Of a stretch of DNA of 64,000 nucleotides, positions 1 to 64,000 are shown piece by piece. The stretch spans positions 1-64,000 of the IMG/VR virus record IMGVR_UViG_3300022890_000014; one strand, written 5' to 3'. This DNA comes from a virus. How positions within the stretch are numbered: the stretch's first letter is position 1; the number at the start of each line of letters is the position of its first letter. Both the position numbers and the translations under genes were made by a program. The notes under the pieces are model-generated. The model was not told the origin of the DNA. It made no database searches and worked only from the letters and a program-made list of their open reading frames with translations.

Positions 1-1
1 A

Positions 2-343
2 GACCTTCAGTATGCAGACCTGCATGGTGCGGACCTTAGTGGTGTAAACCTTCGTAATGCGGACCTTCGCAATGCAGACCTTCGTGGTGCAGACCTAAAA
101 TGCACAGGCGTCCACTACTTCTTCGACAAGTTTGATACCGTAGCAACGCCAGAGTATGTCAGAGCGGGATGTAAAATGATGCTTAACGGGGAGTTCGATC
201 AGTTAGATGAAGAGAAGGTTAAAGAGATGGATATAGAACAATTCAGCAAAGAAGATGCTGTTGCGTGGTGGAACAAGAATAAGGACCACTTGAAGGAATT
301 ATCCACGAAAGCTAGAGAAGAAGGATGGGCTACTAAGGAGTAG
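2..343 (+). CDS. Pentapeptide-repeat protein, 5'-truncated by window edge
   Basis: Frame 2 reads DLQYA-DLHGA-DLSGV-NLRNA-DLRNA-DLRGA-DLKCTG...VATPEYVRAGC...AWWNKNKDHLKEL and ends at TAG 341-343. Not in the ORF track because it has no start in the window. Confidence 0.85.
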   Translation, partial: DLQYADLHGADLSGVNLRNADLRNADLRGADLKCTGVHYFFDKFDTVATPEYVRAGCKMMLNGEFDQLDEEKVKEMDIEQFSKEDAVAWWNKNKDHLKELSTKAREEGWATKE

Positions 344-382
344 TAGCAAGAAGAGACTTCACATCTCTTTTTATAGTATGTT

Positions 383-400
383 GGTATAAGGATAATAGTG
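383..400 (+). promoter_or_regulatory. Plus-strand promoter-like motif GGTATAAG-N5-TAGTG
   Basis: One of 8 copies with fixed 5-nt spacing, each upstream of a + strand ORF. Confidence 0.6.
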
Positions 401-599
401 CTAGAAATATTAACCATGCGTAAGGCTTACGCAAACAACCAAGGGGTGAATTATGGAATTCAGCTTCGAGAGATGTTCTAAAAATTATGAAGTGGTAAAT
501 GGACACAGAAGACTGGCAGAAGAAGAAAAAGTAACGATAAATAAATAGGGTGTATTAGCGCCATATCCTATTTTTACAACTGAGGTATAGGAGATTGTT

Positions 600-920
600 A
601 TGAGTCAGATAAAATTCACATGTCCAAATACAAGACAGCAAGTAGTATGTGGCTGGGACAGAATGACACAGACGTGTCACCTCACGGTATACGGTCATGC
701 CTTGACCGAGGATGGCGAGAACGAAATTGTCTACTGTGAACTTTGTGGTGGTACGTCTGGCATCAAGCCAATGAAGATGTATCCAACTGTGATAATCACT
801 GTGCTAAAGAATCTGAAAGTCCATATGCCAAGGGAACTGCTCAGAACACTTCAGGATCATGTAGGGTGGGATCTCGGCAACGAGATTGTTGAGTTTACCG
901 CAAAAGATCCGTTAGAGTAG
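600..920 (+). CDS. Hypothetical protein
   Basis: 106-aa ORF with AGGAG SD upstream. Confidence 0.75.
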   Translation: MSQIKFTCPNTRQQVVCGWDRMTQTCHLTVYGHALTEDGENEIVYCELCGGTSGIKPMKMYPTVIITVLKNLKVHMPRELLRTLQDHVGWDLGNEIVEFTAKDPLE

Positions 921-1075
921 GTGTCGTAGAGAAGACTGTAAAAAATAGCAATGCGTAAGCCTTACGCAAACGGAGAAGATTCAATGGAAGCAATAGATTC
1001 ATTGTCTGGCAAAGAAGAGATGACTTCGAGAGAATCTACAGTCATCAGAAAACAGTGATGGGTTGGTAGTCTCTC

Positions 1076-1113
1076 AAGGGCAGCTAGGCTTTATGTTTGG
1101 TTGCCCTTTTTTT
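1076..1113 (+). terminator. Intrinsic terminator
   Basis: Stem AAGGGCAGCTAGGC/GTTTGGTTGCCCTT (with G-U pairs) followed by a T run. Confidence 0.7.
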
Positions 1114-1123
1114 ATAATAAAGT

Positions 1124-1141
1124 AGTATAAGAACTATAGTG
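1124..1141 (+). promoter_or_regulatory. Plus-strand promoter-like motif AGTATAAG-N5-TAGTG
   Basis: Same spacing as the other copies; lies just after a terminator and before ORF 1185. Confidence 0.55.
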
Positions 1142-1184
1142 TTAATAATATTCTAACAATTCTGTTAACCAAAGAGGTAAAGTT

Positions 1185-1715
1185 ATGAGTATACTAATCG
1201 GAATCATAGTGCTATGCAATCTAGTACTACTCTTCGGCATTCTGCTGAGAGTTCAAGATGTTAGAGATGAGCTAATGGAAGTGAAGGGAGAGCAGCGTAA
1301 GTACTGGAACAGCTACCTTAACTCGAATCCGAATGCTCACGAAATAAGTTTGATACCAGAAGATTACGACCTGTCAGAAGATGATATAGCTGACGCACTA
1401 AGCGAGACTGAGCAGTCTGACATGCGTAAGGCTTACGCACAGGATGAGAGTATAGGGAACCACAACGGAAGTCTATACAAGGGACTTGTTGAAAGAGACA
1501 GCAGGCTGAAGAACGCTAGGTTGAACACTTTGACTGAAAGTACAAAACTCAATTCCTGTAAAGAGATTCACGAAGAATCACTGGATGAACAAATGAGAAG
1601 AAATGGTTTTTCCGAAGAAGACATAAAGAAGATGACTGTGCTAGAAAAAGAAGACGCTCTTTTTGTGACACCACATACCGACAAGCTGGAGGTTGAAGAT
1701 GAGAATAAGTCCTAA
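1185..1715 (+). CDS. Hypothetical protein with N-terminal membrane anchor
   Basis: Hydrophobic N-terminus; contains an in-frame palindrome (MRKAYA). Confidence 0.75.
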   Translation: MSILIGIIVLCNLVLLFGILLRVQDVRDELMEVKGEQRKYWNSYLNSNPNAHEISLIPEDYDLSEDDIADALSETEQSDMRKAYAQDESIGNHNGSLYKGLVERDSRLKNARLNTLTESTKLNSCKEIHEESLDEQMRRNGFSEEDIKKMTVLEKEDALFVTPHTDKLEVEDENKS

Positions 1716-2274
1716 GATACTGATAGAGAAGGGTATTCCTCTACAGCATGCGGATATATGGAGGCAAGCCTTTGGTAGTTACAACAGAGCGGTCAAAAAC
1801 ATCACAGTCAAAATGTGGGAGAAATTAATAAGAGAAGCGTCAAAAGTAGATAAGCAATCTTTTATGTGGATAAGATGCATTCTTCACTTAGGGACCGTCA
1901 ACCTTGATGGAATAGACTTGAGTGATTTAGACCTAGCAAACATGTGTCTTAGGGATACTAGTCTTCGGAATGCAAACTTCCGTGGCTCTAAGTTAGAGTG
2001 GATCAATCTTGGAGATGTTGACATTGAAGGCACCGGATGTGAATGGAAGCTTATAGGAAATTGGAGATGCGTTGCCACTCCTGATAACGTGTGGGTTGGT
2101 TGTGAGGAGGCAACTAACAAAGAGACTCAAGATATGACACAGAAGAAAGTTCAAAACATTAGTATTAGTGGAATAGCGAAATCAGAGATAAATAGATGGT
2201 GGCGCATGCACGGCGATGAACTAAAGTCTATGGCTAGAAGGTGTGAGAGACAAGGTTGGCCCAAAGGATTCTAG
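1699..2274 (+). CDS. Pentapeptide-repeat protein, paralog of the ORF at 2-343
   Basis: NLDGI-DLSDL-DLANM-CLRDT-SLRNA-NFRGS repeats followed by VATPDNVWVGC...RWW..H.DELK, as in the upstream paralog. Confidence 0.8.
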   Translation: MRISPKILIEKGIPLQHADIWRQAFGSYNRAVKNITVKMWEKLIREASKVDKQSFMWIRCILHLGTVNLDGIDLSDLDLANMCLRDTSLRNANFRGSKLEWINLGDVDIEGTGCEWKLIGNWRCVATPDNVWVGCEEATNKETQDMTQKKVQNISISGIAKSEINRWWRMHGDELKSMARRCERQGWPKGF

Positions 2275-2277
2275 TAA

Positions 2278-5200
2278 CTAGTAACTTCCATCTTCACCGA
2301 GTCCGAACTCGGCACCGTACATAAACCCTGGAATTGGGTTGCTACCATGTATGCTGCTCTTACCACTAGTGGCAGCAGACTCCATGATTGTTTTCTGGAT
2401 TCCCTCTTGGCCTAGAGCAGCTAACCAATCAGGCTTTACCTGTGGCAGTTGTTTCACGCCATAGAGTTCCGGCTTAATCTTCATGGGGTTTCTTTTTACC
2501 TTTATTTTTTTACCAGTGAGCTTGTCTAGATCTGACAGGCTTATCTTGTGTCCCTTGTCGAATCCATAAGCAGACTCTTCCATCTTGAATCCCACAGCAT
2601 CTTCGGCAGTCATATCAGCCACAGGATTTTTGTTTATATCGTTAGCTAATGACCAAGAAACAATGTCACCTATAGAGAACTCATCGTTTAGACCTGGATC
2701 TTCCACTACTGCTGTATTAGTAGCTCCACGCACAACGACCTCAAAGTTCTTTCTTTTTAGGCTGTTGTCCCCATAGGCGTCCTGAAGCGACTGAACTAGG
2801 AAGTTTTGGGTTGCTCTCATTCCTTGTGTCTCAAGAACATCATAGGGGTCTTTGTATCCAGTGGTAAGTGGATCTCCCTTAGTAACCTTACTTCCTTTTC
2901 TAACTATAGGCTTTTGGCCTACTGGTGTGGTGTACTTCTTTCCAGACACAACAAAGTCGAATCCACCACCAGGAGATTCTACTATCTCTTCAACAACACC
3001 AGTCTTAGCAGATAGCATTGTTTTACCAGGAAGATTCTTCGGCATTTGTGTTAGCTGTTGTATTCTCTTGAAAGAGTCAACTTCTCCGTGTCCAGTCTTA
3101 GATGGCATATCTGAAGTGTTCCAGTACACTCCTCCTGTATGAAATTTCTTCATAGCCTGCTGAGTGAGAGGCTCTCCAATTGACTGACTTGCTATAATGC
3201 CAATAGGAGATCCATTTCCATACGCCTTTCCTTCCTCGTTTGGACCGTAACACTTAGCACATATGCCTACAGCGTTTTTGCACGTCATAGGAGACCTGAC
3301 CCTCATAGTCTTTATCTTTTTCCTCTTTTTGTCTGCAACTATCTGTGGGTCAACGACTCTGTTAGTGCCAATTTCATACCTGTCAATAATCTGAGGATCT
3401 GAGACATCCATCTCAATGCCTTCTTTATCTCCACAATCTGCATTACTTATTGTCTGGTCGCCAACAGCATTAAGCATAAGCTTGTTTTGGTATCCAGGCT
3501 GGGCAGTAGACAGTGCTCTACCGATCATTCCTGCTCTTGCACCATATGAAGAGCCTATGTATTCAGAGACACTAAGTCCTTCAGAGTAACTATTTTCAAT
3601 TGGAATAGGGATAGGTGCGCCAGTATGATCTGATACTATAGTAGGACCACTTATCTGCTGCATAACAGCGCCCTTCTTACTTGTAGCTCCAGACTCAAGC
3701 CATTCATACAGGTTTGAATTCTCTTTACCAAACTTATCTATAACAGGTACAAGCTCTCTGTCAACTATTTTTAGCATCTCTTTTGACTTAGCATCTCTAG
3801 ACTTACTGTCATCACCAGAAATGTTCTTCAGTCTTTTCATGATAGCTTTTCTTTTTGGATCACTAACTGGTCGTATATCATCCATAGTCATAGTCTGATT
3901 GGATGAATATCTATCGCCTAGTTTTCTAAGAGCATCTATGATGACTGAGGCTTTAACCTTGTCTTTCTCAGCTATTGCCATTGCAAGCTTGTTGACTTCC
4001 TTCTTCTTCCAGATAGTGTTGTAGTTCCTGTTTTCTTTAGGAAGCAGGTCATTGATAAGAACTCTACCAGCAACAGTTCTTTTGCCGTTGAACATGACTG
4101 AATCTTTGTAGCTGATGTCTTTATTGTCTATGTCTTTTTTTACATCGTCTACGCTTGCGTAAGCCTTACGCAGATTCTTTCCACCACCTACAGATAGCTC
4201 ATAGATTCCAAGTTGAGCCATGTCTTGAGGAAGGTAGTTCATTATCTTTGCATCGCCTATACGAGCAGGCGTAAACAAGATATTGCTAGGCTTCATCCTG
4301 TTTGCTTCTGCTACTGCCTCTGGGGTGACAGGAACATGAATGTTCATCTGGTCCCCGTCAAAGTCAGCATTGAATCCTTTGACAATCATATTTGGTATTA
4401 GAATAGTCTTGCCTGGAGTTACTTTGGCATTAAATGCCTGAACAGAGTACTTATGTAACGACGGCGCTCTATTCAATATTACAGGTCTCTCATTCATTGC
4501 TTCCTGAAGAGCTTTGTCTACTATGTCATCCTTCTTAACATTAAGTCTCTTTAGAGAGTCTGCCATTGATAGTCCGTATGTCCCAGTCATCTTGCGAACC
4601 AAGAATGGTCTAAATATCTTCTTAGCCATCTCTTTTGGTATAGCTACCTCATCTATTCCAAGATTGGGGTCTGGAGCAATGACACCACGACCTGTTGGCT
4701 CCTGCTGCTTTCTCCACATGTTTCTCTGAATATAACCAGTCTTAGGGGAGTCTCCAGAGAGAGTGGATATAATACCTTTGGCTGGTCTTGTTAGTGCTGT
4801 AGATCCGCTAACACCGACTAGTGCTTCTAATCCCTGGTATAGACTGCCACGGAGATCCTTCTTCATCTCATCATCCATATCATCCATTTCTTTTAGCTGA
4901 TTAGATGTGAGTCCAAGGTCTCTGTAAAGATAGTTGAGAGGGGAAACTCCGAGGTCTCCACTTTGTAATCGATAAACTGGGCGCATCTGCGGAGGAAGCA
5001 CAGCGACATTCTTTGTCATGTATGCTTCTTCTGGTCTTCTGTCTGCTTTCTCTAGGCTGTTGATGTATCGAAGTGTACGGTTATTAGAGTTTCTTGTTGA
5101 ACCCTTCGATCCTTTTATCATTGATTCAGCTTCAATCTTTCTTTCAGCCAAGTCAACGTTTCTAAGAAGGTTAGTTATTCCAGGCCCACCAGTAGCAATA

Positions 5201-8200
5201 AGCGTGTTATCTGGCTCAGTTATCGTATTGATAATCCTTGTCTTGTCGTCAACACCAGGAGCCTTTGCGTAAGCCTTACGCGTGATACCAGTCATGTCTA
5301 GAAGCTGATCTTTCGAGTAAGATTCCAAATCTTCCATAACTGTGCCGTCAGCAGCAACATACTTCTTCCCAGTTACAACACTCTTGTATGTTGAGTCATT
5401 GATACCTGTTAGTTTCTTGATTGGATCTTTGAATAGTGGGTTGGGAAGTTCTTCTGGAAGAGCTATATGCGTCCATCTATCACCCTTGACCCCACCAGTC
5501 ATCTCTGGATCGAACAAACCGCCAACATGTTCTTTGAGACCCTTGCCTCTGAGCATTTTTGGATCAGTTATCTCTCCAGCACTCTGACTAAGAACATCTT
5601 TGTCTCTGATTGGCTCAGTAGAGATCATACTTCCGTTCTTGGTCATGTTGACACCAGCACCGCGAAGCATGGCATCAAACTTGTTCCATGTAAACGGAAC
5701 TTGAGGAGGAGGTGTTTGTTGACCTAGTTGTATTGCTCTCCAGAACTCATCAGATTGCTCTGCCTTATGAGTAGCCATCTCTCTAAGATTATGATTAGCA
5801 CCATGAGATAACATAGACCATGTTGACAGTGGATCGAGAGCTTTAGATCCAGTCTTGCCACCAGTTACAGGTTGTTTGTTTAGGTCATAGCCTTCACCTG
5901 GTTGTCTAGCAGAAAATCCAGATTCCCCAGTCTTAACAAGCTTCATCATGTATTGCTTGCCAGTTGTTATCTCACCCATAGACTTGCCAGTCTCAGGATC
6001 AAATAGCTCTTCGGTCTGCTTCAAGCCTGCATCTTTAAGGAGCTTCATGACGCCAGCATGGTTATCAGAAGGCTTAAAGTTTTCGACCATAATAGGCTTG
6101 CCGCCCTGCTTGTCTGCGACTTTGCCTGTTAAGGTCTCAAGTATCTGAGATGGATTCGTTCTTCCTATTACACCCATTGGGTTGAGGATAACTTCGACTG
6201 CTTCGCCGTTTTTGAACTGAGGCATCTTTGAATCAGGAACTATGGCAGAAATGACGCCTTTATTTCCGTGGCGACCTGAGTTTCCAGACCAGTGACATTT
6301 TCCATTTCTTCTTGTATATAGTATATGGTTTTTTTCTAGCCTAACGCAATAAATCTCATCTTCATAGTATACATACGATTCTTTTTGCCCACTCTGATTC
6401 TTTGAATGTCCATGATTTATTGTGGGGTTATTTTTGAATCTATATACGTATACGTTAAAGCAATCTTTCCATCCATTTTCATACACGGTCTTTTTTATAT
6501 TACTTGCCATGCCAATATGCAAGGTTAGTCTTTGAAAGTCGTCAGCTAATTGCTTAGATGTAGTGCAATATGAATGACCAGTAGATGTCTCAGATCCATC
6601 TCCCCACATCATCCATCTGTATAGAATTTTCAGATATTTTTTATCTAAAGAGAATATCCAGTTTGGTATAAATTTTTGATCGCATAGTCCGAACTGAGAG
6701 AAATACTCTTGAAGTTGGCGTCCGTAAAATATATACCTGGTGTCATTAGAGCATGGAGTCATGCCCCAGAAATCCAATTCTTCTTCAAATAGGATTCTTG
6801 TATGAGGTTTAACTTGGTGTATTACTATCCCGAAGTTTCCCCTTTTTTCATCTTTAAAACAATTTCCTTCTGCAAGATATGCTCCTAGAATGAACATGAA
6901 TTGCTCCATCTCCATATCTATACTTGGCAGTCTACGTGTTCCGTTTTCGCTCTGTCCTGCCCTAACAGTAATGTCTTCATCTATTGAGAAGTAGTCTATG
7001 TCTTCACCAACCCAATTAGAGGCGTTATTTTGAAGTCTATACCTCTTTCCCTTGAGTTGATATGCCTCAGTAAGAGAGTGGTTTTTCGCCCCTCTTCTTT
7101 TTGCAAATACACTATGATTCTCAGTAACAGACATCGACACTTGAGTTGTCTCAACTCTATACATATTTCCAGCATGAGGATAAGCATATGCCTTGTCTAC
7201 AGGTACATACTCAAGGGTGTCTGTTTCTGCATGAAGTGACGCAACTCTATCCTTGGTTGTTACATCAGCTACGTTTTTCCAGCCACCTATGGTTAGAATT
7301 TCATGCTCTTTGTCAAAACAAAGTTTGTCGCCTACCTCAAGTTGCTTAGTTACCTTGATTTGTACCTTGTATTGTCTTGTGTTCTCAACAACATCCATAA
7401 CCTCACCAGGAGATTCATACTCCCATTTTATAGATGCATCCTTCTGAGGCTTTACTAATCCTCTACCAAGCTTCTTCAGAATTCTATCTTCACTAGTATC
7501 TTCAGATAAACGCATGGCTGCGAAGATTGGATCTCCGTAATTGAGAATTTGTCCTTTCTTCACAACACCATTAGCACTAAGCTTTGCAGACTGAGCATTA
7601 GTAATAGAGCCAGGAAATGCTGCCCCATACTTATCTCTGTCATAAATAAAATCGTCACCCTTTGGTGATTTCTCTTCTATCATTTGCTGATGGGTCATCT
7701 TTTTCTGGTAGCCTTCGCTAACCTTGATCCCATCTTCCATTGTGCTACCATCACCAGCCATGTAAGCAACGCTAGTGTTGAGACCTAATGCAAGTACTCC
7801 ATTTTTGGTAAAGTTTAGATCTCCAATGAGACCATTCTTCTCAACCTTGTCTCCAACTTCAACATTAGGAGTGTGATGAAAGAACGACTTTTCATTGAGC
7901 TTGAAGTTATTGTACAGCGGTACTGTTTTGATTCCATCTTTACCGGATATATCAACAGAGTCTTTACCAACTCTTTTTACTATACCTTTTATTGGTGATG
8001 TAGCAGAGAAAGCTCTACCTACTGAACTCTCTACAGTTTCTCCGCTACCAAAGGATGACTGAACAAGTGGAACTTCTGGTTTTAGAACAGGAGTTGTTTG
8101 CTCTGTATGCTTTGATGCAAGAAACGCCCTTCCTCCTGACATAGAATCTAGGAAAGGTACTTGTGCTGTAGCAAACGTAAACACGGACTGCTCAGAAGGT

Positions 8201-9840
8201 ATGATAAAATCTACTTCCGATATTGGAACAATCTTGTCTACACCTTTATGCTGAACCTTTACTTTGCCTTTATGCTTTCCTTTTACTTCTACTTTCTTAC
8301 CACCACCATCTGGGGTGAAATATTGAGAGGTTGTGGCATCTCTAAAGATTATCTTTCCGTCTTCAACCTTGAACTGATCAGGATAAGCAATCTTTTTGTC
8401 GTGAGACTGCACGGCTGATAATTGAACTGGCTTCATGGTTTTATGATTGATGTAGACGCTAGTTAACTCGTTGCCTCTTTTCTCAGCACCGATAGTTAAA
8501 TAGTTTACAGCACCAATCTTTGCAGACTCAGGGGTCTTGATTGGGTCTAGTTTTCCAAGCTCACTAGGATGCAGAGACCTAGCTTCCGTCTTAACCATAT
8601 CTAGGCTACCAAGAGCACCTTCGCCCATGATAGTAGTCTTGTACTGCTCATTGATAAGCTGAATAGGATTGTGTTGCTCTGAACGTTCAGATATAGCAAG
8701 GGAGTTGAAGATACCCTCGGTTAGTTTCTTTATGTGGGGAACAGCTAGAATATCTCTAACCTTATCCTTGCTGTCAATTGCTCTCTTCATTCTAGAAGCA
8801 AGCATCTTCCTGTTGACTTGGAATCTTTCCTTGAAGATGTCCTCTGCTGAATGCACACTTTTAAACATTAGGTTGTCTCTATCGTCAACCTTTTCTCTAC
8901 CTTGTTGTGTTGCTATCAGTCGAGATGAAGCATCCATCAGAGCGCCACTCTCAAGCTTTGCGTAAGGCTTACGCAGTGTGAGCTTTGTCATCTCTGGGTC
9001 AAGAGAGGTGGTGTCGAAGTGCTCGTTCAGCCTTTCGACAGCCTCTTCTTTTGTAATATCAGCAGGAGTGTCGAGGAACTTGTTGCTGAACTTAACTACG
9101 CTCTGGGCTGTCTTTCTTCCGTGAAGAGCTTTGTTAGCATCAGCTACTTCTTTTCCCCAAGACTCAGATATTTCTTCATGACTATGACCCATGCCAATTA
9201 GAACTGGATACAGTGGTATGTTGCTACTTCCAACTTGGATAAGAACGTTTCCTTTCTTATCGTCCATGTGGACTTCCATCTTTCTCCCTCTACCGCCAGC
9301 ACCTAAGTTGATCTGGGTTTTCGGAAGTCCGTTGGCTTGGTTTACCGTGTACACACCTGGCTTGAGTCTAAACTGAGTAGGGAGGTTCCACTCTGAACCT
9401 TTGACAATAAAGGTCTGCCTAGTAGTAAGCTTAGGAAGATCCATAAGCTTGACTTTCTTAGTGGTGTTAATAGTCTTTCCAGTTTCTTTATCTATAAGAG
9501 AGACTTCTCCATAGACTGGAACACCATAGGTTTTATCTTCTAGCTTAGTCTTTTTTTGAAGAGAGTAGTCGTTAGCAGATTTGTTGTCGTCTACCCATAC
9601 CTTATGAAGCTTAAGGGTGTGCTTCTCTCCTTCGACTGGAAAGACAGATGATATTCCTTCTACTGCACTAACCTTAATCTTCTCGAACTGATCGCGGGTA
9701 TCAGTGACATTTCCGTCTTCGACATCTTCAGTGTTATTTTTCTTTGCTTGTTTCTCAAGATAGGACACAAGCGTTTCGTCTCCTCCCCAATCTAGGAATG
9801 AGTAAGACGGGCTTGGGTGCCCATTGCTATATATCGACAT
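2278..9840 (-). CDS. Single-chain DNA-directed RNA polymerase, fused beta and beta' subunits, containing an intein
   Basis: Beta motifs: QFRLKPG, DPIKTPE, GDKL..SGRHGNKG, ILNPMGVIGRTN. Beta' motifs: VLPPQMRP, GRGVIAPDP, ILNRAPSLH, catalytic NADFDGD (4351-4371), GIIASQSIGEPLTQ..MKKFHTGG. ATG at 9840 preferred over TTG 9861. Confidence 0.95.
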   Translation of the reverse strand: MSIYSNGHPSPSYSFLDWGGDETLVSYLEKQAKKNNTEDVEDGNVTDTRDQFEKIKVSAVEGISSVFPVEGEKHTLKLHKVWVDDNKSANDYSLQKKTKLEDKTYGVPVYGEVSLIDKETGKTINTTKKVKLMDLPKLTTRQTFIVKGSEWNLPTQFRLKPGVYTVNQANGLPKTQINLGAGGRGRKMEVHMDDKKGNVLIQVGSSNIPLYPVLIGMGHSHEEISESWGKEVADANKALHGRKTAQSVVKFSNKFLDTPADITKEEAVERLNEHFDTTSLDPEMTKLTLRKPYAKLESGALMDASSRLIATQQGREKVDDRDNLMFKSVHSAEDIFKERFQVNRKMLASRMKRAIDSKDKVRDILAVPHIKKLTEGIFNSLAISERSEQHNPIQLINEQYKTTIMGEGALGSLDMVKTEARSLHPSELGKLDPIKTPESAKIGAVNYLTIGAEKRGNELTSVYINHKTMKPVQLSAVQSHDKKIAYPDQFKVEDGKIIFRDATTSQYFTPDGGGKKVEVKGKHKGKVKVQHKGVDKIVPISEVDFIIPSEQSVFTFATAQVPFLDSMSGGRAFLASKHTEQTTPVLKPEVPLVQSSFGSGETVESSVGRAFSATSPIKGIVKRVGKDSVDISGKDGIKTVPLYNNFKLNEKSFFHHTPNVEVGDKVEKNGLIGDLNFTKNGVLALGLNTSVAYMAGDGSTMEDGIKVSEGYQKKMTHQQMIEEKSPKGDDFIYDRDKYGAAFPGSITNAQSAKLSANGVVKKGQILNYGDPIFAAMRLSEDTSEDRILKKLGRGLVKPQKDASIKWEYESPGEVMDVVENTRQYKVQIKVTKQLEVGDKLCFDKEHEILTIGGWKNVADVTTKDRVASLHAETDTLEYVPVDKAYAYPHAGNMYRVETTQVSMSVTENHSVFAKRRGAKNHSLTEAYQLKGKRYRLQNNASNWVGEDIDYFSIDEDITVRAGQSENGTRRLPSIDMEMEQFMFILGAYLAEGNCFKDEKRGNFGIVIHQVKPHTRILFEEELDFWGMTPCSNDTRYIFYGRQLQEYFSQFGLCDQKFIPNWIFSLDKKYLKILYRWMMWGDGSETSTGHSYCTTSKQLADDFQRLTLHIGMASNIKKTVYENGWKDCFNVYVYRFKNNPTINHGHSKNQSGQKESYVYYEDEIYCVRLEKNHILYTRRNGKCHWSGNSGRHGNKGVISAIVPDSKMPQFKNGEAVEVILNPMGVIGRTNPSQILETLTGKVADKQGGKPIMVENFKPSDNHAGVMKLLKDAGLKQTEELFDPETGKSMGEITTGKQYMMKLVKTGESGFSARQPGEGYDLNKQPVTGGKTGSKALDPLSTWSMLSHGANHNLREMATHKAEQSDEFWRAIQLGQQTPPPQVPFTWNKFDAMLRGAGVNMTKNGSMISTEPIRDKDVLSQSAGEITDPKMLRGKGLKEHVGGLFDPEMTGGVKGDRWTHIALPEELPNPLFKDPIKKLTGINDSTYKSVVTGKKYVAADGTVMEDLESYSKDQLLDMTGITRKAYAKAPGVDDKTRIINTITEPDNTLIATGGPGITNLLRNVDLAERKIEAESMIKGSKGSTRNSNNRTLRYINSLEKADRRPEEAYMTKNVAVLPPQMRPVYRLQSGDLGVSPLNYLYRDLGLTSNQLKEMDDMDDEMKKDLRGSLYQGLEALVGVSGSTALTRPAKGIISTLSGDSPKTGYIQRNMWRKQQEPTGRGVIAPDPNLGIDEVAIPKEMAKKIFRPFLVRKMTGTYGLSMADSLKRLNVKKDDIVDKALQEAMNERPVILNRAPSLHKYSVQAFNAKVTPGKTILIPNMIVKGFNADFDGDQMNIHVPVTPEAVAEANRMKPSNILFTPARIGDAKIMNYLPQDMAQLGIYELSVGGGKNLRKAYASVDDVKKDIDNKDISYKDSVMFNGKRTVAGRVLINDLLPKENRNYNTIWKKKEVNKLAMAIAEKDKVKASVIIDALRKLGDRYSSNQTMTMDDIRPVSDPKRKAIMKRLKNISGDDSKSRDAKSKEMLKIVDRELVPVIDKFGKENSNLYEWLESGATSKKGAVMQQISGPTIVSDHTGAPIPIPIENSYSEGLSVSEYIGSSYGARAGMIGRALSTAQPGYQNKLMLNAVGDQTISNADCGDKEGIEMDVSDPQIIDRYEIGTNRVVDPQIVADKKRKKIKTMRVRSPMTCKNAVGICAKCYGPNEEGKAYGNGSPIGIIASQSIGEPLTQQAMKKFHTGGVYWNTSDMPSKTGHGEVDSFKRIQQLTQMPKNLPGKTMLSAKTGVVEEIVESPGGGFDFVVSGKKYTTPVGQKPIVRKGSKVTKGDPLTTGYKDPYDVLETQGMRATQNFLVQSLQDAYGDNSLKRKNFEVVVRGATNTAVVEDPGLNDEFSIGDIVSWSLANDINKNPVADMTAEDAVGFKMEESAYGFDKGHKISLSDLDKLTGKKIKVKRNPMKIKPELYGVKQLPQVKPDWLAALGQEGIQKTIMESAATSGKSSIHGSNPIPGFMYGAEFGLGEDGSY
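6280..7320 (-). mobile_element. Intein (347 aa) with LAGLIDADG-type homing endonuclease in the RNAP beta GDK..GRHGNKG motif
   Basis: Starts CFDKEHEILT, ends HILYTRRNGKCHWSGN, +1 residue Ser. Block B VTENH. Endonuclease motifs ILGAYLAEG and YRWMMWGDG. Removal restores GDKLSGRHGNKG. Confidence 0.92.
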
Positions 9841-9872
9841 GGGTATACTCCAGTGTTTCAAGGTTGCTACAC

Positions 9873-9913
9873 ATTATAACACATCCCTAGCTATGGGTAT
9901 AAGAGTGGTAGAC
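9873..9913. promoter_or_regulatory. Divergent promoter pair: extended -10 TGTGTTATAAT (-) for RNAP and GGTATAAG-N5-TAGAC (+)
   Basis: 9873-9883 on the minus strand; 9896-9913 on the plus strand. Confidence 0.65.
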
Positions 9914-9927
9914 ATGGAAATCAATTC

Positions 9928-10185
9928 ATGCCTATTTCTGTAAAGGATAGTGTTATGGTATTCGGAAGTGGTGGAGTATTCGATAATGGATCGGGAAGTA
10001 GTCAGTCTGGAGGATTGGTTGGGGCTGCCAGTAGCGATAATTGGCAACTGAAAGACGATGCTGGAGGGTTGGCCCTAGGAGTCTTCAGCGAACTGCTAAA
10101 GAAGGCAGCGCCCAAAAAGAAGGCAGCGCCCAAAAAGAAGGCAGCGCCCAAAAAAAAGACCGCCCCTAAAAAGGTCAAGAAGTAA
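9928..10185 (+). CDS. Small protein with Lys/Ala/Pro-rich histone-H1-like tail
   Basis: C-terminus KKAAPKKKAAPKKKAAPKKKTAPKKVKK; downstream of a + promoter motif; start uncertain. Confidence 0.55.
   Translation: MPISVKDSVMVFGSGGVFDNGSGSSQSGGLVGAASSDNWQLKDDAGGLALGVFSELLKKAAPKKKAAPKKKAAPKKKTAPKKVKK
10099..10170 (+). repeat. 18-bp tandem repeat (AAGAAGGCAGCGCCCAAA) x3 plus one degenerate copy
   Basis: Directly visible; encodes KKAAPK units. Confidence 0.9.
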
Positions 10186-10379
10186 CTGAGTAAGTATATT
10201 ATTGAGGTGTTAGCATTTCTAGTATTGGCTGCAATAAAGGAGGAAACGGATAGTGCTGTTTCTTCAAAGCACGAAGAAGCAGCGATGAGATGGAATGTTT
10301 GGCAACACCTCATATAGAGTGAACACTGTGTTCGCTGAAGACAATGCGTAAGGCTTACGCAAGCGCGTTGTTTTCTTTA

Positions 10380-10922
10380 TCATACAAAAAGATTTCTTAT
10401 TGCACTTTCTGCTTCTGCGAGACTAGGTGGAGCACTAGCATAGCTATCATTCAATATACTCTTAAGACCACCTGATAGACTCTCGTTTGTCTTAACAGCG
10501 TCCGACGCTTTTGCAGTAGCCTTAGCCACTTCTTCTGCTCCTACTAGTCCTCTTGCCATATACCGTCCTAGCGCAGCGCCACCAACAAGACCAGCAGCGC
10601 CACCTAGTAGTGCATTCCTCATCTGATCCTCCTCATCTATTATATACCCTCCACCCATACCAAGTGTTGCACCAAGTATAGCAGGGGCACCAACAGCCAA
10701 TAGTGTGTCAGAAAAATGAGAAGAAACCTTACTCATAGATGATATAGATGGCATTCTGTTTCCGTCGCTAACATTCATGTTTGGCGCTCTGTTTATTTGA
10801 TTTGCCTGTGTGCCACCAGAGTTGTTAAGAGATATGCTGTAACTAGGCTTAGGTATTCCTTTCGGACTCTTTACCTTTGGCATCTCTGGTGAACCAGGTG
10901 ATATAATGGTATTGAGATTCAT
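10380..10922 (-). CDS. Glycine-zipper membrane protein
   Basis: GxxxG helices (ILGATLGMGGG; ALLGGAAGLVGGAALG). Confidence 0.7.
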   Translation of the reverse strand: MNLNTIISPGSPEMPKVKSPKGIPKPSYSISLNNSGGTQANQINRAPNMNVSDGNRMPSISSMSKVSSHFSDTLLAVGAPAILGATLGMGGGYIIDEEDQMRNALLGGAAGLVGGAALGRYMARGLVGAEEVAKATAKASDAVKTNESLSGGLKSILNDSYASAPPSLAEAESAIRNLFV

Positions 10923-11221
10923 TAGTCCACCATGCTTTCTTCGTGAGAAGGAATATCTTCATTATCGAACTCATCAACTGACTCGACAATTGATCTTTCC
11001 TTCATGCTTCTTCTTAGGGTTCTCATAAACCTTACTGGACATATAGATGGAACGTAAGAGCTAGCATTCTCAGTGTCAGCTTCAGAGAATATGTCTGCAA
11101 CCTGACTAGACATCTCGGTGCTACTAGAGCCATCTTCATCTGTAATAGTAGCCACGTTACTTGCTATTATATATTGCCCTGTGCCAAGGTCTACGGTCCC
11201 CCTTGCTCTTCTGTGAAACAT
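10922..11221 (-). CDS. Hypothetical protein
   Basis: Stop/start overlap with the next gene; AGGAG SD. Confidence 0.7.
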   Translation of the reverse strand: MFHRRARGTVDLGTGQYIIASNVATITDEDGSSSTEMSSQVADIFSEADTENASSYVPSICPVRFMRTLRRSMKERSIVESVDEFDNEDIPSHEESMVD

Positions 11222-11230
11222 AGCTTTCTC

Positions 11231-11653
11231 CTATTGGACCCCGTATCCTGCTACAGCAGGAGCAGCTAAGACGCCACCGACCATTGCAGCTATACCCTTG
11301 CCACTTTGCAGTTTTTGTATTGCACTAAATGGAACTTTCCCTGACTCAACTAGTGAAACAAGCTCCTTGGCAGGATTAGATGACTTTAATCCATACTCTT
11401 TAATAGCCCTGCCTAAAGCTGGCACAGATATAGCACCAGCCGCAGCACCTCCAGCCATTCCAGTAAGGCCACCAGCAACCAAGCCTTTCTTGAATCCTTT
11501 CCAGCCTTGCCCTTTGTCAGCAACTAAAGCACCAGTTGCCCCACCAATGCCACCACCGAGAAGACCGCCAGCAACCGCACTGCCAGCTATGGCACGACCA
11601 GCAAACCCAGTCTTTGTCATACCTTGATATATTCCTTCATATATTTCATCCAT
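11231..11653 (-). CDS. Glycine-zipper protein with GMTKx leader
   Basis: N-terminus MDEIYEGIYQGMTKTG; GxxxG repeats. Confidence 0.8.
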   Translation of the reverse strand: MDEIYEGIYQGMTKTGFAGRAIAGSAVAGGLLGGGIGGATGALVADKGQGWKGFKKGLVAGGLTGMAGGAAAGAISVPALGRAIKEYGLKSSNPAKELVSLVESGKVPFSAIQKLQSGKGIAAMVGGVLAAPAVAGYGVQ

Positions 11654-11695
11654 AGATAGATCTCCATAGTTGTATTAAAATAAAACATTGATATA

Positions 11696-11766
11696 ATTAT
11701 ACCACACGATAGTTGCTGCGTAAGGCTTACGCAGAGCAATACTAAGTGGGTATAAGACTGATAGAG
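11696..11766. promoter_or_regulatory. Divergent promoter pair with a palindrome between them
   Basis: TGTGGTATAAT (-, 11696-11706), palindrome 11717-11733, GGTATAAG-ACTGA-TAGAG (+, 11749-11766). Confidence 0.65.
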
Positions 11767-11801
11767 AAGATAAACTTATTTTTTATACAGGAGATAGTAA
11801 A

Positions 11802-11954
11802 ATGGGAAATCTAGTGATAATAGCAACCGCATTCATGCGTGGAAGTTTCAAGGAAGGTGTCGAAGTGACTATTACTGTAATGGAAAGAGGGAAGTGGGGT
11901 AAATACACAGAGAGGGTGAATAAGCTTGGAAGGAGGCTTAGCGCCTTACTATAG
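11802..11954 (+). CDS. Small hypothetical protein (50 aa), below the ORF-track cutoff
   Basis: AGGAG SD and its own + promoter motif; MGNLVIIATAFMRG... Confidence 0.45.
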   Translation: MGNLVIIATAFMRGSFKEGVEVTITVMERGKWGKYTERVNKLGRRLSALL

Positions 11955-12846
11955 CTTTGAAAATACCCTTGGCTATGTCTCCGAGACCTTTTGCCCGATG
12001 CAATCCTTTGCCTGCCATTTCTTGAGCAGCACTGGGCGACGAGGACATAAGACCCTCAAGTAGCGTAGCCGCTTCACGTTCACCTATTCCGTGGGTATTT
12101 TTTAGAACTTGCAGTGCTTTGTTCTTTATACCTTTTCCGAATGACTTAGACGTTCTGAACTCTTTATTATTAATTAAGTGTCCAGAGTCTATTGTTGGCA
12201 TAGCTATATGTCCAGATCCAGATATAGCCATAGGTTTTAATGACGCAGGGGCTTTTTCTGCCATCCTTGCTACAGTATTAGCTTTTCCATCTATAGCTCC
12301 AGCAAGTGCCTGCTGGTGTGCTAATAAAGCTCTTTCCTGATGAGGAATTATATCTTGAAGGGTATGTGATGTTTCACCTATATGACCAAGAGCTTGTGTG
12401 TATAGTCTCTGTTGTGCTTTTGGAGCTTTTTCTATAGCTGCTCTTGCCAAAAGGTCTGCTGCATTAGTCCTTCCAGCTTTCATGACATCTCTTATTCCTT
12501 CTTTGGTTCCAGGGAATGCATGTCTTTTCTGTGCAATAGGACTGAGCGGATTCCTTGAGACTCCATCTAGAACATTTGTACCTAAAGATGACACTCCTCC
12601 TAGTATATTAGAGCCAAGCCTGTTCATTTTTCCTGGCTTCGCTGCAAGGCTCTGTGATTTCTCGTACAGTACACCACTTCCTTTTCGTCCGTCTGCTATA
12701 TCAGCACCGTACTCAGTTAGTATATTTCTACCTCTATTTGAAACTCCTAGGCCATCTGAAACACTTTGCATTAATCCAGTGTGACCTTCTTTGCCATAAG
12801 CAGTCTTTGTCATGCCGTATAAAATCCCAGCGTATAAATCATTCAT
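11938..12846 (-). CDS. Hypothetical protein with GMTKTA leader
   Basis: MNDLYAGILYGMTKTAY. Internal LGHIGETSHTLQDIIPH is reminiscent of the Zn-binding helix of the phospholipase C/P1 nuclease fold (weak). Confidence 0.75.
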   Translation of the reverse strand: MNDLYAGILYGMTKTAYGKEGHTGLMQSVSDGLGVSNRGRNILTEYGADIADGRKGSGVLYEKSQSLAAKPGKMNRLGSNILGGVSSLGTNVLDGVSRNPLSPIAQKRHAFPGTKEGIRDVMKAGRTNAADLLARAAIEKAPKAQQRLYTQALGHIGETSHTLQDIIPHQERALLAHQQALAGAIDGKANTVARMAEKAPASLKPMAISGSGHIAMPTIDSGHLINNKEFRTSKSFGKGIKNKALQVLKNTHGIGEREAATLLEGLMSSSPSAAQEMAGKGLHRAKGLGDIAKGIFKAIVRR

Positions 12847-12850
12847 GTCA

Positions 12851-13336
12851 TTAAACACCAATCATTATATCTGCCATATCCTGAACAGAACCTTTGTTTT
12901 TAAATCGTGGGTCGGCATCCATTCTGTCTAGTCTTTCGGAGATATAGCTGTCAGGTCTAGAATTCATTTCTCCTAGCCTTCCAACTTCTCTGTCTGCCAT
13001 GTTACCACCCATATGTCTGCCGCCAAGTGCTCCACCGAGAGTGCCGAGAGCGCCTCCTATAGCCATCGGAAGTCCGTGTCCACCTTTCATCTTGAACAAG
13101 TTCTTAGCCAAGCCACCAACTCCAGCACCAAGAATACCACCACCAACCCCACCAAGACCAGTGCTAACAGCGCGTGTACGTCTCTTGAATTCCTCTGGAT
13201 CTATATCCCCATAGTAGTCTCGTAGCTCTCCGACTCTATCCTCAGTCGGACTATTGCTACCACCTGGAAGTACATGGAATGGGAAGTCAGAGGCAGATTT
13301 TGTCATTCCTATGTATATACCTTCGTATACACTCAT
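12851..13336 (-). CDS. Glycine-zipper protein with GMTKSA leader
   Basis: MSVYEGIYIGMTKSAS; GLGGVGGGILGAGVGG and IGGALGTLGGALGG. Confidence 0.8.
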   Translation of the reverse strand: MSVYEGIYIGMTKSASDFPFHVLPGGSNSPTEDRVGELRDYYGDIDPEEFKRRTRAVSTGLGGVGGGILGAGVGGLAKNLFKMKGGHGLPMAIGGALGTLGGALGGRHMGGNMADREVGRLGEMNSRPDSYISERLDRMDADPRFKNKGSVQDMADIMIGV

Positions 13337-13357
13337 AATACATCCTTTGCGTAAGGC

Positions 13358-14872
13358 TTACGCACTTGAAGATACAACGTTTCTCATGTCTCTATTGAGT
13401 CTATTCTTCTCTTCTGAAATACCATTTACCCATTCATCTATTCCTACTTCTTTCCCAGCTATAAATTCTAACAACCCATTTCTAGACTTAGGTTCTGAGT
13501 AATAATTTTTAACTATAAGCTTTCTATCTTCTTCTTTTCGGTTACTTTGACCACCGAGTCTTCTTCCTCTAGCAATAGCTTGATTATTCCTCTCTGGATT
13601 ATAGTGCCTATCCATAGTCATAAACATTGTGGTATCAGGAAGATTAACACCCTCTCCTCCTGCTGGAGTAAGAAGTATAACTTTATCTTTACCGCTATTG
13701 AATCTCTTTACAGCTTCATCTCTATTTTCTTTTGTAGCCCCAAGAGATCCATGACCAGCAAAGATTCCATGATTAATACCCCTATCTTTTAGTCCAGCAT
13801 CCAGAACGTCAGCACCACCTCTGACAAAATTGGTATGAATTGCAACCTGTCCGTCCGGTGTCTTGCCTAGATATTCTTCAAGATCATCTAGCATCTTAGA
13901 TACTTTAGGGGTTTCTTTGGCTCCCTCAGTAAGATCTACATCGCTGTAGAATGGTTCTATAGAATTTGATGCTTGACGAGCCTGTGTAATTATAGAGAAT
14001 ATATGTGAAGCTTCTTTTTGATTGACAGGAAGTCCGTTTCTTATCTTTCTTCTAGTTACTGGATCTAGTCTGCCAAGAGCAAAACTGTATGCTTTGCTTT
14101 GCTTTTTGCTCATTGGAACATACACATTCTCTTCTTCAAGTGCTGGCATTCCACCACCCATATCAGAATGAGTTACATAGTGTATCTTTCCTTTTATCTT
14201 ATCAGCCAAAACCGATTCATTTTTAAGCTTAACTTTTGATACATTTGGTTTCAAGAAACCACTGCTCCTAACTTCTCTTTTTGTGTGCTTCTTCCCGAAT
14301 GTACTTTGACTTCCGAAAGAATGCTCTGGAGAAACTATATCTAAAAGTGGAACTATATCTCTTGGGTGATTTGATATGAATGATCCAGTAACACCAATAA
14401 CATTGTCTACGTTTTCAGATGCATACCTCATAGACTTATTGGTTACAGACTGTGGATCTTTAGCTCTGTGTATTTCGTCTACAATAAGTGTATCAAACTC
14501 ATTGTCTGTCATAACAGATTCTGGATCTCTTCTAAACATTTCCATTGACATCAGACTGTAATCTTTATTCTCACCAACATCACCATAGGTACTATTGGTG
14601 AATTTCTTTATACCATTGTCTCTGAAATTAGTAAGAAGGGATGCAGGCATCAATACTAGTGCTTTCTTAGCTTTCTTCTGCTTTTTAAGCTCTTCAAATC
14701 CAGCTATAGAAGATAACGTCTTCCCTGTTCCTGTATCATGAGCTAGTAAGGCTCTTCCGTTATTCTCTAATATAAAGTCAAGAGCATCCTTCTGGTGTTC
14801 TTTTAACTCTATTGAAGACTTTAGTTTCGATGTCTTTGTCATTCCAGCGAGTATTCCTTGATAAATACTCAT
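13358..14872 (-). CDS. SNF2-like superfamily-2 helicase/ATPase with GMTKTS leader
   Basis: Q motif LKEHQ, Walker A HDTGTGKT, DEIH, VTGS, GGEGVNL, QAIARGRR. Stop codon supplied by the palindrome. Confidence 0.9.
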   Translation of the reverse strand: MSIYQGILAGMTKTSKLKSSIELKEHQKDALDFILENNGRALLAHDTGTGKTLSSIAGFEELKKQKKAKKALVLMPASLLTNFRDNGIKKFTNSTYGDVGENKDYSLMSMEMFRRDPESVMTDNEFDTLIVDEIHRAKDPQSVTNKSMRYASENVDNVIGVTGSFISNHPRDIVPLLDIVSPEHSFGSQSTFGKKHTKREVRSSGFLKPNVSKVKLKNESVLADKIKGKIHYVTHSDMGGGMPALEEENVYVPMSKKQSKAYSFALGRLDPVTRRKIRNGLPVNQKEASHIFSIITQARQASNSIEPFYSDVDLTEGAKETPKVSKMLDDLEEYLGKTPDGQVAIHTNFVRGGADVLDAGLKDRGINHGIFAGHGSLGATKENRDEAVKRFNSGKDKVILLTPAGGEGVNLPDTTMFMTMDRHYNPERNNQAIARGRRLGGQSNRKEEDRKLIVKNYYSEPKSRNGLLEFIAGKEVGIDEWVNGISEEKNRLNRDMRNVVSSSA

Positions 14873-14933
14873 GATATATCCTTTGCGTAAGGCTTACGCA
14901 TCCATCTGAATACGTAAGCCTTACGGTTACTAA

Positions 14934-16877
14934 CTAAGCATTCATGCCTTGTCTTGTTGCTTGTCTTTGCTCTGGAAGTGGAGACATATCAATTCCTTGC
15001 TGCTGAGGCATACCAACTTGCTGCTCTTGTGCGCTTATCGGCATTCCGTTCTGAGCTTGGGACTGCATTACTCCAGGATCAACACCCATAGCACCTGGGG
15101 TCATTCCTGGTTGCATTCCACCAGAGATTTCGTCCATTCTTAGTTCAATGAGTCTTACTAAGTTCGGACTTCTATCTCTAAGAATCTCAAGCATTTGCAT
15201 GCCAATTTCTTGACCCGATCTTCTAATGGTTCTGATGACGGAAGAAACCATATCATCGACGTTAGGATCTCTGTTCCCTTGTCGCCTCATGGCATACTCA
15301 AGGCTTGTCTTGGCCTTACTGTAAATAGCGTCCTTGGTAGAGTTCTCAATCTGAACTTGCATTGCATGCTGTGCGCTACCTTGATACTTAGCACCTAGCA
15401 CCATTTGACGGCCACTTATCTTAGCTTCGACTTCCATAGCCTTTTCTTTATACTTGGAACGAGCTTCTTCTTCAAGTGCTCTCTGCTTCATTTCAGTTTC
15501 CCAGTTCCATCCCCATTGATGTAAGAGGGCCTTAGCAGATAACATTCCCATTCCGTATAGCTGTATAGCTATTTGTTTCTGTTGTGGATCATCAGCCATC
15601 TTGAAGTCGGAGAACTTCACTTCTACAACTGGTATACCAAGATAAGGAGATAGTCTATCCATTACCCATCGAATCATATCTATTACTTGGTCTCTCCAGT
15701 TAAGGAAAGCATTCTCAAGCATTCTAAGACTAACGGAACTACCAGACCAGTTAAGGCCACCAAATACAAACTCAATCGGCGCACCCATTCCACCAGCGAT
15801 CTCTTTCTGTGCCTGATCGATCTCAGGAGTTAACAGAAGTGCTTTTGCATCTCCACCAACTCTCTGAACACCAAGAGGGCTGGACATAATAGCCTTGTGG
15901 TTTATGTCATTTCTATGTCTCTTTAGCTGCTCTGCTACATCACTTCTCCAACTCTTCAGCCCTATTTGCTTAATAGGATTGAATGTAGAAGTTGCCTGCG
16001 GATAGAATATGTCAAGAGGATTAGCTCTATCAACAGCTATAGCTTCTTGGGATTTGTTAAGAATTGTAGCGTAGTGTATCTTTTTATACACAGCCATTGG
16101 AACTGGCTTGCCCCAAGCCTCATCACCATCAGAAAGTCCCATAGTCTTCATGTGGTACATATTGTCATTGTCTATAACAACGAACCTATGCTTCTTCATG
16201 GCCTCTATGTATATGACTGGGATGCCTGCTATCTGATGCTTGTAGCCTTGGTTTATCTTACTTCTATACGAGTCAGGAACTCTATAGAAATATCTTGTCT
16301 TCTCTGGCATTTCTTTAGAGAATGATATAAATACATCCTCTACATCCCAAGAAAGAAGACTGACTCTCTCTCGATCATTAACTGCCATATCGACTGCTGT
16401 ATGTACGTGTCTTGTGTCACATTTATCACAGAAGCAGTAGAAGTTAGGATATTTGAAATCCCAATATGATGCCTGATCTTCCCATGTCTCATTGAAACAC
16501 GATGAGCATATAAACTTTCTTCGTGTTGGGAATCTTACAGACATAAGATGGTTTCCCATAGCGAAGTTGTTTAGTCCAGCATGTATACTGTACGACTTTA
16601 TTTTTAGGTTATCTTCCAGTATCCTTTTCCATGTCTTGCATAGCTTCTGGTTCTTGTCGCTAAACATGATGTCTGTAATAGCATACTGGGAGAACTTTCT
16701 TATAATAGCGGATACGATACTATGCCCGTAAAAAAACCTTTTAGCAGTAGAGAACAGTTCTCTTGCGCTTTGTGGGTGATATGTCGAGGCAATATCCAGA
16801 TAAGGATTTGAATATTTTATGTACGGATTATTTGAAGTACCCGTAAAAGAACCTGCTGTGGTTGTTATTGCAGACAT
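14934..16877 (-). CDS. Probable portal protein with Zn-ribbon insertion
   Basis: Portal-like segments (AWGKPV, IAGGMGAPIEFVFGGLNWSGSSVSLRMLEN, EVKFSDFKMADD); CxxC..CxxC insert; low-complexity Q/G/M tail. Confidence 0.65.
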   Translation of the reverse strand: MSAITTTAGSFTGTSNNPYIKYSNPYLDIASTYHPQSARELFSTAKRFFYGHSIVSAIIRKFSQYAITDIMFSDKNQKLCKTWKRILEDNLKIKSYSIHAGLNNFAMGNHLMSVRFPTRRKFICSSCFNETWEDQASYWDFKYPNFYCFCDKCDTRHVHTAVDMAVNDRERVSLLSWDVEDVFISFSKEMPEKTRYFYRVPDSYRSKINQGYKHQIAGIPVIYIEAMKKHRFVVIDNDNMYHMKTMGLSDGDEAWGKPVPMAVYKKIHYATILNKSQEAIAVDRANPLDIFYPQATSTFNPIKQIGLKSWRSDVAEQLKRHRNDINHKAIMSSPLGVQRVGGDAKALLLTPEIDQAQKEIAGGMGAPIEFVFGGLNWSGSSVSLRMLENAFLNWRDQVIDMIRWVMDRLSPYLGIPVVEVKFSDFKMADDPQQKQIAIQLYGMGMLSAKALLHQWGWNWETEMKQRALEEEARSKYKEKAMEVEAKISGRQMVLGAKYQGSAQHAMQVQIENSTKDAIYSKAKTSLEYAMRRQGNRDPNVDDMVSSVIRTIRRSGQEIGMQMLEILRDRSPNLVRLIELRMDEISGGMQPGMTPGAMGVDPGVMQSQAQNGMPISAQEQQVGMPQQQGIDMSPLPEQRQATRQGMNA

Positions 16878-16901
16878 GTATAAATCCTAAATGCGTAAGG
16901 C

Positions 16902-17600
16902 TTACGCAGTAAATAGTCCTATGTTTCTGACCTGCCTCAGTCCCTTTAGAACTCTGTTCTTACACCACAGCTTACCGGCTTCCATCTTCAAGACTTGGGT
17001 AGACACAGCATCAGTGCTAGGTAGATCTAATATTTCCTGCTTCTTCTCTTCGTTGTTCCAAGCTTCTAAAACTTTCCTGTTAAGTTCAACAGCGTTGGAG
17101 TCAGAGGGTGAAAGCTCAATCATTTTATCATTTATCATGTGACCATTCAAGTTGTCCCCTACAGGACAAGCAACGAAACCCTGATCTATAAGGCAACATG
17201 CTATGTAAGTAATCACTTGCTCACTTATCCCGACTCCGATGCTCTCTGCAATATTATAAATATCCTCGAAGACATTCAGGGTGTACCATATCTCACCTAG
17301 GCTAGGTTTCTGCAATACGCCAAAGTCGTGAGCTATTCCAGCAAACGCCTGAGTTGTATCACCGAATATGTCTGCCTCAACCCAGGGAACAAAATGAGTA
17401 TCTTCCTCTAGTGCCTGATTCATACAGGCGGCAGTAGCGAAGATAGCACTCCATCTGTTGTCTGGAAGTGGCTCACCTATTTCTTGTCGGAATGTTTCAG
17501 GCTCCCACTCATACCACTTGCCTTCAAGATACTTATTGAACAGAGCTTTTATATAGATAGGAGTTGGATCTGATATAGACATTATCTCTTGTACGCTCAT
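16902..17600 (-). CDS. Hypothetical protein (head module)
   Basis: 232 aa, coupled to the upstream gene; stop supplied by the palindrome. Confidence 0.75.
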   Translation of the reverse strand: MSVQEIMSISDPTPIYIKALFNKYLEGKWYEWEPETFRQEIGEPLPDNRWSAIFATAACMNQALEEDTHFVPWVEADIFGDTTQAFAGIAHDFGVLQKPSLGEIWYTLNVFEDIYNIAESIGVGISEQVITYIACCLIDQGFVACPVGDNLNGHMINDKMIELSPSDSNAVELNRKVLEAWNNEEKKQEILDLPSTDAVSTQVLKMEAGKLWCKNRVLKGLRQVRNIGLFTA

Positions 17601-18601
17601 GTTACATCTAATCCTGCGACTGGGGTTGTTTGGTTTGATTTCAGGAAGTCAATAGGTCTAAGGTATTTTCTAGCCTTACCTTTTCTGAAGTCTAGCTTAT
17701 CGTATACAAAACCAAGAATACCTGTGCATATTGAAGACTTAGGTTTTTTTACTATTTCTTCTCTAATTCCACCACCACCAAGAGCGGCAAGATATAAGTT
17801 TCTATCAGAATAAGGAATACCCACAAGAGTTTTTGCTGTATTAACAGCCTTCTCTCTTTCTTTCTGTTTCACATCTGGCCTAACAGCGAGCATATCTTTA
17901 TTTAGCTTTGCCATGCTGTTTACCGAATGTATCCTGACCTTCTTTTTGCTGCCAGGTACATACTGTCCAAATGACTTTATTCCCTCGTAGGAATGAAGCA
18001 TCTTTCCTTCGCCAACATAGATGCCAGCGTGGGTCCATTTTGAGCCAGTAGTTATCTTACTAAGTGTATTCCAGATCTTTTCGCCTACACCAGCCTTACT
18101 CTCATTAGCACTAGTGAGAATTATGTCACCTGGCTCTAAGTGTTCAAGAAACTTCTTTGTTTTCTTCTCTACAGTTAGATCCATATCTCTTAGTTCTGCA
18201 AGACTGGCAGTCTTTTGCGACTCTTTCCAGTGAGGCTCAAGCACTACGTTTGCCCAGTCACCTCTGAATGGAACAGCCCTATCATCTATATAGTGGTCTG
18301 CTATTACTTTTCCTGAAGAGTTAGGAGGCTGGTCTGGACTTTCGTTTATGTAATCATACGGAAGGTCGTGAGCCTCCATATATCTAGCCATACCTTCTTT
18401 ATCGCCTCTCACAGAGAAGACTATGATTCTATAGCCTTGTGCCCGTAGGCTATCTAAGCCTTCTTTTGCACCTTCAGTAAGAGGTCCGTATCCACCTTCA
18501 CCAGGATTTATCTGTATGGTATCATCAAAGTCAACAGCAACGGTCTTTTGCCGTGCCGCAGTCTTGGTCATGCCAAGGAAGATTCCATCATAGATGCTCA
18601 T
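17597..18601 (-). CDS. Two-domain protein: HAD-like phosphatase plus permuted papain-like (YiiX/YaeF-type) amidase, with GMTKTA leader
   Basis: VAVDFDDTI...IVFSVR...KVIADHYIDDRA (HAD); linker SQKTAS; PGDIIL..HAGIYVG..GIPY..ICTG (His before Cys). Confidence 0.8.
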   Translation of the reverse strand: MSIYDGIFLGMTKTAARQKTVAVDFDDTIQINPGEGGYGPLTEGAKEGLDSLRAQGYRIIVFSVRGDKEGMARYMEAHDLPYDYINESPDQPPNSSGKVIADHYIDDRAVPFRGDWANVVLEPHWKESQKTASLAELRDMDLTVEKKTKKFLEHLEPGDIILTSANESKAGVGEKIWNTLSKITTGSKWTHAGIYVGEGKMLHSYEGIKSFGQYVPGSKKKVRIHSVNSMAKLNKDMLAVRPDVKQKEREKAVNTAKTLVGIPYSDRNLYLAALGGGGIREEIVKKPKSSICTGILGFVYDKLDFRKGKARKYLRPIDFLKSNQTTPVAGLDVT

Positions 18602-18611
18602 GATATGCTTC

Positions 18612-19076
18612 CTAGTCTGATAAAAGTTTGTATAGTCCGACGCCAGTTAGCCCAGCCATTCCAGCTAGACCGATGTTTCTGGCTATGTTTTTGGATCTAG
18701 TCAATTTTGCCATGTCGTCTGTTAGATTCTCAGCTAAAAGCTTTGCTTCCATAGCTTCGTTTGCAGCAACACCAGGAGCGCCAGTTGCATATAATTGAAT
18801 CGGATTTCTTTTCTTCAACTGGTCACTAAATATACCCTTGGCTTTTTCTCCAAGATTCATAATCTTGTCATCGCTTCCTACTATTGCTCTATCTAGGGAT
18901 TTTCCTAATTGACCTTGCCTTCCTGCGTCATAAGACCAGCCACCAAGTCCAGCGCCAGCGGTTACAGCAGATGCTAATCCCAGTAGGTTCTCTGGTAAGT
19001 CTTCAGCAGGAGGAAGATTATTAACTATGTTAGCAGTCTTGGTCATGCCAAGGAAGATACCTGTATATATGTTCAT
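18612..19076 (-). CDS. Membrane-associated protein with GMTKTA leader
   Basis: MNIYTGIFLGMTKTAN; Gly-rich hydrophobic segments. Confidence 0.75.
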   Translation of the reverse strand: MNIYTGIFLGMTKTANIVNNLPPAEDLPENLLGLASAVTAGAGLGGWSYDAGRQGQLGKSLDRAIVGSDDKIMNLGEKAKGIFSDQLKKRNPIQLYATGAPGVAANEAMEAKLLAENLTDDMAKLTRSKNIARNIGLAGMAGLTGVGLYKLLSD

Positions 19077-19591
19077 TTTATTTTTTCCTTTAGATTTCTT
19101 AGTGCTTCGGACTCAAGCATACTAAGGTCAGAGAACTCACCACCAGACTTACCATATCGCTCTTGTCTTTTTATTGCTGTATCGATATTGATCCATTTTC
19201 CGTTCTTGAACTGATCTCCTTCGACACCAAAAAGGGAGTCATCTTTTTTATCGAATCTTCCTGCCCTAAAATACTGCTTATTGCCAGTAAAGTTTCTTCC
19301 CTTTTTCTTTGCTTTAGCTATCATTTCTTTAGACCACCTAATGTTTGAGGAGTCCACTCCGACTCCGTGGACATCTTTTAGTCTAAGTCCTGCCTCTTCT
19401 AATACTTCCATTCTAGCAGCTTGATTTATAGAGTTGTTGTTATCAACTCCACCGCCAGGGAATCTAAGTGTGTCTCTGTAGGGGCTTTCCTCTGCAAAGA
19501 CCTGTCCTTTATCATTGTACACAAAAACACCAACTCTTCTGCGAAGCTTGGCAGATTTTGTCATGCCAAGAAAGATGCCTTGATAAATCAT
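19073..19591 (-). CDS. Nudix hydrolase with GMTKSA leader
   Basis: Nudix-box variant FPGGGVDNNNSINQAARMEVLEEAGL. Confidence 0.85.
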   Translation of the reverse strand: MIYQGIFLGMTKSAKLRRRVGVFVYNDKGQVFAEESPYRDTLRFPGGGVDNNNSINQAARMEVLEEAGLRLKDVHGVGVDSSNIRWSKEMIAKAKKKGRNFTGNKQYFRAGRFDKKDDSLFGVEGDQFKNGKWINIDTAIKRQERYGKSGGEFSDLSMLESEALRNLKEKIK

Positions 19592-19613
19592 ATCTTTTCC
19601 TTATGCGTAAGGC

Positions 19614-20771
19614 TTACGCACTGGGAACTTCTTGGATTACTGGTGCTTCAGACATATCAATCCCACCACCGACAGATGGAATCATTGCAGCTATACCAGC
19701 TTGGTCTGGCTTAGGAAGTGAGGAAAGGATGGATACTGGATCAGATTGAATAGAATTCCAGAGTGTAGGGCCGTAGCTTGCAATGAACGTTTCTTTAGGG
19801 ATAGAACGGATCTGAGACTCAGTTACTTGAGTATCACCAAGAGTCATTGATTGTTCTGCTACCTTTGTGATATATCCACCATGAGTCGCTGCATATGGAT
19901 CGTCGATAGATTTGTCGTAGTATCTGTGGAGACCAGCAGCCTTATCAAGCTCAATCATTGCAGCGCAAGAGTTGTTAGCTCCAAGTTGATTAGCCTGCTT
20001 ATGAAGAGTCATAAATGGTGAACTGTCTATCTTGAACTCATCACAAAGGTTGAGTCTCTGAGCGATGTTCTCATCGAATCTTGAGCCGAAGCCGACACCA
20101 GCGTATTTAGCAATGGTGGGATTCATAAAGCTATCAAGTTGTCCGAACTCATCTGCTCTTGAGGCAACCTTGCATGAGAACTCAAAGCGTTCTTCTGGAG
20201 TGAATGAGTTTGCATTCTTATCTAAATACGCAGCGGCAACCTTGACTTGATCTATTTCGTGGAGAGGGTATCTATTGCGGATATTCGTGAGACCCCAGAA
20301 TCTTTTGTTACTATCAACGTTATTGTTAGTTGAAGCCACCTTTTGAATAGAAGGCATGCTGTACTCGAAGTCTTTAGCTCCTTCAACCCAAGTGTTACCC
20401 ATGCTCGGGAAGTCTTCTGCAATCTTGTGCATTGCTGGATTCACAGGGACATCCATTGCGGTTGCAGCCTTAGATATGTTTGCTCCAGCTATAGCCTGCA
20501 TTGCGTTGTTTAGTTCGCCAGCGGTTTTCATGAAGTACATGCCAGACATAAAGACCTGATTTCTATCAGACAAGGGGAAGTATTTCTTGACGCCACCAGT
20601 CTTTGTTATAAACACTAGTCCGAACTGGTCATCTCTCAGTACCTCTCTTTCCTCTGTGGAAAGAAGCTTTACAGAGGATGCTGTTTTCATAAGAGTATCT
20701 TTATCAATGTGCGCAGTAAGTTCTTTGAATATTGACAGGCCAGGGTCATCATATACATCGATTATAGACAT
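19614..20771 (-). CDS. KxA-rich head-module protein (scaffold/core-like?)
   Basis: About 12 of 24 lysines are in K-x-A; first gene of the operon containing the portal; stop supplied by the palindrome. Confidence 0.6.
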   Translation of the reverse strand: MSIIDVYDDPGLSIFKELTAHIDKDTLMKTASSVKLLSTEEREVLRDDQFGLVFITKTGGVKKYFPLSDRNQVFMSGMYFMKTAGELNNAMQAIAGANISKAATAMDVPVNPAMHKIAEDFPSMGNTWVEGAKDFEYSMPSIQKVASTNNNVDSNKRFWGLTNIRNRYPLHEIDQVKVAAAYLDKNANSFTPEERFEFSCKVASRADEFGQLDSFMNPTIAKYAGVGFGSRFDENIAQRLNLCDEFKIDSSPFMTLHKQANQLGANNSCAAMIELDKAAGLHRYYDKSIDDPYAATHGGYITKVAEQSMTLGDTQVTESQIRSIPKETFIASYGPTLWNSIQSDPVSILSSLPKPDQAGIAAMIPSVGGGIDMSEAPVIQEVPSA

Positions 20772-20807
20772 TTATTATATCTCCATTTTATTGTGGTTAA
20801 CTACACT

Positions 20808-20881
20808 ATAATACCACACAAGGATATTACTGTCACGTGTACGTGCATAACAACTAAGAATTAGGTATAAGATTAATAGAG
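20808..20881. promoter_or_regulatory. Divergent promoter pair
   Basis: TGTGGTATTAT (-, 20808-20818) and GGTATAAG-ATTAA-TAGAG (+, 20864-20881). Confidence 0.6.
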
Positions 20882-21018
20882 AAGGATTAGGCCCCTTCTT
20901 GCTCTTGTCGTTTGATAGGAGTTGGTCGCTTAAGCAACTCTGTGCGTAAAAAACACAGAGTGCTTCTTCGGCCTTGCTAGTCACAATTTTGTGGCAACAA
21001 ATGGTCGAGGAGACTATC

Positions 21019-21489
21019 ATGGATGCCAAGTCCACCGAAGAAGAAGTCCAGGCCCAGGGCCAAGAAGAAGTCCAGGCGATGTTAAAGGAAGCGATGGAGG
21101 AGGCGATAGAGGAGGCGAAAGCCTCTCTCGCAGCCTCCCCCGCAGCCTCCCCCGCAGCCGCAGCCGCAGATCAGACTCTCCAAGAATGGCTTGGAGAGAA
21201 GATAGGCCCAGAGATGGCACTTGCGTGCCACTCGCACGACGCGAAGTCCGCAGTTATAAATTGTGGGATCCTGGCAAGATTCCTCAAGGAGAACGAGGCA
21301 GACATCGTAAAAGAACACAGTGTGGAGTTGTTATTTGAATGTAAAGTAATCTGCGCGGGGTTGGCGGACTTCCACCTCTATCGCCTGCGCAGAAAAGCGT
21401 ACACCTATACCAACCGAGTCCTCTTCCAAGCCGAAGGCATTGGTGCATGGCTCAAGTTCAAATTCTACAGTTTCGTCTACGGCATCTAA
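21019..21489 (+). CDS. Hypothetical protein
   Basis: GAGGAG SD before ATG 21019; noticeably GC-richer than neighbours; AASP repeats. Confidence 0.7.
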   Translation: MDAKSTEEEVQAQGQEEVQAMLKEAMEEAIEEAKASLAASPAASPAAAAADQTLQEWLGEKIGPEMALACHSHDAKSAVINCGILARFLKENEADIVKEHSVELLFECKVICAGLADFHLYRLRRKAYTYTNRVLFQAEGIGAWLKFKFYSFVYGI

Positions 21490-21590
21490 GCCAGGCGAGA
21501 GTAGAACTTGAGACCGCTACAAAACAGCGGGATACAAATAGTTTTTTTAGCATGTATTTTTTTATTGCGTAAGCCTTACGCATGGTATAT

Positions 21591-21608
21591 GGTATAAGAG
21601 ATTTACTG
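21591..21608 (+). promoter_or_regulatory. Plus-strand promoter-like motif GGTATAAG-N5-TACTG
   Basis: 8 nt downstream of the palindrome at 21566-21582; upstream of ORF 21642. Confidence 0.5.
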
Positions 21609-21641
21609 TAAACAATTAACAAAAATAGACAAGGAGATGCT

Positions 21642-21920
21642 ATGTGCAGAATAGGAAAGATTGTAATAGAGTCGAGGAGTTCCGCTACCAATGACTGCTA
21701 CGGCTGCATAGCAGAGAACTGGGATTCCTGTAAGGAGTTTAGGAACGCCGTTGGTGGATGTGGCGAACCTGATGACAAAGCAGGTAGAATCTTTGTGTTT
21801 GTGAACTCAGGTCATAAAGCAGATCTAGTAGATGAGATCGAGAACTTGAAAGCTAAACTTAAAGATGCCGAAGTTCCCGCTAGCGCATCTAAAAGAAAAA
21901 TTGATAGGCTAAACAAATGA
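21642..21920 (+). CDS. Small Cys-rich hypothetical protein
   Basis: CYGC..C..C motif; AAGGAG SD. Confidence 0.7.
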   Translation: MCRIGKIVIESRSSATNDCYGCIAENWDSCKEFRNAVGGCGEPDDKAGRIFVFVNSGHKADLVDEIENLKAKLKDAEVPASASKRKIDRLNK

Positions 21921-22723
21921 AACGAATGACTCTCACGATAGACCCTCCAATCACTGAGCATTGTAGGGAGTGTAGCTACGAAGCATCAGTAAGCTTTACT
22001 GAACAAAGTGAATCATGTCCTGAATGCAGAAAGGCTACTGTGAATCCTGGCAGAAGAATAAAAGCTGAAGACAAACCAGTATCGGTGAATGCCATAACTA
22101 GCTCTACAAATGAAGGTATTCTAAGAACATACGTATTCAGCAATATTCCTGGGTGTGTCGATGTTGTATTTAGTTTGAAGTCTAACAATCTTATTCCTAC
22201 AGAAGATCCACTTAATGTGATAAACGAGATTATTTTCGCTCTGGATATAGTCTTTACGCACAAAGATCATAACAAGGCAGCTATGGTCCAAAGAGTCTTA
22301 TCATCCGATAGCGAAATTGCCAGACAGAAGAAGTTGAGATTCAAGCAAAGAAAACTCGATCTTGAGGAGGAAATCTACCGACTAAATGAAGAGTTCCAGT
22401 GTTACTGCAAGAGTGATACTGCACTAGAGAAGTTCAAGATCGAAGGAAGAACTCGGTTCGCTGCCATGCAAGATATACTTGTTATGTGTACTGATTCACC
22501 CAACGACATCATCTCAATTCTGAGAGAAGTTCCAGATCAAAGCCAAGCAAGAAGGCTGATGAACAGAGTGTTCTGGGAAGACTCTTTGAATATTGTGGCC
22601 GGAAATGTTGTTGGCTCCCTTGAAGGAATGGGCCTTACTATGGCATTTATAGATGTAATGAAGGAGAGATTTACTAATCAAGAAGATGTTATCGAAGAAA
22701 TCCGAAAGATGTACCAAGACTAA
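21917..22723 (+). CDS. Hypothetical protein with N-terminal Zn ribbon
   Basis: CREC...CPEC; ATGA overlap with the upstream gene. Confidence 0.75.
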   Translation: MKRMTLTIDPPITEHCRECSYEASVSFTEQSESCPECRKATVNPGRRIKAEDKPVSVNAITSSTNEGILRTYVFSNIPGCVDVVFSLKSNNLIPTEDPLNVINEIIFALDIVFTHKDHNKAAMVQRVLSSDSEIARQKKLRFKQRKLDLEEEIYRLNEEFQCYCKSDTALEKFKIEGRTRFAAMQDILVMCTDSPNDIISILREVPDQSQARRLMNRVFWEDSLNIVAGNVVGSLEGMGLTMAFIDVMKERFTNQEDVIEEIRKMYQD

Positions 22724-22754
22724 CTGCGTAAGCCTTACGCAAACGGAGATAGAT

Positions 22755-23450
22755 ATGCCATTTGATGTCTTTGAACACCACAAACTATTCTTGTTCGATG
22801 AGCTAAACGATACAGCTAAAGAGGCTGCCATCATGGAGTATCGGTACGACTTTCAGGATTTCGATTTCCTTATGTATAATGATTGGTTCTTCAACTTTTC
22901 TGAAGATGAATGGAAGTCTGTCATGTCGGAAATCAGAATGCCTGAAGACACTGTTCAGCCTGAACGAATACTCAAATGGGACAGAATCTCATCAGCATCC
23001 ATGATGGTTCCATCTATGGAACTTAAGGGAGTAAGTATTGATGGTGATGCCCTGGAAATGTTCTATAAGATCATAGGCATACATGGCACTGTTTTGGCCG
23101 ACGACAGTGTATCGGAAATTAAATTTGTATCAAATGTGTTTAGAAATTCGGCCACGAATATTGAATTTGAGCTAGATGATTATGACTTTACAGAAGATAA
23201 AGTTGAGCAAATCGAGAAACTTAAAAGATCTGCTAAGGTAAAGTTTGAAGAGCATTTCATGCTTAGGGCTGCAAGAGCTATGAGGGATAGCTATGATGAT
23301 ATGACTAGTGATGAGTATGTTGCTAACGAACTCATAGAAAGAGAGATTGTGTTCTATGTGGATGGATGCGTCGGAAACTTCAAATGGGACACAAAAGAGT
23401 TGATAGAAACAACCAAGATAACTAAGATAGAGGATCTAGAGGTAATGTAA
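22755..23450 (+). CDS. Acidic hypothetical protein
   Basis: GGAG SD before ATG 22755 (MPFDVF...); the ORF-track start runs through the palindrome and is unlikely. Confidence 0.7.
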   Translation: MPFDVFEHHKLFLFDELNDTAKEAAIMEYRYDFQDFDFLMYNDWFFNFSEDEWKSVMSEIRMPEDTVQPERILKWDRISSASMMVPSMELKGVSIDGDALEMFYKIIGIHGTVLADDSVSEIKFVSNVFRNSATNIEFELDDYDFTEDKVEQIEKLKRSAKVKFEEHFMLRAARAMRDSYDDMTSDEYVANELIEREIVFYVDGCVGNFKWDTKELIETTKITKIEDLEVM

Positions 23451-23794
23451 TGAACGAGAGGTTCGGTGAGATGCTTTGTAGGATTAGGCTACAGTTTGGA
23501 TTCTCTGCCATATTCATAGCTAGAACCATAGGGTTCACCAGAGGGTATATATGTGATGTTGAGAAAGGCAACAAGACACCTAGTCCTAACTGGCTAATCA
23601 AAGTCGCAGGTATCTTGAATCCGTCCACTAAAGATATAGAAAAACTTGGACACTTGCTCGTATCAGAAAGACAAAAGTTCCATTTCTTGTGTGCTGGTAA
23701 AACCCAAAGTGAGATTGAATTCATAAAGGATTTGCATGGACTTTGGTGCAAAGGAGAGATTAAGAAGTCTGATATAGAGGCTTTGTTGGAGTAG
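23450..23794 (+). CDS. XRE-family helix-turn-helix protein
   Basis: FGEMLCRIRLQFGFS...IARTIGFTRGYICDVEKGNKTPS. Confidence 0.8.
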   Translation: MNERFGEMLCRIRLQFGFSAIFIARTIGFTRGYICDVEKGNKTPSPNWLIKVAGILNPSTKDIEKLGHLLVSERQKFHFLCAGKTQSEIEFIKDLHGLWCKGEIKKSDIEALLE

Positions 23795-23799
23795 GTGTA

Positions 23800-24262
23800 T
23801 CACTCGGAATCTATTGTTCAGATGGGTTCTGAGTCACCTATTTCTTCTGGAGGATATTTTTTAGAAAATAGTCTGGTTCGCCACGAACAGCCAGGGTGGT
23901 TCATTTTGTGAGTTTGTTCTGAATAGCTAATATGTACTGACATGACTACAATAGAGCTATTTAGTTATTGATTCTTGAAGTCAATTACTTTATAGGTCGT
24001 GGCGTTTGGTCAGTCCAAGTTTTCTTTCTTATCATAGACACCATCTTGCTCTCTCCATACTTGCTGCATCCTGGTGGCTGAGTTTTACCACTTCTGAATA
24101 CATAGGGGTTGCCAAAAATAACCACAGCACTGTTCCGTTGGTGACTACTTACTCTCTTCCTTGTAGGACAGCACTATCGGATTGTAAACGATCCACGTAT
24201 AGATGGTTTCATTATCCGTACTGTCCGGTGAGTGGGAATCTTCAATGCAGTCATAGATCCCC
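23800..24262 (-). ncRNA. Candidate structured RNA (unassigned)
   Basis: Mostly ORF-free, with several long helices on the minus strand; boundaries approximate. Confidence 0.3.
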
Positions 24263-24794
24263 CTCTAAATGCTACTAGTGCGGTTAGATTGGAATTGCTA
24301 GTTCCTAGCTTATCTAGTGCAGCTTTTGCAGCGACTATAACCACAGTAGTCACGACAATGCCTACTCCTACGCCTATTAAGACGAAGGTGATACGCTGAC
24401 CTTTATACTTGCTAACTAAAGCTCTTTGTCTTTCCACTTCTCCAGCATGTAAGACTAAAGACTTGGCCTGCTTATCTATTACAATCTTGGCCTTTTTTGC
24501 TACGGTAGCACTAGCAACGGCAGCTTTCTTTGCAGCAACCGCTCTTGTCTTCCATAGTTCAATGAGCGTATCCTTTGTCTTGCTCTGCTGTTTAAGGCCA
24601 GGCACTATTCCTCGGAGTCCATTAAGTTCTGTTTTATCTAGAAGAATCTTTCTGCCAGTTTCAAGAGAGAAGCAGTACGAGTCTGCCTTCTTTCCTCTTC
24701 TTGCTTTGATACAGATTCCTTTTCTTGCTGAATGTGCATTTGTTGATATGGCAAAAGCCAAAATCATTGCGATTAGAAATATAAGTTTCTTCAT
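24174..24794 (-). CDS. Secreted/membrane protein, spanin-like
   Basis: Signal peptide MKKLIFLIAMILAFAIS, coiled segment, C-terminal TM helix. Confidence 0.55.
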   Translation of the reverse strand: MKKLIFLIAMILAFAISTNAHSARKGICIKARRGKKADSYCFSLETGRKILLDKTELNGLRGIVPGLKQQSKTKDTLIELWKTRAVAAKKAAVASATVAKKAKIVIDKQAKSLVLHAGEVERQRALVSKYKGQRITFVLIGVGVGIVVTTVVIVAAKAALDKLGTSNSNLTALVAFRGGSMTALKIPTHRTVRIMKPSIRGSFTIR

Positions 24795-24865
24795 ATCTAT
24801 GTCCTTGCGTAAGCCTTACGCATAGTGTATTCCGTTAATGTCGATTGTGTCAATTCTTCTCATTT

Positions 24866-25297
24866 TCAGTAACCTTCCTTTTTGAGTTGTTCAAGAACCT
24901 TATCTTCCGACATTTTCTTAACTTTATCAACAGCTTTCTTTGCTGTTCTTTCCATTGACATAATCTCTTTAGTGGCTACCTGAGAGTTTTTTGTCAACAG
25001 ATTTATCTGTCTTATAGTTTCTTGTTCTATATGTGCAAGTATTGCATTGGCTTCTTCTGCCTTCTTGACAGCCTTGTTGTACTCCACTTTTGACTTCTCT
25101 ATAGCTATACGAGACTTTGTAAGCAGTCTAGACTGATATGCATTGCATGACCACTGCCAGCCATTGCTACCAAGCGACATAGTGAGTAGTATGAACAAGA
25201 CGATTACTTTAGGGCTTGAGAAAAAGTATAGTAATGCAGGTGAAATATATGACCAGATGATTCCAATAATGCTCTTTGTATTTTCCATGTTATCCAT
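24866..25297 (-). CDS. i-spanin-like protein
   Basis: N-terminal TM helix followed by a long coiled coil. Confidence 0.55.
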   Translation of the reverse strand: MDNMENTKSIIGIIWSYISPALLYFFSSPKVIVLFILLTMSLGSNGWQWSCNAYQSRLLTKSRIAIEKSKVEYNKAVKKAEEANAILAHIEQETIRQINLLTKNSQVATKEIMSMERTAKKAVDKVKKMSEDKVLEQLKKEGY

Positions 25298-25360
25298 GAC
25301 TGACTCCTTTGTTGATTTCTTATATAGTACACCATAACAGCAGGAGTAGTCAAGGTGTTT

Positions 25361-26095
25361 CTAAAATAGGTCAGGTTTAGTTTTTTTCTTCCTAGGTCTT
25401 CTGTCAAGCCCACTTGGTATCTTTATTCCTTCTGGCTCTGGCGTGTCGTCGTCTATCTCTTCGGTGACAATTGGCTCACTAGTAGGTTTATAATTTTTAT
25501 CTCCAGATATTTTTCTCTCTCCAGCGGTAGTTAGTCTGTTTAGTATTCCAGAAAATGATCCTTTCTTGCTTCCAGCTTCTATGTCTTTACTAAAGAAAAA
25601 CAGGAGAGCGAATACTAGAAGTCCAACAACTTCCCACATTTGTAATGGGTAGAACTTGACATCCTGAATATGCATCCATGCTCTTGTCTTCTTAGATTCC
25701 GTAGTCTTCTTTGGGTAGTATTTTGCCCTTGTTTTTATCTTTACGTACCCGTTTCTTTTGGATACCTGCTCAGTGTTGATAGAGTTGGCTATACTTATCT
25801 CTGGGCCTAGCTTCAGTCCTTTGACCTCCATACCACCTAGAAACATACGTGCTATGACTGCGAGTGAGCCAAGCACGAACATTGTTCTCGATGAGGAGAA
25901 TCTTACTCTGACTACGACTCCATCTTGAATCTCAGAGTAAAAGAATAGACCTTTGAATATAGTCCTAGGAAGAAATAATAGCTCCATAAACATAGAGGCT
26001 AAGGATGCAATAAGTCCAAGTATACACTTCTTTACTTTCTTAGCATACTTGCTTGTCGTTTTCTGGATATAGGTATACCACTTGGTTTTGCTCAC
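25361..26095 (-). CDS. Multi-pass membrane protein (holin-like?)
   Basis: Three hydrophobic segments and a basic C-terminus; adjacent to spanin-like genes. Confidence 0.5.
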   Translation of the reverse strand: MSKTKWYTYIQKTTSKYAKKVKKCILGLIASLASMFMELLFLPRTIFKGLFFYSEIQDGVVVRVRFSSSRTMFVLGSLAVIARMFLGGMEVKGLKLGPEISIANSINTEQVSKRNGYVKIKTRAKYYPKKTTESKKTRAWMHIQDVKFYPLQMWEVVGLLVFALLFFFSKDIEAGSKKGSFSGILNRLTTAGERKISGDKNYKPTSEPIVTEEIDDDTPEPEGIKIPSGLDRRPRKKKTKPDLF

Positions 26096-26117
26096 AACAC
26101 TATTCCTTGCGTAAGGC

Positions 26118-26966
26118 TTACGCGATGGTTGTTAATTCTTTATTGGTTACTGCCGGTACAGCGAAGGTCTTTGACAGGCTGGATGCTGGTATCTCGATTC
26201 TGACACGTTGGGTTTGTGTTAGTTCTATTTGGAAGAATCCAGAGTTGTTCGATCTAGTAGATCTTCTTTTATTATCTATTACATCGTTATCTGAAGAAAC
26301 TATGTCTAGTGGATACGCATGCACTTCAGAGTTCTTTATAGGATCTCCTGATGCATTAACTGTATATCCCCACAAGACACATTTGTTTGGAGAAGACGGA
26401 GACCTAATAAGGTTCCTTTGGGCGACTATTGTATCTGTAGTAGTAGCTCCTGACACAACAAGTTCGTATGGTGTGCCAGAAAAATCATGAAGCTTCTTGA
26501 AAGGCACTAGCTGATACGTCCCAGGATTAAGCCCAAAGATAACAGATCCAGACTGGAGGGTTTTAACAACCCCGAATATAACAGTCTGTGTTTCATTCTG
26601 GATGCTTATCTCTACATTCTCAACTGGATCTGCATCTTGATCCTCTACGGATATTGTAACCATAGATGTTCCGAGAGGAATCAGCATATCATCTATATCC
26701 ACAGAGTTAACTATGAATACAGATTCAAAAGCAAGCTCCATAGTGGTTCTTCTGACACCAACGAACCACACGCCTACTGAATCTGGTGTATAAGAAGCTA
26801 CATAGTGACCCGAACCAATCTCTGACACTACAACGGCTACAGCACTAGCTACACCGTTTTTATATACATACTTAACAAAGTCAGTATTAGTTAGGCCCAC
26901 CACTGGTGCTAATGCTACGAACACGCTGAAGACATACTTTATTTCATTGCCTGCTTTTGTGTTCAT
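26118..26966 (-). CDS. Virion structural protein with prealbumin/carboxypeptidase-regulatory-like beta domains
   Basis: Paralog of 27662-28552 (shared LNPG.Y, SP..PN.C...G, G.F..EL); stop supplied by the palindrome. Confidence 0.65.
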   Translation of the reverse strand: MNTKAGNEIKYVFSVFVALAPVVGLTNTDFVKYVYKNGVASAVAVVVSEIGSGHYVASYTPDSVGVWFVGVRRTTMELAFESVFIVNSVDIDDMLIPLGTSMVTISVEDQDADPVENVEISIQNETQTVIFGVVKTLQSGSVIFGLNPGTYQLVPFKKLHDFSGTPYELVVSGATTTDTIVAQRNLIRSPSSPNKCVLWGYTVNASGDPIKNSEVHAYPLDIVSSDNDVIDNKRRSTRSNNSGFFQIELTQTQRVRIEIPASSLSKTFAVPAVTNKELTTIA

Positions 26967-27295
26967 ACCAGTTTCACCTTAGCCATCTCAGCTTCGTTTA
27001 TTTTCAATAGGGCTACTGCTTCATTTAAGCCTTCTTTAGCTCCCTCTTTAACATCAGGCCATACGCCTTTTGCTTCATGAGCTATACCCTTAAACCCTTC
27101 GGCTAATCCAGGTACGCTCATTCCAGCTAGCCCACCACCGATACCAAAAAGTATTCCTCTAAGAATATCAGAGTCGTCTTCGTCTCCAGTATATACACCA
27201 AGCGCCGCGCCACCAGCTACCCCAGGTATCATACCGTATAGCATTCTTTCGGTAAGACCTGTTATTGGTTTCATTGTTGGAGAACTCATATTCAA
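26963..27295 (-). CDS. Glycine-zipper membrane protein
   Basis: GVAGGAALG..DEDD..LRGILFGIGGGLAG, same architecture as 10380-10922. Confidence 0.65.
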   Translation of the reverse strand: MNMSSPTMKPITGLTERMLYGMIPGVAGGAALGVYTGDEDDSDILRGILFGIGGGLAGMSVPGLAEGFKGIAHEAKGVWPDVKEGAKEGLNEAVALLKINEAEMAKVKLV

Positions 27296-27322
27296 TCCTT
27301 ATGCGTAAGGCTTACGCAGGGC

Positions 27323-27649
27323 TTAGGAAAGTGCAACGCCACCACCAACACCAGTTCCGACAGCGCCAACACCGGCTGTGACGCCACCTGTAATCTTTAA
27401 CTTCTTTTTCATTTCTGGAGTCATCTTGCTAAACTCAGACTTAACACCCTTGCCTATCTGTTTTATCTTACCAATAGTTCTTCCGACCAAACCAGGAGCG
27501 TCCTTTCCCATATGCTCCACGGCAGCACCATATGCTCTACTTCCACCTTTCCCTCCTCTAACTAGCTTGCCGAGTGCAGTACCTATACCAGTGAACGCGT
27601 CAGCTTGCTTAGTCATGCCTAGAAAGATTCCTTGATACATCTCATCCAT
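27323..27649 (-). CDS. Small Gly-rich protein with GMTKQA leader
   Basis: MDEMYQGIFLGMTKQAD. Confidence 0.75.
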   Translation of the reverse strand: MDEMYQGIFLGMTKQADAFTGIGTALGKLVRGGKGGSRAYGAAVEHMGKDAPGLVGRTIGKIKQIGKGVKSEFSKMTPEMKKKLKITGGVTAGVGAVGTGVGGGVALS

Positions 27650-27661
27650 TACAACTCTTCC

Positions 27662-28552
27662 TTATAGTAACGATGTTAGTGCAGCAGATACTTGATCTGG
27701 CACTGTCACCTTTTTGTTTATTCCCGATCTCTCAATCGAGATTGTTACGCTCATGTTTCTTACAAGTTCTACCTCGAAATAGCCGTCTTCATCAGGCTTA
27801 GTTCTTGAGGTGTCGTTTGTATAGATTCTTCCATCAACTACAGACGTAGACCTTCCTCTTTGAGCAAGTATAATAACTGGGTCAGGAGATGTACCATCAT
27901 CCACAGCCCCTTCAATATCATAAATGCTTCCGTATATTACGCAGAGGTTTGGTGCTGTCGGAGAACTAGGAATCACTGATGTTCCTGAGAATGTAGCCGT
28001 TTCTGCTGTTGGGCCAACAACTGTCAGTGTCTCTGGAGTAGTAAACGAAACGCGACTCTTGCGAATGAGAACCTTATATATGCCAGGATTGAGAGATAGA
28101 ACTACTTGTCCAGATGAATTTGTTGAGTTTGACCAAAGCAAAGTTGTCATTCCAGAATCCCATATGTCAACCTGAGTATTAGCTAGGTTAATTGGTATCT
28201 GGTCATTGACAGTTAATGTAACCATAACGTTGCCAGGGTCTTTAGCCTTGACAGTGTATGAGTACAATATGTCGTCGAACGTTGCACCGGACAAGTATAT
28301 ATTTAGTACTCCATCGAATGCAGTAACGGTTCCATCTAAGATTAGTTTATAGAAACCATCAGCGATCTCTGTGAAGTTAACACCGTTTAGCGTGAACGTA
28401 TTGAATGGTGCTTCACCGTCTCTGGAATACTTACAGAAAGCTATATCAGAGAATGTTTTCCCAGTTACGGGAACTCCCGACGCATCAAGAAGTGCAACTA
28501 TAATAATTGAACTATCACCCTGAAATATGGCTCCTTTGTATAGCTCTCTCAT
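27662..28552 (-). CDS. Virion structural protein, paralog of 26118-26966
   Basis: Beta-rich, with shared motifs. Confidence 0.65.
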   Translation of the reverse strand: MRELYKGAIFQGDSSIIIVALLDASGVPVTGKTFSDIAFCKYSRDGEAPFNTFTLNGVNFTEIADGFYKLILDGTVTAFDGVLNIYLSGATFDDILYSYTVKAKDPGNVMVTLTVNDQIPINLANTQVDIWDSGMTTLLWSNSTNSSGQVVLSLNPGIYKVLIRKSRVSFTTPETLTVVGPTAETATFSGTSVIPSSPTAPNLCVIYGSIYDIEGAVDDGTSPDPVIILAQRGRSTSVVDGRIYTNDTSRTKPDEDGYFEVELVRNMSVTISIERSGINKKVTVPDQVSAALTSLL

Positions 28553-28560
28553 TGTAGTTC

Positions 28561-29001
28561 CTATTTATATGTGCTATTGAACCATTGGTCGATTTCTTCT
28601 GACTGCTTGACTTCAACAGCAGAACCAAAGGTAATCTTGCTACTAGCCAAGAAAAAGATGTTTCTGTCTTTATCATAGGCGATACACACCATTCCATAGT
28701 TATCGTCATGCTTTCGACTTCCAAGGAATCTCATCTTACCTCTGACGTGCCAACACTTTTTGACGCATTTAGGTAACTCGCCTTTGACTTCATCAGAAAC
28801 AAAGAGCCTCATCCCAGGAAGGATATAGGAGGCGAACTTTTCAAAGAGGTTGACTTCTTTCTCTTCCACTTCGGCTTCGACCTTGACCTCTTCGACTGCT
28901 AATTCGGTAACATTAACTTCCACCTTTTCTTCGACCATATCTTCAAATGGATCTACTTTTTCTTCTTCGACCACTTCAACTTCTTCGTCGTCATCAAACA
29001 T
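28561..29001 (-). CDS. Hypothetical protein with Glu/Val-rich N-terminus
   Basis: 146 aa; the acidic tract ends at EKFA. Confidence 0.7.
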   Translation of the reverse strand: MFDDDEEVEVVEEEKVDPFEDMVEEKVEVNVTELAVEEVKVEAEVEEKEVNLFEKFASYILPGMRLFVSDEVKGELPKCVKKCWHVRGKMRFLGSRKHDDNYGMVCIAYDKDRNIFFLASSKITFGSAVEVKQSEEIDQWFNSTYK

Positions 29002-29085
29002 ATTCTGTCTCCAATTTGTACACTTAAGATAGATGCGTAAGCCTTACGCACGACTAGCATGCGCAAAGCTTTAGCAAAATAAGTT

Positions 29086-30408
29086 CTAGATGTATCCCAT
29101 GACTATTTTGTTGGAAGTATGCTCTGTCCAGTAGACTCTAAGGAGGTGTCTGTCATTGAGCAAGGGGCCACAATTCTTAGAGAAGTTGTTTCCAGACTTA
29201 TCAACAACAACAGAACCCGCAACGATTTGGGTTCCATCACCAGAACCATGACTTAATAGCCATGCTGTGGATGCACCATCAGTGGCAACAACAGTACTGG
29301 TGGTTTCGTTATAAGAGACAACTAGTCCAGCATCATACAGTGGACCCATATAGTCGAAGATTAAACCATCTTTGGAGATTGCCAAAGCAAGACCAGCATC
29401 GACACTAACAGCACCACCGTCATACTTTATCTGCACTAGGCCGATAAACACATCTTTGTATCGCTGCACATGGAACACTTCTGACTTATTTACTTGACCG
29501 AAACTTCTCTCTCCTGTCTGACCAGACAAGAGGTTTCTAATCCAGTTAGTGAAGAAGCCTAGTTTGTTCCAGTCTGCTGGAGTGGCACTATTGCATCCAA
29601 GAAGTTCAAGTCTTCCAACGTCTGCACCAACGGCAGCACCATCATTTAGGCGCATCATTGCAATGTAATCACCGGCTGCATTGAAGTAGGTTCTTGGTGC
29701 TGCAACAGCGTATGTTGCTTCTGTGACTTCACCAGTTCTGCCAATATAGGCAGCACCTTGACCAGTGTAACCAGCGTACATAGCAGGGGTGTTGGCAGCA
29801 TGCTCTGCCATCGCAGCCTTAATCCAGGTGATGCCGTCGAGAGAGTAGACCATAGCCATGTCTGTCATGTTGCCAACAACACTATTATCGACTTTGTACA
29901 TCGCGGCCCAGTTGTATGTGACGCCAGCAACAACAACGAGTCCCTGAGCATCATAGAAGACTTGCATACCCTTCATGGGATGCGCGGGGTTCGGCAAGAT
30001 TACAGTTGCATCGAGAGTGGTTGCAGCATCCCATATGATTCCATCATCAGACTGAGAGTAGAACATGGCATCAGTCACACCATCGTTATCCTGGACATAC
30101 ATGCGCCATTTCTTCTTAGGTGCAGCATCTTCGAGGGTTCCGAAGGCGAGATAATCATAAAGCACACAGGGGTACTTAGGAACAACAACACCAGACACAG
30201 CGGTAACTTGCTTTACTCTGAATGCATAAGGACTGAGATCTTTGAGGTCTCGCATGAGAGAATGAACAGGAATAAGATCTCGTTCTTCTTTCATGTTCTT
30301 AGAGACGAGTCCGAGAGAGACGTCTCTCTGTCCCATTCCTGCGCTGTGCAAGCCTGCACCCTTGTGTGTCATATTGCTGTTGGTCAAAGAGTTGTTTTGT
30401 CCGCTCAT
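29086..30408 (-). CDS. Beta-propeller (glycosidase/sialidase-like) virion protein
   Basis: Asp-box-like repeats SDDGIIW, SLDGITW, SKDGLIF. Confidence 0.6.
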   Translation of the reverse strand: MSGQNNSLTNSNMTHKGAGLHSAGMGQRDVSLGLVSKNMKEERDLIPVHSLMRDLKDLSPYAFRVKQVTAVSGVVVPKYPCVLYDYLAFGTLEDAAPKKKWRMYVQDNDGVTDAMFYSQSDDGIIWDAATTLDATVILPNPAHPMKGMQVFYDAQGLVVVAGVTYNWAAMYKVDNSVVGNMTDMAMVYSLDGITWIKAAMAEHAANTPAMYAGYTGQGAAYIGRTGEVTEATYAVAAPRTYFNAAGDYIAMMRLNDGAAVGADVGRLELLGCNSATPADWNKLGFFTNWIRNLLSGQTGERSFGQVNKSEVFHVQRYKDVFIGLVQIKYDGGAVSVDAGLALAISKDGLIFDYMGPLYDAGLVVSYNETTSTVVATDGASTAWLLSHGSGDGTQIVAGSVVVDKSGNNFSKNCGPLLNDRHLLRVYWTEHTSNKIVMGYI

Positions 30409-30520
30409 AATAATTTCCTTTTATTTAATCATTCCGGTACATACGGATACCCAGTGCGTAAGGCTTACGCACCGAGATTGACCTAATTAGATTATAGTAT
30501 AGTACGATATTGTGTGTCTG

Positions 30521-33500
30521 TCAACGCCATGATAGAGCTAGTGAGTAGAATTCGTTGTAGTTACCCTTCATCTTGACTCTTGCTCTCATAAGAGATCCAG
30601 CAGGTGATGATTCTAGTCTTGCTAGACCTTTATTCATTCTCTGCTTTCTTTCGTTAGCCAAGTAGTATGTAGAGATGTATTCGTTAAACATCTCTATATC
30701 TGTATCAACCCATGTAGCACCATTATCTCTGGTAACTTCCATAGACATGTCATTATTTGTCGTTCCATAGATATACATCTCAAGATAAGACGACAACACG
30801 CTATTCCATGCAAACGCAGAATATATAAACTCATTGTTTGGGAAGCTATAGTCAGGAGGGGCAGACCCATGCCACCACTTGAGATAATTCACAGCATCGT
30901 CGCCTGCTGCTGGTGCAGGAGTTAATTCAAGCCCATCTGGACTATACTCGATGTCAATAGTGGGTTCCACATCAGATACAACACCTAATACGGTTATTAT
31001 TTTTCTTTCTTTTGTTCCACCAAGATAAAAAGAACTAAGACCCGCTCTAGTAATCATTGAGTTAGCAACATGAGCAGGCCATATGGCACCAGTTATGGCT
31101 ATGGGAGTTATTGCATAACCAGGAATAGCTATTCGCTCAAAATGAGTAAGATTGCTTCCTATGTGAAATAAATCTCCTATTATTGCGTCATACCCTATAG
31201 CATGAACCCCACTTGTGTAACCAAGTGTGGCACGAAATGTAGAAGCTGCCGTTGTCTTGCTTATACTGTGTAGTGCATTTATATTAACAGCAGAAGAATT
31301 GTTCGATACACCATATAGGGTTGATGCTGCATCAAAGCATATATCGTCATAGAACCTATCGCTATCAGCCACTCTGGTTACAACACCAGTCTCTACATCG
31401 ATAGTGCCTAGCCAGCTAGTCCAAGAAACAAGAAAGGTTGTTCCTATTACATAGTATAATCCTGACGCCGTATCCCTAGCGATACCATCTATTGAAGCTA
31501 TTGCATCTGCGTGAGTCCATGATAATTCGTGTCTTTTTATCAGACCTCCTCCGACTTCGGCAACCTCTGCAACATAGAATCTTGGAGTAAGTGCTGGTGG
31601 TGAGTCTAATTCAATGTAGACTGTGTGCATTCTAGGTTCTTCATGATTGCGGGTTATCATAAGTGCATACTGAGTAGATGGATGCATTATGATAGGCTCA
31701 TCGAATTCAACCTCAAAGAGTGCTGGACCTGCTGGTACTAGGGCTGGATCGATAATTTTCTCTGCTACGATGTCCATCATTCTAGGTTGTTGTACAGATG
31801 TGGTAGTATCGCTATACATTCTTACAATCTTAACCACATGTGTATCTACTGGAGATCCAGACTTAGATAGCATGAGTCTTGCTTTTGTAGCAATAACTGA
31901 TTCTGGGCCATCTATAAAGAACCCTTGGGCTATCATAGAGTTTGCTGATGTACCGACAAGTGCTGTGCCTGTACCTACTACAGATGTAGGAACGGATGAA
32001 ACTATCAACTCTTGTTCGTCGTATGCTTCTGACTTTATAAACGCAACACCAAAGTTTGGGTCTATAGCAAGAGAAGGTGATTTAAGTATAGTTCCAACAA
32101 TAGTTTCTTCATCTGGATCTCCATATGCTGTCACATGAGATATGTTACTATAAACAGGATCTCTTAATTGCCCTATTCCTCTAGCAATACACATTACCCA
32201 TAGAATATCAGGCCAACCTGAGCTGTCTACATCATTTAACGGATCTAACTTTGCGCATACTCCAGAACCATTAATTGCTGTTGTTCCATCACTTCCAGAT
32301 ATAAACCTTCCATCCAAGCCAGAATACCACCTACTATTGGTGTGATCCCACACGTATAAATCTAGACCTCTTGCAAGCGACACATCTCCAAACTCCAAAT
32401 CAGAAGATCCAAGCCCTAATGCATATGCCTTCCTGAATGCTGATAGATACGAAGAACCAACCTTCCAGTCCATAAGCAATCCAGCTTTACCAGACATTGC
32501 AAGATATGCATCTACACTAGCACCAATAAGCATACCACCAACACATAGATTTGATTCGTTTGCTATCCATGCAGGTATATAGTTTTGACTATTAGGAATT
32601 GCATTCACTGGTTGTCTAGCATAAATTGCTGTGTATGGAGTTGCGTTCATATACATTCCATCAGCATGTATATATATAGCATTGTCAGCAGGATATCCAG
32701 TTCCAAACAAGAATGTGGCGTCTGAACAGGATTCTAGCGTTCCATTTATATTGCCACCATTTGTGTTTGCTATTGCAAGAGCTAAGACATCACCTCCTCC
32801 AGTACCATTCATAAGTCCAACTTTTAGTCTTAGTTGGATTTGTGCCCCTGCAGATACAACTGCCATGTACAAGCATGATGTAAACGCTAAGGATGCATCA
32901 GTGATCATAGAATATGGTGTTGGCCCAGAGATTGCAGCAGCACCCTGATTTACAAACACCACCTCTGAAGTTCCAGGGTATGCTTTTGTAATAGTCTTGA
33001 TGTCAGATGTTACTCCTCCATTGAGAAATTCTGACCATGATACAGATATTGCCCCGCCCATGTTGTGGATTTGAGGGATACCAATAATATCCCCCGCAGC
33101 AGAAGTCTTTACAACTCCTGTGACTATAGTAAGGGGGAATGCCACAACAAAATCCATTCCAAATATTTCCCAATTACCAGCAGCAGTATCGTATCTAGTA
33201 GCGCATATATGAACTTTACCAGCAGAACCTAGAACACACCATGTTTCGCCAAGAAGGTACGCTGTTGATGGAACCCACATCTCAAGTGAAGGAACTGTGC
33301 CGTCAGGAAGTAGGTCACTTTTATTGTGACGTGCAGTAATTATTCCCTGATCAAAATTAGCACCACCAGTGAATGCCGGTGAATACGCTGCGTCAACTTG
33401 TTGGACAAAGGATACATACAGGAATCCAGCATCACCAGCATCACTACATATCTTTGCTGTCTTTTTTCTATAAGTATCGTATGAAGCACCAGTTCCAGAC

Positions 33501-34000
33501 GATGCCTGAAAGTTCCATGTTGCATTGTATGCTACTACACCAGTATTAAATAATGCTCCAAACTGATCGAACTGAGCAATCTTCAAATAGTGCCATCCGG
33601 AACCTGAGTCTGTATATGCATACAAGACATACACGTATGAGCCAACTGCATGTACATCTAAAACTTCCTGGAGTGTCTCTGGTCCACCAGAAGAAGTAAT
33701 GAATGATTGCATGACTCCGCTAGCTGTAGCAGATACTCCATTTGGTGCTCCTAGAACACTGTAATCTAAGAGGGAGATTTCATCTTCTCCAATTGTATTT
33801 GTCGGTCTTGTTCCAAATAAATCTTTTACTTCAGCAGGAGTAGTTATTCTTCCTCTGAGGGATGTATATGACAAAGGGTCAATTGTTGGAGCTATTCTTT
33901 TTATTACTGACTCTGATGATGGAAATGACAGTGTTGATGCATCTAGAGCCTTAAACCTCTCTACTTTTAGAGCAGATCCATCATGTTGATAAGTAGGCAT
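30521..34000 (-). CDS. Large tail/receptor-binding-type protein
   Basis: 1159 aa, beta-rich, propeller-like region, TRDNGATW Asp-box. Confidence 0.6.
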   Translation of the reverse strand: MPTYQHDGSALKVERFKALDASTLSFPSSESVIKRIAPTIDPLSYTSLRGRITTPAEVKDLFGTRPTNTIGEDEISLLDYSVLGAPNGVSATASGVMQSFITSSGGPETLQEVLDVHAVGSYVYVLYAYTDSGSGWHYLKIAQFDQFGALFNTGVVAYNATWNFQASSGTGASYDTYRKKTAKICSDAGDAGFLYVSFVQQVDAAYSPAFTGGANFDQGIITARHNKSDLLPDGTVPSLEMWVPSTAYLLGETWCVLGSAGKVHICATRYDTAAGNWEIFGMDFVVAFPLTIVTGVVKTSAAGDIIGIPQIHNMGGAISVSWSEFLNGGVTSDIKTITKAYPGTSEVVFVNQGAAAISGPTPYSMITDASLAFTSCLYMAVVSAGAQIQLRLKVGLMNGTGGGDVLALAIANTNGGNINGTLESCSDATFLFGTGYPADNAIYIHADGMYMNATPYTAIYARQPVNAIPNSQNYIPAWIANESNLCVGGMLIGASVDAYLAMSGKAGLLMDWKVGSSYLSAFRKAYALGLGSSDLEFGDVSLARGLDLYVWDHTNSRWYSGLDGRFISGSDGTTAINGSGVCAKLDPLNDVDSSGWPDILWVMCIARGIGQLRDPVYSNISHVTAYGDPDEETIVGTILKSPSLAIDPNFGVAFIKSEAYDEQELIVSSVPTSVVGTGTALVGTSANSMIAQGFFIDGPESVIATKARLMLSKSGSPVDTHVVKIVRMYSDTTTSVQQPRMMDIVAEKIIDPALVPAGPALFEVEFDEPIIMHPSTQYALMITRNHEEPRMHTVYIELDSPPALTPRFYVAEVAEVGGGLIKRHELSWTHADAIASIDGIARDTASGLYYVIGTTFLVSWTSWLGTIDVETGVVTRVADSDRFYDDICFDAASTLYGVSNNSSAVNINALHSISKTTAASTFRATLGYTSGVHAIGYDAIIGDLFHIGSNLTHFERIAIPGYAITPIAITGAIWPAHVANSMITRAGLSSFYLGGTKERKIITVLGVVSDVEPTIDIEYSPDGLELTPAPAAGDDAVNYLKWWHGSAPPDYSFPNNEFIYSAFAWNSVLSSYLEMYIYGTTNNDMSMEVTRDNGATWVDTDIEMFNEYISTYYLANERKQRMNKGLARLESSPAGSLMRARVKMKGNYNEFYSLALSWR

Positions 34001-34069
34001 TTATTGTCTCCGTATTATTGCGTAAGCCTTACGCGAAAGTTCCATGTGCGTAAGGCTTACGCAATAGAT

Positions 34070-37000
34070 TTAGTGAGATTCCAAGGCATCTATGATAGAA
34101 CTATTGACGAAACCATCAACCCATCCACTAGGTAGGTTAATAAGTGGAGAAGAGTTTATAGCTTGAACTTCTGATGTCACCATAGCAAGTAGTTGTTCAT
34201 ATATACCATTGTTTAGCAGACTTATCAAGCCCTCTCTGTGAACATCCATATTTATAAACTCATCGAATCCTACAGAAACGCCAGATAGTAAAAGTCCCGC
34301 TCTTGTGCTGCTTGGATTTATTGAGAATCTACCAAATGGGTTATCCCCAGTTACAGATGATATAGTCATGTCTCCACCTGGAACAGAGGGATTACCTCTT
34401 GATACAAGAGAAGAGAACCCTCTAAAGTCTGAGACATCGTTCATTTTGAATCCAGTATTCAGACATGAACATCTTACAGATCCACCAGACACAGATTCGC
34501 ATATATTGATATGAATAGCAGCGTCAGCACCAATAGAGCCAATATCAATGTCATCAAGCCTAACCTTCTTACACATGTATGCCTCAAGGACTGTATATGT
34601 ATTCACAGAGATAGGAGTGCGATCAGTTACCTCAACATTGTTAAGTACTAATTCAGACAATTGATTAAAGCTCATAAGAGATATAGCTGCAACATTAATA
34701 TGGTTCTTTAGAACTCTAGCCTTCATCCCATCAATTCTTACACCAGCATTGTATACTGTTATGTCTGTTGCTGCTGAAGATTCAGGAATGATGTCTGCAA
34801 GATGAAGTATTCTTCCACCTTTACTTATGCGAGAAACGAATGTTTCGGTTCTAGTTGTTGGTCCAACTACCCTCACTGAACTACCGACCTTAATGCCCTT
34901 CATTTGACAATTTTCGCTTAGATAAACTTGCCTTGTTTTCTCATAGACATTGAATGTTCCATACACGCCAGTAGAGTAGCAAAGGTAGGATAATCCAGAA
35001 TCACTAGTCCTTTCGTCTACAAGTATAGCTCCAGGCATAAACTCTATGTTGGTTCCACCAGGAAAATTAAGTGATGAAGATACTATGTATAATCCAGGTC
35101 CAACAACAACTTTTCTATTGCTCTCTGGGAATACATTCTTGTCATACGAATTAAGAGACATAGACAGAGATCTACTTACTGCCTTCTGTATTCCTTCAAA
35201 CCCAGAGTATTCCCCAAAAGACTGATAACCATCACCAACATATATATCTTTAGAATCTGGTAGATTCTTCTGAGAAATCTCTACTAAGCCTGGAACTGAT
35301 ACTGAGTTTTCACTGGTTGCACTAGACGTATCACCTGGAGATGTCTCAAATAAGCGCACTTCACCGATACTCATAGCAAATGAATCGCTACCATCAGATG
35401 CTTCGTAAGGAATCAATAACTGTGCAGAGAAGTATACTTTTATGTATTCATCAGTTGTTGACGATACCATCTTAATGATAGTGTTTCCATTAACTCTGTA
35501 AACATCCCTAACTGCTCTTAGTATCCAGTTGGAATTATCTAAACTACTATATACTGTCATAACGGATAGTGGATCAATAGTGTCATCGAATCCATCAGAT
35601 TCAACATCATCTAGCAGCATTATGGCTGATACGTTTGGCTTAGTTGACATCATGCCAACAGACATGCCAGCAGCAGTGGCTACTGTTGTTGCTATTCTAG
35701 ATCCATCTCTCATTCCTATCGCGCTAGCAGAAACAGAAGATAGCACAGATGGTCCGGCAGGTGTTGCATCTGTCGCTATGTGAAGTCCTAATCCTGGGTA
35801 GTCTGGTATAGCTCCAGAAAGAACCTTTATCTCTGCTAAAAGAAACTCTTTGGATCCACTAAACACATCTGGACTAATACCATTCGGTGTTTCAGGCATG
35901 TTGCCTTCGAGTGATATTTCAAGATTAGAGAATACAGTGTCGTAAGCTCCACCATTGAATGCTGTAGCCTGAATAATAACTTCACCAGATGGATACACAT
36001 GTGTTCCAGATATTGCAGTGTATGAATCAGCCACACCAAGAGCAAATCTTGAGTTTGACATAGATTGTAATGACTTAGATAGCATGTTTGCGAACACGCT
36101 GGTTCCATTTGTTCCTAAGACAATTACTCTACCGTCCTGAAGAGCTATAACATCTGTCAAGTCTAGTACGTCTGTGACCTTGCCCTCTGTTGCTGCGATC
36201 CATCCTTCATTTATTGCAGCAATATCTGATACTTTGACTCCAAACACAGAGTACCAGTTATCATCTGCTGTATACACCTTGGCTGCTGTAAAAGCAAGTA
36301 TTTCATCATCCTCTGTTCTTACGCTAACTATCTTAGATGTCATAGAAACATTAGATAGAACACCTATGTTAGACTCTCCATACACAGTAGGATTTACTAG
36401 AGTAGTTGAATCGGACGCCTTACATGTAACATCCATCGCTCCACCACCCAGTGGTGTTCTGAAATAGAAATATCTTTCTGTCTCATACGTGCATTGAATG
36501 GAGCATCTTTGAGATGGAGTTGCATCTAAATTTGCTTCAGCTATGATAGATGAAACACCACCTGCTGCATGTCCGACAAATCGTACTGTTCTAACCAAGT
36601 CGGTAGCTATGTCGATAAACACTAGACTTACTTGCTGCGTAAGGCTTACGCAGATAGATAAGTCTCTGGAATTAGTATCTGAGATTCTTACAGGAGCGGT
36701 TATCTGCGTGTTTCCGAAAGCATCTAGCCTGCAATACCAAACTTTATTAACTCCAGATTCAGTCTCAATCCATGCAAAGTGGAATGTTCCATGTATATCT
36801 GTGGCTGAAACTAGCTCTTTGACTCCAGTATTTTGTGGAGCTATAGAAGAAGTATAGTCACCATGCTGTCCGTACTGAGAAGAGTTTGCGTAGAATCTTA
36901 TTCCTGCATTTGAAAATGGCGCTATGACATTTAGGTCTGCGAAAGCCTTCACAGTAACACCTAGATTATTAGAAACAGTACTGTTTATATCAATACCTGA

Positions 37001-38392
37001 ATTAACTGCAAGTGACAGTACTGGCGACGCCTCTGGTATTGTTCTCCCAGAGCTAGGATCAGTTGTCCTGTATCCCAGTGCGCTAGATACACCTAGTCTA
37101 TATTTCAGTGCAACTTCGCCTATTGGCTTGTTTGGAGAAACAACTCCTTCTAAGCCGTCGAGAACTTCTTCCTTAGTAGTCCTTGAGGTGATGAATAACT
37201 TGTCTATTCTTTCACCAAGAACAGGATTATTCAGAGGAACTCTAAGTAACTCGAATGATGGAACTGTGTCAACTATTGTTGTTGAATTAGCACTAACGAG
37301 CAGTGGTTTTCTTTCTTCTCCACCATCAATTCTTTTTGGAGATTTAACTACTAGTTCTGGTGGATACTTAGCCATGTCTACAAAGTAGTCTAGGCCATTT
37401 GAATAACACCCACCTTTACCTATTGCAGAAGAAACATCGTCAACACTACCCCTGATAGACTCTGCCGTGAAAGATGATGCGCTCATCCATCCAGTGAGAT
37501 GCCTTCCGTAGCTCATATATTTTACTGCTAGCACTACAGCATTTCTTGCTGATACTTGACCAACAGATATTTTGATGTTTGTTGGGCTGTCTTCTCTGTC
37601 ATCTTGCGTTTCTGCATAAAGATACAGAGGAGGAGGGTTTGCGTATAAAACATCAACTGGGTAATCAATAGTCTGAGTTGTATTAACTGAAACCTTTATA
37701 CCGTTACAGCTAAAGTTTCCTGGTGATACCTCAACATTAGGAGGAGAATACTCTGCGTATTCAAGTTCTTCTTGACCAGCGGCTAATGTAACAAACTTTT
37801 TAGTGCTGTATATCTCAAGAACTGTTGCGCTTATTCCAGCATTAACTCTGTAGATTCCCCAGTTATCTCTTGCCTCTGGTATGCTATACAGAATGCTTGA
37901 TTGATTAACAAATGTGGCCGCAGCTATTGTAACAGACGATATATTTATATATGCCGTTATCTTGAAGGCGTTAGCATTAGCTCCTTTATATACAGTGATC
38001 CATTTACCTACATCTGTAGCCGCAAACGGACTATTTACTGTATCGGTGAATGTAGTAGGAGCAACAGCAAGAACGGAACCACCAAGAAAGTTTCTTCTTT
38101 TCTCTTGATCTATCCCGCTAAATATCAGTTGATTTCCACCAACAACAAACCAGTTATTTTTTATAGAGCTAGCTAGAAATCCAGGAGAAGATAAATCTTC
38201 AAACCTTATTGCTTCTCCGGCAGACAGTATTGGCTTTCCTCTTCCAGTTAAATTTACTACTGGTCCATTCTCAGTGATCTCAAGACCGTTAAGTATTCTT
38301 CCGGTGCTTACACCGAATACCTTCTTGAATGCAGTATTTATCTCAGACGAGATATACGGTGAATTCATTTTCAAGTGTTTTGTGATACCCAT
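34070..38392 (-). CDS. Large tail protein with C-terminal beta-helix-like region
   Basis: 1440 aa; GIQKAV..VVVGPGLY..LNFP pectin-lyase-like start; PF.A.DVG domain at the N-terminus. Confidence 0.6.
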   Translation of the reverse strand: MGITKHLKMNSPYISSEINTAFKKVFGVSTGRILNGLEITENGPVVNLTGRGKPILSAGEAIRFEDLSSPGFLASSIKNNWFVVGGNQLIFSGIDQEKRRNFLGGSVLAVAPTTFTDTVNSPFAATDVGKWITVYKGANANAFKITAYINISSVTIAAATFVNQSSILYSIPEARDNWGIYRVNAGISATVLEIYSTKKFVTLAAGQEELEYAEYSPPNVEVSPGNFSCNGIKVSVNTTQTIDYPVDVLYANPPPLYLYAETQDDREDSPTNIKISVGQVSARNAVVLAVKYMSYGRHLTGWMSASSFTAESIRGSVDDVSSAIGKGGCYSNGLDYFVDMAKYPPELVVKSPKRIDGGEERKPLLVSANSTTIVDTVPSFELLRVPLNNPVLGERIDKLFITSRTTKEEVLDGLEGVVSPNKPIGEVALKYRLGVSSALGYRTTDPSSGRTIPEASPVLSLAVNSGIDINSTVSNNLGVTVKAFADLNVIAPFSNAGIRFYANSSQYGQHGDYTSSIAPQNTGVKELVSATDIHGTFHFAWIETESGVNKVWYCRLDAFGNTQITAPVRISDTNSRDLSICVSLTQQVSLVFIDIATDLVRTVRFVGHAAGGVSSIIAEANLDATPSQRCSIQCTYETERYFYFRTPLGGGAMDVTCKASDSTTLVNPTVYGESNIGVLSNVSMTSKIVSVRTEDDEILAFTAAKVYTADDNWYSVFGVKVSDIAAINEGWIAATEGKVTDVLDLTDVIALQDGRVIVLGTNGTSVFANMLSKSLQSMSNSRFALGVADSYTAISGTHVYPSGEVIIQATAFNGGAYDTVFSNLEISLEGNMPETPNGISPDVFSGSKEFLLAEIKVLSGAIPDYPGLGLHIATDATPAGPSVLSSVSASAIGMRDGSRIATTVATAAGMSVGMMSTKPNVSAIMLLDDVESDGFDDTIDPLSVMTVYSSLDNSNWILRAVRDVYRVNGNTIIKMVSSTTDEYIKVYFSAQLLIPYEASDGSDSFAMSIGEVRLFETSPGDTSSATSENSVSVPGLVEISQKNLPDSKDIYVGDGYQSFGEYSGFEGIQKAVSRSLSMSLNSYDKNVFPESNRKVVVGPGLYIVSSSLNFPGGTNIEFMPGAILVDERTSDSGLSYLCYSTGVYGTFNVYEKTRQVYLSENCQMKGIKVGSSVRVVGPTTRTETFVSRISKGGRILHLADIIPESSAATDITVYNAGVRIDGMKARVLKNHINVAAISLMSFNQLSELVLNNVEVTDRTPISVNTYTVLEAYMCKKVRLDDIDIGSIGADAAIHINICESVSGGSVRCSCLNTGFKMNDVSDFRGFSSLVSRGNPSVPGGDMTISSVTGDNPFGRFSINPSSTRAGLLLSGVSVGFDEFINMDVHREGLISLLNNGIYEQLLAMVTSEVQAINSSPLINLPSGWVDGFVNSSIIDALESH

Positions 38393-38437
38393 CTATTATC
38401 CTTGCGTAAGGCTTACGCGTCCTGGTTAGGATTGTGT

Positions 38438-39955
38438 CTACGCATCTCTTTCGACTACGATTCTATACACGCTATTTGCCTGGACAGCTTCATACGACGC
38501 ATCTATGTTATGATCATTTGGAAATGTGGTTCCCTGAGCTTTTCTTTGGTATGCATAGCCACCAGCAACAGGAAGCTTGGCTCCATATACAATTTCAATA
38601 GACTGTCTGGTCACATAGCCAAACCATCCACTTACTCCTGCTGGCGCAACAGTTGTTCCACCAAGTCTTTGCTCAAAAGGAAGCTCTTGGACATCATAGA
38701 TATGCCCCACTGCATTCTTTCTTGCAGTGAAAACTCTAGTCTTCATAGGTGTGGCAGCTTTATCTCCACCGACATGAGTAGGCATAAAACCAACACCAAC
38801 CATGTGGTTTGTTGCAGCTACCGAAGCAGGATTTGTTCCAGCTATTGCTGGTGCTGCTGTCCACCCGCTGTTATATTCTCCATTAGCTCTGTATGCGAAC
38901 GGAGTTATTACTGTGGCTGCTCCATTCCATTGAACTTCACCAATGTAAGCTCTTCCACTTGATGCTGCTGGATCTGGACATACTTCAAAGTATTCTGTTC
39001 CGACCACTGTAACTGACTGGTGGGACAGTTTTGCGGCGAACGGATTTATAATAGTGAAGTTGAGGCCGACAACGGATGACGCATAGGCTGCGCTAATAGG
39101 AAGCCCACCAATTATTCTTACGTCTGCTGCTCCAACTGCTTCTACTATATAGTCTCCACCAATATCGAATGGAGTATAGGATGTATTCGCAGCTATCCTT
39201 ACTATGTCTCCTACCTTAGCGTCAGTAAACGCACCTACAGTAGCAGAAGTAAGGGTGTTCCATGCGCCAACAGGAGCGCCCGACTTAGCCATAACTCCAT
39301 CAACACCAGTGTATAAATCTGTTTCTGTTGCTCCACCTGGCTCAACATACAGGAAGGCTGTCTGCTTACCAGCCATAGCCCCAGTGCTAGATCCTGTAGC
39401 CTTACGTATGTTATATATTTTTCCGTCAATATTAAATTCTGCTATTGAGGAAGGGCTGAATGTTGGTATTGCGGCCGCAACAGATACAGTATCACCAGTT
39501 GTGATGATAGAGTTTCTTTTTGTGAGACCTCTTCTTGCTAGCTCTTTCTGGAGTCTATCTCTCTGGCTTGTGCCTGTGTCAACTTGTCCTTGTGATGCCC
39601 AGTAGATGTACTGCTCAAGTCGTGTAAACAACTCGAAGACTCCCTGTGATTCACCAGTTAGTCGAGAAAAGTTAGCTAAAGTGATCTCGGGCTGTGGCTT
39701 TAGTGTACCATCAGCATCAGACATCAAATCCATTCTTTTCTGTAGCGCATCAGCCGAACCAATAACTCCTGCTGGTATATCTGTCGCAACAGTATTAGTA
39801 AGGGAACCAGAAGCGTTATTAATAGATCTCATTGCGTATGAGACGGATGTATCAATTACTTCTTTGTTTGCGTTTTCTGGAACATCCCACCCATCAACAA
39901 AATCTCCATTATCTGGCTTTACTAGTTTAAGATCGCCTGGTGTTAGAGTTGACAT
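38438..39955 (-). CDS. Tail fibre-like protein
   Basis: LKLVKPDNGD..W..PENAN..VID fibre-type N-terminus; baseplate-operon context. Confidence 0.6.
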   Translation of the reverse strand: MSTLTPGDLKLVKPDNGDFVDGWDVPENANKEVIDTSVSYAMRSINNASGSLTNTVATDIPAGVIGSADALQKRMDLMSDADGTLKPQPEITLANFSRLTGESQGVFELFTRLEQYIYWASQGQVDTGTSQRDRLQKELARRGLTKRNSIITTGDTVSVAAAIPTFSPSSIAEFNIDGKIYNIRKATGSSTGAMAGKQTAFLYVEPGGATETDLYTGVDGVMAKSGAPVGAWNTLTSATVGAFTDAKVGDIVRIAANTSYTPFDIGGDYIVEAVGAADVRIIGGLPISAAYASSVVGLNFTIINPFAAKLSHQSVTVVGTEYFEVCPDPAASSGRAYIGEVQWNGAATVITPFAYRANGEYNSGWTAAPAIAGTNPASVAATNHMVGVGFMPTHVGGDKAATPMKTRVFTARKNAVGHIYDVQELPFEQRLGGTTVAPAGVSGWFGYVTRQSIEIVYGAKLPVAGGYAYQRKAQGTTFPNDHNIDASYEAVQANSVYRIVVERDA

Positions 39956-39998
39956 ACTTATCCTCTGTATTGTTTTGCGTAAGGCTTACGCATGAATT

Positions 39999-40628
39999 TT
40001 AAAGAACTATAAACAGGGTCCATTTTATAGTAGCTGTGATAGTCTGCCCTGGTGTAAAGGGGAATGACTTGAACGTCTTGTGTGTTATCTCTACTTCTGA
40101 TGCACTATCAACACCAGGATCTCCTGGTTTGCCAGCTACATATGTTCCTGGGATACTTGAGACAAGAGCGGCTTCATTTAGGTATTCACCAGCATTGGCG
40201 GGGTTGAAGTCTCCTACAATAAGATCATCACTGAGAATATCAACGATTATCTCAAGAGCATCTCCAGTTGGATGAGATGAGGATGTGATGTCCTTGATAT
40301 GCACAGGATAGAACAGGGCAGTTCTTGATTTATCAAGAGTCTTTGGTGTGAACAGATCGCTAGATGGACAGCCACCATCACCAACCACAAGTCTACATAT
40401 AGATCTTGGTGTGCCTAGTATTTCTCTAGCAGCATTGTTTCTGAGCATCTTCATGATTTCGTACTTACCTTGGGTAAGGACTACGTTATCATCTTTCTCC
40501 TCAAAAATAAGCTTGCCGTCTTTGTCACGTACATGTATTTCTACCTTTCCGTGAATCCCGACCTCATCTTCTAATTTTAGTGGTTGTTCTTTTGGTATGC
40601 CTAGTTTCGATTTCAGCCAGTTGAGCAT
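39999..40628 (-). CDS. Tail-collar/fibre attachment-like protein
   Basis: IHGKVEI..DNVVLTQG..LVVGDGG..LNEAAL..ITHKTF pattern typical of myovirus tail-collar proteins. Confidence 0.6.
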   Translation of the reverse strand: MLNWLKSKLGIPKEQPLKLEDEVGIHGKVEIHVRDKDGKLIFEEKDDNVVLTQGKYEIMKMLRNNAAREILGTPRSICRLVVGDGGCPSSDLFTPKTLDKSRTALFYPVHIKDITSSSHPTGDALEIIVDILSDDLIVGDFNPANAGEYLNEAALVSSIPGTYVAGKPGDPGVDSASEVEITHKTFKSFPFTPGQTITATIKWTLFIVL

Positions 40629-40658
40629 TATTTATATCCTCTTTGTATGTTTGAGGAT

Positions 40659-40669
40659 ATTTTATCACA
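40659..40669 (-). promoter_or_regulatory. Extended -10 promoter TGTGATAAAAT
   Basis: About 30 nt upstream of ATG 40628. Confidence 0.55.
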
Positions 40670-40736
40670 CTGTGGAAGATAGGGCAAGTAGCAGTATTAT
40701 TATGTGTAGTGTTGTTATGCGTAAGGCTTACGCAGT

Positions 40737-43700
40737 CTAGAAAGTTATTGTTTCTAGCAATACCCTAAGCGAATCGTACACTTTTACCTCACCTGATTCA
40801 TATATGCTAATTGCTTCTTCATCTAGACTATACTCTGGTCTGAGCTTTGAGTAAAGAATTCCTTTTCCTGCTGTGATAGTGCTAGAAATTCCAATCGAAC
40901 TTGTAGACACGAAGGATGTGATTTCATACACACCTTGGCTATCTTCGTGGCTTATTTCAAATTCCAATCCAACAGCTAACAATCCTATGGAATCTTCTAC
41001 TTCAACCTCATGAGTGCCTATATATGCTGTTATCTTTGTGTTAATATTCAACTGAGGTATATTTAACTGCTTGCCTACGTCTGTTGCAGAGAATGGACCG
41101 TATGCAGTTGCAGCATAGAACGAGTTAGGGCTGACTGTAGATACCGAACCACCCTTATAAAATCTCCACGCACCGCCAACCCATATGTATGAGCCTACAT
41201 CACCAGCAGTAAATGGTGAGTTCTCTGTGTCATCCAATGTTAATACAGCAGATGTCTCCCCGTCTTTAGATGAGGGATAGGAATGGTTTGATACAACACT
41301 AGTGAAAGGATCGGCTGAAGATGGGAGTAGTGATGCCCACCATGAGATCGTACTAGTCAAATCCATTATAAAACTAGATACATAGCCGCCTTCATCAGTG
41401 ATGCTAAACTCATCTTCTTGGTCAACTATTATCTGCAATATGAAATCAGTATACTCAGGGCTAACATCTCTCAGGAATTGAGATATTTGGTTTATGTCAG
41501 GAAGATTATTAAATGCTTCTGATGATATTTGACACAAAAACAAGTGCCTTCTTAGAAGAGACTTAGCAAGCTCTCTGTTTGTAGCAGTTGTGTTTTCTGT
41601 GTAGTATTTAGCAAGTGCGGTCTCGCTCATGTTGTCTCTGATGAAATCTGGCTGACTTGTCATGTCAAACAATCTGACAGCAGAAACTATAGCTACATAA
41701 CTGATACTCGATTCATCATTCAAGTCTCCATTTAGAACTACATGAAAGTCCTTCTCAAACTGAGTGATGCTATATGTGCCAGCATTTACACCAACGGGTA
41801 TGTGTATTTTTCCACCAACTGCATTCTTGTCGAAAGGAGCACTATCTCTATCGAAGAACGATCTTCCTATTGTCGAACCAGAAGATGTATATTCAGACCT
41901 GAATCCAGATAGTATTCCAAACTTTTCGACTTTCTCACCAATAGATACATATGGATCTAGTCCATTTGGTAGCTGGTACTGCTCTATGTTTCCATCTGCA
42001 TCTGTAACAGCTACTACCCATCTGCTCCCTAGCTCTATTCTTCTTAAAGAAACTGAGGTGACAGTGCCCTCTGTAAAGGCAAACGGAAGACCCATGAGTA
42101 TATTGACGCCTCTTTCGATAAGGCTTGGCTTCGGTCCTGTCCAGTATGTGATCCACAGTGATAGCAGCGATAGGTAATAGACGGATGAATTCTCTTGATA
42201 GAAGTTTATAAGGCTACCAAACTGCTTGTATGGATCTTCTTTATTTATATATACTTCTGGTGCCCATAGATTGACTCTTGGGTTCTCTCTGAAGTATATA
42301 TATCCATCCTCTTCTAAAAAGAAACCTATGCCTTCTTCTAGGTAAGTTGGCTTGTATGTCATCTCTGCAATAAACTTACCACCAGCAGCTATCTTTGCTG
42401 ATGGAGGTATTACCGCAACTCCACTATCCATATCAACCGTATAATCAGTACCTTGCGTAAGGCTTACGCCTGAGTCAGTTACTAGTTCTAAAGTCAGCAA
42501 AGACTTGTGACCCAAGAATAGTTCATCGTAGTTAGTCAGTGATACGTAGTCGTAAGCTTCATCTGTTGCTTGCTCAACTGTCTCTTGTAGTACTGGTAAT
42601 TCTACTGTCTCAACACCGACCTTTACTCTGTATAGAACTTTGACAGCATACGATATTGTCATCTGTGAACAATCAGCTATCATTCCGAATGGAATTCTCT
42701 TACACATACCAGTAGTAAGATCGACAACTAGATCAGATGGCATAAGCCAAGTAAGAGATGTGTTTGATGTCGTAAGAGTTTTATTGAGTCTTACAGAATT
42801 GCTAGATACGAACTCAGTTATTGTGTACTGACCAGAATCAGTACCACTGGATACAAATATCTTTCTTCCAACGTCTTCTGCTACGAACGGAGTCTCAACA
42901 CTAACTTCTTCAAACAGATTGCTTGCAGCTACAGTCTTTCCGTTAAACCAATCACTGTAGTCGCCCTGAACAAATTCATACTCTAGGCCAACTGCATCAG
43001 TGAACGAAGCAGAATATAGATCAAGATAGTCTCCATCTGCGCTAACGCTTCTCACTCTGTATTTTGCTCCACCGACGTCAACATTTGTCCCAAGGTTAGA
43101 CCTAGTGAACTTACGTATCGATGAATACAATCTTGTCGGGAATGCTAACTTTGTTATTCCATCAGCAACACCACTGTTAACTGCTCTTACTCTTCCTCCT
43201 AATGGAAGTGCATCTACCTTCACAGACTCAATGTTTATAGCGCCTAAGTCAACTATCTTTTCACTATCAAGTATCACAGCCTTGGATCTTCTGGCATAAT
43301 CTTTGAATTTATACTTAGAAGATAGGTCGCTGTTAAGTTCTCCACCTATTGAATAAGTGAGACCTTTTGCAGAACCTAGGCTGGCTAAGTCAAGCTCAAC
43401 TGACTTAATACTATTTACCGCTGCTATGTTATAGAATCTTCCATCTATAGTCAGGTTTGAGTCAACATCTGTATTACTAGATCCATACCCATCTGTTACA
43501 GAATCAAGGAAAGGTCTTCTAGTGTTATCAACCATACTAGTAGGATCAGAAGAAGATACTTCACCAGTAGCTATATACTTTCTGTATCCAGATGTGACAG
43601 TAGCCCATGTTTCTTTTCTATATATGAGAGAGTCGAATACGTTCTGGTACGCATCTAGTTCATACAGTCTTTGCATCAGATTGCCTGCTGTATGAACATT

Positions 43701-44357
43701 ACCCATCCATGCTCTCTCTATCTGCTCTTTATCTTCCGAGCCAACAATATCCCAGACATCACGTATTCCTTTCCAGAAATCTCTAACATCCATAAGGGCT
43801 GTGGGTCTCTCTGGAGCTACGATAGGGATTGTAATAAGTGAGATAGAGTCGGGTGTGGTCTCTCCAGTGGAGAATTTCTTGTTGAACCAGAAGTCATCGC
43901 CTGGATTTATGACTATCGATGTGTCAAGAAGGTATCTATAGGTTGATGTTGTTTTATCTACACCTATTATCTTCGACTTGGTGGTTGTAGATATGAATAC
44001 ATAGTCACCTATTATTGATTCAGAAACCAGGCTATTACACCCTGGCTCAAGGTAAACATCTGGACCAACTACGAAAGTGGAGCCATTGCCTAGCACATGC
44101 ATTGACTGATAAATTGGGTTTGAGTTTACTATCTTTGTTCCGTCACCATCTGACAAAACCATATACCCAGTCATTTTTGCTGATGGATACGGAGAGATGG
44201 CTTTTATTCTTGCATCTAGAAGCTGAACAGAATTCTCAACAAAACTTATATCTCCAGAGAACTCAACATGCGTACTGCCCAGTGGTATATCAAATATGTC
44301 AAACAGAGCTTTCCGTATTTTTATCTCTGACGCATCTTTCTCTATTCGTAATTCCAT
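40737..44357 (-). CDS. Baseplate wedge-like protein with repeated PF-x3-[D/A]VG domains
   Basis: Follows the J-like gene; C-terminal QFLRDVSPEYT wedge-type motif. Confidence 0.6.
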   Translation of the reverse strand: MELRIEKDASEIKIRKALFDIFDIPLGSTHVEFSGDISFVENSVQLLDARIKAISPYPSAKMTGYMVLSDGDGTKIVNSNPIYQSMHVLGNGSTFVVGPDVYLEPGCNSLVSESIIGDYVFISTTTKSKIIGVDKTTSTYRYLLDTSIVINPGDDFWFNKKFSTGETTPDSISLITIPIVAPERPTALMDVRDFWKGIRDVWDIVGSEDKEQIERAWMGNVHTAGNLMQRLYELDAYQNVFDSLIYRKETWATVTSGYRKYIATGEVSSSDPTSMVDNTRRPFLDSVTDGYGSSNTDVDSNLTIDGRFYNIAAVNSIKSVELDLASLGSAKGLTYSIGGELNSDLSSKYKFKDYARRSKAVILDSEKIVDLGAINIESVKVDALPLGGRVRAVNSGVADGITKLAFPTRLYSSIRKFTRSNLGTNVDVGGAKYRVRSVSADGDYLDLYSASFTDAVGLEYEFVQGDYSDWFNGKTVAASNLFEEVSVETPFVAEDVGRKIFVSSGTDSGQYTITEFVSSNSVRLNKTLTTSNTSLTWLMPSDLVVDLTTGMCKRIPFGMIADCSQMTISYAVKVLYRVKVGVETVELPVLQETVEQATDEAYDYVSLTNYDELFLGHKSLLTLELVTDSGVSLTQGTDYTVDMDSGVAVIPPSAKIAAGGKFIAEMTYKPTYLEEGIGFFLEEDGYIYFRENPRVNLWAPEVYINKEDPYKQFGSLINFYQENSSVYYLSLLSLWITYWTGPKPSLIERGVNILMGLPFAFTEGTVTSVSLRRIELGSRWVVAVTDADGNIEQYQLPNGLDPYVSIGEKVEKFGILSGFRSEYTSSGSTIGRSFFDRDSAPFDKNAVGGKIHIPVGVNAGTYSITQFEKDFHVVLNGDLNDESSISYVAIVSAVRLFDMTSQPDFIRDNMSETALAKYYTENTTATNRELAKSLLRRHLFLCQISSEAFNNLPDINQISQFLRDVSPEYTDFILQIIVDQEDEFSITDEGGYVSSFIMDLTSTISWWASLLPSSADPFTSVVSNHSYPSSKDGETSAVLTLDDTENSPFTAGDVGSYIWVGGAWRFYKGGSVSTVSPNSFYAATAYGPFSATDVGKQLNIPQLNINTKITAYIGTHEVEVEDSIGLLAVGLEFEISHEDSQGVYEITSFVSTSSIGISSTITAGKGILYSKLRPEYSLDEEAISIYESGEVKVYDSLRVLLETITF

Positions 44358-44387
44358 TAGAAACTCCGCTTGCGTAAGCCTTACGCA

Positions 44388-46205
44388 TTACTTGTCTGTT
44401 CTTACGGTCGCGGTTACATTGAATGTACCTGGATGAAACCGCACAGTTCTAGGAGACACTGGCTTGTCTGTATCTTTTGGAAGTGCAACATCCGGTATTG
44501 ATATGGTTTCTTTGCTCTTTATCACCTGAACAGTTCCGTTCATATGATGTAGCTCACCACTCCACTCAAAACATTTGTTCATTCCATACACACCATTGTC
44601 AAACAGATACTTCATTACAAGCTCTAGCTCGAAATTGTTGCCATCATAATCTCTTACAAACTTCTCTATCAATGCTACTACTGCATCTGCATCAGGTGCG
44701 CTTGAGTTTGACTTTGCTGTCTCGACTTCGATAGCTCCAGATATAAACATAGGAACGAATAGTCTTGGAAGAATATCTGCTGAGTTAGTTCTCTCATCTC
44801 CATCTCTACAGAAATCATGTATAGATTCTATAGCGGGGACAGCGTGGAACGTGACCCTAACGTCTTTACCTACGTGTATAGGAGCAAACTCTATATAGCT
44901 CTTCTCTAGCATGGAGTATCTATTATGTGGGTTGTCAACTTTAAACTCCCAGTCTCCATCCTCCCCTCTACCATAACCACCCATACCATATGCCGCCTGT
45001 CCGTATCCACCATTTCTAGTAAGGATATTTCCAATTGGTTCTCCTGTTGCTGGATCGAGTTCTTCTACACTAATCACGTTCACAAACACTAAGTCTGTTA
45101 TAGTGTGATCTTCTCTTCCTGCAACTGGTATTCTAGCTATATCTATTGCTATAGGATTGTACGTATAATAAATTAGTGCGCTTTCGTTTGATCCTGTTGT
45201 GCTTACGATTGTTCCTAAAGTTTTATCGATAACATAGTCTGCTGGGTCTAAAAGAAGTCCACCAGAAGTAGTTACTGAAGTAACTGTGACTATTGGTGCC
45301 CTACCTATATAAACAGGAGTGGTCCCATTTAGCTTTCTAGAAGATGTTCTAGATTGCTCTCTATCCGTATCTATTTCAAGAGCCAGTATATCCGCTTCTT
45401 TCTCTTGTAGAGATGGAGTCTTGAGGTGTATATCTGTGTAGCCACCAAGATGTAGGTTTATCTTATTTCCGTTGAAGTCAGTAAGTATATCCCTCATCAT
45501 CTCTGGATCACCCATGCCTATGGGCTGAATCTCTGTTACTGTGCCAGGAAAGTTAGTTGGGAGTACTGTTTTGATACCTCTGTTGGTTGTGAGGTCTCTT
45601 GCTGCAACTGCTTCGTTTATTCTTAAATAAAGCTCTTTGTTTGTCTCTCTTGTGACACCATCAACTATTGATGACTCATCACCTGTGACCGATATATATC
45701 CAGCAAAGATAGTACTCTCTTGGATAGACACAATCTTCTTAAGTTCCTTCTCTTTCTCTTGAGATACAAACTCTGCATCAAAGTAGTAGAAGATTCCATC
45801 TCTCTGGGTGGTAAGCGTGTTCTCTGGCACATCTATGAGTGCTGAGTTCTCCCATAGGTTCCCATCTTCATCCTCTACAAGAAGTTCACCTTCTCCAAGA
45901 GTGTAATCCTGAAGTGTATCTACTAACATCCTTGCTGATTGAGCACCAGTAGAACCTTCTATTCTAGGTATGAGTAGGTTGGCTGCTAAAGCATCCATTC
46001 TCTCTTCGGATATAACATCGTACTGATCCATTCCAGAGCCATCACCGAAAGCCCCTTCAAGGTCAAATAGATATGCATCGTATATATTAGCGTTAGGAAC
46101 AAACACTAAGTCGTGCATTCCTGTTCCCTTACCAGTAGCTATACGCGGATTGAACTCTCTGACTGTGCTCTTTAGAAATTCTATTGATCTAAATTCTATT
46201 GGCAT
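44388..46205 (-). CDS. Baseplate J-like protein
   Basis: MDALAANLLIPRIEG and DGVTRETNKELYLRI, typical of gpJ/gp6 N-terminal domains. Confidence 0.7.
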   Translation of the reverse strand: MPIEFRSIEFLKSTVREFNPRIATGKGTGMHDLVFVPNANIYDAYLFDLEGAFGDGSGMDQYDVISEERMDALAANLLIPRIEGSTGAQSARMLVDTLQDYTLGEGELLVEDEDGNLWENSALIDVPENTLTTQRDGIFYYFDAEFVSQEKEKELKKIVSIQESTIFAGYISVTGDESSIVDGVTRETNKELYLRINEAVAARDLTTNRGIKTVLPTNFPGTVTEIQPIGMGDPEMMRDILTDFNGNKINLHLGGYTDIHLKTPSLQEKEADILALEIDTDREQSRTSSRKLNGTTPVYIGRAPIVTVTSVTTSGGLLLDPADYVIDKTLGTIVSTTGSNESALIYYTYNPIAIDIARIPVAGREDHTITDLVFVNVISVEELDPATGEPIGNILTRNGGYGQAAYGMGGYGRGEDGDWEFKVDNPHNRYSMLEKSYIEFAPIHVGKDVRVTFHAVPAIESIHDFCRDGDERTNSADILPRLFVPMFISGAIEVETAKSNSSAPDADAVVALIEKFVRDYDGNNFELELVMKYLFDNGVYGMNKCFEWSGELHHMNGTVQVIKSKETISIPDVALPKDTDKPVSPRTVRFHPGTFNVTATVRTDK

Positions 46206-46228
46206 GATTATTTCCTATTGCGTAAGGC

Positions 46229-46711
46229 TTACGCACTCATTATTGGAACCATAACTGATGAGGTGTTCCCAGACATGCTAACAATAACAAACTCAACCTC
46301 TATTGCATCAGCAGATACTATATTTAGCTTAGATAGTCTAGCACTATCAAGCATTTCGTCTGGATCTTCGATGCCTTCTTCTAGTTGAGAAGTAGAGATG
46401 TCTTTGTTTGTTTTCGATACAGCTATGTTAAGTTTATTTCTCAGATCTCCCAAGTTCTCTTCGGAGAAAGACTCATCCATTAACTGTATTCCACCACCAC
46501 CATAATCTAGATCGGTTATATCAGATCCAGGATTAGTCATGAATGTACTAAGCCACTTCTGAACAAGAAGAGTATACTTAGTTATCTTTCTAGGGTTATT
46601 TCCCATGCCTGCTTCAATGAAGTAGCTGTTCTCACTTATGTACATACCGTCGTCATTTACTCCGGCATCTGCTTTGACCTTTGGGGTCAAGAACTCTATA
46701 TCAATTGTCAT
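46229..46711 (-). CDS. gp25/gpW-like baseplate protein
   Basis: LVQKWLSTFMTNPGS...DYGGG; position upstream of the J-like gene; stop supplied by the palindrome. Confidence 0.65.
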   Translation of the reverse strand: MTIDIEFLTPKVKADAGVNDDGMYISENSYFIEAGMGNNPRKITKYTLLVQKWLSTFMTNPGSDITDLDYGGGGIQLMDESFSEENLGDLRNKLNIAVSKTNKDISTSQLEEGIEDPDEMLDSARLSKLNIVSADAIEVEFVIVSMSGNTSSVMVPIMSA

Positions 46712-48699
46712 ATGTTCATACCCACGCCTGAAGCTGGATTGCTAAGTAAACTTCTAATCATATGCTCTATATCTAATATTCTTTTTGTAAGGTTCTTTAC
46801 AGCCTGAACAGACCTGTTTGATATACTCACCTTACCCAAGAACCTTGTTCTCTCTTTTCTAGATAACTCTATTGATGTATCGTAGTACTTAGCTCTCTCT
46901 ACTTCATTGGCAGCATTAGCAGCAAGGTTTCTTACACATGCTGCTGCTAAACCAATGTAAGATGCTATCTCTGGTGTCGCACTAAGTACAGACGTTATAT
47001 CTCCTACGTTTAGATCATCAAACATCTTGTCGAATCCAGCTAAGTTTATCATCTTGAACAGAGACTCCATTCTTCCTGCAAACTCTGGCTCTGGACTGAA
47101 CTTTAATAGGTGGGAGTTTATATCAGCCTCGTATCCTTCTAAAGAAGAAATACTTATTTTAAAGCTTTTTAGTTCTGTATCTGCATCTGTTAGCAATCTG
47201 GTCATGTCTTCTGAACTCTTTGATCCTGGAAGTGCTAGGACTAACTTTATAGCTCTGCTTGCACTATTTATTCCAGCTACAAATCCAATGTCAGAACTTA
47301 TTCCACCAGAGATTAAATCTATAGTTGAAGCAGTGGTGTCAAGATCTCCCCATTTATAGTGACTGTCCTTGAGTGACTTTAATGATCTTTCATATGCAGT
47401 ATAGAATACACTACTGACAGGGCTTTCATTAGTTTTCTTTTCTTGATACATGTCTCTCGTAATAATGTTGAGTGTAGCCATCATGGAGGCTATATCACCC
47501 ATCCATTTTCCAACATCTATGTGTTCTATTGAGTTATCGCTTGGCCTAGTTGGAACTAGCAGTATTTCCTGGTAGGTAGCTAGCTTTACCACCAGTTTAT
47601 CTACTCTTGACTTAAGAGTTGTTAGTATTCTTTGGAAGAACTGAGATCTGTTAGTTTCTGCCGATAATGGTTGTTCCATGAATTTCTTCACGGCCTGATA
47701 GTTTATCAATGCCTGGGATACATTTATAGACTCCACTCCTATCAGTCGTATTAAATCAGTAACTTCTATCATCTTAAGATTCATCTTTGATAGAAGTATC
47801 TGAAGCGGATCTTTAACCTTCGGAACATTCTTTAATAGCAGAAAGGCTGCTTTTATTGGTTGACTCATTCCTATAGATAGCAACTCTTCAACTGCACTAT
47901 CACTAAAATCAAAACTATTAATGCCACTTGCAGCATTTATCTTATTAATAATGTCATCTTCTGGAATTTTGGACAAAATAGCTTCTGACAACTCATCATT
48001 ATTAGTTATAGCAAATCCACCCATTACCGCATCTAATGGAGATAGTGCATTCAGTGCTTTCTTTAGAGATGCCCTTGCATTGGTTACACTGTTCATATCT
48101 ATTTTTTTTCTGAATGCAGCAGCCCTTGCTGTGTCTATACTTAGTGCTGCATCCGTCAGGTTAGTTATGGCTGTGCTTATTGTTAGACTTATTCGTGGAG
48201 CAACAGGCCCATCTTTCTGTAGCTTTCTGCCTGTCTCTATCATAGACTCTATACCTAGTGATAGTTTTGATATTAGTTCTTTTCTAGCAGCTACAGCAGA
48301 ATAGTAGGCTTTCTTTGCATTAGATGCAAACATAAGTGGGCTTTTGTCAGTTAGTTGTATAACTAGCTGGATCATACTGAATGATATATCGGTAAAGTTT
48401 TTTATCTTATCTACGGTTTCTCTTGTGCCAGGAAACGTACTAGATATGCTGTCTAGTATTTCTACTACAGCACCTCTTATTAATTGTTGTGTGAACTCGC
48501 TTCCTATTCCTTCAGATGCAGCCTTAGCTAACTTTGATGCATTCCCTATGATGTCATCAGTGACGGCTTCTTTTAACGCATCTATAGCAGAAGATGGATC
48601 TAAGCCCCTAACAGTTCTGGTTATTGAACTACTTAGTCGCAAAATCTCTCTAGTTGCGTATACTTCTAATCCTGGGCATGATATTGTTTTTGATGGCAT
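46708..48699 (-). CDS. Helical hypothetical protein (baseplate operon)
   Basis: 663-aa ORF; start codon abuts the palindrome at 48699. Confidence 0.7.
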   Translation of the reverse strand: MPSKTISCPGLEVYATREILRLSSSITRTVRGLDPSSAIDALKEAVTDDIIGNASKLAKAASEGIGSEFTQQLIRGAVVEILDSISSTFPGTRETVDKIKNFTDISFSMIQLVIQLTDKSPLMFASNAKKAYYSAVAARKELISKLSLGIESMIETGRKLQKDGPVAPRISLTISTAITNLTDAALSIDTARAAAFRKKIDMNSVTNARASLKKALNALSPLDAVMGGFAITNNDELSEAILSKIPEDDIINKINAASGINSFDFSDSAVEELLSIGMSQPIKAAFLLLKNVPKVKDPLQILLSKMNLKMIEVTDLIRLIGVESINVSQALINYQAVKKFMEQPLSAETNRSQFFQRILTTLKSRVDKLVVKLATYQEILLVPTRPSDNSIEHIDVGKWMGDIASMMATLNIITRDMYQEKKTNESPVSSVFYTAYERSLKSLKDSHYKWGDLDTTASTIDLISGGISSDIGFVAGINSASRAIKLVLALPGSKSSEDMTRLLTDADTELKSFKISISSLEGYEADINSHLLKFSPEPEFAGRMESLFKMINLAGFDKMFDDLNVGDITSVLSATPEIASYIGLAAACVRNLAANAANEVERAKYYDTSIELSRKERTRFLGKVSISNRSVQAVKNLTKRILDIEHMIRSLLSNPASGVGMNI

Positions 48700-48741
48700 G
48701 CGTAAGCCTTACGTGTAGTGTTATCTAAAAAATATATAGAT

Positions 48742-48752
48742 ATTGTACCACA
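48742..48752 (-). promoter_or_regulatory. Extended -10 promoter TGTGGTACAAT
   Basis: Upstream of the baseplate operon. Confidence 0.55.
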
Positions 48753-48786
48753 TGTATCTTACTTAGTAAAAGGAGGGGTGTGTGTG

Positions 48787-49671
48787 TTAGTATATCTTCA
48801 TTCTATTTGCGCATCTTATGTTTAGTATGGATTTATGATTTGGATTAACACCTGGCCTTGGGTGTCTCTCATCTTCTTCAGGGGGAACACCGAGCATTTC
48901 GTTGTAAAACATAGATTCATTATGTAAAGAAGGAAGTTTACCAGATGCATGCGCATCTATTGATAACTTGTAGTGAGGTTTTGGATACGGATCTATATAA
49001 GAAATATCCTCCCATGCTTTCCAGCACAAAAGGTCTTTATCATTATCAGCACCTTTTATAAACAGAGACTCCTCTCTTTTGCCAAGTCTCCACCAATCAT
49101 TAATAAAGAATTCTTTTACAGGATCTTTCTTTCTTAATGATTTAGCCAACATTTCTTTTACTTCGTCGCCAGTGTATCCCCAAGGAACACCTATGCCGAA
49201 CTTGTTGCCTATTGATATAGTGTCTATAAGTGGCGAGCCTTTCCATGCCTGCATGCCCATAGACTTAGTTTCAGTTGAAGTTTTAAATCTAAGAACCTGA
49301 ACCATTAACTCTCTGTGGGATTCATTTAGTTTTTCACTACTAACTAGACCGAGACTATGCATTGACACCATGCTTGCGTAGTTAAGTGTGGTAGTGGTTA
49401 AGTTTTGCATCCTTGCAATGTCTGCATCTGAATGATTAGTCTTGCAAATCTTATCTAGCCACACACTACTGGAGTTGCGCTCACCACCCTCGAAATATTC
49501 AAACTCGCTTCCGTTAATCATTTCTTTTTTCTTAGAATTTTCCACTTTGCTACCTATGAAGTTAGACATAGTTTCTTGTTCTCTAACTACCTGGCTTTCA
49601 TATTTCTCTCGGTTTTCAGGATTAAAGAAGTATGTTGTGCTTGCGTAAGGCTTACGCATTCCATCAGACAT
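48787..49671 (-). CDS. Hypothetical protein
   Basis: AGGAG SD; in-frame palindrome near the N-terminus (MRKPYA). Confidence 0.7.
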   Translation of the reverse strand: MSDGMRKPYASTTYFFNPENREKYESQVVREQETMSNFIGSKVENSKKKEMINGSEFEYFEGGERNSSSVWLDKICKTNHSDADIARMQNLTTTTLNYASMVSMHSLGLVSSEKLNESHRELMVQVLRFKTSTETKSMGMQAWKGSPLIDTISIGNKFGIGVPWGYTGDEVKEMLAKSLRKKDPVKEFFINDWWRLGKREESLFIKGADNDKDLLCWKAWEDISYIDPYPKPHYKLSIDAHASGKLPSLHNESMFYNEMLGVPPEEDERHPRPGVNPNHKSILNIRCANRMKIY

Positions 49672-49768
49672 GTGTTTCTCCTAAAAAAAAGCAAGTATGA
49701 CGAACCAAGAAGACTCACGTTGTGTTCATCCGCGTACTGGGTGAGGTTATATCATACTTACTTAGGTG

Positions 49769-49854
49769 TGGTAAGGGCAGGATTTGAACCTGCATCTCCA
49801 TGCACTGGGACTTTGCAAGTACCGTATGGCGCATAACCATTATGCTACCCTTCC
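49769..49854 (-). tRNA. Non-canonical tRNA-like RNA, GCA (Cys) loop on an elongated anticodon arm
   Basis: GGAAGGG-TA-GCAT/AATGGTT/ATGC-G-[32-nt arm with TTGCAAA loop]-AGAT-GCAGG/TTCAAAT/CCTGC-CCTTACC-A; no encoded CCA. Confidence 0.7.
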
Positions 49855-49857
49855 AAA

Positions 49858-49937
49858 CTATAGCCTCGCCGGACTTGAACCAGTATCTCCCTCCCAATGG
49901 AGGGCGCATGAACCAGAATCATGCTGTATAGCTATAG
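49858..49937 (-). ncRNA. Second tRNA-like RNA with aberrant anticodon loop and acceptor stem
   Basis: CTATAGC/GCTATAG closing stem, D-like arm GCATGA/TCATGC, CCCTCC-ATTG-GGAGGG hairpin, T-arm CTGG-TTCAAGT-CCGG. Confidence 0.6.
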
Positions 49938-50085
49938 TGAGATTTATTCAATACGTCCTCGACAACTGCTTTGTTTGTCGGTACTAGTATCTATTGCCAG
50001 TAAAAAAACTTAGCAAGATGTAAGCAAACATCCCACATCATAGATTCTTTATTGGCATGGCAGAATCTCACAACTGCCGCATATT

Positions 50086-50725
50086 TAAAAAGAACCAAGA
50101 AAGGCGAGGTGAATCCTCACTTGGTTCTTAATCCAACTATCGCTAGCTGGTTGAAGAAAGAAAAGTTAACATATCCTGGCAAAAGTGTAGATGTCACTCA
50201 AACTTTACATCTACATAAAGCGTAACTTCAGAATGAAGCCAGAACTTTAGATATGTCAACTAGATGTGTTCAGTTCTTTGCGTCGATTCTCTATTTTGTG
50301 TGTCCGGCAGTATGGTTATAAACTAGTTCTTTCTTTACAAAGAGCCTTACTTATGATCATTTTCTGCCCCAACCTGTGTACTAACCACTCCTATGGTCAA
50401 TCGACTATTCCATTGAAAATGCTCTGGCCCCTGGTTTGTATCAAAAAGGTTATTTCTCAACGTTTCTGCCGAGTTAATCTTTTGGTGCCAGGTTCGCCAG
50501 GTTTTCAACCAGGATAGCTTAGTTCTGCTGAATCTGACCAGGATGGTTTGCCAGATCTGCGCTCGCGAGTCGAACTTTAGACCTGACATTCTTCCTGGTT
50601 TCTTACCTACACTTGCTAGAGACCGTCCTCCTATACGTTCGTATCGCAAACGCTTCAAGCGGAGAAAAAGACAATAAAGTCTTCAGTGGCAATTAACCCA
50701 CTGAGGTAGCCAAGAAACTGAAACT
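50086..50725 (-). ncRNA. Candidate large structured ncRNA (~630 nt)
   Basis: No convincing ORF; extended -10 at 50732-50742; many hairpins; terminator-like hairpin plus U-run at ~50086-50130. Confidence 0.45.
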
Positions 50726-50772
50726 ATATACACTATAACACATCATCTATATATCTTGTACCCTTTTTTTTA

Positions 50773-51333
50773 TTATTGTTCACTCATGTTTTTTGAGAAG
50801 CAGTCAAGGCACATGGCTTCGTACTCTCCTTTTCCTCCTAGAACTATATCGCCTTTGTCTTCTGGGTTTTTCCTAAAGCTTCTTGTGGCATCCGAGTTAC
50901 ATCTTGTGCATACAGCAGTGAGCTTAACAATCTTGTCTGCTACAGCGAATACATCTGATGAAGTCTCAAATGGTTTTCCGTCGCTCTTCAGGTCTAACAT
51001 CGAGACGTAGACGTTAGAGCCTGTTCTTGATAGCCATACGAGAACTTCTGACAGATTGGGTATGAACTGGGCTTCATCTATGAATACATCCTTTATGCCA
51101 TACTTCATGGAGCCAAATATATCATAGATTCCCTCTGCCTTATCCACAAGTCTAGCCAGAACCTCCTCTCCATTATGCGAGATAATCTTCTCTGGATCAT
51201 ATCTGCGATCTATCCTAGGTTTGATAACTAGCACGGTCCTGTTGCCACGAACCGATCTTCTGTACGCAGATAGTAGATGTGTGGTTTTCTCTGAGAACAT
51301 AGGTCCGGTGAACACAGTTATCTTTCCTGACAT
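50773..51333 (-). CDS. tdk: Thymidine kinase
   Basis: TGPMFSEKTT, FIDEAQF, KLTAVCTRC, GGKGEYEAMCLDC; start at MSGKIT. Confidence 0.95.
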   Translation of the reverse strand: MSGKITVFTGPMFSEKTTHLLSAYRRSVRGNRTVLVIKPRIDRRYDPEKIISHNGEEVLARLVDKAEGIYDIFGSMKYGIKDVFIDEAQFIPNLSEVLVWLSRTGSNVYVSMLDLKSDGKPFETSSDVFAVADKIVKLTAVCTRCNSDATRSFRKNPEDKGDIVLGGKGEYEAMCLDCFSKNMSEQ

Positions 51334-51391
51334 AAGAATCCTCTCTGCGTAAGGCTTACGCATGGCTTGTTTCAGGTGAGTAATTCACAGT

Positions 51392-51426
51392 ATAGTAACA
51401 CGTATATGGGTATAAAATTAATAGAG
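51392..51426. promoter_or_regulatory. Divergent promoter pair
   Basis: CGTGTTACTAT (-, 51392-51402) and GGTATAAA-ATTAA-TAGAG (+, 51409-51426). Confidence 0.55.
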
Positions 51427-51491
51427 GAAGAACTAGTCCATCTCCTCTACTAATTATTCTGGACTAAACAATAACAAGTCATATATCAGAG

Positions 51492-51785
51492 GTGAATATT
51501 ATGGGCGACAAGTCAAACAAACCGATTAGAAGCACAAGACATGTTTGTAAAGTAAATATACACGGTGCTGAGATACACACGATGGTCGGAATGACTGGAA
51601 AGAAATCAGTTCTTTTGGTGGATAAAGAATATAGTGGGGGTGTTATCGAATTCGCAATAACATGGCTGAGAGATCGGAAGAGACGCGGTAAGCCAATAAT
51701 CGGATTGTGTATAGAGTGTCTGCAAGGTTCGTCATGTGGAAGAGTGACAGTGGAAGACAACGGAGACCTAACCGTGAAGTTCTAG
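51492..51785 (+). CDS. Small hypothetical protein, stand-alone transcription unit
   Basis: GAGGTG SD (likely start ATG 51501), own promoter motif and terminator. Confidence 0.65.
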   Translation: MNIMGDKSNKPIRSTRHVCKVNIHGAEIHTMVGMTGKKSVLLVDKEYSGGVIEFAITWLRDRKRRGKPIIGLCIECLQGSSCGRVTVEDNGDLTVKF

Positions 51786-51794
51786 GTTGTCGGG

Positions 51795-51816
51795 AGTCGC
51801 AACATGCGACTTTTTT
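51795..51816 (+). terminator. Intrinsic terminator
   Basis: AGTCGCA-ACA-TGCGACT followed by TTTTT. Confidence 0.7.
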
Positions 51817-52855
51817 AGTACATAACTTTTCCTGCATCCAGTATGTCTTTTATCTCTGATGCAATAAACCTGTGCTCTTTTCTCACCTCTGCTTCACTTA
51901 TGCCTAGTCTATTAGATATTTCCTTCACTCCATCGAGAGTTTCTTTTCCCTCGAAGTCATCAAAAGTATGTTCCATAACTAGTTGCTGCTTCGGTGTTGC
52001 ACTGTGATACGTAGTAAAAAGAGCTTCAACTGCTGGGTCTGTGTTGCTTGCACCTATCGGACCTAGGTTGTCATCAAGCACCAAGTCTTGTCTTAGCTCC
52101 TGATCTATGGCTTTTAGGTCAGATATTTTCCATCCAAGTTCTTGACGCAGTTCTTGAATTGTGGGGTCTCGATTCTTTTTATCTTTTAGTAGTTCGTATG
52201 CGTTCTGATATACGCCTACTTTAGCTGCCCTTGGTTCAGGTATACTTCCCACGTTCTGATATTTATACCCATACCTGTGAATCTTAGACAGTTGATGCCA
52301 AACATGAGTGTTAAGTGCCGCACCCTTGTTTGGGTTATATGTGTTTATTCCGTGCCTAAGCAGTCTCATTCCTTCTGCTTCTACAGCAGATTTTGGGAGA
52401 GGAGAGTTCTTGACCCAAGGACGAACCCTGCTTCGTACAAGAGGAGTGAAGGAATGCATAAGCTTCCTAAGTGCTCTCTTGTCACCAGTCTTGTTGTACG
52501 ACTTCCAGAGTTCCATCTCTTCATCTTTAGACATACTTGCAGCAGTTTTAATTAGGGAAGGATAGATGCTGTCTTCAATAATGCACTTACCGTTAGCTTC
52601 CTTAGTAAACTCGCATAAAGCCCAATCCTTAGAGGAGTCACCAAGAAACCGTGTGTTCTCATCACACACAACTCTTCCACCATCGAATAGCTCCGAGGCA
52701 AGTTTCATTGTGTGCGTAAGGCTTACGCGGTCACTGCTCCACACCACAAGAGCGCCCTTGCTTGTATCTTCAGGTAGATACATTGCAGACTTCTCTATGC
52801 CGTCCTCTTCTGTCACAAGAAGACCAGCAGTGTGTTTATTCATATATGTATTCAT
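51815..52855 (-). CDS. Sigma-70-family RNA polymerase sigma factor (SigB/FliA-like core) with N-terminal extension
   Basis: EEMELW..GDKRALRKL..FTPLV (region 1.2/2.1), EGMRLLRHGINTYNPNKGAALNTHV (2.2-2.4), RDPTIQELRQELG (3), EISNRLGISEAEVR (4.2). Confidence 0.88.
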   Translation of the reverse strand: MNTYMNKHTAGLLVTEEDGIEKSAMYLPEDTSKGALVVWSSDRVSLTHTMKLASELFDGGRVVCDENTRFLGDSSKDWALCEFTKEANGKCIIEDSIYPSLIKTAASMSKDEEMELWKSYNKTGDKRALRKLMHSFTPLVRSRVRPWVKNSPLPKSAVEAEGMRLLRHGINTYNPNKGAALNTHVWHQLSKIHRYGYKYQNVGSIPEPRAAKVGVYQNAYELLKDKKNRDPTIQELRQELGWKISDLKAIDQELRQDLVLDDNLGPIGASNTDPAVEALFTTYHSATPKQQLVMEHTFDDFEGKETLDGVKEISNRLGISEAEVRKEHRFIASEIKDILDAGKVMY

Positions 52856-52856
52856 G

Positions 52857-55778
52857 TCAGCCCTCAAAGCCAACAGATGACGCAAGCTCGAACTGATAAG
52901 TCCTAGCTATCTTCCATCTGTTTTTATTTATGGCAGTAAACCTAGCGTTTATATCTTCGTAGTTCTTAGCGAGAACTTCTCTGGCATTTCCCTTGGCTGC
53001 ACTAGTGAAACCAGGGCCAGTTGCTTTCTCATTAGTATATATGAAGTCTGGAAGTAGACCAGCATGAGTCCAGTATGTAGAAGCGCCTCTTCTCTTTACT
53101 ATCCTTATTTTTGCTTTAGGTGACGTTGATTCATAAAAACCTATTCCATCACCAACAGAAATCCCAACATGCTTCTCTCTTCCTTTCACACTGCCGTATC
53201 TTGGAGATGCAAAGTTAACTTCCTTGAAATGGAACACTATAGCCCCTGGTGTATTCAGTGCAACTTCAACAGATATTCTCTGTAGAGATCTAGAGTACAT
53301 CTCAATAGATCTTCTGCCTGCAAGTTTTACTCCAAAATAATTCTGCGCTGTCCAGTATGTAACACCAGAGCAGTCAGCACCTTTTGCTGGAGCGCCTTCA
53401 TTATCGGAAACATAGTCTTTGTTATGAAACATTGTCTTTGCTTGGAGAAGGAAGTTCTCGCCAGTTCTAGCTTTAGATCCCTTGCCAGCTTTCACTGGTA
53501 GGGTCTTCTTCTGCTTTTTCACTGGTTGCTTGGCAGAAGATGCGGTGGTCTTACTCATGCTGTTGTTAGTTATAGAAGGTTGAACCGTTCCCTTCTCTAT
53601 GTTTGAACCAGTGAATATAGGCGCATCTACATAGGAGAACCTTATGTCATTAGGTCCAACACTATCAGAGTAATAAGAAGAGGCATTTTTTAGCTCACCT
53701 TTGTAGAAGATCTTATTTATCTGCTCTTCAGTGGCTATAGGTCTAAACGTCTTCTTGTATACAAACATATCATGATTACCAGAAGAGAGTGCTGCTCTAT
53801 ACTGATTGCGTAAATCGTTAGCTGCCTTTATGATTCTCTGTCTTTTTTCAACCAAGTGAGCATCAGCACCAGGTTTATTTATGGATACTCTTCCACTTGC
53901 TTGATCATTTGATATTGGATTAAGTGGATTAGTGAAAGATACATTCTCTTTTTTGTTTGCTGCTGTGTTCAACAGAGATGCACACCCAAGCATTTTTGAG
54001 TATACATGCATGCCAATTTGACCACTCGTGAATATCTCATCAAACCATGCTGGAAGAGGTGGTTCTTTTGGTTGTGTCGGTATAGTTAGCTTAGTGTTAT
54101 TTATTTCTTTATCAAAATTTATACTTACTGAATCAAGGTTCCTTGCTAAAGAAAAATCTGCATTACTTTCCCATCTTCCATTAGCATTTACGATATGGTT
54201 GACTCTTGATACATAAGAAACAATATCAAGCTCCATATTGCTATCGTCTATAAATATAGATGGAAATCCTGGTACTAAGCCTGGCTTGAATGCTAATAAT
54301 AAACTAAACGATGTAGCAGAGGCTCTCTTTCTATGGTACTCAAAGTCAGCAAGCCTTGAGATGAATACATTGTAGTCTTTTTTGCCAAGAATACCTTCCT
54401 TTATTTTCTTTGCACCAAAAGATACATCTCTACCTAATAGCTGACTTCCTTTTTCCTGAGTAGTCTTATGAGCCTTAGCGTATGCATGAGACAACAAAAA
54501 TGATGTTGATCCTGGAAGTATAGTTGCATACCCAGGAACAATACCCCTTTCAAGCTCTTCTGCTGATAGATAACTGAATGTTCTTACAGTTGACTTATCT
54601 TTTGTTTTTCCTATAACTTTACCATCAAGGTTAACTATTTCTATTGGAGGTATCTTCTTTGCAGCACCTCCTCTGACATGTTCCTGTAACGTATCTGGCT
54701 TATAAAACGCAGACAACATGGAGAGTTCAGGGTCTTTAAATATTGGACTATTAGGAATTAACTGAAGTCTTGTTATTTCCTTCTGCCAGTTCTCGGAGTA
54801 CCCAACATTAGTAACTTCGCTAGGGAATATAATATTACATGATGGCGGATCAACCATCCATGCAGTAGGCTTTATGATGAAGTTGGCTGGCATATAATCA
54901 CTAAATGGTTCTTTGTCAGCCGTATTATCATATGCTCTAGCATTATTCACTGATACTTTATATATCTCTTTCTCTGTCCAGTACAAAGGTGCTGTCTCGT
55001 TTGACTTCCACTTTCTGTTAGGAACCCAACTTGGATTAGGTAGAGATATTATTTCATGATGAACCATAGCGAGTAGCATATTTAGTACGTTCCATAACGA
55101 CTGAACACCACCACTCTTATTTATCTGCTGTTTTATGTACTGTTGGAATAACTTGTGAGAGAATATAGACTTAGTCATCTTTTGTGTGCTGGCAGAAAAG
55201 ACTCTATCTCCCATCTTTAGTCTAGAGAAGTTCAATGCGAAGAATTCGTTTGAGTTCTTTACATCATCCATTATAGCCGTGACTACATCTACGAAGCTAT
55301 CCTTCTCTCCGGCCTTACCAAAGAAAGAATTAAGCCTAGAGTTAGTGCTTATAAGCTCTCCAGTTATTCTGTTTACTCCAGAGAATATAGCCCTTTGTGC
55401 TGCACCCAAACCTTGTGCTACTTGACTATTCTGATAGTATTGCTTTGCCTGAAGCCAGTACGAGGACATATCCATACAGCTAACAGATACAGCCTTGCTT
55501 CCTTCGCTTCTGTTGTATGATATAGCCTTTGCTTCACCTTCAAACAGGATTCTATAGATTTGTCTTCCTGTTATCATCGTTGCAAAGTGGTCTTTGTAAA
55601 ACACCTCAAAGTTTGTATTAGGGCGTATTCTCATTGCCCCTTTAGTCGGTATCAAGTGGACTACTGCTGTTGATGGAATATTAACTCCCATCGATACACT
55701 AGCGCCAATAAAGGGGACTTCTACACCTTGTATTCTTAGCTTTGCTTCCGAATGTTCTGGTTGTGAAAATAGAGACAT
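52857..55778 (-). CDS. Baseplate hub-like protein with C-terminal NlpC/P60 peptidase
   Basis: N-terminal hub-like region (LFEGE..VSCMD); C-terminal GADCSG...PGAIVF...HVGISVGDG. Confidence 0.7.
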   Translation of the reverse strand: MSLFSQPEHSEAKLRIQGVEVPFIGASVSMGVNIPSTAVVHLIPTKGAMRIRPNTNFEVFYKDHFATMITGRQIYRILFEGEAKAISYNRSEGSKAVSVSCMDMSSYWLQAKQYYQNSQVAQGLGAAQRAIFSGVNRITGELISTNSRLNSFFGKAGEKDSFVDVVTAIMDDVKNSNEFFALNFSRLKMGDRVFSASTQKMTKSIFSHKLFQQYIKQQINKSGGVQSLWNVLNMLLAMVHHEIISLPNPSWVPNRKWKSNETAPLYWTEKEIYKVSVNNARAYDNTADKEPFSDYMPANFIIKPTAWMVDPPSCNIIFPSEVTNVGYSENWQKEITRLQLIPNSPIFKDPELSMLSAFYKPDTLQEHVRGGAAKKIPPIEIVNLDGKVIGKTKDKSTVRTFSYLSAEELERGIVPGYATILPGSTSFLLSHAYAKAHKTTQEKGSQLLGRDVSFGAKKIKEGILGKKDYNVFISRLADFEYHRKRASATSFSLLLAFKPGLVPGFPSIFIDDSNMELDIVSYVSRVNHIVNANGRWESNADFSLARNLDSVSINFDKEINNTKLTIPTQPKEPPLPAWFDEIFTSGQIGMHVYSKMLGCASLLNTAANKKENVSFTNPLNPISNDQASGRVSINKPGADAHLVEKRQRIIKAANDLRNQYRAALSSGNHDMFVYKKTFRPIATEEQINKIFYKGELKNASSYYSDSVGPNDIRFSYVDAPIFTGSNIEKGTVQPSITNNSMSKTTASSAKQPVKKQKKTLPVKAGKGSKARTGENFLLQAKTMFHNKDYVSDNEGAPAKGADCSGVTYWTAQNYFGVKLAGRRSIEMYSRSLQRISVEVALNTPGAIVFHFKEVNFASPRYGSVKGREKHVGISVGDGIGFYESTSPKAKIRIVKRRGASTYWTHAGLLPDFIYTNEKATGPGFTSAAKGNAREVLAKNYEDINARFTAINKNRWKIARTYQFELASSVGFEG

Positions 55779-55838
55779 ACTCTCTCCTGCGTAAGCCTTA
55801 CGCAGCAACGCAAGGCTTACATGATTCGTCTTATACAG

Positions 55839-56942
55839 CTATCGACCTGGTTGACTTGCTTCTTCTTTCTTTATTGCATCGTCTATTTCTTTTTGAAGAC
55901 TAGGCTTTCCAATCTTTCCAATTCTCTGCTTAGTCATTCTTATAGCACCAGACCGTCTTTCTGTTGCTCCGTATGTCTTTGCGAAATTACTTCTAACAAG
56001 TTCATACGCAATAGGAGTTCGCTTACTCTTGTATTTCATACCAAGCTTCCTTACTTCATTTATAATGGGAGAGCTTGAGATGAAGCCGTTATTAGTTATA
56101 ATAATAGAGAAGGCGAATGGCACAGCGTTGGGTGATGATGCCTTTCTAGACTGAGAAGTGTTGAGTATATAGCCTGATATTGCTATATCTTCAAACGTCA
56201 TGAACACTTCACCACCCATCTTAACACACTGTGACCCTCTTAGGAACTGAGAGTACATAGACATAAACTCAGAAGACCAGTTCTGATTATGAGTATTTAG
56301 TAGTCTTCCTCTGAATGTCCATACTTCTGGGTCTCCATCAAAGAAGTTGATTCGGTAAGACCTAAAGGTTCTATGTATCTGGTATTTCTCAGAAGATGAT
56401 ATAGATACATCCTCAAGCATAAACCTGGTGTATTCAGGCATTATAGTCCTGTAAGACTTGGACCTTCTGCCTAGACCAGTCAACACCTGAATAGATGCTA
56501 TCGGAAATCTATTCTTCTCTTCTACTATTCGATACAGACCACTTCTGTAGTCATCTAGAAATCTATCTTTATATAGAGAGGTTGCATTAGATGAGTACAC
56601 AATACCCGTGTTCTCTGCTATCTCTGTATATGATTTATCATCTTGGAAGTCAAACGAAAGAACCGCTCCTGCTTTCTTCTTTGCAAGATTAAGTCTATCA
56701 CCCCTAGGCATCGGTGCGGGGATTATATCTTCGTTCTTATCTCCACTCATAGATGGAAGGAACACACTTTGTTGAGCCGAACTATCCCTTCTTGCTGTCA
56801 TCTGACCATTTACACGATTCATTATCGTTGATGCAGGAGAAGGATTGCTCCAGATACTACCAGAGACATGCTTGGTGCCTCTTGGTGAATCTACAAGTGC
56901 GCTTACCTTTCCTAATAAACTATTTGTTTGCAGGGAAGCCAT
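55839..56942 (-). CDS. Tail/baseplate hypothetical protein
   Basis: Between the tape measure and hub genes; beta-rich C-terminal half. Confidence 0.6.
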   Translation of the reverse strand: MASLQTNSLLGKVSALVDSPRGTKHVSGSIWSNPSPASTIMNRVNGQMTARRDSSAQQSVFLPSMSGDKNEDIIPAPMPRGDRLNLAKKKAGAVLSFDFQDDKSYTEIAENTGIVYSSNATSLYKDRFLDDYRSGLYRIVEEKNRFPIASIQVLTGLGRRSKSYRTIMPEYTRFMLEDVSISSSEKYQIHRTFRSYRINFFDGDPEVWTFRGRLLNTHNQNWSSEFMSMYSQFLRGSQCVKMGGEVFMTFEDIAISGYILNTSQSRKASSPNAVPFAFSIIITNNGFISSSPIINEVRKLGMKYKSKRTPIAYELVRSNFAKTYGATERRSGAIRMTKQRIGKIGKPSLQKEIDDAIKKEEASQPGR

Positions 56943-56975
56943 TGAATATTCCTTATGCGTAAGGCTTACGCAGTA

Positions 56976-59900
56976 TTATTTTCCACCCTTGATTCCTAGT
57001 CTGGAGAGTATTGAACCCATACCTTTTTGAGTAGAGCGTATGAGTTTTAGTTGCTGGTTCATAAGTTCTATCTGCTTCTTGGCTACAGCAGAGAATGCAC
57101 CTGCTGCGCCACCTGTTACTCTTTCTCCAGCCTTTGTTCCAGATAAAGAAGCAAGCCAGTTGGCTCTTATATTTACTTTTTCGTTTTTACCTTTTAGTCG
57201 AATGATATTTCTTAACGTTCCTAATCTTTCTGCTCCAGTTCTAAACTTTCCTAGTACTTTGTCTATTGATGCCATCTGATCTTTATACTGATTCATTCCA
57301 AGAAGTTTATTCTTTAAGGTTATATATCTAGTCTGAGCCTCTTTGTCTGTCTTAAACTTTAGATTTCCTGGATCAATCAATTCCTTTATTTCAGTTATAT
57401 TTTGAGCGCCCTCAAGAAGATCTCCTTTCTGAATCTTAGATATATCCTTTAGACCAAGCACGAACTTGCCAGCTTTACCATAAGCGCCACCACTAGCAGC
57501 CATTATTTTAGCGGTTTGAAGGTATTTATCTTTAGTCATCATTTCAGTTAGCTCATCCATACCTCCGGCAACATTTGTTGGTAACTCTTTAATGGCTTGA
57601 ACAAGGTCTGTGAAAGATCTTTGAGTTGCGCTACCTGTAGAGCCAGCTATGTGCTTATTGATATTTGCATATCCTGTTGAGTCTGCTGTCATACCAAAGC
57701 TCATCTTTCTTACCATATCTGCTGAAATAGCTTGTCTTGAAGAGAATGCCATCCATCCACGAGCGTCCTTGACATTACTTAGTAGCTTTCCAGAGACATC
57801 CTTCATTCCAACTACTTTTCTACCAAGACTGTCTCCTAGTGTTGTTGCATCCCATGTTCCACCAGTAACAGTATTTCCTTTTTTCTTCAATCCACTATAT
57901 GCGGCATTAACAAGCTGAAGGATTCCTTTTCTGCTACCTTCTGGCATACTTTTAGCAACTGACTGAACTTTATTTGCTAGATAAGATACTCTGTTTGCTG
58001 TGTCAACATCTGTTTTTCCGCTCGTAATGAGACCGAATAATTCACCCATGTCAATTTTTGTCTCTGAAGATGTGGACTTAGCTGCTCTTGCGAAGCTAGT
58101 TCCAAATACAGTAGATAATGGAGCATCTGTTCTTTTCCCGTGTTTATTACTCCAGAATCCAGTATCTGACACCATAGAACTAATTTTATTATAGCTAGAT
58201 TCTTGCTTCTCTATCAGCCCTTTAGTATAAGATGAATCTATAAGGTTTAGTCCATCATCAAAATCTTTATCTAATGATGTTCCTGAGTACCCAAGTAGAG
58301 CACCCGCTGTTTCTTGGTCGGAGCTTGAATTCCCAGATATAATTCCATGTTTTCTAGCAACTGCTAGAGCAGATCTTGTATTAGCTGAATCCATACCGCC
58401 AAGCTCTGCTGATGCAGCCGCCCAGCTTGAAGAACGAGATAATTTTTTAAGCCTGCCAGAAGTTAGACTGTCAAATCTTGAGTATCCAGCAGATACCCTC
58501 CTTGACATATCTATCTCTTTTCTGACTCCCCTTTGAACCTGAAGCAGAGTAGAATCACTCAAGTCACCTATGTCTGATCCACCGTGAGGACCAGTAATTC
58601 TTACTTTTTTAACCCACTCTGGAGAATTTTCACCATGCTTGTTATATATATAGTGTGCCCTACTGACAACATCACCGAAATTCTCGCTTATAGCCTCTCT
58701 TCTGATGCCTCCGATAGCAGAATCTTTATCAGACATTCCTGATGCATCACCCCATCCTGCATTCATATTCAGCATGTCACTGGTAACAGAATATCTAGAT
58801 CTACCAGACACGCTATCTTTAAAGTTTCTCCACCCTTTGCCAATGCTGTTTACCCCATCTCCTATAGGATCTGATATATCGTGCCTAAAGCCTCTTCTAA
58901 AAGAATCGTATCCTGAACTTATGCTTCTTCCTAGACCTGTAAGTCCAGACCTATAAGATAAGCCACCAATCAGCCCTCTGTCTGTTGCAGCTAGTTCTGA
59001 TTTATTTGCAGCATCATAAATTCTATTTATTGTGCCATCCATTTGTTTTGCATATATTTCTGGGTTCATAAGCCTAGTAGACATAACTCTTGCTAGAGAT
59101 GTGCTCATTCCAAATTGATTCTTAAATCCAGCAGCAAGATTTGTTTGATTTACTGCCATGCCAGACATATTAAGAGAGCGTACAACCAAGGCGCTCATAA
59201 GAGCTTGTTGCTGCTGTGGATCTATTGAGCTTGCTAGCTTATCTCTGTTTGCGTTGAAGTCAGACATACTTTGCTTTCCACCAGCAGCAACACCAGAAGC
59301 CATACTCATCATTTTTGCTGTGCTTATGTCTCCAGATATGATCCCATTTATTACATTAGAGTCAATCTTTCCACCCTTATATGCGGCTGCAAGCACCACA
59401 CTACCCATAGAGCTATTAGCAAATGCTGCTTGATGAGCACCCATGCTTTTTGCTGCCCCACCTGCTCCACCAATCATTGCCATATCTTTCTTGGAAATCA
59501 TACCAGCTGCAAACATTGTCCCTACATCGGAAGCAGCTTGCATACCAAACTTAGCGCCAGTGTATCTGCTCATTCCTGCGCTTTGAAATGCATTAGCGGT
59601 TGAATTTGCAACACCTGTCATTCCCTGTGTTCCTAATCCAGACAATGCACCTGATGAGCCTAGGTTAGCTGCCATAGACATTGGATTTGCGCCTGGAGCT
59701 AGCTTCTCTATGCTTTTCATAGTATCTATGGCTTCTTTTATACTTTTATCGAATGCCATAGCAAAATCTTTTACTTGCTTTGCTTTTGCAGAGAATGCCT
59801 CCCTGAACTTCTTTGTTGATATATTTGGGTCTTTGAATATCTTGTTTCCAAAGTTGTGCAGAATTTCACTAGCACCACCAACACCAATGTCAAACTTACC

Positions 59901-60578
59901 ACCTGACTCTCTATCCATACCATAAGCTGTGTCTTGTATGTAGCTAGCCATATCCCTTCTCTCTCTTTGAGAAAAGTTGGCACCTTTAAACATATTTCCG
60001 TGTTGACCAGAATATGTGCCTATAGAACTAGCAAGCTTGTTTCGTTGAGCCATGTCATTTCCGACTGCCTCGACAACTGCATCAACTGCCATGTATGGTA
60101 AAACCATAGCTGTAAGGCTACCAGCAACGCCACCGATGACCTTGCCTAGTCCACCAAAGCCGACCCTTCCAGCCATAGCAGAACCAGCACTATATCCAGC
60201 ACTCATTCCAGGAGCTATTTTTCCAACTGCTCCCCATCCAGCAGCGGTAGCACCTGTGTACATTGCTGCGCCAGTAGCGGCACTTGCTCCATTTATAGAC
60301 GGGTCATTAAATATTGCGGCTGCATTAACTACACCTGAATGCATTCCTGATGTTGTGTTAAATGCTGCTTGGTTCATTGCTCTATACTGAGCATGAGCGC
60401 CCATAAAAGAATTGTATGAACCTTGCATACTTGGAACAACGTAACCCGCTCCTTGTTGCAACGATCCATAAGCGCCGCTCATAGACTGACCAGCCATGTT
60501 CATAGCGTTAGACATGGTGGCCTGAGCAGATGAAAGGTCTACTTCTAGATCGTACTTAATTCTTTCTTTATAAGCCAT
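56976..60578 (-). CDS. Tail tape measure protein
   Basis: 1200 aa, Ala/Gly/Ser/Met-rich and helical; follows two chaperone-like genes. Confidence 0.7.
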   Translation of the reverse strand: MAYKERIKYDLEVDLSSAQATMSNAMNMAGQSMSGAYGSLQQGAGYVVPSMQGSYNSFMGAHAQYRAMNQAAFNTTSGMHSGVVNAAAIFNDPSINGASAATGAAMYTGATAAGWGAVGKIAPGMSAGYSAGSAMAGRVGFGGLGKVIGGVAGSLTAMVLPYMAVDAVVEAVGNDMAQRNKLASSIGTYSGQHGNMFKGANFSQRERRDMASYIQDTAYGMDRESGGKFDIGVGGASEILHNFGNKIFKDPNISTKKFREAFSAKAKQVKDFAMAFDKSIKEAIDTMKSIEKLAPGANPMSMAANLGSSGALSGLGTQGMTGVANSTANAFQSAGMSRYTGAKFGMQAASDVGTMFAAGMISKKDMAMIGGAGGAAKSMGAHQAAFANSSMGSVVLAAAYKGGKIDSNVINGIISGDISTAKMMSMASGVAAGGKQSMSDFNANRDKLASSIDPQQQQALMSALVVRSLNMSGMAVNQTNLAAGFKNQFGMSTSLARVMSTRLMNPEIYAKQMDGTINRIYDAANKSELAATDRGLIGGLSYRSGLTGLGRSISSGYDSFRRGFRHDISDPIGDGVNSIGKGWRNFKDSVSGRSRYSVTSDMLNMNAGWGDASGMSDKDSAIGGIRREAISENFGDVVSRAHYIYNKHGENSPEWVKKVRITGPHGGSDIGDLSDSTLLQVQRGVRKEIDMSRRVSAGYSRFDSLTSGRLKKLSRSSSWAAASAELGGMDSANTRSALAVARKHGIISGNSSSDQETAGALLGYSGTSLDKDFDDGLNLIDSSYTKGLIEKQESSYNKISSMVSDTGFWSNKHGKRTDAPLSTVFGTSFARAAKSTSSETKIDMGELFGLITSGKTDVDTANRVSYLANKVQSVAKSMPEGSRKGILQLVNAAYSGLKKKGNTVTGGTWDATTLGDSLGRKVVGMKDVSGKLLSNVKDARGWMAFSSRQAISADMVRKMSFGMTADSTGYANINKHIAGSTGSATQRSFTDLVQAIKELPTNVAGGMDELTEMMTKDKYLQTAKIMAASGGAYGKAGKFVLGLKDISKIQKGDLLEGAQNITEIKELIDPGNLKFKTDKEAQTRYITLKNKLLGMNQYKDQMASIDKVLGKFRTGAERLGTLRNIIRLKGKNEKVNIRANWLASLSGTKAGERVTGGAAGAFSAVAKKQIELMNQQLKLIRSTQKGMGSILSRLGIKGGK

Positions 60579-60598
60579 TCAATCTACATGCGTAAGCC

Positions 60599-60937
60599 TT
60601 ACGCATTCCTTTTTTTGGTTGGGATTTTTCTTTTTCTTAGCCCTTGATTTCTAGGCTTTGCGGCAGGAGTTATAGTGATTGGTCCGGCTTTTGCCTGAGT
60701 CTCAACCAACTTTCTTGTAGCAGCGTCTTTCTTTTGCTGGTCTCTATTAGCTCTTGGACTAGCAAACTTTATGTACTCTTTCTGAGCTTCCCTTATGTTC
60801 TCTGATGACACTCCAGTACTAGAAGCAGATGCGACAAATACAGCATGTGATATTTTCTCATTCTGTAAATCGCTTAATGCCCTGTGTGCAAGCTCTTCCA
60901 TAAGGGTTCCTGGGACAACTGGGCCATACGTCCCCAT
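60599..60937 (-). CDS. Probable tail assembly chaperone (second)
   Basis: Immediately upstream of the tape measure gene; stop supplied by the palindrome. Confidence 0.5.
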   Translation of the reverse strand: MGTYGPVVPGTLMEELAHRALSDLQNEKISHAVFVASASSTGVSSENIREAQKEYIKFASPRANRDQQKKDAATRKLVETQAKAGPITITPAAKPRNQGLRKRKIPTKKRNA

Positions 60938-60978
60938 TAGAACTAGCCTAGATACAGACCACCCTTCAGGGGACTCTA

Positions 60979-61815
60979 TCAGTTTTTTATTTTTTCTTCC
61001 GTATCAATCTTATTCTCAATGCTTCTCTCAAGTAGAGATTGCTTGGAACTAAGCCTGACAAGCATTTGTTGCCCAAGGTTGTTCATTCTCTTCAGTTTTT
61101 TATTGAACGCTTCAACTACTTCTGCACTATTCTCTTTACTACTGGGGGTGCCCATATCTTTGCCATCTAGCCTTGTGAGACTAAACACCATTTGAAATAG
61201 CGATTGTTTATTAGAGTAGTCGTTGGAGTTGGCTACGACACCAGCTTCAACAAGCTCCGCTATCCGTTCGTTAATATATGAGATTTCTCCACCATCAAGA
61301 CTCTGCCACGTAGTTCCGATTCTTCCTACTGGAATATCCTTAATTATCTTTCCACCGACCATGTATGACAAGATCTCACCATCAGTAATTTCAATCATAG
61401 ACTTGTCTTCTAGTAGAGTTCCGCAGTGTTTGCATAACACAGAGCCGTCTTCTAGTTTCTCAAGTGGATTGTTTTCATCTTCCTTGTCGTCTTCTTCAGC
61501 AAAGATACTTGGTATTCCTTCAGGTGAATTGATTTTATTGTCAGCAACAGTGCTAACCATTCCGTCTAAACCGAAGCCTACATCGCCACCATCCAAAGAC
61601 ACGGTTTCTGGAGTATGCATTTCTCCATAATCAGTGTCTTTTTCGTACTGACTACCGCCTCTTGCTGGCTGCATTCTGCTTTGGTCTTGCCCAATAGCCT
61701 CGCCGATTCTGCTAGCAAGACCCTCAGAATGCTCACTCATCTTTTCTGACATCTCAGCTATCTTCTTACTACTTAGAAAGCTGGAACCTGGAAGATTACT
61801 GTTACTATTTCCCAT
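60979..61815 (-). CDS. Probable tail assembly chaperone
   Basis: Acidic N-terminus, CKHC, chaperone-like C-terminus ending KIKN; synteny. Confidence 0.5.
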   Translation of the reverse strand: MGNSNSNLPGSSFLSSKKIAEMSEKMSEHSEGLASRIGEAIGQDQSRMQPARGGSQYEKDTDYGEMHTPETVSLDGGDVGFGLDGMVSTVADNKINSPEGIPSIFAEEDDKEDENNPLEKLEDGSVLCKHCGTLLEDKSMIEITDGEILSYMVGGKIIKDIPVGRIGTTWQSLDGGEISYINERIAELVEAGVVANSNDYSNKQSLFQMVFSLTRLDGKDMGTPSSKENSAEVVEAFNKKLKRMNNLGQQMLVRLSSKQSLLERSIENKIDTEEKIKN

Positions 61816-61841
61816 AACTAGACTCTCCTTAATTTGGTAAC

Positions 61842-61876
61842 ATTATATCATATATAGTGGTATAATATATATAGAG
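61842..61876. promoter_or_regulatory. Divergent promoter pair
   Basis: TATGATATAAT (-, 61842-61852) and GGTATAAT-ATATA-TAGAG (+, 61859-61876). Confidence 0.6.
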
Positions 61877-61913
61877 GAAGAAATAATTCTAACATAATAA
61901 GGGGTGTTTATCA

Positions 61914-62411
61914 ATGGCTGCAAATTACAAGGAATTACTATCCAGTGTGTACACAGTCTGGGAAGGAATTGACGAACTAACTGGAATGTTCTTTAGTGGA
62001 GTATCTGGCCTTAGCGAGTGCCATGAAGATAATGATGAGCTAAAAAAAGTATGGAGACTCATATTTGGGCATGGTGATTATAATGGGCTGGTGAATGAGT
62101 ACGAAGATGCCTACATGTCGTGGCCTAAGCCGGTAAACAAGGGCACTAGAATAGACCGTGTGCGCAACTACAACCTTAGATTAGATCAGTCCTACGAGCG
62201 ACTACAGGATATGATCGAGACTATGCACTACCTATCAAATACAGTGGTTCTGGATATAGTTGGAGACTATGACTGGCACGAAAGCATTAACAGTGCAATT
62301 ACTATCCTTGTTGACTCGCTACATGAGAGGTTGTGCAGACCTGATAACGAAACTATCTTCCGTGTCAAGAGAAAATACAAGAAACTAATGAATGAATTGG
62401 GTGTCGCGTAA
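61914..62411 (+). CDS. Hypothetical protein
   Basis: 165 aa; stop supplied by the palindrome on the + strand. Confidence 0.7.
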   Translation: MAANYKELLSSVYTVWEGIDELTGMFFSGVSGLSECHEDNDELKKVWRLIFGHGDYNGLVNEYEDAYMSWPKPVNKGTRIDRVRNYNLRLDQSYERLQDMIETMHYLSNTVVLDIVGDYDWHESINSAITILVDSLHERLCRPDNETIFRVKRKYKKLMNELGVA

Positions 62412-62432
62412 GGCTTACGCAAAGGAAAAGAC

Positions 62433-63629
62433 ATGAAGAGTAGCCTAGTGTTCGATATTTTCAAAGAGAACGTCCCAAAATGGAACGCTATTCTATCAGC
62501 AGTAGATAGTGCAATATCTGGCAAAGGTGAGAAGCTTATAGTTATTGAATCTGATGATGATGAACAAGTAGTAAAGTTCAGCACAGTGGGGTTTAATACT
62601 CCTATATATTCAGAAATAGAAACTCTTGTTGAAGAGTCAGGAGTAGTATGTGTTGACCCAAAGATATTTTGCAAGATGGGCATTGCTAACAAGAATGAAG
62701 ATGTACATGTGGAGGCAATCATCGACACTAAGGATGAGGAGGGTTCTGAGTGTGGAAAACTTATCATCTCGTTCGGAGAAAGCTATTCAGAAATTCCGGT
62801 ATCAACTCAATATACGGCTGAGGAGATAGATGAAGATCATCATTTCTCGCCTATTATACCAAGCTCCCTCATTGATGGACTAAAGAAGGTAGAAAAGTTG
62901 CATGATAAAAAAAGCAACACTTCTGCACCGTCAAGAGTTATAGTCGAGAGTGTTGTCTTTGGTACTGTCGATGGCAAACTATCCTTATCTGTCACTGACG
63001 CCACAGCACTTGCTCAGTCAATAACAGATAATATTAGTCCATGTGGAAAAAACCACAGCATTCACATCTCAGCAATCAAGCCATTACAAAAGTTCCTTGA
63101 GCACATGAGCAAGGAGAATAAGTTCTCATGGGCAATCACAGACAGCAAGATGTTATTTAGAGCAGGTAAAACTGTCATGTCTATATCCATGATCGAGACA
63201 CCACCTGTTGCAAACTCATTTGGTCAGTTCTTCTTTGATGTGCACGGACAGAGGAGTGTTGCTGTGGATAGAAAAGAATTCCTTGTTGCACTAAATAGGT
63301 GTGCAGGAATACAGACATCCTCAAAAAAGAAGCATGGCTTGCCAATAGTGTGTCAGTTGTCAGAAGGAAACTTGATAGTTGGACTGAGTGCTGCTGGTCT
63401 CAAGACAAGATCTAGAGTCAAATGCACTGTGCTAGATGAGTACGAAGCTGTTAGCTCATTCTGCGTGAACATAAAACATCTGATAGCAGCAGTTAAAAAC
63501 ATATCAGATGATATTCTTTCTATAGTCTTCATTGATGCAAGAGACAAAGATAACAAAATGAAGATGGCTAGATTAACTGGAATGGAAGACCAGTCATTCC
63601 GTGAAGCAATTATGCAAATGAGGATTTAA
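62433..63629 (+). CDS. DNA polymerase III beta sliding clamp-like protein
   Basis: 398 aa, clamp-like three-domain size; LSVTDATALA, VDRKEFLVALNR, FCVNIKHLIAAVKNI, AIMQMRI C-terminus. Confidence 0.75.
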   Translation: MKSSLVFDIFKENVPKWNAILSAVDSAISGKGEKLIVIESDDDEQVVKFSTVGFNTPIYSEIETLVEESGVVCVDPKIFCKMGIANKNEDVHVEAIIDTKDEEGSECGKLIISFGESYSEIPVSTQYTAEEIDEDHHFSPIIPSSLIDGLKKVEKLHDKKSNTSAPSRVIVESVVFGTVDGKLSLSVTDATALAQSITDNISPCGKNHSIHISAIKPLQKFLEHMSKENKFSWAITDSKMLFRAGKTVMSISMIETPPVANSFGQFFFDVHGQRSVAVDRKEFLVALNRCAGIQTSSKKKHGLPIVCQLSEGNLIVGLSAAGLKTRSRVKCTVLDEYEAVSSFCVNIKHLIAAVKNISDDILSIVFIDARDKDNKMKMARLTGMEDQSFREAIMQMRI

Positions 63630-63907
63630 TGAAACTATCAGATATTATTACGCATTTCAAAACAACAAGCAATCTCACTATCGAACTCACAAATTATTTA
63701 GTTGGAGCAGCAAAGCATGTTGGCTATCTAGATAAAGATATTCCAATCAGTGAGTGGCTAGAAATTGTTATTATTCCTTTGAATAAGGCTCTTAGTCATG
63801 AAGGAATACAAGGGATCTCCGTATGCGCTGGATGCGGCCTGCCAAGGCATTTAGGTAGATGCATGAAGAAACTAACCGCAGAAGAAGGAGAAAATGGCTT
63901 TGAGTGA
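63629..63907 (+). CDS. Hypothetical protein
   Basis: TAATG overlap; CAGC..H..C. Confidence 0.65.
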   Translation: MKLSDIITHFKTTSNLTIELTNYLVGAAKHVGYLDKDIPISEWLEIVIIPLNKALSHEGIQGISVCAGCGLPRHLGRCMKKLTAEEGENGFE

Positions 63908-64000
63908 TAAACTATCTCATGTGTACAAGTGGACTGTAGCTGAATGTAATGAGCAGGTTGGGAGGTGGTTAACTCCAGTGCTTCCTAACCAGGCTGACTT

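Follow-up and report, generated by a model that had tools for sequence, protein, structure and literature searches.

The genome of an uncultured salt-lake phage carries a 17-base palindrome, TGCGTAAG-S-CTTACGCA, about once per 1.8 kb along its whole length, genes included. In the 64,000-nt stretch analyzed here (the window), 36 copies were found at ≤2 mismatches from 417 to 62421 (28 exact; one mismatch in 7, two in 1), exactly where an earlier note on this DNA had placed its at least 36 copies, and 100 dinucleotide shuffles of the window gave no match (0 expected vs. 36 seen). On the + strand, 24 copies have G and 12 have C at the center, as counted before, and the stem bases are all invariant within one genome. 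The dyad occurs only as the full site, and lone half-sites are not enriched (8 vs. 3.9 expected). The motif scan proposed in the earlier note was run over the full record (150.7 kb, 82% complete) and yielded 76, 82 and 87 copies at ≤1, ≤2 and ≤3 mismatches, respectively, with 0 expected vs. the 82.

The copies are real DNA. All 12 copies in the 24000–43999 interval were covered by contigs of four runs, none of them flagged as a possible source, with 0 letter changes and 0 indels, so that the copies are supported by reads, as had been asked for. The same copies are present in separately assembled ENA contigs, and their center base flips between 99.9%-identical strains. The palindrome is private: IMG/VR gives single matches only, and the 68 single matches in cellular genomes (596 Gb) compare with a chance estimate of ~70.

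Copies accompany genes of both strands, and the sites carry no strand of their own. The exact copy at 417–433 is intergenic, and a small + strand ORF starts 19 nt on. At + strand junctions lie the exact copies at 952–968 (then a Shine-Dalgarno [SD] sequence and ATG), 21566–21582 (a promoter-like box, GGTATAAG, immediately after) and 22725–22741 (ATG at 13 nt), and the one-mismatch copy at 62405–62421, which contains the upstream gene's stop and has an ATG at 11 nt. Divergent intergenic regions hold the exact copies at 11717–11733, with the GGTATAAG box 15 nt on, and 51346–51362, with the ATG of 50773–51333 (−) at 12 nt. At − strand junctions, exact copies were found at 10345–10361, 27302–27318, 29034–29050, 39976–39992 and 30455–30471, the last in an intergenic region of 112 nt. 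The upstream gene's stop is contained in the exact copies at 16892–16908, 19604–19620, 46219–46235 and 60589–60605 and in the one-mismatch copy at 26108–26124. At 13348–13364 (exact) the site's TAA is the stop of 13358–14872 and the next ATG follows at 11 nt; at 40718–40734 (exact) the stop of 40737–44357 lies 2 nt before the site, and the exact copy at 44371–44387 occupies the entire stop-to-SD space. An ATG lies close to the exact copies at 14884–14900 (11 nt; a degenerate copy with 3 mismatches is at 14911), 24806–24822 (11 nt), 55788–55804 (9 nt) and 56956–56972 (13 nt) and to the one-mismatch copy at 38403–38419 (10 nt), and the two-mismatch copy at 48699–48715 adjoins the ATG of 46708–48699. 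The junction copy at 34019–34035 (1 mismatch) forms a tandem pair with the exact copy at 34047–34063, 28 nt apart; a similar pair, 27 nt apart, exists in relative L025.

The remaining window copies lie in genes. The exact copy at 1423–1439 is in frame within ORF 1185–1715 (+), where it reads RKAYA. The fused beta-beta' RNA polymerase (RNAP) gene (2278–9840, −) contains three in-frame copies, at 4156–4172 (exact, LRKAYA), 5266–5282 (1 mismatch, TRKAYA) and 8959–8975 (exact, LRKPYA). Two further − strand genes carry in-frame copies, at 36636–36652 (exact; 1440-aa gene 34070–38392) and 42454–42470 (1 mismatch; 1206-aa gene 40737–44357). The copy at 52713–52729 (1 mismatch) is in frame near the 5′ end of a sigma-like gene (51815–52855, −), and that at 49642–49658 (exact) lies at the 5′ end of ORF 48787–49671 (−), whose start is uncertain.

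Over the record, co-directional junctions hold 53 of the 82 copies, and 41 of these 53 take a stereotyped position: 16 have the stop codon inside the site and 25 have a start ≤16 nt behind, with AAGGA directly behind the site. Divergent promoter regions hold 8 copies, and ∼14–16 are in frame within long genes, among them essential ones (RNAP, DnaE, primase and a 1154-aa gene). The tight fit of stop codon, site and SD sequence is read as packing into a compact genome, and not as a translation signal. On the sense strand, 30 copies have C and 22 have G at the center (p = 0.33); site orientation is irrelevant, and the oriented RNA hairpin that the earlier note had named as counter-evidence does not apply.

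All in-gene copies are in frame and free of indels, although 17 bp is no whole number of codons. The DnaE copy (SVRLTR) aligns without gaps to Taq IVKESK, and the RNAP copy at 8959 (LRKPYA) to LGKRFT of Vibrio phage D181. In the 1154-aa gene the site occupies the same codons in this phage and in relative L021 (VRKPYA/VRKAYA) and the same loop in L017 (MHEPHA), where the array-less L019 has GQKINT. As judged from the alignments of the two testable cases (DnaE and RNAP), intragenic copies are in-place substitutions and not insertions, in keeping with the earlier remark that copies enter coding sequences. We show that stretches lacking a usable junction receive their sites by substitution in tolerant loops of long proteins.

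The 35 gaps in the window average 1771 nt, with a coefficient of variation (CV) of 0.49, a minimum of 28 (the 34019/34047 tandem pair) and a maximum of 3693; 22 of them fall within 1.1–2.1 kb and none exceeds 3.7 kb, the same counts as reported before. A uniform null gave a CV of 0.97, and the observed value was reached by 0 of 20,000 shuffles. When the copies were restricted to the 56 junctions of the window, with intragenic copies kept fixed, the CV was 0.86 (P = 5e-5) and the maximum gap 6.9 kb (P = 0.0015). For the whole record, the CV was 0.44 vs. 0.89 for copies dealt randomly over real gene junctions (P < 5e-5), and the maximum gap was 3.9 kb vs. 8.4 kb under that null. The fraction of junctions with a copy rose with distance to the nearest other site, from 4/51 at 400–800 nt and 13/35 at 800–1200 nt to 11/16 at 1200–1600 nt and 15/15 at 1600–2400 nt. 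Among genes >2.4 kb, 6 of 10 have internal copies, which fill otherwise long gaps. These data show that (i) site spacing is actively held even, with avoidance within ∼800 nt and filling of gaps >∼3 kb; and (ii) the density and spacing of the copies are selected, a conclusion supported by the junction-restricted tests, so that gene boundaries, the other objection foreseen, are no explanation. Under-dispersion and selection for genome-wide density, both proposed earlier, are thus borne out.

Close relatives have the same array architecture with other half-sites (GCATGAG, GCATAAG, GCATGCG, CGTAAG): TGCATGAG in L017 and L025, GCATAAG in L027, GCATGCG in L026 and a CGTAAG core in L021 and L024. The differences are symmetric, both arms being changed, and these arrays are also evenly spaced (CV 0.34–0.64). 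The array is absent in one relative (L019 and L028, one contig) and in all distant relatives.

Among published systems, the nearest is the 17-bp dyad repeat TGTTCGGNNNCCGAACA of the Cluster O mycobacteriophages Corndog, Catdawg and Ryadel, for which a dimeric DNA-binding protein was predicted (PMC4351075, PMC6439249). As here, >30 copies of a 17-bp dyad are spread over the whole genome of apparently lytic phages, the arms are invariant and the center variable, orientation to transcription is meaningless, coding regions hold copies (∼1/3 in Cluster O), the repeat is absent from the host (Cluster O) and a ParB-like protein is encoded. In contrast, the Cluster O repeat is built 7-3-7 and not 8-1-8, its sequence is unrelated, and it belongs to unrelated siphoviruses of 65% GC and about 70 kb. 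It was reported to be denser at one genome end and not evenly spaced, and five Cluster O genomes share one repeat sequence, whereas here each close relative has its own half-site; spacing statistics and a test of in-place origin are absent from the Cluster O publications.

The analogies drawn in the earlier note fared unequally: parS and stoperators are apt as ways of working, but HIP1 and matS add little. ParB-parS and Noc-NBS pair a dimeric helix-turn-helix (HTH) protein with a 14–16-bp palindrome, and Noc has ∼70 scattered sites. In the ParB family, a handful of residues within or close to the recognition helix set the specificity. However, parS clusters near the origin, NBS are neither evenly spaced nor deliberately written into genes, and both are of even length, unlike the 17 bp here. 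On the IncP plasmid RK2, KorB, a ParB-fold protein with an HTH, acts at 12 O_B operators, a 13-bp dyad (TTTAGC-S-GCTAAA) from which it slides up to ∼1.5 kb (PMC11790492). This is also a short dyad with a central S scattered over a whole replicon, and the sliding range matches the spacing here; RK2, however, is a plasmid on which KorB has a ParA partner (IncC) and KorA to lock the clamp, and its 12 sites compare with ∼80–100 here. Stoperators of Cluster A mycobacteriophages occur in twenty to thirty-odd copies, often at gene junctions, and are bound by one phage protein (PMC4351075). As here, a single short site recurs many times along the phage genome, but stoperators are asymmetric 13-mers oriented with transcription, in contrast to a perfect dyad without polarity, and their phages are temperate with an immunity repressor, whereas no integrase was detectable here. 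Stoperators co-evolve with their binding protein between subclusters. The SAS/ESAS motifs of Cluster K mycobacteriophages also lie immediately upstream of translation starts; SAS is asymmetric and strictly start-linked, whereas here only 25 of the 53 junction copies are ≤16 nt from a start, and many others sit within genes or well away from every start. REP/BIME elements share identical extragenic palindromes at gene 3′ ends in either orientation, but they are 20–40-nt imperfect hairpins mobilized by a Y1 transposase (RAYT), which was not found here, and they are never in frame inside genes nor evenly spaced, as the copies here are.

The reading that we favor, at slightly better than even chances, is that the 17-bp dyad is a double-stranded binding site of a phage-encoded, sequence-specific dimeric protein, selected so that a site lies within ∼1–2 kb everywhere. 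The dyad site for a dimeric protein put forward earlier stands as to density, spacing and absence of polarity; the protein binding itself is predicted from dyad symmetry, exact conservation within the genome and symmetric half-site switching. The two proteins suggested as readers, an XRE HTH protein (23450–23794) and a KKAAP protein (9928–10185), gained no specific support (a sub-threshold HTH_3 match only and 0 family matches, respectively). Our best candidate, put forward tentatively, lies outside the window: an orphan (partner-less) ParB/Noc/KorB-fold protein (81986–83620), with no ParA partner detectable. Members of its family share an HTH-like segment and a DGHRR..A box that is invariant, and its gene is syntenic in four array-bearing genomes. 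In the structure model (pLDDT 82), the significant PDB matches are all Noc, ParB-CTP/CDP, Spo0J and KorB chains and span the N-domain plus HTH, with Noc and ParB as the best predicted fold matches. The candidate differs from ParB and Noc in that its N-domain contains a coiled-coil insert and its helical tail is long and K/E-rich. It matches ParB_N only below the Pfam threshold, and by eye it shows no recognizable ENxxR, the usual nucleotide-binding motif; compared with KorB its motifs are non-canonical, and CTP-dependent clamping is therefore uncertain. The putative recognition helix starts with S-T in two CGTAAG genomes and with D-H, D-T or G-H in three CAT..G genomes; that the helix start may track the half-site is suggestive only, with five genomes of related lineages. 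A ParB-like orthologue, again with DGHRR and HTH, is present in the array-less relative too; hence possession of the gene does not by itself bring an array, and its role may be a different one.

It is rather unlikely that the palindrome works as a DNA hairpin or cruciform that is extruded when the DNA is single-stranded or supercoiled, at replication or recombination, and is read by a structure- and sequence-specific enzyme. On the lagging strand, such a structure could tell the phage AEP primase-MCM where to prime or load; it could also stop the phage PD-(D/E)XK nuclease and UvrD-type helicase, as a palindromic counterpart of Chi, or be a hotspot of recombination. Being identical on both strands, the palindrome would work for either fork or nuclease direction. 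Its even, orientation-free spacing also favors this reading, 1–2 kb being the size of Okazaki fragments. Conserved genes for primase-MCM, nuclease and UvrD share a module with the arrays, although the array-less relative has the same replication genes. The symmetric arm changes between relatives preserve a 7-bp stem and a G-S-C loop and fit a hairpin equally well, which counts against a binding site, but imperfect copies mostly lose pairing on one side without compensation, and structure alone needs no stem invariance within a genome. The hairpin is also weak (−5.9 kcal/mol as RNA, less as DNA). Contigs from independent samples join flanks of different copies, direct or inverted, exactly at the site edge; like the center-base flips, these joins favor a hairpin, and they hint at a DNA-structure or recombination activity, again counting against a binding site. 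They were, however, abundant in one library only (share of 0.51 in X6, 0.05 in X9 and 0 in X12 and X13), as in in-vitro template switching, and no resolvase, integrase or Y1 transposase was detectable. We judge it unlikely that the hairpin acts in mRNA, between stop codon and next SD sequence, where a sequence-specific RNA-binding protein or nuclease would use it as a processing site, exonuclease stabilizer or modulator of translational coupling. The stereotyped junction placement would suit such an intercistronic element, also at the expense of a binding site, and missing polarity is no argument against it, since both orientations give nearly the same RNA hairpin. Against it, cleavage would be harmful and a junction signal meaningless in the copies within essential long genes; the copies in divergent promoter regions and spacing that is even irrespective of gene density are not what a per-junction signal predicts. 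The hairpin is unremarkable in its context (z −0.07 to −1.0), terminal-pair variants on the sense strand give C-A mismatches (10) rather than G-U wobbles (2), there are no Rfam family matches, and the array-less relative expresses these genes in an identical order from plain SD sequences. An invariant stem with a variable loop center, as found here, is the reverse of most RNA hairpin recognition.

That the site is a signal for the phage transcription machinery, as a pause, termination or anti-termination site or as operator of the polymerase's global regulator, is very unlikely. The phage does encode its own multisubunit-type RNAP and a sigma-like protein, some copies adjoin the GGTATAAG box on either side, and the array-less relative also lacks enrichment of this box, so that array and transcription system may go together. 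The box, however, is constant across relatives while the palindrome changes, which makes the conserved polymerase an unlikely reader. T-runs behind the site on the sense strand are not enriched (4/53 vs. 10.7% background), terminator-like and sigma-70-like scans were at shuffle level, and the palindrome is directionless, while its in-gene copies would make the polymerase pause or stop within essential genes. We give least credence to a selfish or neutral repeat (REP/MITE-like or homogenized by gene conversion) that spreads to wherever it is tolerated and is of no use to the phage. Copies identical within a genome and different between relatives, as under concerted evolution, a preference for intergenic positions, and center flips and joins indicating that copies interact would agree with it. 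In contrast, the intragenic copies are no insertions, every one being in frame without indels; even spacing with gap-filling is unexpected from random spread; and RAYT/Y1 transposase, integrase and resolvase were not detectable in the 82%-complete record.

Under the preferred reading of a dimeric protein bound at the dyad, a candidate ParB-type dimer would use its HTH to load at each site, from where it would slide or spread across 1–2 kb of neighboring DNA, as KorB does from O_B sites; spreading from each dyad would cover the whole genome, and the cognate reader would co-evolve with its sites. The closest relatives have arrays of this kind built from another sequence, and the copies are therefore most likely docking sites for the phage's own DNA-binding protein. 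Such a coat might compact or organize the DNA during replication, act as a shield or self-mark, or set the timing of transcription globally, and the array is most likely a form of whole-genome marking.

The window contains 36 copies of the palindrome TGCGTAAG-S-CTTACGCA (28 of them exact, 7 with one mismatch and 1 with two), the central base on the + strand being G in 24 copies and C in 12, whereas 100 shuffles of the window gave none. The whole record (G000; 150,744 bp, linear, 41.5% G+C, CheckV completeness 82%), of which the window forms bases 1–64000, contains 76 copies when up to one mismatch is allowed, 82 with up to two and 87 with up to three. All 12 copies in 24000–43999 were unchanged in contigs from four runs that carried no possible-source flag, and the same copies were present in independently assembled ENA contigs at 99.7–100% identity. 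The copies are real, and the observation made in the earlier note is both confirmed and strengthened.

The phage is present in at least 16 “salt lake metagenome” DNA runs from 2017–2019, and no RNA run containing it was listed among the public runs. It encodes a fused beta-beta′ multisubunit-type RNA polymerase (RNAP) as a single 2521-aa ORF with beta-like and beta′-like parts (window 2278–9840, − strand), a sigma-like protein, a capsid protein and a large terminase. Its replication and repair set comprises a DnaE-type polymerase, an AEP primase-MCM helicase, SNF2 and UvrD helicases and a PD-(D/E)XK nuclease. The region of Vibrio phage D181 homologous to the RNAP ORF consists of several genes with homing endonucleases in between. 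No integrase was detectable in the record. A close relative was not found among GenBank phages, megablast of 24 kb against GenBank phages gave no match, and a search for related loci with the single primase protein as query retrieved nothing.

The gene map, a simple ORF-based one with SD-refined starts, has 170 genes (91–93% coding). It places the 82 copies at 53 co-directional junctions, 8 divergent and 2 convergent intergenic regions, and within called ORFs in 19 cases, about 14–16 of which are truly internal. At the co-directional junctions the TAA within the site doubles as the stop of the preceding gene in 16 of the 53 copies, and a start lies ≤16 nt behind the site in 25, with AAGGA immediately after it. 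Internal copies use only the two stop-free frames, read as R-K-A/P-Y-A or C-V-R/S-L-T; in-frame starts after intragenic copies were about as frequent as a rough chance estimate, and no SD preceded them.

Genome-wide, the gaps between copies averaged 1833 nt with a CV of 0.44, the largest measured 3896 nt and only 2 were shorter than 500 nt. We compared this spacing with a null in which junctional copies were dealt randomly over the 169 real junctions and intragenic copies were kept fixed (20,000 trials). The junction null gave a CV of 0.89 and a maximum gap of 8.4 kb, and the observed values were reached in 0 of 20,000 trials; for the window alone the CV was 0.49 vs. 0.86 under the null (P = 5e-5). 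Occupancy of junctions by distance to the nearest other copy was 4/51 at 400–800 nt, 13/35 at 800–1200 nt, 11/16 at 1200–1600 nt and 15/15 at 1600–2400 nt, and internal copies were found in 6 of the 10 genes longer than 2.4 kb. Low occupancy near other copies, full occupancy at 1600–2400 nt and internal copies in long genes point to short-range avoidance and to the filling of long gaps even inside genes. The spacing rule as measured is avoidance below ∼0.8 kb and obligatory filling above ∼1.6–2.4 kb. Gene boundaries as the cause of the even spacing are thus rejected by the null and the occupancy counts, and the regularity reported in the earlier note extends beyond any gene-boundary effect.

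Copies inside genes could be compared with homologous proteins. The DnaE copy, with two mismatches, reads S-V-R-L-T-R and aligns without gaps with I-V-K-E-S-K in the finger domain of Thermus Pol III alpha; the RNAP copy at 8959 (L-R-K-P-Y-A) aligns, also without gaps, with L-G-K-R-F-T of D181. In a gene for a 1154-aa protein the site occupies identical codons in G000 (V-R-K-P-Y-A) and in the related locus L021 (V-R-K-A-Y-A). The orthologue in L017, a relative with another site sequence, has that site in the same variable loop, read as M-H-E-P-H-A, and the loop reads G-Q-K-I-N-T in a relative that has no array (L019 and L028). The protein sequence follows the DNA motif and not the reverse, which rules out an inserted mobile unit and demonstrates that selection acts on the nucleotides. 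The 1154-aa gene (G000 120156–123620) lies upstream of the capsid module and carries an intein with a LAGLIDADG domain at residues ∼206–551; its orthologues in the relatives are ∼750–830 aa long and are without the intein.

The same gapless alignments, together with the lack of a PF01797 (Y1 transposase) match in the 82%-complete record, led us to reject a REP/RAYT or MITE-like mobile repeat, and that the array is a selfish repeat is highly improbable. A function in RNA is quite unlikely. As RNA the site would fold into a hairpin of a 7-bp stem and a 3-nt loop (−5.9 kcal/mol), which is unremarkable in its native context; the sense-strand central base at co-directional junctions was C in 30 copies and G in 22 (p = 0.33), that is, without polarity; and terminal-pair variants on the sense strand were C-A in 10 cases vs. 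U-G in 2. Isolated half-sites were at chance level (8 vs. 3.9 expected). Rfam 15 gave no match to the site, its sole hit in the window being a tRNA at 49769–49854 on the − strand (47 bits) that ARAGORN did not report. An intrinsic terminator was rejected: a T-run followed the site in 4 of 53 copies vs. 10.7% in the background, the stem is the one of −5.9 kcal/mol, and promoter and terminator scans stayed at shuffle level. That the site is a signal for the phage polymerase is very unlikely. A different box resembling an extended −10, (T)GGTATAAR, has 34 copies in G000 vs. 12.7 expected, 21 of them in the intergenic 9% of the genome (window 11749, 20864, 21591 and 51409, and 17 further copies). 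In the replication modules of relatives with an array it recurs unchanged and exclusively on the coding strand (6 copies in L024, 4 in L025 and 3 in L027); it is not enriched in the array-less relative, and it probably serves the phage's own polymerase or sigma factor as promoter.

A hairpin acting in replication or recombination is unlikely; one observation that bears on it is a set of joins between copies. In Logan contigs of sequencing run X6, and once of X9, the sequence beyond a site was the flank of another copy tens of kb off, in direct or inverted orientation. Joins were mapped for 5 of the 7 loose ends shown, and two matched nothing in the record; the joined site edges lie at window 26125, 27319, 36634, 38403 and 39992, and the far flanks at G000 71541, 56974, 109531, 113983 (inverted) and 46236. 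Distinct copies apparently have no 31-mers in common (the shared stretch checked was ∼24 bp), so reads with such joins must exist. Their share was 0.51 in X6, 0.05 in X9 and 0 in X12 and X13, and near confinement to one library fits in vitro template switching. The joins are either real inter-site recombinants or library chimeras formed at the hairpin. A flip of the central base was seen at G000 84660–84676 (L014:12675), a site with C in three assemblies but G in another, from strains 99.9% identical. In 21.6 kb, 1 of 23 SNPs fell on one of 9 central bases (chance ∼0.01), and this flip, too, demonstrates turnover of copies, through inversion or conversion. Apart from the array, the half-site TGCGTAAG beside a full site heads direct repeats at G000 77967–78023, directly after the primase-MCM gene, and at 139107–139179, where there are two units of ∼28 bp. 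The two places are alike and could be an iteron-like region or an origin. An inverted repeat of ∼265 bp (85% identity) lies at G000 74059–74310 and 135686–135950, both large intergenic regions.

The exact motif is private to this phage. In IMG/VR it gave only three single chance matches, and in 596 Gb of cellular genomes 68 single matches in unrelated taxa, with ∼70 chance hits estimated. Relatives do exist, with capsid proteins 61–73% identical, and contigs of relatives carry arrays built in the same way from other half-sites. The site is TGCATGAG-S-CTCATGCA in L017/L018 (11 copies in 13 kb) and in L025 (13 copies in 19.7 kb), a motif that likewise gave only single chance hits in IMG/VR; it is GCATAAG-S-CTTATGC in L027 (5 copies in 7.8 kb) and GCATGCG-C-CGCATGC in L026 (2 copies in 3.3 kb), and L021 and L024 have a looser CGTAAG-S-CTTACG core (5–7 copies in 12 kb and 10 in 20.8 kb). 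Half-site changes among the relatives are always symmetric in both arms, with the inner AG-S-CT retained. Spacing is regular here too (CV 0.34–0.64), a tandem pair 27 nt apart in L025 resembles the window pair 34019/34047, and several site positions are common to the genomes, such as one in front of the capsid gene that is present in each of the three array-bearing genomes covering this region. The array sequence is subject to quick turnover among relatives.

The array-less relative (L019 and L028, one 57.6-kb contig, capsid 63% identical) had no array in the 42 kb examined and uses plain SD spacers and classical hairpin-plus-T terminators. The sequence AAAGATCTTT was rejected as an alternative array in that contig: its 4 exact copies do not exceed those of other 10-mers and are mostly intragenic and unevenly placed. 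The replication module of the contig includes, at L028:14739–15839, genes for TnpB/IS605 OrfB and for an HNH protein. No array was found in 14 loci of at least 5 kb from more distant relatives (capsid 36–48% identical), and D181 (RNAP ∼30% identical) had no palindrome array in 48 kb. The array is therefore a derived trait of a narrow clade and is not required by the gene order.

These data demonstrate selection for genome-wide, orientation-free and evenly spaced sites, and to this extent the binding lattice proposed in the earlier note is partly supported, although that a protein binds, and which one, is inferred. The site is a perfect dyad whose arms do not vary within a genome and whose centre is only ever G or C, and between relatives it switches in a concerted and symmetric way. 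Together these features point towards either a cognate dimer with sequence specificity for duplex DNA or an enzyme with sequence specificity for a hairpin. The reader candidates that the earlier note had picked within the window gained no specific support. The best candidate is a 544-aa ParB-like protein encoded outside it (G000 81986–83620), for which DNA binding is predicted. Its AlphaFold (AF2) model (pLDDT 82) had significant structure matches only to Noc, ParB-CTP/CDP, Spo0J and KorB (E 2e-5 to 4e-4), over ∼250–295 columns spanning both the N-domain and the DNA-binding domain in truncated structures of Noc, ParB and KorB. PHROG gave a ParB-like match (5.8e-11), and Pfam ParB_N matched only below threshold. 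All 9 homologues share, without variation, the DGHRR..A box, the counterpart of the GxxRxxA box of the ParB N-terminal CTPase fold; the family retains the arginines of box II, and an ENxxR motif is not recognizable in the alignment. ParB folds can also bind ATP or GTP (PMC12704722). An HTH follows the N-domain (helices 190–196 and 203–220) with the ParB-like motif T..EI...G..S..I.QR.

Full-length homologues of the ParB-like protein are 24–32% identical; a word search found no relative, and GenBank phages gave one weak match only. The gene is present in G000, in four array-bearing relatives and also on the array-less contig, and in all array-bearing genomes examined it lies within the conserved replication module. 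Its presence on the array-less contig speaks against the candidate, as do the sub-threshold Pfam match and the unrecognizable ENxxR motif. The putative recognition helix begins with S-T in both genomes of the CGTAAG type and with D-H, D-T or G-H in the three of the CAT..G type, a suggestive match with the half-site across five related lineages. No ParA partner was found: PF13614 and PF01656 had no match in the 150.7-kb record, at its completeness of 82%, and controls matched in 14 of 14 genomes. A ParABS partition system was rejected on these grounds. The phage ParBs that activate 5mYOX (PMC13229309) are without a DNA-binding domain and belong to a different class from the candidate.

Among published systems, the closest to this array is that of the Cluster O mycobacteriophages, in which a 17-bp 7-3-7 dyad is present in 31–34 copies, one third in genes and without polarity; these phages carry a ParB-like gene, and a dimeric binder was predicted by the authors, the function of the repeat being unknown (PMC4351075; PMC6439249). 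The phage described here has the corresponding features, with >30 copies of a ∼17-bp dyad, intergenic and intragenic, without polarity and with cellular matches at chance level. Stoperators, SAS, REP elements and terminators each fail one defining feature when compared with the phage's site. The stoperators of Cluster A, for instance, are asymmetric, transcription-oriented and found in temperate phages with a repressor, whereas the site is a perfect dyad without polarity of the central base (30:22) in a record with no detectable integrase. Mechanistically, KorB/O_B and Noc/NBS are the nearest models. KorB is a ParB-fold clamp whose loading site is a 13-bp dyad centred on an S, from which it can slide as far as 1.5 kb (PMC11790492); a working range of that order would explain a need for sites every 1–2 kb.

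Tentatively, and at well below even confidence, we propose that large phages of one salt-lake clade coat or mark the whole of their chromosome, starting from ∼80–100 evenly spaced sites at which a ParB-type clamp, orphan and partner-less, is loaded. Site and reader would switch specificity together between close relatives, giving each lineage a private “genome identity code”, which could separate self from host or competitor DNA or organize replicating DNA as phage chromatin. Phages commonly encode orphan ParB-fold proteins, for the most part of unknown role (PMC12704722). Cluster O represents the one published phage-wide dyad array, which has been without an assigned function for a decade, and this genome is an unusually clean case: it offers a measured spacing rule, sites forced into protein-coding loops, at least four natural specificity variants among close relatives and an array-less relative as a natural control. 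With all of this, a long-standing puzzle becomes directly testable. If the sliding-clamp reading is true, the spacing would report the in vivo working range of the clamp, and phages would, as plasmids do with KorB, use ParB clamps to control the whole replicon rather than to partition it.

Follow-up and report, generated by a model that had tools for sequence, protein, structure and literature searches.

Several kinds of short DNA sites, repeated many times along a genome, have been described. The closest to the one analyzed here are the 17-bp dyad repeats of Cluster O mycobacteriophages (Corndog and relatives; Cresawn et al. 2015, PMC4351075), in which a site with invariant inverted arms is present more than 30 times throughout the phage genome, without orientation relative to transcription, mostly between genes, but with a share inside coding regions. 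These repeats are predicted to bind a dimeric protein, the phages encode ParB-like domain proteins, and the function is still unknown. Stoperators of Cluster A mycobacteriophages, mentioned in the same paper, are also tens of identical repressor-type sites spread through a phage genome, often next to stop codons, but appear to be asymmetric and oriented with transcription. Among ParB-family proteins, including the ParB-parS and Noc-NBS systems, KorB of the IncP plasmid RK2 is a CTP-dependent clamp, which loads at its OB operators and slides to act up to about 1.5 kb away (McLean et al. 2025, PMC11790492). Within coding regions, the DNA uptake sequences (USS/DUS) of Pasteurellaceae and Neisseriaceae accumulate by point mutation, enrich the peptides they encode, prefer tolerant positions and impose a cost (Findlay and Redfield 2009, PMC2817400). 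Rickettsia palindromic elements are likewise tolerated in frame inside unrelated proteins, and are probably best regarded as insertions of 100-150 bp that add residues.

The site described here, found in a large uncultured phage (IMG/VR record IMGVR_UViG_3300022890_000014), shares with the Cluster O repeats a 17-bp dyad with invariant arms, tens of copies throughout the genome and no orientation relative to transcription. The sequences are unrelated, and the Cluster O site is built 7-3-7. Cluster O copies are described as denser toward one genome end, not evenly spaced, and no maximum-gap rule, no gap-filling role of in-gene copies and no covariation between relatives has been reported there. 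The phage itself is not related to Cluster O: it has a fused beta-beta' RNA polymerase, and its nearest cultured relatives by that gene are Vibrio phages at 30% identity. Stoperator-like asymmetry is not found, the site being a perfect dyad with no orientation bias. Uptake sequences differ in being asymmetric, 9-12 bp long, present in hundreds to thousands of copies in bacterial chromosomes, and located mostly in genes, whereas here genes are avoided unless spacing demands otherwise.

The palindrome and its copies inside genes

The window analyzed corresponds to positions 1 to 64,000 of the phage record. It contains 35 exact copies of GCGTAAG[G/C]CTTACGC, plus one with one mismatch, against 0 in 100 shuffles. 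The entire 150.7-kb record, which is 82% complete, contains 73 exact copies, or 85 with up to 2 mismatches. The site extends to a 17-bp form, (T)GCGTAAG-S-CTTACGC(A), in 66 and 59 of the 73 copies for the two flanks, and the copies share nothing beyond 17 bp. The central G or C is the same base pair seen from either strand, so all 15 positions are fixed.

The original prediction, that eight copies lie in frame inside proteins, three of them in the RNA polymerase, was confirmed; its coordinates are one base to the left of the 15-bp cores, corresponding to the 17-bp form T...A. Genes were called independently, and all eight copies fall within ORFs, where they read RKAYA, RKPYA or VSLT. The third reading frame of the palindrome holds TAA on both strands, so only these two readings are possible. 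The features concerned are listed below.

1424-1438: in-gene copy, reading M-RKAYA-Q in the 176-aa ORF 1185-1715 (+).
2278-9840 (-): fused beta-beta' RNA polymerase gene, identified by Pfam (2520 aa from the best start; the longest ORF runs to 9861), hosting three copies.
4157-4171: in-gene copy in the beta' part of the RNA polymerase, reading L-RKAYA-S at ORF aa 1898.
5267-5281: in-gene copy in the RNA polymerase beta/beta' linker, reading T-RKAYA-K at aa 1528.
6280-7320 (-): LAGLIDADG intein of 347 aa (1041 bp) inside the RNA polymerase, carrying no palindrome.
8960-8974: in-gene copy in the beta part of the RNA polymerase, reading L-RKPYA-K at aa 297.
36637-36651: in-gene copy, reading C-VSLT-Q at aa 581 of the 1440-aa protein 34070-38392 (-).
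42455-42469: in-gene copy, reading G-VSLT-Q at aa 630 of the 1206-aa protein 40737-44357 (-), within its Ig-like domain match.
49643-49657: in-gene copy, reading M-RKPYA-S at codons 5-10 of the 294-aa protein 48787-49671 (-), whose start codon has a good AGGAG ribosome-binding site.
51815-52855 (-): sigma factor gene with a folded N-terminal domain (aa 1-74), which carries the palindrome.
52714-52728: in-gene copy, reading R-VSLT-H at codons 43-48 of the sigma factor.
418-62420: the lattice to which the eight copies belong, with 27 further exact copies plus one with one mismatch (48700); seven of them supply the TAA stop codon of the upstream gene (13349, 16893, 19605, 26109, 46220, 60590, 62406), and the rest lie between genes.

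The 'tail' and 'baseplate' labels of the original prediction are weakly supported: the 1206-aa protein has only an Ig-like tail-domain match (E 6e-5), and the 1440-aa protein has no family match and no homologue.

Spacing of the copies along the chromosome

Copies avoid coding sequence: 17 of 85 lie in genes, against 89% coding DNA (P=1e-48), a 4.4-fold avoidance. They are also more evenly spaced than expected, with a gap CV of 0.58 (0.45 with near-exact copies) against 0.99 for random placement, and only 2 gaps under 500 bp, against 15.5 expected. In order to evaluate the contribution of the in-gene copies, these were compared with random coding positions. In-gene copies lie far from junction copies (median 1,855 bp against 804 bp, P=0.003) and lower the gap CV from 0.79 to 0.58 (P=5e-5). 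All 8 junction-to-junction intervals of 3,653 bp or more hold an in-gene copy, while four intervals of 3,054-3,633 bp do not. The largest gap is 3,693 bp, and 17 random coding positions never bring it down to this value (0 of 50,000).

Within the window, the copy at 36637 splits a 4,356-bp interval, the copy at 42455 splits a 3,653-bp interval almost in half, and the copy at 52714 splits a 4,442-bp interval, in which the genes abut and leave no room between them. The largest gap (5267-8960) is lengthened by the intein. The claim that most in-gene copies fall where gaps would exceed 3.5 kb holds for 6 of 8; those at 1424 and 49643 are not needed to close a gap.

Taken together, these data support selection in place on site spacing, one of the two alternatives in the original prediction, and we assign to this reading a probability of about 0.72. 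The phage prefers to place the site at gene junctions, often using its TAA as the stop codon, but has to keep neighbouring sites no more than about 3.65-3.7 kb apart; where genes are too long or abut too tightly, the site is made inside the gene, in one of the two stop-free frames (RK[A/P]YA or V[S/R]LT). A non-coding DNA signal can therefore outrank protein sequence in essential phage enzymes, and the spacing rule points to a process with a fixed reach along DNA.

Protein alignments at the in-gene sites

The second alternative, active insertion of the motif, was tested by aligning the host proteins with their orthologues. At RNA polymerase aa 297 the column is ungapped across the whole family (ancestral L-G-K-x-F/Y). 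The aa 1898 site lies in a module absent from about half of distant orthologues and aligns without gaps to bacterial G-R-V-F-T. Columns are also ungapped at the DNA polymerase III alpha (DnaE) site, outside the eight, where a Ser replaces a Leu found in 47 of 69 orthologues, and at the third site of P0005, a related protein in which the conserved Y-D-A-Y-G has become H-K-A-Y-A. The aa 1528 site falls in a lineage-specific insertion of about 40 aa, a linker that relatives share without the palindrome at that spot; relatives have HKAYA or HEAHA in the same column, or RKAYA 15 columns upstream. Orthologues without the site can already match 10-12 of 15 bases at the aa 297 column, which puts it in the top 1-5% of positions, although the DnaE site was not pre-adapted relative to its bacterial orthologues. 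Sites arise by point substitution of existing codons, and tend to do so where the old sequence already resembled the motif or where the protein tolerates change.

A tiny mobile or self-converting element, surviving only in the two stop-free frames, is accordingly considered unlikely. The identity of all 73 copies could come from homogenisation, and some turnover is evident, since the related protein P0002 has a copy inside its own extra intein, and the linker copy sits at different positions in different relatives. However, no 5-6-aa insertion is seen at any alignable site, in contrast with elements of the Rickettsia type, the avoidance of genes and the sharp maximum gap would not be produced by an inserting element, and no other IMG/VR or GTDB contig carries more than one copy. 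Short-patch conversion cannot be excluded.

Relatives about 50% identical keep the same protein positions, with peptides that follow the grammar of the palindrome, whereas distant orthologues do not carry the peptides (0 in 113 RNA polymerases). RNA polymerase column 338 reads RKPYA in 4 phages, HKAYA in one and HEPHA in one, K to E and Y to H being the two sides of one palindrome pair. The sigma column, kept by five related sigma factors, reads VSLT in four phages, VRLT in one (centre flipped) and ISLM in one, V to I and T to M being the two sides of another pair; ISLM was predicted before that search. That these peptides are encoded by palindromes is inferred from protein sequences alone, and V to I, T to M and S to R are also common conservative protein changes. 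On this reading, a site, once made, is held in place while the surrounding protein diverges, and when the palindrome drifts in a related phage both arms change together, and the encoded peptide with them. Signatures such as RK[A/P]YA, HKAYA and HE[A/P]HA make the lattice and its co-evolving variants detectable from protein databases alone.

Conservation at the same columns might also suggest that the peptides themselves are selected, for example as a shared cleavage or targeting motif. This is very improbable, because the same DNA gives two unrelated peptides depending on frame, 80% of copies are not translated at all or serve as stop codons, and the centre flip changes Ser to Arg and Ala to Pro freely. 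The expectation that the sites map to surface loops is only half right: in the model, RNA polymerase aa 297 is in a loop between two helices, but the sigma site begins a helix in a folded domain.

Reading of the site as DNA or as RNA

The site is inferred to be read as duplex DNA by a symmetric dimer. Across the 47 copies flanked by co-directional genes, the centre reads C on the coding strand in 27 and G in 20, showing no tie to gene strand. The best candidate reader, inferred and not shown, is the phage's own ParB/KorB-like protein (genome 81986-83620, 544 aa), encoded directly downstream of a copy. It aligns to Spo0J 1vz0 residues 69-160, with G-H-R-R-F-T-A opposite G-E-R-R-Y-R-A (E=1.8e-6), and matches the PHROG ParB-like family phrog_6218 (E=5.6e-11), only in the N-terminal/HTH region, while no Pfam match was found at E<=0.01. 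A protein that loads at the sites and slides a limited distance, as KorB does, would give a physical reason for a maximum spacing of about twice that reach.

An extended form of this hypothesis can only be put forward tentatively. The lattice would be a loading-site array for a ParB-type CTP clamp, envisaged as partner-less although ParA and KorA homologues were not looked for, whose sliding range of about 1.8 kb each way sets a hard upper limit on spacing, so that the whole viral chromosome is coated, whether for self-marking, protection, compaction or global transcription control. Site and reader would co-evolve, each related phage having its own private palindrome at the same protein positions.

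Reading by something other than the ParB-like protein, such as a nicking or modification enzyme, priming or replication, or a self-marker protecting phage DNA from a nuclease, is less likely, although a maximum-spacing rule fits any process acting over a limited distance. A 15-17-bp perfect dyad is longer than usual restriction, modification or primase sites, and is typical of dimeric operator or parS-type binding.

A role in RNA, as a hairpin between cistrons used for processing, termination or translational control, with the in-gene copies as by-products, was also considered, since most copies lie between a stop codon and the next ribosome-binding site, and the motif can form a 7-bp stem with a 3-base loop. 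This appears unlikely. A pure hairpin would tolerate compensatory variation among copies, yet all 73 are identical, and the spacing rule ignores gene structure. A processing or termination signal in the middle of the RNA polymerase, DnaE and sigma genes would be harmful. The predicted hairpins are weak (about -7 kcal/mol, z -1.5 to -2.9, with values down to -9.6 kcal/mol) and have no conserved U tract, and the only Rfam match in the window is a tRNA.

Number and location of the palindrome copies

The motif is the 15-bp perfect palindrome GCGTAAG[G/C]CTTACGC, which is usually extended to 17 bp, being preceded by a T in 66 of 73 copies and followed by an A in 59 of 73. The window contains 35 exact copies plus one with one mismatch, while none was found in 100 shuffles. 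The window represents the first 64 kb of a 150,744-bp IMG/VR phage record, 82% complete and 41.5% G+C, in which 73 exact copies were identified. By allowing one or two mismatches, 12 more copies were added, for a total of 85, against about 0.15 expected. Nothing beyond the 17 bp is shared between copies. The central G or C is the same base pair read from either strand, so that on duplex DNA all 15 positions are invariant.

Genes were called by using a codon-usage model trained on the long ORFs, which produced 157 genes and 89-90% coding DNA. Of the 73 exact copies, 41 lie between genes, typically a few bases after a stop codon and 10-20 bases before the next start, next to its ribosome-binding site. 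Another 17 overlap a stop codon, and the remaining 15 lie well inside genes. In the 17 copies overlapping a stop, the GCG-TAA of the first arm supplies the last Ala codon and the stop of the upstream gene, so that these proteins all end in Ala; in the window they are those at 13349, 16893, 19605, 26109, 46220, 60590 and 62406. Since TAA sits in one frame on both strands, an in-gene copy can only read x-R-K-[A/P]-Y-A or x-V-[S/R]-L-T-x. The central base shows no tie to gene direction: across the 47 copies flanked by co-directional genes, it reads C on the coding strand in 27 and G in 20.

The original prediction listed eight copies within genes of the window, three of them in the RNA polymerase, and a 1041-bp intein; all eight copies, the three polymerase copies and the intein were confirmed. 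The main features are the following.

window 2278-9840 (-): single-chain beta-beta' RNA polymerase gene, about 2,170 aa without its intein
window 6280-7320: 1041-bp intein within the RNA polymerase gene
window 34020-34034 and 34048-34062: two palindrome copies 28 bp apart, between the 1159-aa and 1440-aa genes
window 49769-49854 (-): tRNA gene (Rfam RF00005, 47 bits), just upstream of the 294-aa gene that carries a palindrome at its N-terminus
window 51815-52855 (-): sigma factor gene, with an in-gene copy
genome 71524-79494: stretch of 7,970 bp without exact copies
genome 120156-123620 (-): gene for a 1154-aa protein with LAGLIDADG and intein-splicing domains and a weak head-maturation-protease match, the second intein-bearing gene to carry an in-gene palindrome (V-RKPYA-E at aa 667)
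genome 147143-150565: DNA polymerase III alpha (DnaE) gene, with an in-gene palindrome at its midpoint

Scans for the palindrome, and for the two variant palindromes predicted from the peptides of relatives (see below), found only single, chance-level hits in IMG/VR, and one IMG/VR contig having the same length as that of the relative P0007 turned out to be unrelated. The 17-mer gave 68 single hits in GTDB genomes, against about 69 expected by chance, and a megablast search of phage records found nothing. Vibrio phage D181, at 30% RNA polymerase identity, has no palindrome lattice in 48 kb, so the lattice is not a trait of the whole fused-polymerase family.

Spacing of the copies

Gaps between exact copies average 2,062 bp, with a CV of 0.58, whereas random placement gives 0.99 (P<5e-5). 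Only 2 gaps are under 500 bp, against 15.5 expected; the two copies lying 28 bp apart are the only close pair in the genome, every other gap being 471 bp or more. When near-exact copies are included, the CV is 0.45 and the largest gap is 3,693 bp. The only stretch without exact copies, at genome 71524-79494, is bridged by four copies with one or two mismatches (73554, 74555, 75890 and 78008), as if this region tolerates or is accumulating degenerate sites.

Genes are strongly avoided, as 17 of 85 copies lie within them, against 89% coding DNA (P=1e-48). In order to evaluate whether the in-gene copies serve the spacing, they were compared with random coding positions. Their median distance to the nearest junction copy is 1,855 bp, against 804 bp for random coding positions (P=0.003), and adding them lowers the CV from 0.79 to 0.58, a value matched by random coding positions in 1 of 20,000 trials. 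Seventeen random coding positions never brought the largest gap down to 3,693 bp in 50,000 trials. The rule is sharp: all eight junction-to-junction intervals of 3,653 bp or more (3,653 to 9,393 bp) hold at least one in-gene copy, whereas four intervals of 3,054 to 3,633 bp hold none. Single internal copies lie at 31-74% of their interval. In the window, 6 of the 8 in-gene copies are needed by this rule, while those at 1424 and 49643 are not. The copy in the sigma factor sits in a 4,442-bp interval, where genes abut and leave no room between them.

In-gene copies compared with orthologous proteins

The RNA polymerase belongs to a large family of fused phage polymerases, seen almost only in metagenomes, and its many homologues are all fused beta-beta' proteins from uncultured phages, six of them close, at 50-58% identity. 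Inteins come and go between close relatives, whose lengths range from 2,157 to 3,056 aa. At aa 297 the alignment is ungapped through the whole family, and distant members read L-G-K-x-[F/Y]-x where the query reads L-R-K-P-Y-A. At aa 1898, in a module absent from about half of the distant orthologues, the query reads L-R-K-A-Y-A where others read x-[NGR]-K-x-F-x and a bacterial beta' reads G-R-V-F-T, again without gaps. The aa 1528 site lies in a linker of about 40 aa specific to this clade, so it is not a 5-6-aa insertion either. In P0005, a related RNA polymerase, the family-wide Y-D-A-Y-G is turned into H-K-A-Y-A in place. No homologue was found for the 1440-aa protein.

In DnaE, which lies outside the window, S-V-R-L-T-R aligns without gaps to Thermus I-V-K-E-S-K and to 69 bacterial-type orthologues, and Ser replaces a Leu found in 47 of 69 of them. 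DnaE has no close phage relative in the searched collection, and could not be used to test the predicted peptides in relatives. Its best matches are bacterial-type DnaE at 43-52% identity, and those carrying a name are mostly Desulfobacterota, Nitrospirota or Deferribacterota, which suggests capture from a bacterium.

Orthologues lacking the palindrome could already match 10-12 of the 15 bases at the aa 297 column, which puts it in the top 1-5% of positions in their own proteins, and 9-12 at the aa 1898 column. This pre-adaptation is not seen for DnaE. The copies are therefore substitutions of aligned residues. Of the two alternatives in the original prediction, which took insertions of 5-6 aa to imply mobility and substitutions of aligned residues to imply selection in place, the latter is supported and active insertion is not, although short-patch conversion cannot be excluded.

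Conservation in relatives could be followed at the protein level only. Simply counting "palindrome-capable" 5-mers was not useful, because 95 of 120 proteins have chance pairs; only triple recurrences and alignment to the query's sites were informative. At RNA polymerase column 338, four phages read RKPYA, one reads HKAYA and one reads HEPHA. At the linker column, the query reads RKAYA, P0005 reads HKAYA and P0006, another relative, reads HEAHA, while three other phages carry RKAYA 15 columns upstream. Each relative repeats its own peptide 2-4 times, and one of the copies of the relative P0002 is inside an extra intein that only it has. None of these peptides occurs in 113 more distant RNA polymerases. 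Two distant fused RNA polymerases show a different recurrence, Y-V-R-R-[K/N], found three times in P0113 and twice in P0010; it can be back-translated to the dyad TACGTC-N-GACGTA, a hint that another clade of this phage family has its own in-gene palindrome lattice.

Back-translation gives CATAAG-S-CTTATG for HKAYA and CATGAG-S-CTCATG for HE[A/P]HA; in the latter, K to E and Y to H are the two partners of one palindrome pair. From this it was predicted, before the search was performed, that the other reading frame would give I-[S/R]-L-M or M-[S/R]-L-M in relatives. The sigma search returned five close orthologues, and a cluster look-up added one more. At the R-VSLT-H column of the query they read G-VSLT-H, C-VSLT-H, G-VRLT-H (centre flipped), G-VSLT-L and P-ISLM-G, the last being the predicted variant, with V to I and T to M as the two partners of a pair. 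This is what conservation of a DNA dyad predicts, whereas conservation of a peptide does not predict it, although V to I, T to M and S to R are also common conservative protein changes.

The original prediction expected the sites to map onto surface loops. An AlphaFold model of RNA polymerase aa 101-460 (mean pLDDT 84), matching bacterial beta with TM 0.75, puts R-K-P-Y-A in a short, confident loop between two helices. A model of the sigma factor shows a folded N-terminal alpha/beta domain (aa 1-74, pLDDT above 90 over most of it), in which R-V-S-L-T-H forms the first turns of a helix. The expectation thus holds for one site and not for the other, although solvent exposure could not be computed. 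The N-terminal domain, joined by a disordered linker (aa 75-106), is shared only with the closest relatives, while other homologues start at the sigma core.

Candidate reader of the site and comparable systems

The perfect dyad, the orientation-free centre, the identity of all copies and a spacing rule that ignores gene structure all point to a symmetric dimer reading duplex DNA. A role in RNA is unlikely, as the hairpin is weak, has no U tract and matches no Rfam family, and copies in the middle of essential genes would be harmful as processing or termination signals. The inferred reader is a 544-aa protein encoded just downstream of the copy at 81949. It matches Spo0J/ParB over the arginine-motif and helix-turn-helix region (E=1.8e-6) and a PHROG ParB-like family (E=5.6e-11), whereas Pfam gives no match. 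KorB of plasmid RK2, a ParB-family CTP clamp, loads at its palindromic operator and slides to act up to 1.5 kb away (PMC11790492). A reach of that order would explain a maximum spacing near 3.7 kb, but both the reader and this mechanism are inferred.

No description of an evenly spaced phage palindrome lattice was found in the literature searched. The nearest published case is the 17-bp dyad repeat of Cluster O mycobacteriophages, of unknown function, which has 34 copies with invariant arms, no orientation, and about a third of copies in coding regions (PMC4351075); even spacing, gap filling and covariation are not reported there. Uptake sequences in competent bacteria are the best-studied case of a DNA signal co-evolving with proteins (PMC2817400); they are asymmetric and mostly lie in genes.

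Follow-up and report, generated by a model that had tools for sequence, protein, structure and literature searches.

A modular N-terminal leader on eleven unrelated proteins of an uncultured phage, probably a T4-style capsid-targeting and cleavage propeptide

Introduction

Prohead proteases of the T4 and HK97 types act within proheads. The propeptides of phiKZ-like phages are long and dissimilar, sharing only a short cut motif that ends in Glu, and the sites of herpesvirus assemblins are cut after Ala in Φ-x-A↓S. Encapsulin cargo-loading peptides are short and terminal, usually C-terminal, and bind the interior of an HK97-fold shell, where they stay uncleaved. In phage T4, a capsid targeting sequence (CTS) is carried by the internal proteins IPI-III and Alt and is removed by the prohead protease gp21 (PMC3012670), a sequence also treated by Mullaney & Black (1996), as cited in PMC9024508. 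In phage P1, an N-terminal segment of DarB directs this large enzyme into the capsid (PMC9024508). Additionally, phiKZ-like giant phages such as SPN3US have head and ejection propeptides that are cut by the prohead protease gp245 (PMC5694885, PMC10052503, PMC7411985).

A sequence-only reading of a window of 64,000 nucleotides, taken from the 151-kb contig of an uncultured phage (150,744 bp, ~82% complete; IMG/VR record IMGVR_UViG_3300022890_000014), had proposed that eight unrelated proteins share the N-terminal leader Y-x-G-I-x-x-G-M-T-K-x-A. The leader was read as a targeting-and-cleavage peptide and as a possible undescribed protein-delivery code. Its distribution, its likely partners and its counterparts in related phages are described below.

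Distribution and conservation of the leader

A six-frame regular-expression search of the window returned exactly eight matches to this pattern, all on the minus strand and all at true N-termini, one to four residues past the ATG of their open reading frames (which start at the upper coordinates of the leader rows in Table 1). The set of eight is thus complete for the window and incomplete for the genome, since a search of the whole contig found three further leaders, which start at 110350, 112079 and 126486 and belong to the head module, near the capsid, protease and terminase genes. The genome total is therefore 11 leader genes, each with an N-terminal tag of ~14 residues; the same contig-wide search (contig ~82% complete) found no other full leader, and a degenerate copy, LYNTMTKTA, lies at 119179. 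When a PSSM was built from the leader, the 11 copies scored 28-35 bits and the next best match in the proteome 9.6 bits, and no score in five shuffled proteomes came near those of the leaders. The best internal PSSM matches in this genome are individually at chance level (~2 expected), which counts against the preferred explanation given below. An AGGA-like ribosome-binding site precedes most of the leader frames in the window, and a 17-bp palindrome, which lies outside the leader and is repeated genome-wide, is found just upstream of three leader genes.

The conserved entity is the peptide and not the DNA: the invariant residues are encoded with freely varying third positions (TAT/TAC, all four GGN, ATA/ATC/ATT, four ACN, AAA/AAG). 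The lysine is the most invariant position. Similarity between leaders ends abruptly at +2, and conservation reaches 7-10 residues upstream of the core (Y-x-G-I-x-x-G). Once the leaders were stripped, all-against-all BLASTP of the bearers gave nothing better than E = 0.02, in agreement with the claim that the downstream domains are unrelated.

Sec, Tat and lipoprotein signals combine a basic n-region with a hydrophobic core (7-15 residues or more) and an A-x-A, lipobox or twin-arginine motif. Direct reading of the 11 leaders found no basic n-region and no hydrophobic run longer than four residues, and among their bearers are a cytoplasmic helicase and a Nudix hydrolase; a signal peptide of these types was therefore rejected, as the sequence-only reading had also concluded for Sec and Tat.

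Proteins bearing the leader and their neighbours

Table 1. Features of the window, with the evidence or remark attached to each
Feature	Coordinates	Strand	Evidence or remark
Single-chain beta-beta' RNA polymerase	2278..9840	-	PHROG RNAP beta matches
Leader protein, 140 aa	11231..11653	-	Leader MDEIYEGIYQGMTKTG, then glycine-zipper, membrane-like body
Leader protein, 302 aa, no assigned function	11938..12846	-	Leader search, Pfam search, BLASTP
Leader protein, 161 aa, Gly-rich	12851..13336	-	17-bp palindrome just upstream
Leader + SNF2-family helicase, 504 aa	13358..14872	-	Pfam SNF2-rel_dom E = 1.6e-22
Portal protein, 647 aa	14934..16877	-	Atlas portal clusters 0.97-0.98; leader genes on both sides
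Conserved portal-block protein, 232 aa, without leader	16902..17600	-	Homologues in 32/80 related loci
Leader + HAD-like N-terminal domain + C92/NlpC-P60 amidase, 334 aa	17597..18601	-	Pfam, reading
Leader protein, 154 aa	18612..19076	-	Gly/Ala-rich hydrophobic segment
Leader + Nudix hydrolase, 172 aa	19073..19591	-	Pfam NUDIX E = 5.5e-11
Conserved helical protein, 385 aa, 11 Φ-x-K-x-[AGS] sites	19614..20771	-	Site count, AF2
Leader protein, 108 aa, Gly/Lys-rich	27323..27649	-	Leader search, BLASTP
Sigma-like factor	51815..52855	-	~95-aa N-terminal extension relative to G004 and G005

The helicase, Nudix and amidase assignments made from the letters alone were borne out by Pfam, the amidase matching both Peptidase_C92 (E = 1.7e-5) and NLPC_P60 (E = 1.5e-4); its HAD-like domain was read from a DxDxT-like motif. 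The helicase is a full-length homologue of gp217, the virion helicase of Salmonella phage Arash (E = 1e-44), with the alignment beginning at residue 22. The probable portal amid the leader genes was likewise upheld, both by its Atlas features and by its match to the Arash portal gp204 (E = 3e-72; >369 homologues). Family searches gave no match for the 232-aa protein beside it. Small Gly-rich proteins without an enzymatic role account for six of the 11 bearers; the 140-aa one, for which no Pfam match was obtained, contains 33% Gly and 10 GxxxG motifs within its first 60 mature residues.

Two components of the transcription apparatus carry N-terminal extensions relative to two complete relatives, G004 and G005. 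That of the RNA polymerase (47 aa, MSIY...YLEKQAKK) looks, by sequence, like a degenerate leader. The sigma-like factor has six Φ-x-K-x-[AGS] sites, compared with 2.0 expected (shuffle p = 0.01), and these lie within its extension.

The core motif in head proteins

The leaders of this genome (G000), G004 and G005 have the core Φ-x-K-x-[A/G/S] in common. Since this core is a common one, with a background frequency of 0.58 per 100 residues, single sites mean little. Small head-module proteins are enriched for such sites, and the capsid proteins of G000, G004, G005, Arash and Vibrio phage D69 have a conserved G-x-x-K-x-A-A ~30 residues in. In the 385-aa protein next to the portal, 11 sites were counted against 2.2 expected (P = 2e-5); its orthologues, with 16 sites in G004 and 14 in G005, rank top for such sites in those genomes, and the sites of the family fall at aligned columns. 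In its AF2 model (pLDDT 79), 7 of the 11 sites are predicted within four residues of helix C-ends, and structure comparison of the model matched no known fold. This protein is a candidate core or scaffold substrate, or a docking partner. The model predicts a confident fold and not a disordered chain, which would be unusual for a protein bound for shredding and counts against the preferred explanation.

The prohead protease

The prohead protease gene (genome 120156-123620) lies upstream of scaffold-like genes and the capsid gene. The proteases of G000, G004 and G005 all match phrog_18299 (E = 7e-5 to 2e-6), and the AF2 model matched many 'prohead protease' models of BFVD (E from 1e-5 to 1e-24). 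Against the PDB, herpesvirus assemblins occupied the top rows with weak similarity (E = 0.05-1; best E = 0.05, prob 0.87), and the Pfam S78 profile gave no match. Judged from sequence and predicted structure, the partner enzyme is an assemblin/HK97-type prohead serine protease. It is split by an intein in G000 and G005. Its first ~32 residues are disordered and end in a conserved site with the consensus Y-L-x-K-T-A-S; additionally, a PADKTA within it is invariant, and its long helical C-terminal extension holds leader-like copies.

Leaders in related phages

Leaders that co-vary are found in the relatives as well. About 14 proteins of G004 bear its own version, M-F-x-x-G-F-x-K-x-A, and about eight of G005 bear F-x-x-G-F-x-K-x-A, one of the latter with a Nudix box read by eye. 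Largely different cargo is tagged in these relatives, BLASTP finding only about 35 proteins in common. Orthologues of the SNF2 helicase have the local version of the leader in G000, G005 and L089. G005 additionally has full leader copies in protein interiors and at a C-terminus, an arrangement that would suit docking and cleavage equally. Across 80 portal neighbourhoods, a generic leader pattern was six-fold more frequent at N-termini than internally (2.26 versus 0.37 per 1000 residues), and in >20 loci it is carried by the gene immediately upstream of the portal.

The wider clade has cultured members, namely Arash and the Vibrio phages D69, D181 and D148. They share with G000 the synteny of portal, RNA polymerase, helicase, protease and capsid, and also the K-x-A grammar in capsid, protease and head-module proteins; however, in the parts examined they have no extended leader on multiple proteins, and their RNA polymerase beta begins with a minimal MPK[KS]AS. 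The absence of the leader family from the 91 kb of Arash that were examined counts against the preferred explanation. Mass spectrometry of Arash virions detected the helicase gp217 (1148 spectra), RNA polymerase beta and beta', the sigma factor gp10 and a cell-wall hydrolase, with RNA polymerase beta giving the most spectra of any virion protein; the authors cautioned that abundant enzymes may be preparation carry-over (PMC10585845). The Arash helicase is found in virions yet has no leader, and therefore the leader is not universally required.

A proposed mechanism and its alternatives

The explanation that we consider probable is that the leader is a capsid-targeting and maturation-cleavage propeptide of T4 style in a non-T4 lineage. 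The leader, probably a short helix of 10-16 residues, would dock its bearer into the assembling prohead core. It would end in Φ-x-K-x-[A/G/S], a putative site for the phage's own assemblin/HK97-type protease, which after shell assembly would trim the leader, likewise remove ~30 residues from the capsid protein, and cut scaffold-like proteins. The favoured scissile bond is after K, because K is the most invariant position; the alternative is after the small residue at +2. The mature SNF2 helicase, Nudix hydrolase, peptidoglycan amidase and small glycine-zipper proteins would be left inside the head, probably together with RNA polymerase and sigma factor brought in by degenerate versions of the leader, and these head-internal proteins would be ejected with the DNA. 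As a targeting-and-cleavage peptide, the earlier proposal is thus the best-supported one, given the motif in capsid, protease and scaffold-like proteins, the protease itself, the leaders of relatives and the Arash helicase; docking, cleavage, scissile bond, packaging and ejection are inferred.

It is distinctly unlikely, in our estimation, that the leader serves for docking only, in the form of a short helix that attaches to a head component (385-aa protein, scaffold, portal or interior of the capsid) and is retained on the mature protein, K-x-A being a helix-end or binding feature. The predicted helix-end sites and confident fold of the 385-aa protein would suit such a role, as would the internal and C-terminal copies in G005 and the description of the P1 DarB packaging signal as a targeting signal (PMC9024508). 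However, the core occupies classic processing positions, ~30 residues from the start of the capsid protein and where the disordered N-terminal part of the protease ends; leader similarity stops abruptly at +2, and the genome has a prohead protease. Still less probable is a pro-peptide removed by the protease and without address function, keeping amidase, Nudix hydrolase and helicase inactive or timing their processing, with packaging set elsewhere or absent. The match of the core to the putative protease site and the entry of the Arash helicase into the virion without a leader are compatible with it, but the conservation 7-10 residues upstream of the core exceeds the needs of a cleavage site, six of 11 bearers are not enzymes, and a prohead protease works inside proheads, so its substrates must arrive first.

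We give very little credence to the leader being another kind of tag, whether an amphipathic helix for membrane targeting, an N-terminal degron read by a host AAA+ protease or a RiPP-like leader recognised by a modifying enzyme. Several bearers do have glycine-zipper, membrane-like bodies, but the same leader is borne by the cytoplasmic helicase and Nudix hydrolase, the reading found no basic n-region or long hydrophobic core, and such a tag would explain neither why the motif is shared with capsid and protease nor why the genes lie in the head module. A RiPP-like leader for a radical-SAM maturase was rejected, as the radical-SAM profile PF04055 was absent from the contig (~82% complete) and matched in all 14 control genomes. 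A nucleotide-level regulatory element, a signal for translation or transcription whose own translation would be incidental, was one of the refuting outcomes named in the sequence-only reading, and it is effectively refuted by the synonymous variation. The palindrome upstream of three leader genes would favour such an element, but it lies outside the leader and recurs genome-wide, and in the relatives the peptide pattern persists although codons and GC content differ considerably.

The leader could also be one half of a co-evolving address system of an undescribed sort, a bolder idea that we hold to be rather unlikely. Phages of this clade would each write their own helix-end code (Φ-x-K-x-A) on cargo and, in 11-16 repeats, on a novel-fold 385-aa core protein beside the portal, and cargo would load by mimicking the repeat; a Lys-directed assemblin-type protease would then free dozens of different enzymes for injection, including a full transcription kit of single-chain RNA polymerase, sigma factor and SNF2 helicase. 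If true, this would be a portable, re-programmable protein-delivery code.

Significance

If the targeting-and-cleavage propeptide is confirmed, capsid-targeting leaders would not be a T4 peculiarity; they would represent a recurrent solution, reached by unrelated large phages with sequences and protease specificities that differ. On sequence evidence only, the leader would flag which proteins of this uncultured clade, whose members number in the hundreds, are probably injected: a helicase, a Nudix hydrolase, a cell-wall amidase, many small membrane-active proteins and, in one relative, a ligase-like enzyme. Most of this cargo is uncharacterised and offers candidates for early host takeover or counter-defence. 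Additionally, the genome-specific variants form a natural series for learning what makes the tag work, short tags of this sort are of use where foreign proteins are to be loaded into phage heads, and the cultured Arash and Vibrio D69 group makes the protease specificity testable.

Comparison with known systems

By analogy, the system parallels the T4 CTS and the P1 DarB signal, so that the kind of mechanism is not undescribed. The shared short N-terminal peptide on unrelated proteins that characterises the T4-type functional class is present here on 11 proteins. As in T4, a peptide of ~10-16 residues is all that is conserved between otherwise unrelated proteins whose genes lie near those of the head; its last part is a Φ-x-charged motif that recurs in capsid and scaffold or scaffold-like proteins, and among the putative cargo are enzymes fit for the opening minutes of infection. 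However, there is no sequence relation: T4 has L/I-x-E and this phage Φ-x-K-x-[A/G/S]. Descent from a gp21-type, MKTYQEFIAE-like T4 CTS was rejected because the leader has an invariant Lys where T4 has Glu. Unlike T4, this lineage has a divergent assemblin/HK97-type protease with a long helical C-terminal extension and an intein (G000 and G005), as well as a virion RNA polymerase of multisubunit type, and cleavage and packaging of the leader proteins are only putative here.

In P1, as proposed here, an N-terminal signal loads an enzyme for delivery with the DNA, but the DarB signal is described on one protein and depends on the stepwise Dar assembly, whereas here one leader is found on 11 proteins and carries a putative protease motif. 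The phiKZ-like giant phages such as SPN3US resemble the proposed system in that many head-internal or ejected proteins are processed by the prohead protease and RNA polymerase is also packaged; their propeptides are dissimilar, in contrast with the conserved modular leader. The encapsulin cargo peptide differs in motif. Finally, the phage protease shares its fold with the herpesvirus assemblin-scaffold fusion pUL26 (R- and M-sites), with weak similarity in the PDB (E = 0.05-1), and, like pUL26, it has a fused helical scaffold-like extension and conserved sites at domain boundaries, here the invariant PADKTA.

The leader in the G000 genome

The leader, an N-terminal tag of about 14 residues (Y-x-G-I-x-x-G-M-T-K-x-A), had been noticed in the sequence-only reading on eight proteins of the window, and a six-frame search confirmed all eight, each at a real ORF start on the minus strand and 1-4 residues past the start codon. 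The window makes up the first 64 kb of one viral contig of 150,744 bp (G000), and extending the search to this whole genome, as that reading had proposed, revealed three further copies and one degenerate copy. A leader-derived PSSM separated the 11 copies (28-35 bits) from the rest of the G000 proteome, where the runner-up reached 9.6 bits, and shuffled proteomes yielded nothing comparable to them. The invariant residues are encoded by mixed synonymous codons (TAT/TAC, GGA/GGT/GGC/GGG, ATA/ATC/ATT, ACA/ACC/ACT/ACG and AAA/AAG), and therefore selection acts on the peptide.

After removal of the leaders, the 11 proteins showed no mutual similarity (best E = 0.02 in an 11-sequence database), in agreement with the claim that the downstream domains are unrelated. 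Three of the 11 are enzymes (a SNF2 helicase, a Nudix hydrolase and a C92/NlpC-P60 amidase whose N-terminal domain is HAD-like) and another six are small proteins, either rich in glycine or of the glycine-zipper type; for most leader proteins and small head-module proteins, Pfam and PHROGs gave no match. A 108-aa protein adjoining a leader gene begins MSSPTMKPITGLTERMLYGMIPG, which resembles the middle of the leader (ILYGM) and is devoid of the T-K-x-A end; judging by this start, it may be a decayed leader bearer.

The probable portal reported amid the leader genes was also substantiated: this 647-aa protein matches Atlas portal clusters at 0.97-0.98 and the portal gp204 of the cultured Salmonella phage Arash (E = 3e-72), and by homology it is the portal. 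The 2520-aa neighbour is a single-chain multisubunit-type RNA polymerase, and a second structural block, containing the major capsid protein and large terminase genes, includes the three other leader genes. A 17-bp palindrome, tGCGTAAGCCTTACGCa, is found directly upstream of several genes, three leader genes among them, and in many other places as a genome-wide repeat, and falls outside the leader sequence. When in frame, it encodes an RKPYA peptide that recurs at some predicted N-termini. A 440-aa protein of the structural region was rejected as a capsid candidate, having a beta-propeller look; in its Atlas model it is similar to glycosidases with a five-bladed beta-propeller (GH32/GH130-like), and a role in receptor binding or as a depolymerase is possible.

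Coordinates of leader genes and associated features (G000 unless stated otherwise)
Feature	Position	Strand	Remark
RNA polymerase	2278-9840	-
Leader ORF starts in the window	11653, 12846, 13336, 14872, 18601, 19076, 19591, 27649	-	six-frame search
Palindrome upstream of leader genes	13337-13360, 14873-14895, 19592-19615
385-aa multi-site protein	19614-20771	-
108-aa protein	26963-27289	-
440-aa protein	29086-30408	-
Sigma-like factor	51815-52855	-
Additional leader copies, starts	110350, 112079, 126486		outside window; genome-wide search
Major capsid protein	114612-115550		phrog_2522
Degenerate leader copy, start	119179		genome-wide search
Protease gene	120156-123620 (L092:1756-5220)	-	outside window
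Large terminase	128706-130616
G004 leader-bearing protein with KxDG motif	20397-21554		L102
G005 genes with internal or C-terminal leader copies	12106-12714, 116083-116508, 11757-12134, 111374-111721, 119029-119535		L093-L100

Leaders of related phages

Portal homologues occur by the hundreds in metagenomes, the best relatives (P0002-P0007) sharing 49-52% portal identity; no match was obtained in a close-relative scan with the portal or in a blastn search of the region against cultured phages. An alignment-based portal scan provided a set of 80 related IMG/VR loci. The leader search in related phages had a divided outcome: the exact G000 motif was absent from all 80 loci, and its exact back-translation retrieved only 10 chance matches in IMG/VR, none of them N-terminal, but the related loci have leaders of their own. 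Locus L021, for instance, carries FLNGFSDELEKV three times, and many loci present the form a-F-x-D-E-L-x-K-x-[AGS]. A generic leader pattern (44 matches in 31 of the 80 loci fetched) was six times as frequent at N-termini as at internal positions (2.26 versus 0.37 per 1000 residues), and in more than 20 loci it was found at the start of an approximately 300-aa gene directly upstream of the portal. When 31 leaders were aligned on the lysine (position 0, located 5-16 residues from Met1), F/I predominated at -6, F/M at -2 and A, over G and S, at +2, where conservation ends.

Two complete relatives, G004 (175 kb) and G005 (152 kb), were analysed whole. About 14 G004 proteins begin M-F-x-x-G-F-x-K-x-A and about eight G005 proteins carry F-x-x-G-F-x-K-x-A, including a leader bearer in which a Nudix box was recognized by eye. 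The SNF2 helicase orthologues of G000, G005 and locus L089 each have the local leader. Only about 35 proteins are common to G000 and these relatives by BLASTP, and therefore the cargo sets differ among the three genomes. In G004, a leader-bearing protein of 385 aa displays, by eye, a KxDG motif of the type found in ATP-dependent ligases; Arash particles have been reported to contain two RNA ligases. Additionally, full-strength leader copies lie within predicted G005 proteins, 35-155 residues in, and in one case C-terminally, suggesting either mis-called start codons or several copies per protein.

Prohead protease and its putative sites

Residues 61-171 of a 1154-aa G000 protein match phrog_18299 (head maturation protease), as do the orthologues of G004 (613 aa, without intein) and G005 (with intein). 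The G000 gene is split directly after the conserved protease core by an intein (Hint + LAGLIDADG, about residues 175-554); intein Pfam domains were also seen in some database homologues (P0166, P0189). The AF2 model of the G004 protease is well folded over residues ~40-220 and matched many predicted phage prohead proteases (E = 1e-5 to 1e-24), and its top PDB rows were herpesvirus assemblins, although weak (E = 0.05-1). A Pfam S78 search of the genome was negative, and neither the protease nor the portal profile had a meaningful match among PDB sequences.

The leader core, Φ-x-K-x-[A/G/S], recurs at positions where a prohead protease would act. In the capsid proteins of G000, G004, G005, Arash and the Vibrio phage D69, G-x-x-K-x-A-A is conserved roughly 30 residues into the chain (e.g., GGLHKAAAA, DGQTKTAQA, EGLQKTAAA, QGLVKEAGAA and QGLTKEAGAA). 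In the protease family, a conserved site (consensus Y-L-x-K-T-A-S) closes the disordered first ~32 residues, PADKTA is invariant where the catalytic domain ends, and the C-terminal extension bears leader-like copies (SLKGFEKVAA and DFLKGFNKS in relatives; NSMSKTAA and ELMKTAG in G000). The core is likewise enriched in the small proteins encoded between the protease and capsid genes.

A conserved multi-site protein

The protein densest in Φ-x-K-x-[AGS] is the same orthologue in all three genomes, a 385-aa protein adjoining the portal block, with 11 (G000), 16 (G004) and 14 (G005) sites against ~2 expected (P = 2e-5, 2e-9 and 5e-8, respectively). These sites occupy aligned columns, and composition-preserving shuffles never reached the observed counts. 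The protein was found in 61 of the 80 related loci and has a clade-wide N-terminal motif, LDFYDD...ELMxKVA. Its model is helical and confident (pLDDT 79), with seven of the 11 sites at most 4 residues from the C-terminal end of a helix (P = 0.007) and another three in coil; a fold search returned no known fold, only generic helical matches (Z < 6). Arash gp220 was rejected as an orthologue, having no detectable homology.

Virion proteins of cultured relatives

The wider clade has cultured members, among them Arash, which has the same gene order. Its virion proteome includes RNAP beta, with the most spectra of all proteins, beta', sigma, a cell-wall hydrolase and the helicase gp217 (38 unique peptides, 1148 spectra), carry-over into the preparation being considered possible by its authors (PMC10585845). 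The G000 helicase aligns with gp217 over its full length from residue 22 (E = 1e-44), and therefore the leader is an addition to an otherwise complete enzyme. The Arash helicase is devoid of a leader, and the 91 kb of Arash that were examined showed no leader family. The RNA polymerase and sigma-like factor of G000 have N-terminal extensions, lacking in G004 and G005, that bear K-x-A sites; RNAP beta of Arash and D69 begins MPK[KS]AS. The G000 polymerase begins MSIY, as leaders do, and contains YLEKQA.

Interpretation and comparison with known systems

The T4 capsid targeting sequence is the only conserved element among internal proteins that otherwise differ widely; it directs them to the scaffolding core and is able to carry foreign proteins (PMC3012670; PMC9024508). 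Its anatomy is paralleled by the present leader, which is therefore read as probably a targeting and cleavage propeptide. Cleavage as Φ-x-K|, comparable to Φ-x-E| in T4, would be favoured because no position is more invariant than the lysine; alternatively, as in herpesviruses, the cut could come after the small +2 residue.

A docking motif acting without cleavage would suit the internal and C-terminal copies of G005 and the predicted folded state of the 385-aa protein, and is nevertheless rather unlikely. It is less probable still that the leader is a propeptide without address function, and other tag types have a very slim chance. Among these, a radical-SAM tag is unlikely because a search of the contig, about 82% complete, for a radical-SAM gene was negative. 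The purely nucleotide-level conservation contemplated in the sequence-only reading is not the case, and a DNA-level element is excluded because of the synonymous variation at invariant residues.

The new elements are the lineage, a motif built around lysine, an assemblin-type protease that is split by an intein and has a scaffold-like extension, the 385-aa protein with its many sites, and a series of genome-specific leaders running through the clade. The suggestion that the leader could be an undescribed delivery code was not sustained, given that this kind of system is already known, as exemplified by the T4 capsid targeting sequence.
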